31,216 nucleotides of DNA from a virus (IMGVR_UViG_3300024354_000052:1-31216); one strand, 5' to 3'; counted from the first letter of the stretch, positions 1 to 31,216 are shown. Made by a program: numbers and translations. The notes: generated by a model from the sequence alone, not told the origin.

Positions 1-248
1 CCAAGCGCAGATTGCTTGATTTCGAGGCCGTATTCCTTCGCATAGACGCGAGCCTGATACACGGCCTGCAGCATATCCTTGGCGTAGGTGCTGACCGAAG
101 TAGCGTCGGTGTTGGGGAACCACCACTCGCTTTCGACACCGGGAAAGATTTCGCCGGAAATCGTCACGCGACCTGCACGGTCAGCGGTGATGGAGAGGCC
201 GAGGGAGGCAGCGCGCTTGATGGTGGCGTGGTGAATGGTCTGTGTCAT
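1..248 (-). CDS. Hypothetical phage protein, 3'-truncated by the window edge (MTQTIHHATIKRAASLGLSITADRAGRVTISGEIFPG...)
   Basis: Hand translation: minus-strand ATG at 248 preceded by a GAGAAAGGA RBS, open to position 1. Not in the ORF track because there is no stop in the window. Confidence 0.75.
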   Translation of the reverse strand, partial: MTQTIHHATIKRAASLGLSITADRAGRVTISGEIFPGVESEWWFPNTDATSVSTYAKDMLQAVYQARVYAKEYGLEIKQSAL

Positions 249-289
249 CGTAAGGTCCTTTCTCTATCCGGCCCGATCGCCGTATTTGT

Positions 290-318
290 ATTAGAACACA
301 ACGCGTTTTGTTTTACAA
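290..318 (-). promoter_or_regulatory. Sigma70-like leftward promoter (TTGTAA-17nt-TCTAAT with extended TG)
   Basis: Minus strand: -35 at 318-313 and -10 at 295-290, 17-nt spacer, about 40 nt upstream of the ATG at 248. Confidence 0.55.
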
Positions 319-588
319 TATACCCCATTTCGAGGGGTGGAGAAGTACCCGCGCCGAGGGGGATCGAAGATATGATAGGTAAGGTGTACTGACCTACTGC
401 GAGGCGCAAAACGGGTGCAAAAGAACTGGAGGAGGCCGAGTGCGTGCACAAGGGGTGCTCAAAGCGTTAATTGTGCGTAACGCTGTGCGGACAGTTTGTG
501 CATAAACCAGGCGCGAGAGTGTCGGCGCGACGCGGGTCGAGAGAGACAGCGACCCCTGTGCACACCTACACACTTCAATTTATTACAC

Positions 589-646
589 AAGAGAGAGAGA
601 GAGAGAGAGAGAGTAAAAAGAAAAGGGGGGGAAAAGAAGAGGGGAG
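589..646. repeat. (GA)11 microsatellite within a ~58-nt almost pure purine tract
   Basis: Directly visible: GA repeats at 591-612 followed by A/G runs, with only one T (614). Confidence 0.9.
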
Positions 647-863
647 CGTATCTTTGTGCCGTTGCAAATGATTATATGTGCAGGGTGTGCAGACTGATCT
701 GTGAGAGCGCCCTCCCTCGGGCTCTTTTCTCGGCGTCTGCGCTGCGTCAGGGGTCAAAGTGCGTCCGCATTTTTTGACCGCCCTCTCTCGCGCTTTCTTG
801 CGGCTTCGTGGCTTCGCGTGCTTTTATGCGTCATGCCTTCATTTTGTTGCATCGAGGTTCCGC

Positions 864-1415
864 ATGCCTGAATTGCAAATCAAGCTGCCACTGCTGCCTG
901 ATAAACCAATCGTGTATGAGACTCGCTCAGGCAAAAAGCCGATGACCGAGTTCACGGAAGAGCGCAAACGCGTGTTCCTCGAACACTTGGCTCAGTATCC
1001 CACCGTCGTTGATGCGGCTGAGGCTGCAGGCATCACGGCACGCACTGCGTTTTTGCATCGGCGCGAAGATGCTGAATTCGCGAAGCAGTGGGAAGACGCA
1101 TTCAATGCCGGTGTGGCCGTGCTTGAACGTGAAGCGGTTCGTCGCGCCACAGTCGGTGTTCAAGAGCCGATGCTCTACAAGGGTGAAGTAGTTCACCACG
1201 TGACGAAGTACAGCGACACGCTGCTTCAGTTCCTGTTGCGTGCGCATAAGCCAGAGATGTACACCGAGCGCAAAATCAGCGAAGTGACCGGCAAGAATGG
1301 TGGCCCGGTTCAGACTGAGGCTCGCACTGTCATCGACGCGGAGTCGCTCACACCCGATCAGCGTGAAGCTCTGCGCACTGCGTTGCTCGCTGCACGAGGT
1401 GAACTCGAAGAATAA
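864..1415 (+). CDS. terS: Terminase small subunit
   Basis: HTH-like FLEHLAQYPTVVDAAEAAGIT, 'YSDTLLQFLLRAHKPEMY' and the 'EVTGKNGGPVQ' tail typical of TerS. Directly upstream of terL. ATG 864 with a GAGG RBS is preferred to the GTG at 759. Confidence 0.85.
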   Translation: MPELQIKLPLLPDKPIVYETRSGKKPMTEFTEERKRVFLEHLAQYPTVVDAAEAAGITARTAFLHRREDAEFAKQWEDAFNAGVAVLEREAVRRATVGVQEPMLYKGEVVHHVTKYSDTLLQFLLRAHKPEMYTERKISEVTGKNGGPVQTEARTVIDAESLTPDQREALRTALLAARGELEE

Positions 1416-1433
1416 CCGGCTAGGGGGTGAATT

Positions 1434-3122
1434 GTGAAACTGGTTCAGCTGGATGGGAAGCTTATCGATTCTGACGAGACGTTGAGGAATATCGATCGCA
1501 TTGAATGCGAAGAGACCCTGTACACATTCCTGCGTAACGCGTGGCGCTACATTGATTCGTCCCCATTCGTCGATGGCTGGCCCATTGAGGCTGTAGCTGA
1601 ACACTTGCAGGCTGTCTGCGACGGCGAGATTCGCCGACTGATCATCAATATTCCGCCACGCTGTGCTAAGTCGAGCCTGACTTCTGTGGCCTTTCCGGCC
1701 TGGGTCTGGGCGCAACGCCACATCAGCCCGACCAGTGGCCCTGGCGTGCAGTTCCTCCACGCGTCTTACGCTCAGCAGCTGAGCTTCCGCGACAGCGTGA
1801 AGTGTCGCCGGTTGATCGAGTCACCCTGGTACCAGGACCTCTGGGGCGGACGATTTCAGCTCACCAGCGACCAGAACACCAAGACTCGGTTCGATAACGA
1901 CAAGGGCGGTTCTCGCCTCTCGACGTCCGTGGGTTCAGCCCTGACCGGCGAAGGTGGTTCGATCATCGTGGTCGATGACCCGAATGGCGCCCAGGATGCC
2001 TTCTCCGAAGCGGTCATCGACGCGACCATCGAATGGTGGGATGGCGCCCTGTCCACCCGTCTGAATGACCCCAAGACCGGCGCATTCGTCGTTATTCAGC
2101 AGCGCCTGTCGGAAGAGGACCTGACCGGCCACATTATGGGAAGCAAGCAGTCGGGTGACTGGACGCACCTGTGCCTGCCGATGCGCTATGAACCTGACCG
2201 CAGCTTCGTCACCACCATTGGCTGGAAAGACCCGCGCACTGAGCCCGGCGAGCTGCTGTGGGCTGATCGCTTCGGTGAGGACGAGGTACGCCAGCTCGAG
2301 GTCCAGATGGGGCCGTGGAAGGCTGCCGGTCAGCTGCAGCAGCGCCCTGAGCCACCGGGGGGCGGTGTCATTAAGCGCGAGTGGTGGCAGCTCTGGGAGG
2401 CCGGTTCATATCCGCCTATGGATTACGTGATCGCCAGTCTCGACACCGCCTACACCACACGGACCGAGAACGACTATTCCGCCCTGACGGTCTGGGGCGT
2501 GTTCAGTGGGGGCCACAGCGCGCCGACACCCGCCTACACGAAGCGCGACCAGAAGCTGCCTAGGGCGCAGCAGCAGGAGCAGTCCGACTTGTTCGACGAG
2601 GCGGTGCAGATGAAGTTCCCCAACTCGCCGTCTTCGGGTGGCGACATTCCGCGCGTTATCCTGATGAATGCCTGGATGGAGCGCGTCGAGCTTCATGATC
2701 TGGTCGTCAAAGTGGCCGACACCTGTCGCAAGATGAAGGTGGATAAGCTGATCATCGAGAATAAAGCTGCCGGTCACTCCGTGGCCCAGGAGCTTCGGCG
2801 CCTATTCGGCCACGAGCCCTGGATGGTGCAGCTGATCGACCCCAAGAGCCAGGACAAGCTGGCGCGTCTATATTCGGTTCAGCATCTGTTCGCCGAGGGT
2901 ATGGTCTATGCTCCTGACCGGGCTTGGGCTGATCAGGTGATTACGCAGGTCGGCACGTTCCCCAAAGGAAAGCACGACGATTTGGTGGACACGGTGAGCA
3001 TGTCGCTCCGCCACCTGCGCGATCTTGGATTACTGACCCGCGCACCTGAGTGGGCCGCTGAGGTTCACGACGGTATGTTTCACCGTGGGCGCCGCGAGCT
3101 TCCACCGTTGTATGAAGTTTGA
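1434..3122 (+). CDS. terL: Terminase large subunit
   Basis: Walker A-like INIPPRCAKS, Walker B IIVVDD, QQR coupling motif, and RNase H-like nuclease residues (SLDTA, IIENKAAG, HDDLVD). Confidence 0.95.
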   Translation: MKLVQLDGKLIDSDETLRNIDRIECEETLYTFLRNAWRYIDSSPFVDGWPIEAVAEHLQAVCDGEIRRLIINIPPRCAKSSLTSVAFPAWVWAQRHISPTSGPGVQFLHASYAQQLSFRDSVKCRRLIESPWYQDLWGGRFQLTSDQNTKTRFDNDKGGSRLSTSVGSALTGEGGSIIVVDDPNGAQDAFSEAVIDATIEWWDGALSTRLNDPKTGAFVVIQQRLSEEDLTGHIMGSKQSGDWTHLCLPMRYEPDRSFVTTIGWKDPRTEPGELLWADRFGEDEVRQLEVQMGPWKAAGQLQQRPEPPGGGVIKREWWQLWEAGSYPPMDYVIASLDTAYTTRTENDYSALTVWGVFSGGHSAPTPAYTKRDQKLPRAQQQEQSDLFDEAVQMKFPNSPSSGGDIPRVILMNAWMERVELHDLVVKVADTCRKMKVDKLIIENKAAGHSVAQELRRLFGHEPWMVQLIDPKSQDKLARLYSVQHLFAEGMVYAPDRAWADQVITQVGTFPKGKHDDLVDTVSMSLRHLRDLGLLTRAPEWAAEVHDGMFHRGRRELPPLYEV

Positions 3123-3136
3123 ACAGGTGCTATGTT
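3108..3136 (+). promoter_or_regulatory. Possible promoter for the portal operon (TTGTAT-17nt-TATGTT, extended TG)
   Basis: Spacing and position just upstream of the GAGGAG RBS of the portal gene. Confidence 0.3.
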
Positions 3137-3158
3137 ATGCCCGTGAGGAGTCAAGCCA

Positions 3159-5489
3159 ATGGCCCTAGTACCCGGTCTCTCGCCTAACATTCGGATTCCA
3201 GCACCCGAGCCTGACGCCATGCCTGAGGCACAGGACGTCGTGGTAGAGGATGCCGATGAAGAGTCGGATATTCCGGAGTTCGACGATGCCGGGAACCTCC
3301 TCAGAATCGATCATCCAGATGGCAGCATCTCCATCAGCATCGACGGGTCGCCGCTAGCTAAGGCGCAGGACGCCAAGCCCACTGGCTGGTTCGACAATCT
3401 GGTAGATCAGATCGGCGAGATGGAGCTAAGCCGCATCAGTGAAGAGCTGTTGCGCGGCATCCGCGACGACATCACGAGCCGGAATGACTGGATTGAGGAC
3501 CGCGCGACGGGTCTTAAGCTGCTGGGTCTCAAGATCGAGATTCCGGGCTTGGGCGGTAGTGTCGAGGGCGCTCCGGTTGAAGGCATGTCCAAGGTGCGGC
3601 ATCCACTGCTGCTGGAGGCTGTGCTGCGCTTCCAGGCTAATGCACGTTCTGAGCTCCTGCCGACTGATGGGCCGGTCAAAGTGCGGAATGACGCGGTAAG
3701 GACCACGCTGCAGCAGAATGAGCTCGCCGATGCGCTGGAGAAGGACCTCAATCACTACCTGACGGCGATCGCCACGGAGTACTATCCCGACACGGACCGC
3801 ATGCTGCTGATGCTGGGATTCGGCGGCACGGCCTTCAAGAAGGTCTATTACTGCCCTCTTCGGAACCGGCCCGTCAGCGAGACCGTTGATGCCGAAGACC
3901 TGATCGTCAACAATGCGGCGACTGATCTTGAGAATGCGAAGCGCGTTACGCATCGCGTGTACATGCGCCCAAGCACTGTGAAGCGTCTGCAGATTCTCGG
4001 TGTCTATCGCGATATCGACCTCAGCGTACCCAACGCGCCGAATCTGGATAGCGTGCAGCGTGAGGAGATGGCGCAGCAGGGCATCGCACCTGAGACCATG
4101 AACCCGGATGACCGGGACCGCGAAATCTACGAGTGCTACTGTGAGCTCAATATTCAGGGTTTCGAGCACAAGTGGAAGGGCAAGGACACGGGTCTTGAGA
4201 TTCCGTATCGTGTGACGATCGATGTCTCATCGCGTAAGATTCTGTCCATCGTGCGGAATTACAATGAGGACTGCGAGCGTCTGCCCACCGCGCGCAGCAA
4301 CTTCGTAAAGTACACCTTTACACCCGGCTTCGGTTTCTACGATATCGGACTGTTGCACATCCTCGGTAACACCACCAATGCGGTGACCGCTGCGTGGCGC
4401 GAATTGCTTGACGCGGGTATGTACGCCAACTTCCCAGGCTTCCTGTTCGCCGATGCCGGTGCGCGTCAGAACACCAACATCTTCCGCGTACCTCCTGGCG
4501 GTGGCGCCCTGGTGAAGACCAACGGCATGCCGATCCAGCAGGCGATCATGCCGCTGCCGTACAAGGAGCCCAGTGGCGCTTTGATGTCGTTGGTGGAGAA
4601 TATCGCGCAAACCGGCATGCGGATCGGCGGCACCAGTGAAATGGTGGTAGGCGAAGGCAGGCAAGATGCGCCAGTCGGAACTACCCTCGCCATGATTGAG
4701 CAGGCGCAGAAAGTACTGAATTCGGTGCACAAGCGTCTGCACGCCTCGCAGGCACGTGAATTTCAGCTGTTGGTGGACTGCTTCCGTGAGCACCCGGAAA
4801 GCCTGTGGGAGCGCAATAACAAGTGCGTGGGCCAATGGGACGAGCAGACATTGGTGCAGGCACTGAACGACTGCGAATTGGTGCCGCAGGCTGACCCCAA
4901 CACAGCCAGCCACACCCAGCGTATCATGAAGATCATGGCGCTGAAGCAACTGCAGCAAGCGCAGCCTGGGCTGTACGACCCGATCGCCATCGACACGGCG
5001 GCGCTGCGTGCGATTGGCTGGAGCAATCCAGAGCAGTTCCTCGCGCCTCCGTCTGCCCAGGGCAAGCCGCCGCCCGAGCTTATGGAGAAAATGGCGAATC
5101 TCGAGATCAAGAAGCAGGATGCCGACACCCGAGCCAAGGTGGCGGATGCGAAGATTACCGAGATAGCCGCTAAGACGCAGCATCTGGCCACGGGCGGCAT
5201 GGCTGGGGAACCCGGTCTCGGTGCAGCTGAAGTGGACATCAAGGCCATGGATGCGCAGAACAAGGCCGAGCAGCTTCGGTTCTCGATGCTAAATGCTGCA
5301 GCCGATGCCGTGAACCGGGCTGAAGATCGTGATGCCGACATCAAAATCGAGCGCATGAAGCTTGAGCGTCAACGCATGAGGGACGCTGAGGATCGTGAGC
5401 ACGAGCGCGAGATGCAGGAACGTGAGCATCACCTACATCAGGCGAAACAGGTACTTGCCGCCATAACACGACAAGGTAAACCGCAATGA
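3159..5489 (+). CDS. Portal protein with long C-terminal helical/coiled-coil extension
   Basis: 776 aa directly after terL. Contains HPLLLEAVLRFQA, GTAFKKVYY, PGFGFYDIGL and PLPYKEPS motifs seen in podovirus-type portals, and a charged helical C-terminus. Confidence 0.9.
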   Translation: MALVPGLSPNIRIPAPEPDAMPEAQDVVVEDADEESDIPEFDDAGNLLRIDHPDGSISISIDGSPLAKAQDAKPTGWFDNLVDQIGEMELSRISEELLRGIRDDITSRNDWIEDRATGLKLLGLKIEIPGLGGSVEGAPVEGMSKVRHPLLLEAVLRFQANARSELLPTDGPVKVRNDAVRTTLQQNELADALEKDLNHYLTAIATEYYPDTDRMLLMLGFGGTAFKKVYYCPLRNRPVSETVDAEDLIVNNAATDLENAKRVTHRVYMRPSTVKRLQILGVYRDIDLSVPNAPNLDSVQREEMAQQGIAPETMNPDDRDREIYECYCELNIQGFEHKWKGKDTGLEIPYRVTIDVSSRKILSIVRNYNEDCERLPTARSNFVKYTFTPGFGFYDIGLLHILGNTTNAVTAAWRELLDAGMYANFPGFLFADAGARQNTNIFRVPPGGGALVKTNGMPIQQAIMPLPYKEPSGALMSLVENIAQTGMRIGGTSEMVVGEGRQDAPVGTTLAMIEQAQKVLNSVHKRLHASQAREFQLLVDCFREHPESLWERNNKCVGQWDEQTLVQALNDCELVPQADPNTASHTQRIMKIMALKQLQQAQPGLYDPIAIDTAALRAIGWSNPEQFLAPPSAQGKPPPELMEKMANLEIKKQDADTRAKVADAKITEIAAKTQHLATGGMAGEPGLGAAEVDIKAMDAQNKAEQLRFSMLNAAADAVNRAEDRDADIKIERMKLERQRMRDAEDREHEREMQEREHHLHQAKQVLAAITRQGKPQ

Positions 5490-8152
5490 GCGATACCGCG
5501 ATCAAGAATGCCCTAAGAGCTGCTGGTCGCAAGGATAAGCTCCCCCGTGATCCCGAGTCGCGCATGCGACGTGCGGAAGAGCAGGGCTTCACCGAAGATG
5601 TATATCACGTAACCAAGTCGCGTAAGCCTATCACGCGCTTCAAGCCCTACAGCAATCTGGTGACTTCGGGCGAGCCCATCGACGAAGTGCCGGGTATTCA
5701 TGTGGGCACCAAGGAGGCGGCGGCTGATCGCTTTGAGCAAGTGATCACGCACGCTCGCAATTGGGAACCGCGCGAGCCTGTTATGCAGACCATGCCGCTC
5801 AAAATGCGCATGAGCAAGCCATACTTGAAGGCAGACGGAACACCCTTTGATGAGTTCGAATTGAGCTCCCACATCCAGGATTTTGGTAGGAAGAATCCGG
5901 GTGAAGGTGTGCCGGGCGAACGGTTCGCTAAGCACTTGCTCGACCAAGGGCACGATGTGATTCCGTATGTGAATCAATTCGAGACTCCGGGCAGCATAAG
6001 CTACTTGGTGCTGAAGCCCGAAAATTTGCGTTCACGTTTTGCCCAGTTCGATCCGGCGAAGGTCGATAGCCCTTATATCATGAAGGCTGCGGGTGGCCCC
6101 GTTGACCATGACAAGGCAATTCGCAAAGCTCTACTCACTGCGCGTCGTCAGGCTGCGTATGGCGGAGCGTACGGCCCTGCAGGATACAGCGCCCCACTCA
6201 CTGAAGAAGAATTAGATCAGTCGCAAGCAGGTGGCGATGTTGGCCCAGGCATGGCTGGCCCTCCTGGCGCTCCTAGCACTGGCGATTTTGGTACTGATGT
6301 CGCCAGCTTCGCCGAAGCCACTGCGCCTGCGATGGCTGGTGCAGCAATCGGCGCTGCCATGGGTGGCCCTGCTGGTGCTATAGGCGGTCTTGCTGCTGCT
6401 TCCATGGCGCAGGGGCTTGCGGAAGCTACAGGGCTTTCGGCGCCTGCGAGCGCACCTCCTGGCGGAATTGCAAGTGTGGCGGGCAATATGGCTCAGACGG
6501 CCATGGGCATGACGCCAAACAGCAACCCGCTGGATGCGGCGATGGCTGCGATCACTGGACCCGCTGCTCCTGCTGATGTTGAGGATGCTGATCAGGGTGC
6601 TGCTCAAGCCGCTGCTGCAGCTGCAGCACAGGCTGCTGCCGAAGCCGATAACGCCAATTCAGCTTCCGAGGCTGCGACTGCCGATGCCGCTGGACCCGGA
6701 GACGATAGCGGTGGAGGCGAAGGAGGCGGCGATGGGGGTGGCGGAGGAGCGGGCGGCGATGGTGAAGCTCGTGGTGGGCGTATATACAAACGTGATGACG
6801 AGAATTTCTCGAAGTGGTTCAAAAATAGCCACATCGTAGATGAATCGGGCAATCCCGCTGTTCTGTATCACGGCACGGACAAAGACATTAAGACATTCGA
6901 CCCGAAAAAAGTCGGGGAAACCGATCACGGGTTTTATGGAGCGGGGCATTATTTGACCGCCAGCCCCGAGTCTGCATCTGCTTACTCCAGCTACAAGAGT
7001 ACAGCGGCTATGGAGGGAAAAGAGGTGCATCCGGGTGCAAATGTGATGCCCGTTTATGCGCGTCTTGAGAACCCTTATTACTGGCCCAAAGATCGCCCCG
7101 CTGCCACGAGTAAGGAAGAAGCCCAAAAGATAACAGAGGAGCTGAAGGCAAAGGGACATGACGGAGTTATAGCTCCGAATGAATATGCAGAGGGGCCAGA
7201 GGCTAAATTCTGGGAGGTGGTTGTGTTTACTCCTCACCAGATTAAGTCGGCTGTGGGGAACGTTGGCTCTTATAACCCTTCGAATCCGGATATAACCCGC
7301 GCCGATGGTGGTGCTGTTGACGGTGACCCGTTTTTGTCCAGTCAAGTGCCGATTGAGGGTGTGAACGGCGCCACGTATGTGTCGCAGGGTGATCTGGATA
7401 ACCGCATTCAGCAAGCCGCCAATGGAATGGGCTACGCTAATGGTGGCGAAGTACCCACCGAAGCCGAAAACACGTATGACGAAGAGCTTCGCCAGTCTGA
7501 TCCGTGGGAACGTCAAGCCGCTGCAGTACGGCAAAGATATGCAAATGTTGCTCGTGAACCCGAGCAAGCCCAAGAGCAGGCATGGCAAGAGCGTAATTGG
7601 CGCAGGTGGCCGCTAACCGAGGGTGAAGAGGCTTCGCAACGTGCTTTTCGGGAAGCTCTGGTGGGCAGTTCGAGCGGTGGTCGTGACGCTATTCGCCACA
7701 TGGTGGCCGCTTCATATACTTCGCCTCTGGTAGCGAGAGCGCAAGAGATAATCGGTGGCGATACTTGGAACGCCATGATGGGTCGTCCTGATTCTCAGTG
7801 GGACCTCATCAATAACCGATTGGGCTACACTGCGTTATCCGGAATAGACCCAGAGCGTCGATACGACGTGGCGAAAGACATGGTGAGACAGCAATATGAG
7901 CATTTGGCTCGCACGGGTGGTCTTAACCCCAATCTCCCGGCTATGGACCCTAACTTCCGCGTCACTGACGTGGGTCGTCCAGGCCAGCCAACGTATGGTC
8001 CAAGCGATTTTGCGCGTTGGATCGAGACTGGCGAAAGGCCGGATATCAGGCGGCAAGTAATTCAGAAATCGCCCGGATATGAATCCGGAGGTAAAACTGA
8101 ATCTACAGGAATGCTTGACGCGGCCTTGCGTTTGGCTTCAAAATATCGCTGA
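5486..8152 (+). CDS. Multidomain protein with two ART-PolyVal-like ADP-ribosyltransferase domains; probable internal virion/injected protein
   Basis: Domain 1 (~5540-6082): VYHVT...GIHVG...MPLKMRMSKP...GHDVI...NLRSRFAQFDP. Domain 2 (~6800-7297): LYHGT...GAGHYLT...VMPVYARLENP...GHDGVI...EVVVFTPHQIKSAVGNVGSY. Low-complexity linkers lie between. ATGA overlap with the portal stop. Confidence 0.75.
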   Translation: MSDTAIKNALRAAGRKDKLPRDPESRMRRAEEQGFTEDVYHVTKSRKPITRFKPYSNLVTSGEPIDEVPGIHVGTKEAAADRFEQVITHARNWEPREPVMQTMPLKMRMSKPYLKADGTPFDEFELSSHIQDFGRKNPGEGVPGERFAKHLLDQGHDVIPYVNQFETPGSISYLVLKPENLRSRFAQFDPAKVDSPYIMKAAGGPVDHDKAIRKALLTARRQAAYGGAYGPAGYSAPLTEEELDQSQAGGDVGPGMAGPPGAPSTGDFGTDVASFAEATAPAMAGAAIGAAMGGPAGAIGGLAAASMAQGLAEATGLSAPASAPPGGIASVAGNMAQTAMGMTPNSNPLDAAMAAITGPAAPADVEDADQGAAQAAAAAAAQAAAEADNANSASEAATADAAGPGDDSGGGEGGGDGGGGGAGGDGEARGGRIYKRDDENFSKWFKNSHIVDESGNPAVLYHGTDKDIKTFDPKKVGETDHGFYGAGHYLTASPESASAYSSYKSTAAMEGKEVHPGANVMPVYARLENPYYWPKDRPAATSKEEAQKITEELKAKGHDGVIAPNEYAEGPEAKFWEVVVFTPHQIKSAVGNVGSYNPSNPDITRADGGAVDGDPFLSSQVPIEGVNGATYVSQGDLDNRIQQAANGMGYANGGEVPTEAENTYDEELRQSDPWERQAAAVRQRYANVAREPEQAQEQAWQERNWRRWPLTEGEEASQRAFREALVGSSSGGRDAIRHMVAASYTSPLVARAQEIIGGDTWNAMMGRPDSQWDLINNRLGYTALSGIDPERRYDVAKDMVRQQYEHLARTGGLNPNLPAMDPNFRVTDVGRPGQPTYGPSDFARWIETGERPDIRRQVIQKSPGYESGGKTESTGMLDAALRLASKYR

Positions 8153-8226
8153 GGAGCTGCCCCTTATTCGCTGTGTTCTCATGGCAGCCCAGGGACGCCT
8201 GGACTATTTCTCCTAGGAGACCAGAT

Positions 8227-9474
8227 ATGACCGAACACGACGCAAAGAAAATCCGGGCGGACCGGGAGGCCAAGGCGAAGCGTCTTGGCTCCGCTGGTGA
8301 GCCGCATCAGAAGGTGGACGCGTCCTCTTGGACCCCACCGGAAATGATGAACACGGGGGCTAAGACGGGTCTTCGCCCTGTCTCGCCTCGTCAATACCGT
8401 CACGGGGGCACAGTGCATGGTGCAGCAGCCCATCGCGCTGATCGCAAGCCCCGCAAAACGGGCGGCGAAGCCACCAAGTACGCCGAAGCGAAGGTCAATC
8501 GCAACGTTAAGGAGGCCAATGCTGAACTCGGCAAGCCTCACGTGGGCGGCATGAAGAAGGGTGGCCGCGCGAAGAAGATGGACGGCGGTCAAATGACCGA
8601 TCCGAGGATGGCCGCGCAGGCCCTGATGGCCGCTGCGAATCGTCAAGCGAATGTGACGCCGAATCGTATGGACTTCAGTGGCCTTCGTCGGGGCCGTATG
8701 GCCCAGATGGCGGGGCTGAAGAAGGGCGGCAAGGTCAGCCATATGGAGTGGGAACACTCCAAGGCCGATCTTGAGCAGGACAAGAAGCTCGCCAAGAAGC
8801 ATGGTATGAGCATGGAGAAGTGGGAGAAATCCGCTCTCGATGCCAAGCACGACAAACAGCAGTCCACTGAAGGGCTGAAGAAGGGTGGCGTTGCCGGTAA
8901 TTACACTGGCGGCACCCGCCCGACTGGTGGCCGGATTGCAAAAGCTTCTGGTGGATATACCAAAGAAGCAATGCTGAAGCCCGGTGTATTAGATCAAATG
9001 GTTAAAAATGCTGAAAATGACGACGAGCTTCGTAAAATTGCTCGCGCCGTTGAAAAGCACGGGCTTTCTATGCCCCAGCAATTATCCGATGTTTCTACGG
9101 GCCGCATGGGCCGCAAGGCCGGTGGCCGCGCCAAGGGCAAGACCAACATTGTCATCGCCATCAATCCGGGTGCTGGTCAGCAACCCATGATGCAACCCGG
9201 TGGCGGTGCTATGCCTCCGCGTCCCGCGATGCCGGTTCCCGTGGCGCCTCCCGCGCCTCCTCCGGGTATGGGCGCGGCTCCTATGCCAATGCCGGTCCCG
9301 ATGCCCGTCCCGGCCCCTTCCGCAGGCCCCGCGCCTATGCCGGGCGGTATGCCTCCGATGGCTCGGGCCAAGGGTGGCCGTATCTATCCCAAGATGCGCG
9401 CTGGTGCCGGTAGTGGTGAAGGGCGGCTGCAGAAGATCGACGAGTATGGTCTGACGCCGCCTCGTCGGATTTGA
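8227..9474 (+). CDS. Basic low-complexity protein with many (K/R)xGG motifs and a Pro/Met-rich tail; putative internal head protein
   Basis: ATG 8227 with an AGGAGA RBS; located in the head module; composition. Confidence 0.7.
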   Translation: MTEHDAKKIRADREAKAKRLGSAGEPHQKVDASSWTPPEMMNTGAKTGLRPVSPRQYRHGGTVHGAAAHRADRKPRKTGGEATKYAEAKVNRNVKEANAELGKPHVGGMKKGGRAKKMDGGQMTDPRMAAQALMAAANRQANVTPNRMDFSGLRRGRMAQMAGLKKGGKVSHMEWEHSKADLEQDKKLAKKHGMSMEKWEKSALDAKHDKQQSTEGLKKGGVAGNYTGGTRPTGGRIAKASGGYTKEAMLKPGVLDQMVKNAENDDELRKIARAVEKHGLSMPQQLSDVSTGRMGRKAGGRAKGKTNIVIAINPGAGQQPMMQPGGGAMPPRPAMPVPVAPPAPPPGMGAAPMPMPVPMPVPAPSAGPAPMPGGMPPMARAKGGRIYPKMRAGAGSGEGRLQKIDEYGLTPPRRI

Positions 9475-9479
9475 TTTCG

Positions 9480-9591
9480 TCGGAGAGTTCTTTCTTATAA
9501 GAATCTCCGATGGAAGGGGGGTGGAGACGTTATTCCCCTATCGATCTCCACCCCTCAGATTACTAAATAGGGGGCAGCAATAGGGGGCTGC
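9480..9591 (+). promoter_or_regulatory. Structured intergenic leader (two long hairpins and a possible pseudoknot with the RBS)
   Basis: Stems TCGGAGA/TCTCCGA (9480-9510) and GGGGTGGAGA/TCTCCACCCC (9518-9554). Loop CCCCTAT is complementary to two ATAGGGG copies downstream. Confidence 0.55.
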
Positions 9592-9593
9592 AT

Positions 9594-9803
9594 GTGCTTA
9601 CCAACGCTATTCTCTTCGAGAGAGAGCTTAAGAAATTGGTCGAGGAAGAAATCGACCGGCTAAAAGAAAATCTAGTCACCGTGCCTTCCAATATGGTGGG
9701 CCCTGGTGGCATCGAATACCTTCAAGGCGCTATATCTGCGCTTCGAACGGTAGGTGATCTGATTGAACTCGCCAAGACGAAATCGGATCAAAGTTCACGA
9801 TGA
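9594..9803 (+). CDS. Small hypothetical protein (69 aa, helical)
   Basis: AGGGGG RBS; amphipathic helices with a 'YLQGAISAL' motif; fills the gap before the GroES-like gene. Confidence 0.7.
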   Translation: MLTNAILFERELKKLVEEEIDRLKENLVTVPSNMVGPGGIEYLQGAISALRTVGDLIELAKTKSDQSSR

Positions 9804-9816
9804 AAAGGGGAAAACA

Positions 9817-10212
9817 ATGCCATTTATGACTATGGAGCATTCCGTGGATCCAGCCAAGGCTATCAACGAAGCCTTGGGGGATGGCATCGAGAATACTCGC
9901 ATCTTTAACAACCAAGTTCTGGTGGCCGTTTACGTGCGACCAAAGAAGACCGCTAGCGGTATTTATCTTCCGGACGCTGTGTCTGATGAGGATAAATATC
10001 AGGGCAAAGTGGGTCTGGTGGTCGCAAAAGGCCCTACGGCCTTTGTTGACGACGAAGGAAACTGGTTCAAAGACGTCTCTGTCGATGTGGGAGATTGGGT
10101 CATTTTTAGGCCCTCCGATGGATGGAGCATCACGATCAACAATGTATTGTGTCGAATCATCGACGATACACTGATTCGTGGCAAAATCGATCGTCCGGAC
10201 AGGGTATGGTAA
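9817..10212 (+). CDS. groES: GroES/Cpn10-like co-chaperonin
   Basis: NQVLV...KKTASGIYLP mobile loop, GLVVAKGP and VDVGDWVIF motifs. ATG 9817 with an AAGGGG RBS. Confidence 0.85.
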   Translation: MPFMTMEHSVDPAKAINEALGDGIENTRIFNNQVLVAVYVRPKKTASGIYLPDAVSDEDKYQGKVGLVVAKGPTAFVDDEGNWFKDVSVDVGDWVIFRPSDGWSITINNVLCRIIDDTLIRGKIDRPDRVW

Positions 10213-10223
10213 AGGAGATCACG

Positions 10224-11105
10224 ATGTCAGAGAAAGAAGAAATCGAAGTAACTATCGATGAAGTCGAAAAGAACGACAAGGGTGCTGATTCTGAAATACG
10301 GGTAGAAGCGGAAGCGGAAAAGCCGTCTGCTCCTACCCTTGAAACCAGTATTGAAGACCTTCGTCGTCAAATCGAAGAAGAGCGTCAAGCTCGACTTGCT
10401 GCTGAAAAGCGTGCTGCCGAATTGAGCAGCACAGCTGCGAAGGCGCAAGAAGAAGTCGATAAGTCGTATTACCAAATCGTCACCAATGCTATTGATACTG
10501 TTAAGAGGGAAACCGATATCCTCAGAAACAGCTACAAGGTGGCGATGGAGACTGGTGACTTTGACCGGGCCAGCCAAGTTCACCTTGAAATGAATCGACT
10601 GATTTCCAAGCTTGATCAGCTTGAGAATGGTAAAATAGCGATGGAGGAGAAGCAGCAGAATCGCGCCCCCATCCAGCCGATTCAGCATAGCGATCCTGTC
10701 GAGCAGATGGCTTCCAATCTGTCCGAAAAGTCAGCAGCGTGGGTCAGGGCGCATCCCGAGTACGCTCGTAATCCTGCTCTGACACAAAAAATGATTGCTG
10801 CGCACCAATTTGCTATTGCAGATGGACTTGCCGCAGATACTCCGGAGTATTTCAATACTGTAGAAAGACTTCTTGGAATATCTAATGAATCCTCTTCGGC
10901 AATGTCTTCAGCCTCAGAGCCGATTCAAAGGCGTTCAGCCCCGGCTGCGGCGCCTGTTTCAAGGTCCGGAACGGCTAACGGGACTCGGCCCAATGTTGTT
11001 AGGCTGACTTCGGAAGAGCGTGAAGTGGCCCAAATGATGGGTATGTCTCCCGAAGAATACGCTAAGAACAAACTGGCACTCAAGAGAGAGGGGAAAATAC
11101 ATTGA
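10224..11105 (+). CDS. Probable capsid scaffolding protein
   Basis: Acidic N-terminus, coiled coil, and C-terminal 'VRLTSEEREVAQMMGMSPEEYAKNK' helix pair; upstream of the capsid gene. ATG 10224 with an AAGGAG RBS. Confidence 0.75.
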   Translation: MSEKEEIEVTIDEVEKNDKGADSEIRVEAEAEKPSAPTLETSIEDLRRQIEEERQARLAAEKRAAELSSTAAKAQEEVDKSYYQIVTNAIDTVKRETDILRNSYKVAMETGDFDRASQVHLEMNRLISKLDQLENGKIAMEEKQQNRAPIQPIQHSDPVEQMASNLSEKSAAWVRAHPEYARNPALTQKMIAAHQFAIADGLAADTPEYFNTVERLLGISNESSSAMSSASEPIQRRSAPAAAPVSRSGTANGTRPNVVRLTSEEREVAQMMGMSPEEYAKNKLALKREGKIH

Positions 11106-11683
11106 GCGAAGAATCCGAAACTGATTTCGCATCCAGCCGCAAGCTCACTCCCGGTAAGAGTGAAGCTTCGTCGGCCTCTTCACCTTCTCGCCCGCCCGCT
11201 AGGCAGGCTATGAGGGAGGAAGACCCGCGTGAAGCCGCAGCTAAGCGCGCTCAGGAAATCCGTAAGCACCTTGGTGGCATGGACGAAGGCATTGACGATT
11301 ATTACGTTGACCCTTCGGATATCCCTCCGGGTTGGACTTATGAGTGGAAACGTAAGACGGTGTTGGGCCAAGAAGACCCGGCCTACCAAATCGGTCTTAT
11401 GCGGCGCGGTTGGGAGTATGTCCCAGCTTCTCGCCATCCTCATATGATGCCAGACGGGTGGACGGGAAACACAATCGAGCGTAAGGGTGCTGTCCTTATG
11501 ATGCGGCCCGAAGAAATTACAAATGACGTGCGTCGTTTGGATTATCGCCGGGCACGTGAACAGGTCCGCGTGAAGGAACAGCAGCTCAGTGCCGCTCCTG
11601 ATGGGCAATTCACTCGCGACCACGATAAAGTTAAGCCCAAAATCAGCAAGGGCTATGAGCCCATGCCTATTCCTAACGACTAA
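11102..11683 (+). CDS. Hypothetical head-module protein
   Basis: 193-aa ORF overlapping the scaffold stop (TTGA), with a globular core IPPGWTYEWKR...RRGWEYVP. Start uncertain. Confidence 0.7.
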   Translation: MSEESETDFASSRKLTPGKSEASSASSPSRPPARQAMREEDPREAAAKRAQEIRKHLGGMDEGIDDYYVDPSDIPPGWTYEWKRKTVLGQEDPAYQIGLMRRGWEYVPASRHPHMMPDGWTGNTIERKGAVLMMRPEEITNDVRRLDYRRAREQVRVKEQQLSAAPDGQFTRDHDKVKPKISKGYEPMPIPND

Positions 11684-11690
11684 AAAGCCT

Positions 11691-11718
11691 TGGGGAGAGT
11701 GTTCATTCACTCTCCCTA
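11691..11718 (+). terminator. Hairpin, possible terminator
   Basis: TGGGGAGAGTG/CACTCTCCCTA stem immediately after a stop codon; weak U-tract. Confidence 0.45.
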
Positions 11719-11748
11719 TTGTAAAGCTATTCTCGGTATGTTTATAAT
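11719..11748 (+). promoter_or_regulatory. Sigma70-like promoter for the decoration/capsid operon (TTGTAA-18nt-TATAAT)
   Basis: Perfect -10 at 11743-11748 and -35 at 11719-11724. Confidence 0.6.
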
Positions 11749-11753
11749 AAAGC

Positions 11754-11815
11754 ATTCCTCCCCCGGTGTGGAGGAATTCGTTTAATCCTCGCACCTAGCC
11801 GCCCCGGCGCGCGGT
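11754..11815 (+). promoter_or_regulatory. Tandem hairpins sharing the loop CCCGGYGY in the capsid-operon leader
   Basis: ATTCCTCC-cccggtgt-GGAGGAAT (11754-11777) and GCCGC-cccggcgc-GCGGT (11798-11815). Confidence 0.6.
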
Positions 11816-11843
11816 AACGGCGCTTTCAATCGGAGGACGTTTC

Positions 11844-12473
11844 GTGGCAAACACGAATACCCCCTTCGGCTTTGCGCAGTACCAAGGCGGCGCTGGTGGG
11901 GCTCCCACCTTCGCTCAGACGGCACGGCGCATTGCCTCTACCAATACCACGCCGATTTATTTCGGCGATCCGGTTATGCCGGTCATTGGTACCGCCAATG
12001 GCTACATCACCCAGGGTTCTCCTGGCACCACGACCCTCGCGGGCGTTTTTGCGGGCTGTCAGTACGTGTCGGTTTCCCAGAAACGGACCGTTTGGTCCAA
12101 TTACTGGCCCGGCTCTGACGCGAATGGTGATGTGATTGCTTATGTGATTGACGATCCGAATGCTCGTTTCGTCGTCATGGGCAACAGCACGACCTTCAAT
12201 ATTTCTGGCACTCTTTCCGCCTATGGCTCTTCGCCTGTTGGCAAATATGCCCAGTTTGCGATCGGTTCTGGCAACTCCAGCACGGGTATTTCCGGCGCGT
12301 ACCTCAATTCTGTTGGTACGACTGTGACGTTCCCGTTTGTTGTGGTTGACCTGATCACTTCGCCTCCGGGTGCGAATGGTGCCGATCCGACTACTGCCTA
12401 TAACTGGGTTGTCGTCGGGTTCAACAACGAGTGGCTGCGCAGCAATGGCGCTGGCCCGACCGGCATCTCGTAA
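11844..12473 (+). CDS. Probable capsid decoration/cement protein
   Basis: GTG start with a GGAGGA RBS; beta-rich G/T/S/V composition; MANTNTPFGF start; immediately upstream of the major capsid gene. Confidence 0.7.
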   Translation: MANTNTPFGFAQYQGGAGGAPTFAQTARRIASTNTTPIYFGDPVMPVIGTANGYITQGSPGTTTLAGVFAGCQYVSVSQKRTVWSNYWPGSDANGDVIAYVIDDPNARFVVMGNSTTFNISGTLSAYGSSPVGKYAQFAIGSGNSSTGISGAYLNSVGTTVTFPFVVVDLITSPPGANGADPTTAYNWVVVGFNNEWLRSNGAGPTGIS

Positions 12474-12487
12474 GGAGGGCATGAACC

Positions 12488-13402
12488 ATGGCTGTTAATC
12501 TTTCGGCTATTAAGGACCTGCTCCTCCCCGGTCTGCGTGGTGTTGAAGGCAAGTACGAGATGATCCCATCTCAGTACGACAAAATCTTCACCAAGCATGA
12601 TTCCAAGATGGCGCTGGAACGTACTGCTGAAATGCGGTACCTTGGCCTCGCTCAGCTCAAGACCGAAGGCGGCCAGACCGCTTTCGACAACAGCGCGGGC
12701 GAACGCTTCGTTTATAACCAGGAGCACACGGAAATTGCGTTGGGTTACGCGATCACCCGCAAGGCGATCGACGATAACCTGTACAAGACGCAGTTCCATC
12801 CGTCGAACCTCGGTCTGATCGAGTCCTTCCAACAGACCAAGGAAATCTACGGCGCGAACATCCTGAATACGGCGACGACTTACAATGCGGCTATCGGTGG
12901 TGACGGGCAGGCTCTCTGCTCTACCTCTCACCCGATCGATGGTGGCACTGTGGCGAACCGTCCGACCACGGATGTGGACTTGAACGAAGCCACGCTGCTG
13001 AATGCCATGATTGCAGTGCGTACCAACTTTAAGGACCAAGCGGGCCTTAAGGTGTTTGCGCGCGCTCGCAAACTGGTCGTTCCGCCTCAGCTCGAACCCG
13101 TTGCGATTCGCCTGACGAAGACTGAACTTCGTCCGGGCACTGCGGATAACGATGTCAATGCCATTATGATGACGGCGGGTGGTCTGCCGGAATCCTACAT
13201 GGTCAATGACTTCTTGACCTCGCAGTACGCTTGGTTCCTGCTCACGAACATTGATGGTCTCTCCTACATGGAGCGCATCAAGTTCGAGACGGACATGCAG
13301 GTTGATTTCGTGACCGACAACCTCTTGGTCAAGGGCTACGAGCGGTACTCCTTCGGGTACTATAACTGGCGCTCGATCTATGGGTCGTTCCCGACTTCGT
13401 GA
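12488..13402 (+). CDS. Major capsid protein (HK97 fold, Mu gpT-like)
   Basis: 304 aa, strong RBS; LLLPGL, IALGYAIT, GDGQALCSTSHP, KLVVPPQL and ERYSFGYYNWRSIYGS motifs. Confidence 0.9.
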   Translation: MAVNLSAIKDLLLPGLRGVEGKYEMIPSQYDKIFTKHDSKMALERTAEMRYLGLAQLKTEGGQTAFDNSAGERFVYNQEHTEIALGYAITRKAIDDNLYKTQFHPSNLGLIESFQQTKEIYGANILNTATTYNAAIGGDGQALCSTSHPIDGGTVANRPTTDVDLNEATLLNAMIAVRTNFKDQAGLKVFARARKLVVPPQLEPVAIRLTKTELRPGTADNDVNAIMMTAGGLPESYMVNDFLTSQYAWFLLTNIDGLSYMERIKFETDMQVDFVTDNLLVKGYERYSFGYYNWRSIYGSFPTS

Positions 13403-13412
13403 TCCCCGTAAC

Positions 13413-13437
13413 AGCCCCCGGCATTTTGCTGGGGGCT
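13413..13437 (+). terminator. GC-rich hairpin after the capsid gene (terminator or mRNA stabiliser)
   Basis: AGCCCCCGGCA/TGCTGGGGGCT stem; no U-tract. Confidence 0.45.
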
Positions 13438-13457
13438 AACTCAGGAAAGGGCTAAAA

Positions 13458-13910
13458 ATGGGTGCTACGCATTTTAGCGGTCCTGTTGTTTCGGGCGATT
13501 TGCAGCAGGGTGAAACCAATGGCCCCAACCAGGGTTTTGCGGTTCTCTCACAGTCAACTTCGATCACCCAAAACAGCACGACTGCTGTTTCTTCCACGCT
13601 GTATATCCCGGCTGGTTCTCGGATTGTTGATTTCAACATCGACGTTCTGACGGCTTATAATTCTGCCACTTCTGCGACCCTGACCATCGGCACTGCTGCC
13701 GCTGGTACGCAGTATGTTGGCAGCATTGATGCCAAGACTGCCGGGCGCGCTGCGATCACTTATTCGGCGGCGCAGCTTGCAGCGATGAATGGCGTTACCG
13801 TCACTGGTACTGCCGCTGCTACCACGGCCCCCGTGGTGGTTACTGTAACCCCGGTTGGCGCGACATCTGCTGGATATGTCGTGGTGACCGTTCTTTATGT
13901 CCAGCAGTAA
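13458..13910 (+). CDS. Putative virion structural protein (beta-rich, 150 aa)
   Basis: Follows the capsid gene; THFSGPV start, IPAGSRIVD motif, T/A/V-rich. Confidence 0.7.
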   Translation: MGATHFSGPVVSGDLQQGETNGPNQGFAVLSQSTSITQNSTTAVSSTLYIPAGSRIVDFNIDVLTAYNSATSATLTIGTAAAGTQYVGSIDAKTAGRAAITYSAAQLAAMNGVTVTGTAAATTAPVVVTVTPVGATSAGYVVVTVLYVQQ

Positions 13911-13921
13911 GGAGGACCTCC

Positions 13922-14230
13922 ATGAAGGGTCGTAAGCATCGCGCAAGCGGCGGTAGGATGGATTCTCCCGCTGTCGGCACAAAAGAGTACGAACAGGATC
14001 TGGCCTCCAAGCCGGAACGTCGCGTGAATGCGCCCAAAATTATGGGTGCTGCTGAAGAGCGCAAGCGCGGCGGCAAGGCTATGGGCAAGATTCACGGTGC
14101 TGCTGCCAAGGCTCATGCGGGTCGCAAGCCCCGTAAGTCTGGTGGCCGGGCTGGTTCCAATATGAACCCGCTCTCCAGCGCCCATGCTGGCACCCCTGCA
14201 AAGGGTCGTCACACAGTCGAAATCGACTGA
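13922..14230 (+). CDS. Small basic protein with three RxxGG motifs
   Basis: AGGAGG RBS; RASGG, RKRGG and RKSGG; shares a segment with 8227..9474. Confidence 0.75.
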   Translation: MKGRKHRASGGRMDSPAVGTKEYEQDLASKPERRVNAPKIMGAAEERKRGGKAMGKIHGAAAKAHAGRKPRKSGGRAGSNMNPLSSAHAGTPAKGRHTVEID

Positions 14231-14233
14231 TCT

Positions 14234-14265
14234 AGGTGGGGGCTTCGGCCCCCATCTTTCCTTTT
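14234..14265 (+). terminator. Rho-independent terminator with C(UUCG)G tetraloop
   Basis: AGGTGGGGGC-TTCG-GCCCCCATCT followed by TTCCTTTT. Confidence 0.75.
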
Positions 14266-14275
14266 GGAGAGTGTC

Positions 14276-14539
14276 ATGGCTGGTGCTTGGACGCGTAAAG
14301 AGGGTAAGAACCCCGAAGGTGGCCTAAACGAAAAGGGTCGCGCTTCGCTGCGTGCTGAAGGTCGTGATATCAAACCGCCTGTTTCGAAAGAAGAAGCTAA
14401 CAAAAGCGAAATGGCTGCTGCTAGGCGCCGTAGCTTTTGTAAAAGGATGGAGGGCATGAAAGCTAAGCTGACATCTGCAGCTTCCGCACATGACCCGGAT
14501 AGTCGTATCAATAAGTCCCTCCGTAAGTGGGATTGCTGA
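14276..14539 (+). CDS. Small basic phage protein (RRRSFCKRM...SLRKWDC type)
   Basis: ATG 14276 with a GGAGAG RBS; motif recalled from uncultured phage hypothetical proteins. Confidence 0.75.
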   Translation: MAGAWTRKEGKNPEGGLNEKGRASLRAEGRDIKPPVSKEEANKSEMAAARRRSFCKRMEGMKAKLTSAASAHDPDSRINKSLRKWDC

Positions 14540-14540
14540 T

Positions 14541-14702
14541 ATGAAAAAGCCATTTTGGGAACGTGAAGCCCCGAAGGATGCTCAGGAAAAGCATTTGAGC
14601 CGGAAACAGGTTCAAATTGCCAAAGCGAAGGCGCGTTCTGCAGGCCGTTCATACCCCAATTTGGTGGATAACGTCGCAGCCGCTCGCATTAAGGGAAAGT
14701 GA
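14541..14702 (+). CDS. Small basic hypothetical protein (53 aa; AGRSYPNLVDN)
   Basis: Tightly packed between its neighbours; ATG at 14541. Confidence 0.65.
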   Translation: MKKPFWEREAPKDAQEKHLSRKQVQIAKAKARSAGRSYPNLVDNVAAARIKGK

Positions 14703-14703
14703 C

Positions 14704-15051
14704 ATGCAACCGAGAACCGTTTCCACCACCGATGCAACGGCTGGCACAACCTACAGCAGTCTCGTGCGTATGGATACTTGGGCTGCCGCGCAGTCGGTTA
14801 TTCAAGTGAACGTGACCGGCACCGCGACTTATACAGTCGAAACCAGCATGGATGACCCGAATAGCCCGACCAACCCGGTGGCTGTTGGTAGCATGACCTG
14901 GGTTGATGCCACCGATGCTGCAATTGTCGGCAAAAGCGCCAAGGCTACTGGCATTTTGGCTGCAACTCCGGTTTTTGTGCGGTTAAAACAGACGGCTGGC
15001 AATGGCTCATGCACGATGACCATCGCGCAGTTCGGCAACGCAACCTACTGA
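14704..15051 (+). CDS. Putative beta-sandwich virion protein (115 aa)
   Basis: ATG 14704 after AAGGGA; alternating beta-strand pattern. Confidence 0.7.
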   Translation: MQPRTVSTTDATAGTTYSSLVRMDTWAAAQSVIQVNVTGTATYTVETSMDDPNSPTNPVAVGSMTWVDATDAAIVGKSAKATGILAATPVFVRLKQTAGNGSCTMTIAQFGNATY

Positions 15052-15059
15052 GGTAAGCT

Positions 15060-15755
15060 ATGACCACGAGCGGGACCTACAATTTCGATCCATCGCTCGG
15101 CGAAATGGTATTGTATGCCTATAATCTGATTGGCATTCGAAATACGTCTATCACCCAGGAGCATATGGAAGCCGCGCGTATGGCTTCCAACATGGTTCTG
15201 GCAAATTGGTCCAACAAAGGTGTGAACCTTTGGACCGTGGATTTGCAGACGGTCACGCTGAATGCTGGCCAAGCGACCTATACGGTGCCGCAAAACACCG
15301 TGGTTATGTTGGATGCTTACATCACGGTGGATAATGGCAATTCGCAGCCGATTGACCGCCTGATCCTACCGATCAGCCGCACGGAATACGCCAGCTACCC
15401 GAATAAGGAACAGCAGGGCTTTCCTACGGTTTACTGGCAGGATCGCTTGATCAACGGCAATGTGACTTTGTGGCCCGTTCCTGATGGTCAAAGCGCTCAG
15501 TATCTGAAATATTATCGTGCCGTTCAGCTTCAAGATGTGGAATTCACTAACGGTCAAACCATTGAAATTCCATACCTGTGGCTTGATGCTTTTGCTGATG
15601 CTTTGTCCTATCGGCTTGCGCGGGTGTGGAATCCACAAATGGCGCCTGCATTGAAGCTCGTGGCTGACGAAAGCTACAATGTAGCCGACAATCAGAACGT
15701 GGAAACTGCCTCTCAATACATCACTCCGCAGGTGTCTGGGTATTATAGACCTTAA
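15060..15755 (+). CDS. Head-tail adaptor/tail tubular protein A-like
   Basis: TTSGTYNF start, WSNKGVNLW, ISRTEYASYPNK and LWPVPD motifs; position in the module. Confidence 0.65.
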   Translation: MTTSGTYNFDPSLGEMVLYAYNLIGIRNTSITQEHMEAARMASNMVLANWSNKGVNLWTVDLQTVTLNAGQATYTVPQNTVVMLDAYITVDNGNSQPIDRLILPISRTEYASYPNKEQQGFPTVYWQDRLINGNVTLWPVPDGQSAQYLKYYRAVQLQDVEFTNGQTIEIPYLWLDAFADALSYRLARVWNPQMAPALKLVADESYNVADNQNVETASQYITPQVSGYYRP

Positions 15756-15768
15756 TTGAGGAGCTGTT

Positions 15769-16275
15769 ATGGCGTACGCTTCACAAGCAGGCCGCGCTAG
15801 AACGAGCGCCAGCAACCCTCAAGCTCATGCTATATGCGACAGGTGTGGATTTCGTTATAACCATGTTAGTCTGCAATGGCAGTATGACTGGGCCGGGGCA
15901 TCCTTGATCAATAAGCGCCTTCTGGTTTGTAATACATGCTATGACACACCACAGCAACAATTGAGAGCGATCGTGGTTCCCGCCGATCCCGTGCCGATTG
16001 TTAATCCGCGTGTTGAACCCTTCGTGCAAGACGAAACCAGTACTCGTTATACATCTGGTCAAAATACGGTTGATCCTGTTACAAACATACCTGTTGTCGG
16101 TGGTGATGTTCGCATTACCCAGGATGATAAGGATCGTGTGACGCAGCAGACTGGTGAGCCTCCCGGCGGGCTTAATCAGGAGCCCGGCACTGATCCGAAT
16201 GCTCCTGGCAATAATGACCCTGGCCTGCCGTATAATAACACTGAAGTGCCGAAGACGGGACCAAATACACCATGA
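15769..16275 (+). CDS. Hypothetical protein with CxxC...CxxC zinc-binding motif
   Basis: CDRCGF and CNTCYD; GAGGAG RBS. Confidence 0.7.
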
Positions 16276-17843
16276 GCAACATTCAAATCCCGAATCTTCC
16301 TCCGGCCATTGCGCTCAATGGTTCTGAGCAGCTTGAGATTGTGCAGGCTGGCACTTCGCGCCGCACGACTGTTGCTGATGTTGCTGCGTTAAATCCAAGC
16401 CCGACTGGTCCTACGGGACAGACCGGTGCAACTGGCCCCACAGGGCCTACAGGCGCCACTGGAGCCACCGGCCCTACGGGGCAGCAGGGTGTGCAGGGCA
16501 ATGTTGGCCCGACTGGCAACCGAGGCCCCACAGGCCCCACAGGGCCAACGGGGCCGCAGGGTATTGCTGGCCCTGTAGGTCCGCAGGGCAATACCGGTCC
16601 TACTGGTCCGACTGGACCCACTGGATCTCCCGGTGCGCAGGGGCCTTTTGGGCCAACTGGACCTTTTGGGCCAACTGGTCCTACAGGGCCAACCGGTCCC
16701 ACTGGGCCAACTGGTCCGACAGGCCCAACTGGGCTTCAAGGAATTCAAGGACCAACTGGCCCTACTGGTCCGACTGGCCCTACCGGTCCTACGGGGCCGA
16801 CAGGCGCTGATTCGTTTGTCCCCGGTCCTACTGGCCCCACCGGACCTACTGGTCCTACGGGGCCTACTGGTCCAACTGGTCCAACTGGCCCTACCGGTCC
16901 TACCGGCGCTTCCGGCACTTCTGTTGGTTTGACGTTATTCCTTGATGGTGCAACGGCAACGGGACCGCAAGCATATAATTTGCTTACGATTCCAAATACT
17001 GGCGCACAAACTGTTCTTTCCATAACGACAAATGCAAGCACGGCTGTTTTGCTTGGGTCATTTGTTACGGCTGCGGGGATTCCAGGGAATTCATCTTTTG
17101 TTGGGGGTCTTTGGACACTTCAAGGTTGGATGTCTCACCAATCGGGCGGGTCAACGTATCGTTTTTGGACGGAGTTTCAGGAAGTCGCGTCCGATGGCAC
17201 GACTGTTTTGCAAACGCTTGCTACGGGTGATTATGCATCTGGAACACCTGTAGCAACAGCAACACCTACGCTTCTTGAGTATGATTTATATGTGCCAACG
17301 GCCACGCTTGGCAGCATTTCAAGCCGTATTTTGATGAATGTTTATGTGCAAGCGCAGACCGGAACGCCGACTGCAAGCTTGCGCATGCGCGACAATACGC
17401 AATCGCATCTTGTTACGACTATTGCGTACAATGTGAGTGGCCCAACTGGTCCCACCGGGCCAACTGGTCCGACTGGGCCTACTGGCCCCACTGGTCCTAC
17501 TGGGCCGACTGGTCCTACGGGCGCAGCTTCAACCGTTGCTGGTCCGACGGGGCCTACAGGCTCGGGCGTTTCATGGTCCATCAAGACATCAAACTATACT
17601 GCGGTTTCCGGCGATTGGATTTTCTGTGATAGCTCTGCTGGAGCATTAACCATCACGCTTCCAGCCACGCCTTCTGCGACCAACTACGTTTTAATTGCTT
17701 CTGGTGCTTTTGCATCAACAAACAATATTACGATTGGCAGGAATGGAAGCACGATAATGGGGCTTGCTGAAAATATGATTGTCAGTAGTCCTAATATTAG
17801 CTTCCAATTGGTTTTTGACGGTTCAACTTGGAGGCTCGCATAA
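16272..17843 (+). CDS. Collagen-like (Gly-Pro-Thr) tail fibre
   Basis: Two G-X-Y tracts flanking a globular domain; C-terminal 'TITLPATP...[12 protein letters not shown]...[12 protein letters not shown]' fibre-adaptor domain. Confidence 0.85.
16407..16922 (+). repeat. Collagen repeat tract 1 (roughly 55 G-X-Y triplets, mostly GPT)
   Basis: 9-bp GGNCCNACN periodicity, interrupted once by SFVP. Confidence 0.95.
17439..17567 (+). repeat. Collagen repeat tract 2 (about 13 triplets)
   Basis: GPT repeats interrupted by STVA. Confidence 0.95.
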
Positions 17844-19051
17844 TGAGCAACTTATCTCAGTTTTATGGTTCTGGCTTCCCCATAGGAAGCAACCTTAATC
17901 AATTATATGATGGCGACTTAATTACAAGATCAGATGGCAGTCAGTGGCTTACAAGTACTCCAACTGCGCCGTTTCCCTATGCCTCCGAATATTCTTATCT
18001 TCCAGATCTATTTTTATCTCCGCATCCTCTACTTTCAGGGCCTGAGAATGGTTTATTTAGATTTCAGGCCCTTCCTATTATCGCTTATTCTCCTTCTTCT
18101 GGAGTTTATTGCACAAATACTTTTGTTGGTAGCTCGGGTGCTGGTTTTTCTTATTACACCAGCGCAGATGGTGTTAATTGGACTCAGAGAACATTTCCAA
18201 ATCCAACGATTAATTACTCTCTTATTGTGTTTGTTGCGGGAAAGTTTATTGCTTTTGCGTCAACAACAACAACAAATGGTGCGATTTATTCCACAGACGC
18301 AATAAGTTGGACTTCAGTTACTATTCCAAGCATCTCAGCCCCCCAGGATATTTTTTATAATGGAACAAGGCTAGTCGCAATTGGCTCCACAACGGCTGCC
18401 GCTTACTCTTCCGACTTGGGAGTTACATGGACATTAACTACATTACCTTCAAACACACTTGCTGCTAATTTCCCAGGCTCTGGCGTAATAACTTGGTCGC
18501 AGTCAGCAGGGCTTTTTTTGATTGCAACAAGTACTGCGGGGACATATTACACAAGCCCCGATGGAATAACATGGACCAGTAGAACTGTTGCCCCTTCTAT
18601 ATATAACTCATTTATAGGGACTCAGGTTAAATTTGCATCAAGCCCTTCAAAAATAGTTGCTATGGGGCTATCTGGATTTTTTCTGACAAGCACAGATGGT
18701 TTAAATTGGACATCTGGCTCTATATCTGGGATTGCTGCAAATACACAATGCGTTCAATCCTATTATGACGGTACGAGATTTGTTGTTAGATATGGCAATG
18801 CAACTTATTATTCTACAGATGGAACAACATGGACTACCGCCAAGTTTATTGGCTCTAGTTCAGGAACTTCCAGTTTTGCCTATTCTAATGGTATTTTATT
18901 TGTCTTCTGTAGTGTAGCAGCAAATGTACCTACTAAAGCCATTAAAGTTCAAAATGTTAGTTTAACTTCACCACAAACCATATCGGTTCCTATTACTGCA
19001 TCTACCTCCGCTGGAACTGGCGGCACTGTTATTTACTACAGGATAAGATAG
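17843..19051 (+). CDS. Putative receptor-binding protein with BNR/Asp-box beta-propeller repeats
   Basis: Six S-x-D-x-x-x-W-T boxes (SADGVNWT, STDAISWT, SSDLGVTWT, SPDGITWT, STDGLNWT, STDGTTWT). TAATG coupling to the fibre gene; visibly AT-rich. Confidence 0.75.
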   Translation: MSNLSQFYGSGFPIGSNLNQLYDGDLITRSDGSQWLTSTPTAPFPYASEYSYLPDLFLSPHPLLSGPENGLFRFQALPIIAYSPSSGVYCTNTFVGSSGAGFSYYTSADGVNWTQRTFPNPTINYSLIVFVAGKFIAFASTTTTNGAIYSTDAISWTSVTIPSISAPQDIFYNGTRLVAIGSTTAAAYSSDLGVTWTLTTLPSNTLAANFPGSGVITWSQSAGLFLIATSTAGTYYTSPDGITWTSRTVAPSIYNSFIGTQVKFASSPSKIVAMGLSGFFLTSTDGLNWTSGSISGIAANTQCVQSYYDGTRFVVRYGNATYYSTDGTTWTTAKFIGSSSGTSSFAYSNGILFVFCSVAANVPTKAIKVQNVSLTSPQTISVPITASTSAGTGGTVIYYRIR

Positions 19052-19069
19052 TGAAGGAGGACCAAAAAG

Positions 19070-19312
19070 ATGTACTATTATGATATAAATGGATGGCTCT
19101 CTAGCGAACCAATCGAGGGGCGCTCCACAATTGTTGAACCTATGCCTGCTGAAGGGAATATGGTTCCTAATTTCACTGGACATGTTTGGGTCTTAATGGA
19201 AAAGACCGATGCGCCAGAAATGCCAATGCCCACTGAGCAAGAAAAAATCCTTCAAAGATTGAATGAGATCGAGAAGGAGATTTTTGAGCTTCGAACGCTT
19301 ATTCAGCAATGA
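19070..19312 (+). CDS. Small protein, possibly a fibre assembly chaperone
   Basis: AAGGAGG RBS; YYYDINGW...PNFTGHVW followed by a coiled coil; follows the receptor-binding gene. Confidence 0.55.
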   Translation: MYYYDINGWLSSEPIEGRSTIVEPMPAEGNMVPNFTGHVWVLMEKTDAPEMPMPTEQEKILQRLNEIEKEIFELRTLIQQ

Positions 19313-19377
19313 CTTATGAGGAAAGATATGTGGCGTTCATTTCTTGGTCATCCAGAAACTAAGGCGAGGGCATCATA

Positions 19378-19608
19378 ATGTCACAGGACCTCTACAACAT
19401 CATTGTTGGGGCCTGCGGCGCTGCTATAGGCTGGCTGCTGAAAGTGGTGTGGGATAGCGTTCGCGCCCTTCAAGAAGACATGAAGGAAATTGAGCGTGAG
19501 CTTCACACCGAATATGTCAGCAAGCATGATTATCGCGCCGACATTCTTGAAGTAAAAGATATCCTCAAGCAAATCTTTGATAAGCTTGACCGAAAGGTTG
19601 ACAAGTAA
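19378..19608 (+). CDS. Small membrane protein (N-terminal TM helix plus coiled coil)
   Basis: Hydrophobic helix IIVGACGAAIGWLLKVVW; GAGGG RBS. Confidence 0.7.
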   Translation: MSQDLYNIIVGACGAAIGWLLKVVWDSVRALQEDMKEIERELHTEYVSKHDYRADILEVKDILKQIFDKLDRKVDK

Positions 19609-19628
19609 CCTGTCATGAAGGGGATGAC

Positions 19629-21206
19629 ATGCCATTTAGCTCTGAATCGGGAAAGGCCAGCATTGCCTGGGCTTTAGCCCGCATACCTGTTCCAAAAACC
19701 GCATTAGATATTGGATGCGGTCAAGGCACCTACGCCAAGATGTTCCCAAAGCTCCAATGGACTGGGGTGGAAATCTGGGAACCATACGTCGAAAAATACG
19801 GTCTGACAGACCTGTACCCCAGTCTTCAAATTGCCGATGTCCGTGAATGGGATACGGATGAGCATTTTGACCTGTGCTTCCTGGGTGATGTGCTGGAGCA
19901 TATGCCGGTAGATCACGCCATGGAATTGGTAGAAAGGGCCAAGCGCTGGGCTGATACGGTGGTGATCAGCATCCCGCTTGGGCATTACCCGCAGGGTGAA
20001 TATGAGGGCAATCCATATGAGGCGCATGTCACTGACAATTGGACCGATGCCGATGTAAGGCAGGCATTTGGTGTGCCTACTTGGTTTGATATCGATGGCG
20101 AAATTGGCGTTTACATCTATTCCAAGTATGAAGTGCGGCTGAAAATCGCCGTCTATGCGATCAGCAAGAACGAAAAGCACTTTGTTGAGCGGTTCTGCAA
20201 TTCGGCCAAGGATGCTGATGTTATTCTGATTGCAGACACTGGAAGTGATGATGGCACCGCAGAAGAAGCAGCACGCTGCGGGGCTGCTGTGGCCAATATT
20301 TCCATCAATCCGTGGCGGTTTGACCATGCCAGAAACGCCACCCTGGCGCTTTTGCCGCGTGATATTGATGTCTGCATCAGCCTTGATCTTGATGAGATGA
20401 TGGAACCCGGCTGGCGGGAAGAAATTCAGCGCGTTTGGACGCCCAGAACGACCCGTTTGCGGTATTACTTTGATTGGGGTGCAGGTATCCGGTTCAAATA
20501 TGAGAAAATCCACGCCCGCAAGGGATATTTCTGGCACCATCCATGCCATGAATACCCGGTTGCGGATGGCCGGATCACTGAGGTTTGGGCCGATACTGAC
20601 ATGCTGTTGGTCAGCCACCACCCAGACCCGACCAAAAGCCGTGGCCAATATCTTGATCTGCTGGCTTTATCGGTCAAGGAAGACCCGCATTGCCCGCGTA
20701 ATGCGTTCTATTATGCCCGCGAGCTTACTTTCAATTACCGCTGGCATGATGCGATCGCCGAATTGCGCCGATATCTGGCTTTGCCGGGCGCCACATGGCC
20801 GAATGAGCGGTGTTATGCTTACCGTCTGCTTGGAAAGGCCCATGGTGAGCTTGGCGATCTTTGGCAATCCGAGAAGTACTACCAGCTTGCCGCCAGTGAG
20901 GCTCCAAACACTCGTGAACCCTGGTGCGAGCTTGCGCTGTTGTATTACCGGCAGAGCCGCTGGCCCGATTGCTATGCGGCTGCCATGCGGGCCTTGGAAA
21001 TTAAAGACAAACAACTGGTCTATACCTGCGATCCTGCTGTCTGGGGCCATTGGGCGCATGATCTGGCATCCATTTCAGCTTGGAACATGGGCATGAAGGA
21101 CGTAGCCATGGAGCAGGGAAGATTGGCTTTAATGCACTCGCCAGATGATCCTAGATTGCAGGCAAATGCGGCTTTTATGGCCGGGGTTCAACAAGAGGCT
21201 GCGTGA
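19629..21206 (+). CDS. Fusion of class I SAM methyltransferase, GT2 (GT-A) glycosyltransferase and TPR domain
   Basis: ALDIGCGQG and GDVLEHM (MTase); IAVYAISKNE, IADTGSDDGT, FDHARN and SLDLDE DxD (GT2); C-terminal helical repeats (RNAFYYAREL..., AYRLLGKAH..., EPWCELALLYY...). Confidence 0.9.
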   Translation: MPFSSESGKASIAWALARIPVPKTALDIGCGQGTYAKMFPKLQWTGVEIWEPYVEKYGLTDLYPSLQIADVREWDTDEHFDLCFLGDVLEHMPVDHAMELVERAKRWADTVVISIPLGHYPQGEYEGNPYEAHVTDNWTDADVRQAFGVPTWFDIDGEIGVYIYSKYEVRLKIAVYAISKNEKHFVERFCNSAKDADVILIADTGSDDGTAEEAARCGAAVANISINPWRFDHARNATLALLPRDIDVCISLDLDEMMEPGWREEIQRVWTPRTTRLRYYFDWGAGIRFKYEKIHARKGYFWHHPCHEYPVADGRITEVWADTDMLLVSHHPDPTKSRGQYLDLLALSVKEDPHCPRNAFYYARELTFNYRWHDAIAELRRYLALPGATWPNERCYAYRLLGKAHGELGDLWQSEKYYQLAASEAPNTREPWCELALLYYRQSRWPDCYAAAMRALEIKDKQLVYTCDPAVWGHWAHDLASISAWNMGMKDVAMEQGRLALMHSPDDPRLQANAAFMAGVQQEAA

Positions 21207-21670
21207 TGGAATTACCCAAACTTACGCCAATTCTTCAGTTTGCCACGGCCAGCTTTGCGCTGGTCGTTGGCGGCTACACGGCTGGGGAGAAATTTGGGTG
21301 GTTCAAGAACGAGATTATCGCCTGGGCGCCGGAGCATTTCCACATCGAGTCTGCCAAGATTGGGCAGCCAATCACGGTAACGGTAGCCAGAGTCAAAAAA
21401 CGCGACGATTGCTCGGTAGAGGGGTTTGAGGTTACAGTGCGAGATGGGATTGGCGTTATCCATCAGGCTACTCCAAGTATGACGCGGTTTACTGGTCCAG
21501 CAGGGCCAGAAATCGACACGTTCACCTATCTGTTGACCTTATCGGACAAAGAAACAGTCAGCCCAGGCCGTGCAACATTGCTGGCGACGATCAAGTATAA
21601 ATGCCCTGAGGGTGAGCGTACGGTAACCTATCCGCGCCATCAAAACCTGACCTTCATGCTGGAGCAGTGA
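21206..21670 (+). CDS. Membrane-anchored hypothetical protein
   Basis: TGATG coupling; N-terminal hydrophobic helix; beta-rich domain with two Cys. Confidence 0.7.
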   Translation: MELPKLTPILQFATASFALVVGGYTAGEKFGWFKNEIIAWAPEHFHIESAKIGQPITVTVARVKKRDDCSVEGFEVTVRDGIGVIHQATPSMTRFTGPAGPEIDTFTYLLTLSDKETVSPGRATLLATIKYKCPEGERTVTYPRHQNLTFMLEQ

Positions 21671-21671
21671 C

Positions 21672-22187
21672 ATGGATGGAATTCTGAACCTTGTCCGTAC
21701 GGTCGCGCCGACCATCGCCAGTGCGGTGGGCGGTCCTCTGGCGGGAATGGCCACCAGGGCCATTTCAGAAGCCCTCCTTGGCAAGCCTGACGGGTCTGAG
21801 CAGGAGCTTGCCGATGCTGCTGCCAGGGCCACCCCAGAGCAGCTATTGGCCTTAAAAAACGCTGAAAACGACTTTGCCGTCAAAATGCGAGAATTGGACA
21901 TTGATCTGGAACGGATTGCCAATCAGGACCGCGATTCGGCCCGTAACCGTGAGGTTCAAACCAAAGACTGGACGCCGCGCGTTTTGGCAGGGCTAATTAC
22001 AGTCGGGTATTTTGGTGTTCTGTTTTACATGCTTCGCAATGGCCTCCCGCAGCATGGTGGTTCTGAGGCTATGTTGGTGATGTTGGGAACCTTGGGGACG
22101 GCCTGGGGCGGGGTCGTTGCCTACTATTTTGGCTCTTCGGCTGGCTCAAAAGCCAAAGATGAGGTTATACGTAGAAACACAAGGTAA
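21672..22187 (+). CDS. Holin (3TM GTA-holin-like)
   Basis: VAPTIASAVGGPLAG, DRDSARNRE, two C-terminal TM helices and YYFGSSAGS. Confidence 0.7.
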   Translation: MDGILNLVRTVAPTIASAVGGPLAGMATRAISEALLGKPDGSEQELADAAARATPEQLLALKNAENDFAVKMRELDIDLERIANQDRDSARNREVQTKDWTPRVLAGLITVGYFGVLFYMLRNGLPQHGGSEAMLVMLGTLGTAWGGVVAYYFGSSAGSKAKDEVIRRNTR

Positions 22188-22216
22188 TTGTGTTCGAAAT
22201 TCAAGATGTTTATAGT
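22188..22216 (+). promoter_or_regulatory. Possible promoter for the tail/ejection operon (TTGTGT-17nt-TATAGT)
   Basis: Shares ATGTTTATA(A/G)T with the promoter at 11719-11748. Confidence 0.4.
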
Positions 22217-22239
22217 CCTATCGGAAGAGGGCTTCTTCG

Positions 22240-22959
22240 ATGACCACAGGGCTTACGTATTCCCAGTATGTGACGGAGATCGCCACCCTGGCGGTCGTTC
22301 CGGAGACTGACCCTAATTTCGTAGAAATTCTACCGCAGATGATCACCTATGCGGAAAACCGCATTTACCGTGATCTGGACTTGCTTGAAACGGTAACTTC
22401 GGTCAGCAGCTATACCACAACCCAGAATGGCCGGACGATAACCTTCCCGATTGCCGATTTTATCACGGTTCAAGAAGTAAACGTGATCACTCCTGCCGGG
22501 ACCACCATTCCAAATGATGGCACTCGCACAGCCCTTCTGCCGGTCACCAAGGAATGGATGAATTATAACTATGTCAGCAGCGCTTCGGCTGGCGTTCCAT
22601 TCTATTTTGCCATGTTCAACCAGAACACGCTCATTCTTGGCCCATGGGCTGATAATACTTACACGGTTGAAATTGTTGGCACTTTCCGGCCTGATTCGCT
22701 TTCAGCCACCAATACGTCAACCTTTGTTTCGCTTTATCTGCCCGACCTGATGATCATGGCCTCCATGATCTATATCAGCGCCTTCCAGCGCAACTTCATC
22801 TCGGCTGCTGCCAATGACCCGCAGATGCCGGTGAATTATGAAACGCAGTATCAGACGCTGTTGAAGAGCGCGATGGTGGAAGAGGCGCGGAAGAAGTTCC
22901 AATCCTCGGGCTGGACTTCGATGTCGCCTGCTCCTGTCGCTTCGCCGACCAGGGGCTAA
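22240..22959 (+). CDS. Tail adaptor/tubular protein (second adaptor-like gene)
   Basis: ITYAENRIYRDL, GVPFYFA, ILGPWADNTYTVE and YLPDLMIMAS motifs; directly before the nozzle gene. Confidence 0.65.
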   Translation: MTTGLTYSQYVTEIATLAVVPETDPNFVEILPQMITYAENRIYRDLDLLETVTSVSSYTTTQNGRTITFPIADFITVQEVNVITPAGTTIPNDGTRTALLPVTKEWMNYNYVSSASAGVPFYFAMFNQNTLILGPWADNTYTVEIVGTFRPDSLSATNTSTFVSLYLPDLMIMASMIYISAFQRNFISAAANDPQMPVNYETQYQTLLKSAMVEEARKKFQSSGWTSMSPAPVASPTRG

Positions 22960-22962
22960 CAG

Positions 22963-25077
22963 ATGCCGCACGCCACCCTCAAATTGATCCCTGGCGTCGA
23001 TCAAAACCGCACCCCGGCTTTGAACGAGGCTGCGCTTTCGGAAAGCCAGCTTATTCGGTTTGTGCCAGATCGGCAGGGGATTGGTTTGCCGCAAAAGCTT
23101 GGCGGGTGGACCCGGTATTATCCCGATTCATTGGGCGCAACGCCAAGGGCTATGTTGGCTTGGCAAGATACCAATGGTGACAAGTTCCTGGCTGTTGGAT
23201 GTGAAGCTCAAGCTTCAATCATAAGCCCTCCGCCTGGGGCGCCGATTTATGTTATATCCAATGGGAATGCGAAGAATTTAGTGCCGCAGGTTGATCGGCA
23301 CGATGTGGCCGTTGATGTAACCACGACTACCTCCTCAAATGAAATTGTTATTGAGGATACCGGAAGCAATATCACTAATTATGATTCTGTTTTTGTTCTC
23401 ACGCACATCGCAGTTGGGGGCATTATTGTTTTTGGGTTTTTTAGGACTTATCAAATAGGCGCAAACACTTACAATATTTATTTGGTTGATGCCCTTGGTA
23501 ATCCTCTTATTCCTTTATCTGCTGTGGCGAATGGCGGCGCCGTTGCCGAATTTGACACCACGAATGGGTCTTCGGTTGTAAATGTAACGCTTGCCAATCA
23601 CGGGTATTCTGTTGGGGATACTTACCCTGTTTTGATTTCTACTGCGATTGGTGGTGTTACGCTCTTTGGCAACTATGTTGTCACGGAGGTTATCAATGCC
23701 AATGAATTCTCAATCAATGCGCCGAATGCTGCTACCTCCACGGCAAATGCTTTCATTAATGGTGGAGATGCTGCTTACAATTACTATTATGCCTTTGGCC
23801 CTCTTACTGTCGGTAGTGGCTATGGCGTTGGTGGTTATGGCGTTGGCGGCTACGGCTCTGGCATTACTCTTTCTCCAGCCACCGGAGATGAGCTTGTTGC
23901 GTCGGACTGGACGCTGGACAATTGGGGTGAAATCCTAATTGCCTGCCCCAATGGTTTGACTTTTGGTGCTGCCGTTTCCGATCCTCTTGGCGGCCCTATT
24001 TATCAATGGGATCCGCATACCAATTCGCCTTCATTAAATGTGATCCCAGAAGCTCCTGTAGCTAATGCTGGTATTTTTGTGGCGATGCCGCAGCGCCAGA
24101 TCATAGCTTGGTCATCGACCTTTAATGGTGTTCAAGACCCTCTTTTGATCCGCTGGTGCGACGTTGAGAACTTCCAGCAATGGACGCCCTTGATCACCAA
24201 TCAGGCTGGTTCCTATCGCATCCCGAAGGGGTCAAAGATTGTTGGTTGTATCCAGGGACCGCAGCAGGGCTTGGTTTGGACTGATTTGGCCTTGTGGGCC
24301 ATGCAGTATGTTGGCCAGCCCTATGTCTATTCCTTCAATGAAATTGGCACCGGGTGCGGGCTGATCGGCCCCAAGGCTGCTGCATCATTGAATGGCATGG
24401 TTTACTGGATGTCTCAAAGCCAGTTCTTTATGCTTTCGCCGAATGGCGTGCAGCCAATTCAATGCCCAGTCTGGGATGTGATCTTTCAAGATTTGGATAC
24501 GTCAAGCTTGGATAAAATTCGGGTTGCCGTGAATTCTCGGTTTAATGAGATTTCATGGTTTTATCCGACTGTTGGGAATGGCGGTGAAATCAATTCTTAT
24601 GTGAAATACAATGTCGGCTTGAACCAATGGGATTTTGGAACGCTTTCTAGGACGGCTTGGATCAATCAATCTGTTCTTGGGCCACCTATCGGTGCGACGC
24701 CTGAAGGCTTGATCTATCAGCATGAAACCTCGCCTAATGCTGATGGAGCGCCGATGAATTCTTATTTTCAGACAGGCTATTTTGTCCTTTCTGATGGTGA
24801 TGTGTTGACCTACATTGACCAGTTCTGGCCGGATGCCAAATGGGGTTACTATGGTGGCACTCAGGACGCCAACCTGCTTTTGACCTTCTATGTGCTGAAT
24901 TATCCTGGCGATACTCCAAAGGTCTATGGGCCTTATGATGTGGTCCAGGCGACTGAGTATATTGTGCCGCGTTTCCGTGGTCGCTTGGTGTCGATCAGGA
25001 TTGAAAGCAACGACATCGATTCATTCTGGCGTATGGGCGCTATGCGCTATCGTTTTGCTCCTGACGGGAAATTCTGA
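22963..25077 (+). CDS. Tail nozzle/packaged DNA stabilisation protein (P22 gp10 or T7 gp12-like beta-propeller)
   Basis: 704 aa; QKLGGW, WTLDNWGE, LLIRWCD, GTGCGLIGP, EISWFYP and RFRGR...WRMG...PDG motifs. Confidence 0.75.
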   Translation: MPHATLKLIPGVDQNRTPALNEAALSESQLIRFVPDRQGIGLPQKLGGWTRYYPDSLGATPRAMLAWQDTNGDKFLAVGCEAQASIISPPPGAPIYVISNGNAKNLVPQVDRHDVAVDVTTTTSSNEIVIEDTGSNITNYDSVFVLTHIAVGGIIVFGFFRTYQIGANTYNIYLVDALGNPLIPLSAVANGGAVAEFDTTNGSSVVNVTLANHGYSVGDTYPVLISTAIGGVTLFGNYVVTEVINANEFSINAPNAATSTANAFINGGDAAYNYYYAFGPLTVGSGYGVGGYGVGGYGSGITLSPATGDELVASDWTLDNWGEILIACPNGLTFGAAVSDPLGGPIYQWDPHTNSPSLNVIPEAPVANAGIFVAMPQRQIIAWSSTFNGVQDPLLIRWCDVENFQQWTPLITNQAGSYRIPKGSKIVGCIQGPQQGLVWTDLALWAMQYVGQPYVYSFNEIGTGCGLIGPKAAASLNGMVYWMSQSQFFMLSPNGVQPIQCPVWDVIFQDLDTSSLDKIRVAVNSRFNEISWFYPTVGNGGEINSYVKYNVGLNQWDFGTLSRTAWINQSVLGPPIGATPEGLIYQHETSPNADGAPMNSYFQTGYFVLSDGDVLTYIDQFWPDAKWGYYGGTQDANLLLTFYVLNYPGDTPKVYGPYDVVQATEYIVPRFRGRLVSIRIESNDIDSFWRMGAMRYRFAPDGKF

Positions 25078-25079
25078 CC

Positions 25080-25436
25080 ATGGCGAGCCTTGACGATATC
25101 GCAACCATCCAGAAGAACGGCGTTATTGCCGTCAATACAGTAAATCAGACGCTTCAGCGCATTTATGGCTCCAACACCTCTGCCACGGCTTCGGCCAATA
25201 CGCTGGTGTTTACTGGGCCGGGCAGGCTGATCAATGTGTCTGTGACGGTTGCTGGCACCACGGCTGGGGCTATTCACAACAGCAACACGGTTGCCGGGGT
25301 TTCTGCCGCCAATAAGCTTGCCACGATTGGCAATACGGTAGGGGTCTTTCCGATGAACCTGCTGTTTACCAATGGGCTGGTGATCGTGGTCGGCACCGGC
25401 CAGGAATTGAACGTCACCTATTCGGTGGGGGCATAG
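25080..25436 (+). CDS. Hypothetical virion protein (118 aa)
   Basis: Tightly packed ORF with a beta-rich C-terminus. Confidence 0.7.
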   Translation: MASLDDIATIQKNGVIAVNTVNQTLQRIYGSNTSATASANTLVFTGPGRLINVSVTVAGTTAGAIHNSNTVAGVSAANKLATIGNTVGVFPMNLLFTNGLVIVVGTGQELNVTYSVGA

Positions 25437-25438
25437 CC

Positions 25439-25975
25439 ATGCCGTTGAAACGTGGGAAATCCCAGGCCGCGATTAGTGCCAACATCAGCGAAATGCTCCA
25501 TGCTGGTCACCCGCGCGACCAAGCAATTGCGGCTGCTCTAAATACGGCCAGACGATCGGCTACCGGCGGAGCTCAGAATTCCGAAAATGCATCTACCCTA
25601 GGTAAGGTATTTTCCGGTGCCATTATGAGCCCGGTTGCCGGGCGTACTGATCATTTGCCTATTCATGTACTTTCGGGGTCTTACGTGATCCCAGCCGATA
25701 TCGTGTCAGCTATGGGAGAAGGCAATACTGCCGCTGGCTTTAAAGTAGCCAAAGCTATATTCACTTCTCCTCAACAGCGGTACCCCTCTGCCGATTCGGA
25801 GACAATTCCGGTCATCGTGGCGGGTGGCGAATTTATTCTAACTCCCGATGACGTTATACGAATCGGTGAAGGATCGATGGAAGACGGGCACAAAATCTTG
25901 GACGAATTCGTCAAAGCTTATCGGGCTAAAACGATAGAAACGCTGAAGAAGCTACCCGGTCCTAAACAAAACTGA
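25439..25975 (+). CDS. Hypothetical protein: N-terminal basic helical motif, ATGG, and a duplicated 'D/E-x-I/L-P...G-E/S-F/Y-V/I' module
   Basis: MPLKRGKSQAAISANISEM...DQAIAAALNTARRSATGG; TDHLPIHVLSGSYVIPADIV and SETIPVIVAGGEFILTPDDV. Confidence 0.7.
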   Translation: MPLKRGKSQAAISANISEMLHAGHPRDQAIAAALNTARRSATGGAQNSENASTLGKVFSGAIMSPVAGRTDHLPIHVLSGSYVIPADIVSAMGEGNTAAGFKVAKAIFTSPQQRYPSADSETIPVIVAGGEFILTPDDVIRIGEGSMEDGHKILDEFVKAYRAKTIETLKKLPGPKQN

Positions 25976-25986
25976 TAGGGGAAAAT

Positions 25987-26472
25987 ATGAGCAACATTAA
26001 AGTTAGAATAGGGACGGCGGAAGACGTTCACAACGTCATGGACTTAGCTATGATGGCTTGCGATGAAAACGGATTCGTTGCTCCTAAGCCAGAAAAGCTG
26101 CTACAAGAAATATGGCCAGCTCTAAACCTTAATCGCGGGATTATGGGATTGATCGGAGAGGACAATGGGCCGTTAGAAGCGGCTATTCTTCTTCGCACGA
26201 CTGTGTTATGGTATTCGGACGAACAAGTCTTGGAGGAACGAGCCATATTTGTTCATCCAGAATTTCGAAGCGCCAAAGGGGGCAGAGCTGCCCGTCTTTG
26301 CGAGTTCGCCAAGTCTGTGGCTGATGGGCTCAATTTACCTTTGATGATAGGCGTATTGAGCAACAGCCGCACAACTGCTAAAATACGAATGTATGAACGC
26401 CAATTCGGCGATCCTGCTGGTGCCTTCTTCCTGTACAAAGCTCGTACAGGGGGATGGAAAGAAGCAAATTAG
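25987..26472 (+). CDS. GNAT-fold acetyltransferase-like protein
   Basis: KVRIGTAEDV start and IFVHPEFRSAKGGRAARL (motif A-like); located before the ejection gene, like T7 gp13. Confidence 0.65.
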   Translation: MSNIKVRIGTAEDVHNVMDLAMMACDENGFVAPKPEKLLQEIWPALNLNRGIMGLIGEDNGPLEAAILLRTTVLWYSDEQVLEERAIFVHPEFRSAKGGRAARLCEFAKSVADGLNLPLMIGVLSNSRTTAKIRMYERQFGDPAGAFFLYKARTGGWKEAN

Positions 26473-26499
26473 AGCTTACCTCTCTGTAAGGACCCGACC

Positions 26500-29400
26500 A
26501 TGAGCGGTGGCAAAGGCGGCACTACTACACAGTCCTCAACGGTATCGATCCCGCCTGAGGTCTTAGCTAGGTACAATGCGGTCAACGCTCGTGCCGAGCA
26601 GGTTGCTCAGCAGCCATTTACACCTTATGGTGGTCAATTCGTTGCTCCTCTTACCCAGACGCAACAGGCTGGCATTGCAAATGTGAACCAAGCAGCCGGT
26701 GCTGCGCAGCCTTACTACAGCGCTGCCGGTACTGCCCTGCTAGGCGGCGCGGCTCAGGCGCAGCCCTATTATCAGGCTGCCACGCAGGGTCTTTATGGTG
26801 GTCAAGCCGTCGCTGCTCCATTGCAGCAGGCTGCTGCAGCCAACATCTATGGCGCTCAAGCTGGCGCACAACCCTATCAGGCTCTGGCTACTGGCTATGG
26901 GTTAGCTGGCGCACGACAGGTAGCACCGGGCGGCTTGAATGTTGGCGCGTATATGTCGCCTTATACCGAAGCCGTGGCGCAGCCGACCTATCAGGCTTTG
27001 CGGCAGCAACAGGAACAAGAACGTCAGCGCATTCTCGGTGAACAAATCCGGGGTGGCGCTTTCGGCGGCGATCGCGGCAAAATCGCTCAAGCGACCCTGG
27101 CGCAGCAGCAGAACCTTGCAACCGCCCAGGCTCTTGGGAACATCTATCAACAGGGCTATGGACAGGCGCTTGGAGCAGCCCAGCAGCAACAAGGCGTTGC
27201 CTTGGCGGCTGAACAGGCCAACAGGCAGGCGCAGCAGCAGGCGGCTCAGCAGTTCCTCGGTATTGGCCAGCAGGGCTTCGGCCAAGGCATGACCGCTGCC
27301 CAGCAGCAAGCAGCGTTAGCACAGCAGCTCTATGGGCAGGGCGCCACCACGGCGCAGCAGGCGGCTGCTCTCGGTCAGGGCTTGTATGGCATCGGTGCTG
27401 GTGTCAGCCAAGGGTTGGCTGGTCTTGGCGCGGGCGCGCAACAGGCCGCTATTCAAGGCGGTCAAGCGCAGCTTGGTGCTGGTCAAATCGAACAGCAGAC
27501 CCAGCAGGCACAGAACCAAGCGCTATATAATCAGTTCCTGCAGCAGCAGGGCTACCCGTTCCAGGTTGCGCAGTTCCTGGCAAACATCGCCATGGGTACA
27601 GGTGCTTTGTCTGGTTCGACCACACAAGCGACTACCACTCAGCCCACTTCGTTCTTCTCGGATGAAAGGCTCAAACACGGCATTGAGCCCATCGGTAAGA
27701 CTTATGATGGTCAAGAGATCGTGCGGTTTAAGTACAAGGGTGAACCCGGTACTCGAATCGGCCTAGTCGCACAAGATGTCGAACATAAGCACCCAGAGGC
27801 GGTCGGTCTGGCGGGCGGATTTAAAACAGTCGATTATGAGCGCGCCACAGACGATGCAGCTAATCGTGGCCACTTTGCCCGAGGCGGTCTAGCATACCAA
27901 TCCGAAGGTGGGGCGGTTCATCCTGAGTCGGCGGGACTCGGATTCGCTGACGGCGGCGGAGCTGATTACAATCGCGCGCTAGCTGAACTTCTGACGTCGC
28001 ATCAGAACATGTTTCCGTATGGCCGACAGGGCCTGTATGGTTCTTCAAGTGGTCGCGGCGGTCCGTATGGAATAACTTTATCTAATCCACAAGCGCGACA
28101 GCTGATGCAAGCTAGACTTGTTGAAGCAAAGCCTCAGCCTTCTACTGCTCAGTCGTTGGAAAGTGGCGTAAGGTCAGCTGAAAATATTCAAAGAGCCTAT
28201 GGGGTGGGTAAGGGCTTGGGAAGTGCTGCTGAGTCAGCGCTATTCGGGTCCCCTGGCCAAGCAAATGCCACGGGTAATTTGCAGGGTCGCACCCAAGGCT
28301 TGGTGGGTGCAGGCGGCACATCGTCTCAACCCGGAGCGATAGAGTCAGGCATCAATTATCTTCGTAATCTGGTGTCGGGTTCTTCCGAGCCTAGCGCTAT
28401 GCCTGCGCCAGTCACTGTCGAAAACCTTCCTCCGATCGAGAGTGCTCGAGGTGGCGCTATTCGGCAAGGTCTTGCCGTGGGGGGTCTCCCTTATAGCGAA
28501 GCCGAAGACGAGTATGTCCCTGAGGACTTGTCTAAGCCCATTACGCCTCAGACGCTGCAGCCAGCTCAGCTTAGCCAACCGAGTAAACAAAAGAGCGGCT
28601 TCGAGAGCACTCTGGATATGGCCAAGACTGCCGCCATGATTTATGGCATGACTGGCTCTGATCGTCGGATGAAAGACAACATCGAGCCGATCGGCAAATT
28701 GTTCGATGGTCAGCAAGTGTATCGGTATAACTACAAGGGTGAGCCCGAAAAGCAAATCGGCTTAATGGCGCAGGATGTCGAGAAGAAGCACCCTGAGGCA
28801 GTCGGTTTAGTCGCTTTTACCAAGCGCCACGGGTATGAGCGGGGCGGTAATCCCGATGTGCCAGAAGAATGGCTGCCGGTTCTTGAAGGTGCCTCCCGCA
28901 GTTCTGGTATTCCATCGCATCTTCTTTCAGCCGTTGGCGCTGTCGAGAGCGATTATGGTCGTAACCCTCGTGGACGCGATAATCCGATGCAGATTATCGA
29001 AAGCACGGCCCGCGATCCTGGGTACGGCGTACAGCCACTGGCTCTGGAAGATCGAGCACGTATCGACGCAGCTATTCCGTGGGCTGCTAATTACATCGCT
29101 GCGCGTAATCCGAACGTTGACTGGTCCAATTTGAGCAGGCCAGAAATCGCTCGACGCATATCCGAAACGTACAATGCGGGCGGTGATCCCAATTACGCAG
29201 AGCGTCTTATTCGGCGTCTTCCGGGTGTGACCGAAGAAGAAATCGCAGCGGTACGCGCAGCGAATGCCCAGGGGACGTCTGGTGGCCTCGCCGGTCAGGC
29301 ACAGCCCCCCGGTTCCTACGGGGCTCCGCCTTCTTATCTCACTCAGTTAGCTGTGCGTTATCTTCAGCCGCCCCAGCGCGAAGAGCGCGATTGGATGCAG

Positions 29401-31216
29401 CGTAATCAGTCTTGGCTGGTTCCCATCCTGTCCGGGCTCGGTGCGATGGCCGCTTCGCCCAGTCGGTATCTCGGCTCGGCAGTCTTACAGGGTCTTGGAG
29501 CTGGCGCTCAAACTTATGCTGGAATGCAAGCGGGTGCCGAAGAAAGGCAGCGTATGCAGGAGCAGACCGCTGTGCAGCGTGCTCAGGCGGTCGGTCAGCT
29601 TCAACACACGAACGTGCAAGAAACGCAGCAATTGCTCGAAATGTTGCGTCAAATGCCGACCCAGTACCAGATCATTAATCGTAGAAATCCGACCACGGGT
29701 CAGATGGAAACGGTTTATCGCGACCCGGCAGGTAATATCGTTTCTACCGATGAATTCAATCGTCGTATGGCGGGCGTTGCTAACGCGGTATATGGCAGGT
29801 TAAACCTTCCGTCGCCTTATACAGCGCCAGGAACTGCCGGTACGGGTACCACTCCGCCTGCCGCTGGAGCTGCGCCTTCTGCTGCTGGTACTGCACCTCC
29901 GCCCCCCGCTGGCACAGGCGCCGCTGCCGGTGCACCTCCCGCCGCTCCGCGTGGCGGACCCGAGGGTGCTGCCGGTCCTGGGCCTGCCGTTGCGCCAACG
30001 GGTGCCGGTACGCCCGCAGCTGCAGCGTCTCCTGCCACGTTGCCTCCGCCTCAGACTCCGCAGGGCGAAACGATTCAATGGAGTCAAATCGAACCTAACG
30101 ACAACCCGTATCTTCTTGCCGACAGGATCAGGGCTCTTAATGAGGAAGCCGAATATAGGCGGGCTCAAGGGCAAGACCCATCTAACCTAGTAAATGAGGC
30201 TTTAGCCCTTACTACCAAGCGGTCAGAGATTCTTACGGGGCGCTTGCCCATGTCGAGAACCGACAGGGGTGCTCCTATCTATTATTATGCTGAGCAAGCT
30301 GCCGCACAAGCGGCAAGGCGTGCTGAACTCGAGGAAGAAGCACGCACAAGAGGTCGCATCGGCGTCGAAGAAGAAGTCGCTCCTTACGTGGACCCCACCA
30401 CGGGCGCCACGATTAGGCCGCCGTTGCGTCCGCGAGCGGCTCCGGAGGCCACAGCGCCTGCCCCTGCTACTGCACCCGCTGCTGGCCCTTCAACGGCTCC
30501 CGGAGCCGCCACGGAGCCTCCCGGCGCGGCACCCTCAGCAGCACCTACGGCGGCACCAGCACGGAATAGGGCCTCTGTAGAAAGCAATAGTACTCGGGTA
30601 AATTCGGTGATACCTCCAGCTCCACGAGGCGGTGGGTATATTACGCCTAACGTTCCAGAGGGTTCGCGCGTTTCCAGCATCGGCCCCATAGCTGAAGCTC
30701 AAATCGAACGCGATAGGGCTATGACAAGGGGCCTCAGCAGTGGCCCCGAAGTCGAAGATGCCATTACCCGTTATATGGCTATGACCCGTGCGTTGCAGCT
30801 GTTCCAATCGGGTGCTGGTGCTAACGCCACTGGCCTTGTGGCTAGGTACGCCCAGTCTCTCGGATTGGATGCCATAGCCTCCGGCATTGCTGGTGGTCAG
30901 ATATCCGCTCAGGAGTGGCTGGAGAAAGAAGGCGTCCAGACTGCTTTGGCCCAATTGGCCGCTGCTAACTCTCGCTTCGCTAATGCCGAATACCAAGTGA
31001 TTCGTACTATCGGCATGCCGGACCCCACTAAGACTCCGCAGGCCAATATGCAGGTGTTGGTTGGTGGTCTGACTCCTCTCCTTCGCGAGCGTAAGTTCCA
31101 AAACGACTGGAACGAAGCTCAGCGCAACGGGTGGACGAGCCCCTCCGCCTTCTATGACGCGTGGTCTCAGGCTAACCCGAAGGAAGTATTCCAGTCGGCG
31201 GCACGTCGCATGATCG
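26500..31216 (+). CDS. Large ejection/internal virion polyprotein, 3'-partial (>=1572 codons): Gln/Ala/Gly-rich region, S74 domain, linker, S74 domain, lytic transglycosylase, Pro/Ala linkers
   Basis: Hand translation from ATG 26500 (AAGGA RBS; MSGGKGGTTTQSS...) is open to the window end. Not in the ORF track because it has no stop. Confidence 0.9.
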   Translation, partial: MSGGKGGTTTQSSTVSIPPEVLARYNAVNARAEQVAQQPFTPYGGQFVAPLTQTQQAGIANVNQAAGAAQPYYSAAGTALLGGAAQAQPYYQAATQGLYGGQAVAAPLQQAAAANIYGAQAGAQPYQALATGYGLAGARQVAPGGLNVGAYMSPYTEAVAQPTYQALRQQQEQERQRILGEQIRGGAFGGDRGKIAQATLAQQQNLATAQALGNIYQQGYGQALGAAQQQQGVALAAEQANRQAQQQAAQQFLGIGQQGFGQGMTAAQQQAALAQQLYGQGATTAQQAAALGQGLYGIGAGVSQGLAGLGAGAQQAAIQGGQAQLGAGQIEQQTQQAQNQALYNQFLQQQGYPFQVAQFLANIAMGTGALSGSTTQATTTQPTSFFSDERLKHGIEPIGKTYDGQEIVRFKYKGEPGTRIGLVAQDVEHKHPEAVGLAGGFKTVDYERATDDAANRGHFARGGLAYQSEGGAVHPESAGLGFADGGGADYNRALAELLTSHQNMFPYGRQGLYGSSSGRGGPYGITLSNPQARQLMQARLVEAKPQPSTAQSLESGVRSAENIQRAYGVGKGLGSAAESALFGSPGQANATGNLQGRTQGLVGAGGTSSQPGAIESGINYLRNLVSGSSEPSAMPAPVTVENLPPIESARGGAIRQGLAVGGLPYSEAEDEYVPEDLSKPITPQTLQPAQLSQPSKQKSGFESTLDMAKTAAMIYGMTGSDRRMKDNIEPIGKLFDGQQVYRYNYKGEPEKQIGLMAQDVEKKHPEAVGLVAFTKRHGYERGGNPDVPEEWLPVLEGASRSSGIPSHLLSAVGAVESDYGRNPRGRDNPMQIIESTARDPGYGVQPLALEDRARIDAAIPWAANYIAARNPNVDWSNLSRPEIARRISETYNAGGDPNYAERLIRRLPGVTEEEIAAVRAANAQGTSGGLAGQAQPPGSYGAPPSYLTQLAVRYLQPPQREERDWMQRNQSWLVPILSGLGAMAASPSRYLGSAVLQGLGAGAQTYAGMQAGAEERQRMQEQTAVQRAQAVGQLQHTNVQETQQLLEMLRQMPTQYQIINRRNPTTGQMETVYRDPAGNIVSTDEFNRRMAGVANAVYGRLNLPSPYTAPGTAGTGTTPPAAGAAPSAAGTAPPPPAGTGAAAGAPPAAPRGGPEGAAGPGPAVAPTGAGTPAAAASPATLPPPQTPQGETIQWSQIEPNDNPYLLADRIRALNEEAEYRRAQGQDPSNLVNEALALTTKRSEILTGRLPMSRTDRGAPIYYYAEQAAAQAARRAELEEEARTRGRIGVEEEVAPYVDPTTGATIRPPLRPRAAPEATAPAPATAPAAGPSTAPGAATEPPGAAPSAAPTAAPARNRASVESNSTRVNSVIPPAPRGGGYITPNVPEGSRVSSIGPIAEAQIERDRAMTRGLSSGPEVEDAITRYMAMTRALQLFQSGAGANATGLVARYAQSLGLDAIASGIAGGQISAQEWLEKEGVQTALAQLAAANSRFANAEYQVIRTIGMPDPTKTPQANMQVLVGGLTPLLRERKFQNDWNEAQRNGWTSPSAFYDAWSQANPKEVFQSAARRMI
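27658..27850 (+). other. Peptidase S74/intramolecular chaperone auto-processing domain 1
   Basis: SDERLKHGIEPIG...RFKYKG...IGLVAQDVEHKHPEAV...KTVDY, with the Ser-Lys dyad motif intact. Confidence 0.85.
28657..28812 (+). other. Peptidase S74/intramolecular chaperone auto-processing domain 2 (C-terminally shortened)
   Basis: SDRRMKDNIEPIG...RYNYKG...IGLMAQDVEKKHPEAV; lacks the final VDY strand. Confidence 0.8.
28858..29220 (+). other. SLT-type lytic transglycosylase domain
   Basis: LLSAVGAVES (Glu at 28945), NPMQIIESTA (GLMQ variant), AANYI and TYNAGG (29170). Confidence 0.8.

Follow-up and report, generated by a model that had tools for sequence, protein, structure and literature searches.

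A recurring Gly-Gly motif marks module borders in predicted internal virion proteins of a podophage and is a possible maturation cleavage site

Several predicted internal virion proteins encoded in a 31,216-nt stretch of viral DNA (IMGVR_UViG_3300024354_000052; hereafter the window) carry repeated copies of a short motif ending in Gly-Gly. Is this motif a selected signal, and if so, what reads it? An initial annotation had listed it in six proteins as a mark of domain borders, and had read it as a protease site or docking signal resembling those of adenovirus and ASFV.

Results

The motif is enriched in cargo, basic-core and ejection proteins

Every pentapeptide in that list lies in frame on the + strand where it had been placed, and the string GGRIY is common to two proteins, p888 (6764) and p415 (9364). 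We held the window out and used unsupervised EM to train a matrix on 53 post-portal proteins of relatives, which supplied 422 GG contexts; the match threshold was 3 bits. The resulting consensus is [YFRK]-[AK]-x-G-G-x-[VI]. In p888, p415, p102 and the ejection polyprotein, 17 of 65 GG sites match, compared with none of the 46 in the remaining 27 window proteins. These 46 include all four capsid GG sites, which had been raised as a caveat. Enrichment over background, as had been anticipated, holds for each protein: 5/22 GG sites match in p888 (0.21 expected), 6/15 in p415 (0.15), 3/3 in p102 (0.05) and 3/25 in the ejection polyprotein (0.28; p = 0.003). A loose form of the first pattern gave 20 matches in six proteins against 4.2 expected (maximum 13 in 2000 shuffles) and 2 against 2.7 in the remaining 25; that six-protein set was chosen once the motif had been seen, and the held-out matrix test is the non-circular one. 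In the complete relative MW202675, 21 of 22 matrix matches among 78 of the 81 annotated proteins fall in the same slots. Motif enrichment is thus limited to cargo, basic-core and ejection proteins.

At the DNA level, synonymous codons differ among 460 unique motif sites. The first Gly codon is GGC or GGT in 96%, a bias that would fit avoidance of an internal GGAGG, and the other synonymous positions are near background. A role as a DNA-level recombination site is rejected on this codon usage. Conservation at positions −3, −2 and +2 is position-specific and occurs in otherwise unalignable linkers. These data support selection on the motif at the protein level, as a signal that marks where modules meet in proteins predicted to be internal to the virion. 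In the mostly open-access literature searched, we found no description of it in phages. In the accessible parts of a phi24B preprint and a DT57C paper, no motif-linked cut appears; the JBD30 cut at 1066 is, in the available text on that phage, a prediction only.

Modules are gained and lost between motif copies

All features below are on the + strand. p888 (5486..8152) is a cargo polyprotein with five motifs in a variable post-portal slot, occupied in 15 relatives by unrelated proteins of 65–1856 aa. It comprises an ART-like domain 1, a low-complexity linker, an ART-PolyVal domain 2 and an unknown C-terminal module. Domain 1 (aa 5–199; 5498..6082) is ART-PolyVal-like by local profile only (C-terminal piece, E 9e-6), and a homologue of it lies between motifs inside the p178-type protein P0126. 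As the initial annotation held, a motif closes this domain: it ends at aa 199 and KAAGG (6083..6097; 5.4 bits) comes next, with a predicted cut at K200|A201 in a register carried over from T5. Domain 2 (PF18760, aa 452–595; 6839..7270; Pfam E 1.9e-21, above cut-off) is indeed bracketed, opened by EARGG followed by RIY (6764..6778; 7.4 bits) and closed by RADGG (7298..7312; 8.9 bits). Further downstream lie YANGG (7433..7447; 9.0 bits) and, ahead of the C-terminal helix, YESGG (8078..8092; 6.7 bits).

p415 (8227..9474) is a basic (net +37), motif-dense protein and a predicted internal core protein. Nine sites were first listed in it, six of which reach at least 3 bits, and Lys mostly replaces Ala. 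The small basic protein p102 (13922..14230; net +14) has three motifs. Lys stands in place of Ala in 178/221 p415-type and 47/52 p102-type sites. Tandem copies spaced 3–8 aa apart occur, and p415 holds 9–13 copies. The ejection polyprotein (26500..31216), which runs off the contig, contains two S74 chaperone domains and motifs at 27874, 27898, 27943 and 28834, with a weak one at 28441 (SARGG, −1.6). The placement of motifs after S74 domains is borne out, with a copy 55–95 aa downstream in 13 of 17 S74 starts. The transglycosylase itself is clear in the MW202675 orthologue (E 4e-26); in the window, the transglycosylase-like domain after 28834 falls below the cut-off (SLT E 0.026). Two listed sites drop out: LAVGG (28471) scores below −3, and the portal LATGG (5184..5198), although present at 2.3 bits, is probably a chance occurrence, because no site scores within the last 130 aa of any of 15 portal homologues. 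We therefore left the portal out of the system.

Modules in homologues begin and end at the motif, as had been predicted. When every GG context was masked in the same way, 68 of the 257 ends of shared-module BLAST matches lie within 15 aa of a motif on the expected side, against 17.3 ± 3.8 at random; the 371 non-motif GG sites give at most a marginal excess (40 versus 29.9 ± 5.1). Without masking, the excess is much smaller (36 versus 20.5 ± 4.4; random maximum 35). ART-PolyVal, GNAT and other modules are found between motifs in both the post-portal and p178 slots, and modules are gained and lost between motif copies. Visual inspection of cargo termini suggested a second motif, the helical AL-x-x-A, which is no more than a lead; recovery by pattern was poor (2/53 C-termini, 7/53 N-termini, 10/14 p178 homologues).

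p178 is the best candidate reader

p178 (25439..25975) consists of an N-terminal two-helix module (phrog_2423, aa 1–44), a SATGG site (25556..25570) and two copies of a small unnamed domain, here called the GE domain. SATGG scores below −3 in the matrix; it is nonetheless a conserved site, as G44 is invariant across 70 aligned p178 homologues, and cargo is inserted there in homologues. The listing of SATGG therefore stands; p178, listed as one more tagged protein, is the best candidate reader or enzyme of the motif. Repeat 1 (25604..25762) has an invariant R-T-D-H (74/74), with D71 at 25649, and a Ser at the Glu position. Repeat 2 (25799..25951) has an invariant Glu131 at 25829. An x-A-x-G-G motif lies upstream of the core in 176/239 homologues for repeat 1 and 189/239 for repeat 2; the window's p178 keeps SATGG upstream of repeat 1 and lacks the motif of repeat 2.

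The link from p178 to lambda gpH runs through a single-domain family, which matches the two repeats (HHalign 97%, E 4e-10 and 2e-11) and, in turn, a domain of gpH (85%, E 6e-6); compared directly, repeat 2 and the gpH domain give E 2.6e-4 at a probability of 42%. Via this family, the C-terminal lambda gpH-type domain thus has profile homology to p178, with a G-E-[FY]-V core. A joint GE profile also retrieves two tape measures that it was not built from, PDB 8zdo (E 1e-10) and PDB 8rk3 (E 0.016). The Glu is invariant in 32/32 lambda-type, 33/33 single-domain, 121/121 repeat 2 and 24/24 crAss-type rows, a result that is partly circular because all rows were chosen by Glu-containing patterns; it is likewise invariant in repeat 2 of an unselected 70-row p178 alignment. 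Conservation revealed no second catalytic residue common to all GE families. The crAss-type domain matches lambda at E 0.03 over 10 columns and p178 without significance, and the T5 domain, a single sequence, is not significant against any p178 or GE profile. The p178 links to T5 and crAss are accordingly suggested by shared pattern only.

In a small panel of related phages, partly covering structural regions only, genome-wide motif enrichment was present in 2/7 GE-positive records and 0/7 records without the domain, absence calls being weaker because the HMMs also miss T5's domain. Motif counts do not exceed shuffles in HTVC023P, MinM2, RW, crAss001 or lambda. CRP-901 keeps the p178 gene slot, with neither GE domain nor motif there. 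PDB sequence searches with p178, alone or with its own alignment, returned no match. Foldseek with two AlphaFold models gave no match at E ≤ 0.001, which says nothing on the newness of the fold, and VIA-align gave best Z scores of 5.6 (N-terminal helices only) and 3.2, with C1 of crAss001 not listed. In the model of a p178 homologue, the motifs have pLDDT under 50 and the +2 Val forms a β-bridge.

Comparison with T5, lambda and crAss001 suggests a cut before Ala

The T5 tape measure pb2 is the sole protein with an experimentally mapped cut at such a motif. Mass spectrometry placed this cut after R1127 (Linares 2023, PMC10038345), and the available text cites assignment of a muralytic metallopeptidase motif to a pb2 fragment. 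Residues 1128–1131 are A-E-G-G, the top-scoring of the five GG sites in pb2, at 1.6 bits only and as one site in one siphophage. The crAss001 cargo protein C1 (gp45) is resolved as residues 425–552 on the portal and 214–245 in the tail, 420 Å apart, and is treated as one continuous chain in the sections available (PMC10172136). Both resolved pieces lie between motifs, and residue 425 is the Ala of A-F-G-G; this site scores −23.5 in our matrix, and the fold may merely begin at A425. Since T5 is cut before A-E-G-G and the C1 fragment starts at Ala, a cut in this phage would probably fall before Ala, with GG on the prime side, rather than after GG. Peptides should therefore begin with A-x-G-G, not end in GG.

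Lambda gpH is cut near its C-terminus, at a site and by an enzyme stated as unknown in the accessible text of a 2025 report (PMC12617516). The protein has only two matrix matches, A734 and A779, and a cut at 734 predicts fragments of 79.8 and 12.5 kDa, compared with the ~78 and 14 kDa given in that text.

Discussion

We propose, as a reading whose chances we judge to be even, that the motif is a maturation cleavage site at the joints of swappable modules, cut before Ala or Lys by the Glu-bearing domain of p178. Judging from gene position and from the polyvalent and ejection domains, the tagged proteins would be packed inside the particle. During assembly, the chains would be cut at x|A-x-G-G into pieces of 8–800 aa that are stored and ejected separately. 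The GE domain would be the enzyme, working in cis on its own motif in tape measures and in trans on all tagged chains here; it may recognise the prime-side A-x-G-G-x-V strand and use its invariant Glu in catalysis, perhaps with Asp71 of the other repeat. A domain landing between two motifs would then be loaded and released, and loading and release of any motif-flanked domain would explain the shuffling of modules. More tentatively, and with some doubt on our part, an undescribed family of small Glu-dependent peptidases may cut x|A-x-G-G across tailed phages. Tape measures would be cut in cis, in lambda, T5 and many of the 1,092 phage records that match the lambda gpH domain; in HTVC023P-type podophages and crassviruses, a cargo protein bound to the portal would cut in trans. 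The result would be a plug-in grammar by which effector modules are loaded and released.

The motif might instead be a docking or loading tag: the GE domain, the portal or a scaffold would bind it as a short strand, and the tagged chains would be packaged whole. The C1 domain seen in ordered form on the portal wing takes in A-F-G-G (PMC10172136, in the part available), the close tandem copies and their high number in p415 suit avidity, residue choice is broad at −3 and −2, and the model shows a β-bridge at the +2 Val. One copy per chain would suffice for docking, yet copies flank module joints on both sides, and docking would explain neither the mapped T5 cut exactly at a motif nor the occurrence of C1 pieces on either side of the portal; we consider a pure tag unlikely. 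It is also quite improbable, in our view, that another enzyme, be it a protease of the host or a zincin of the phage (for instance a SprT-like protein), cuts the motif and that the GE domain is a structural cap. Zincins have been proposed as processors of polyvalent proteins (PMC5512222, section 8), the title of a 1973 paper reports host involvement in T5 tail-protein cleavage, and a SprT-like protein with HEXXH (E 1e-9) is encoded upstream of terS in MW202675. That gene has no tblastn match in 131 loci and the window, most of these loci missing the expected region; none of the 31 window proteins has HEXXH; and the motif adjoins the GE domain across unrelated hosts. The SprT-like zincin was seen in MW202675 alone among the sequences searched.

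A hinge or inherited seam, in which a linker that forms a turn travels with the modules or serves recombination and nothing reads it, would be in keeping with the frequency of GG in linkers, with the uniform first Gly codon and with tandem copies that resemble duplication remnants. Against it stand the near-background usage at the other synonymous positions, with GGAGG avoidance as a plausible source of the first-Gly bias, the conservation of −3, −2 and +2 within unalignable linkers and the at most marginal boundary excess at non-motif GG sites, which together leave a passive seam very improbable. The initial annotation was right about a protein-level border signal and less fortunate in its adenovirus and ASFV specifics, namely cleavage after GG by a cysteine protease of clan CE or by a C39-like one, as also in virophages. 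Basic, DNA-associated virion peptides are known to be cleaved at GG|X (PMC6048507, as far as its available text goes), and p415 and p102 are basic. However, the T5 cut and the C1 fragment leave GG on the downstream piece, on the prime side. Searches for the suggested C39, C48 or C5 protease, and for C57 and C63, found none in the 31 window proteins of this partial genome (Pfam, PHROGs), in 20 proteins or segments (NCBIfam) or in 54/81 proteins of MW202675, the closest complete relative. We regard a cut after GG as highly improbable.

If cleavage by the GE domain is correct, it would supply the long-sought cut site and protease of lambda gpH and explain the presence of crAss001 C1 on both sides of the portal. 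The predicted bonds are F733|A734 and Y778|A779 in gpH and N424|A425 in C1, so that two standing questions, gpH cleavage and the occurrence of C1 in capsid and tail, become testable in laboratory phages. The motif also offers a rule for parsing polyvalent cargo proteins into modules; the phage group concerned is aquatic and very abundant, with about 1,600 IMG/VR stretches matching the capsid patterns.

Among known systems, adenain, ASFV pS273R and mavirus MVP (clan CE) likewise act on a GG signal in basic internal proteins; they differ in being Cys proteases that cut after GG. In the present proteins GG probably lies on the prime side, and the searches above found no enzyme of this kind. In T4 (gp21, with a capsid targeting sequence), phiKZ (gp175) and SPN3US (gp245), a single protease of the phage trims numerous internal head proteins. 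These are serine prohead proteases that cut after Glu with a short code; none of that family was found in the window. T5 pb2 and lambda gpH are ejected virion proteins cut in assembly, T5 at x|A-x-G-G, and in gpH two motifs bracket the domain homologous to the p178 repeats. They differ in that a tail protein of a siphophage has one or two sites, in cis, compared with at least 17 across four head and ejection proteins of a podophage here. The T5 (PMC10038345) and lambda (PMC12617516) papers name no motif or enzyme in their accessible portions.

crAss001 C1 (gp45; PDB 7QOG; PF25725) resembles the present proteins in having small modules between x-A-x-G-G motifs (seven by pattern) and a portal-bound domain that begins at a motif and contains G-E-V; it differs in that its authors, in the text available, assume an uncut chain. 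p178 matches no Pfam family, PF25725 included, at E ≤ 0.01 (C1 control, E 1e-66), and its HMM places gp45 at E 1.9 among crAss001 gp22–50. An Atlas feature score of 0.85 between p178 and C1 is a lead only, and Foldseek and VIA-align gave no clear match to C1 425–552. Phage polyvalent proteins (Iyer et al. 2017, PMC5512222), in whose main text 'glycine' and 'tape measure' have 0 occurrences, differ in their proposed processors, zincin MPTases, which are absent from the window; a MuF domain, without a Pfam match in the window, and HEXXH are common in that class, not obligatory. The likeness lies in the cargo domains (ART-PolyVal, InPase, GNAT and LPD23), in the variable architecture and in the proteolytic release proposed there. 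As in that class, the chains described here carry several unrelated effector domains each, vary among relatives and are encoded near head genes.

Motif reality and module borders

The window is a plus-strand head-to-tail operon of a short-tailed phage (31,216 bases), encoding terminases, an SU10-type portal, GroES, a Mu gpT-like capsid protein, adaptors, a collagen fibre, a nozzle, an acetyltransferase and an ejection polyprotein that continues past the window end. The capsid protein matches that of MW202675 at 91% and those of cultured phages, including Pelagibacter HTVC023P, Roseobacter CRP-901, MinM2 and Caulobacter RW, at 33–41%. Relatives were sampled as 35 loci via p178 and 80 loci via the capsid protein. 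The phage GroES gene (9817-10212) lies inside the head module, as in most relatives sampled, and a methyltransferase–glycosyltransferase–TPR fusion, a possible modifier of virion proteins, sits among the tail genes (19629-21206).

All GG pentapeptides listed in the initial annotation are present where it placed them. To keep the test of the motif non-circular, a matrix was learned from relatives only, by unsupervised EM on 422 GG contexts from 53 dereplicated post-portal proteins; the top ten runs converged on one identical solution, [YKRF]-[AK]-x-G-G-x-[VI]. At a threshold of 3 bits, the matrix matched 5 of 22 GG in p888 (5486..8152), 6 of 15 in p415 (8227..9474), all three in p102 (13922..14230) and 3 of 25 in the ejection polyprotein (26500..31216), against 0.05–0.28 expected by chance per protein; none of the 46 GG in the other 27 window proteins matched. 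Scanning 78 of the 81 annotated proteins of the complete relative MW202675 gave 22 matches, 21 in equivalent slots and one in the primase-helicase. Some listed sites fared less well: the matrix gave SARGG -1.6 and both LAVGG and SATGG less than -3, and the portal site, conserved in 0/15 homologues, was removed from the system. Motif codons are mixed across 460 unique sites, except that GGA and GGG are avoided at the first Gly, which indicates that selection acts on the protein.

The slot behind the portal is occupied by unrelated chains in 15 relatives, with InPase, ART-PolyVal, GP88, LPD23, DUF7178 and unknown modules lying between motifs. Homologues of p178 carry similar cargo inserted between the first motif and the core, and one contains a relative of the window's ART domain 1. 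In a boundary test on 92 proteins, with all GG contexts masked alike and 15 aa allowed on the expected side, 68 of 257 shared-segment ends fell near a motif versus 17.3 ± 3.8 at random; for the 371 GG sites outside the motif, the count was 40 ends versus 29.9 ± 5.1. The excess was smaller without masking (36/307 versus 20.5 ± 4.4), probably as a result of alignments extending across the motif. Site positions in p415 and p102 are conserved among 23 aligned rows each (of 35 and 25 available), with Lys mostly replacing Ala, and an S74 start is followed by a motif in 13 of 17 cases. We regard it as almost certain that the motif is real and located at module joints.

The ejection polyprotein contains two S74 self-cleaving chaperone domains (27658-27870 and 28657-28830), each closed by a motif, so that both would be excised on both sides. 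ART-like domain 1 carries YHVT (within 5525-5560) versus YHGT in domain 2 and may be inactive or diverged. An amphipathic helix, A-I-x-x-A-L-x-x-A-R, recurs at cargo-chain ends and immediately upstream of the motif that comes first in p178 (5486-5530, 6110-6150, 8105-8150 and 25515-25555); it is possibly a docking element distinct from GG, and the search pattern recovered it poorly. The C-terminal peptide past the last p415 motif (9385-9450) has a conserved counterpart that makes up most of an 83-aa gene in the distant phage MinM2 (L119:3211-3462).

The GE domain of p178

p178 (25439..25975) opens with a two-helix module, followed by a motif and then by a small beta-beta-alpha-alpha unit that occurs twice, the Glu-bearing GE domain. 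In profile comparisons, each repeat matches the other (89%) as well as the single-domain family typified by MinM2 gp22 (97%), which in turn matches the domain between the two motifs of lambda gpH (85%, E 6e-6). The crAss-type domain matches the lambda type weakly (E 0.03), and comparison of the crAss or T5 domain with p178 was not significant. A joint profile found two PDB tape measures absent from that profile, 8zdo (E 1e-10) and 8rk3 (E 0.016). For the JBD30 tape measure, PMC11445458 predicts a 'hook' at residues 1022-1066, in the same region as the GE domain, and states that a peptidase motif was not identified. Fold searches with p178 models named no fold.

A single Glu is common to all domain families. 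Repeat 1 of p178 has lost it and carries an invariant T-D-H, and repeat 2 retains it as E131; from these sequences we infer that the two repeats may together form one composite site. Motif enrichment was seen in none of seven records lacking a detectable domain (CRP-901, QDWS535, PK1, MW202796, vir526, and the P22 and T7 structural regions) and was genome-wide in just two of seven domain-positive records, the motif elsewhere lying mainly beside the domain; the HMMs behind this classification fail to detect T5's version. In Caulobacter phage RW, gp66 carries MARGG immediately upstream of the domain. The N-terminal module (phrog_2423, 25439-25570) also occurs in unrelated phages, and in Acinetobacter phages it overlaps or adjoins genes with a head maturation protease annotation, making it a candidate capsid-targeting module.

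Position and agent of the putative cut

We propose that motif-bearing chains would be cut at x|A/K-x-G-G during maturation, with the GE domain as the probable enzyme; in p888 the predicted bonds are K200|A201, E427|A428, R605|A606, Y650|A651 and Y865|E866. That the motif is cut in the virion appears probable, and, if it is, a cut before Ala is very likely by analogy with T5 and crAss001. T5 pb2 is cut after R1127, as mapped by MS (PMC10038345); residues 1128-1131 are A-E-G-G, conserved in 28/28 close T5 relatives. The crAss001 cargo protein gp45 has seven motifs by pattern and two or three matrix matches (p 0.018–0.006). The domain bound to the portal is visible in the structure from residue 425 onward, and a piece comprising residues 214-245 lies in the tail, 420 Å away (PMC10172136). 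Within gp45, A-F-G-G begins with its Ala at residue 425, and both pieces fall between motifs. T5 and crAss001 agree on register, leaving GG on the downstream piece, contrary to the adenovirus/ASFV rule GG|X (PMC6048507). A cut after GG, as the initial annotation had proposed on that model, is therefore very improbable, and the bond would probably lie three residues further upstream. The crAss001 authors assume a single threaded chain, and 'cleav' and 'protease' have no occurrences in their main text (PMC10172136); docking without cutting, which would leave such chains whole, seems unlikely beside the mapped T5 cut. Lambda gpH has exactly two matrix matches, A734 and A779, and is cleaved in this region, at a site and by an enzyme that PMC12617516 describes as unknown; a cut at 734 would fit the reported masses approximately (79.8 + 12.5 kDa versus about 78 + 14). 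Roughly 20 GTDB genomes, from bacteria unrelated to one another (L283-L304), include stretches 98–100% identical to lambda gpH, mostly on short contigs, which are probably control-DNA contamination.

Cleavage by a different protease is improbable. The GG-directed clan CE/C39 protease that had been anticipated was not found in family searches covering the 31 window proteins and 54 of the 81 proteins of MW202675. The one free zincin of MW202675, a stand-alone SprT-like protein upstream of the small terminase (L117:1571-2209), had no counterpart in the window or elsewhere among 131 loci, most of which do not span that region. A passive seam, in which the motif would simply join modules, is more doubtful still. 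The GE domain is a candidate enzyme with about even chances, and the proposal as a whole, cut and enzyme together, is evenly balanced. Gene position and domain content suggest that motif proteins are packaged. The original observation stands with one site removed, its interpretation is supported only in part, and its cut position is probably wrong.

Comparison with known systems

The literature searched, whose coverage excludes most subscription journals, gave no account of this motif in phages. By the tests run, the window system is a member of neither the clan CE systems nor PF25725. T4 gp21 exemplifies a phage maturation code, and the motif system would operate like this and other such codes. 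It would do so in the service of polyvalent proteins, a class described in PMC5512222.
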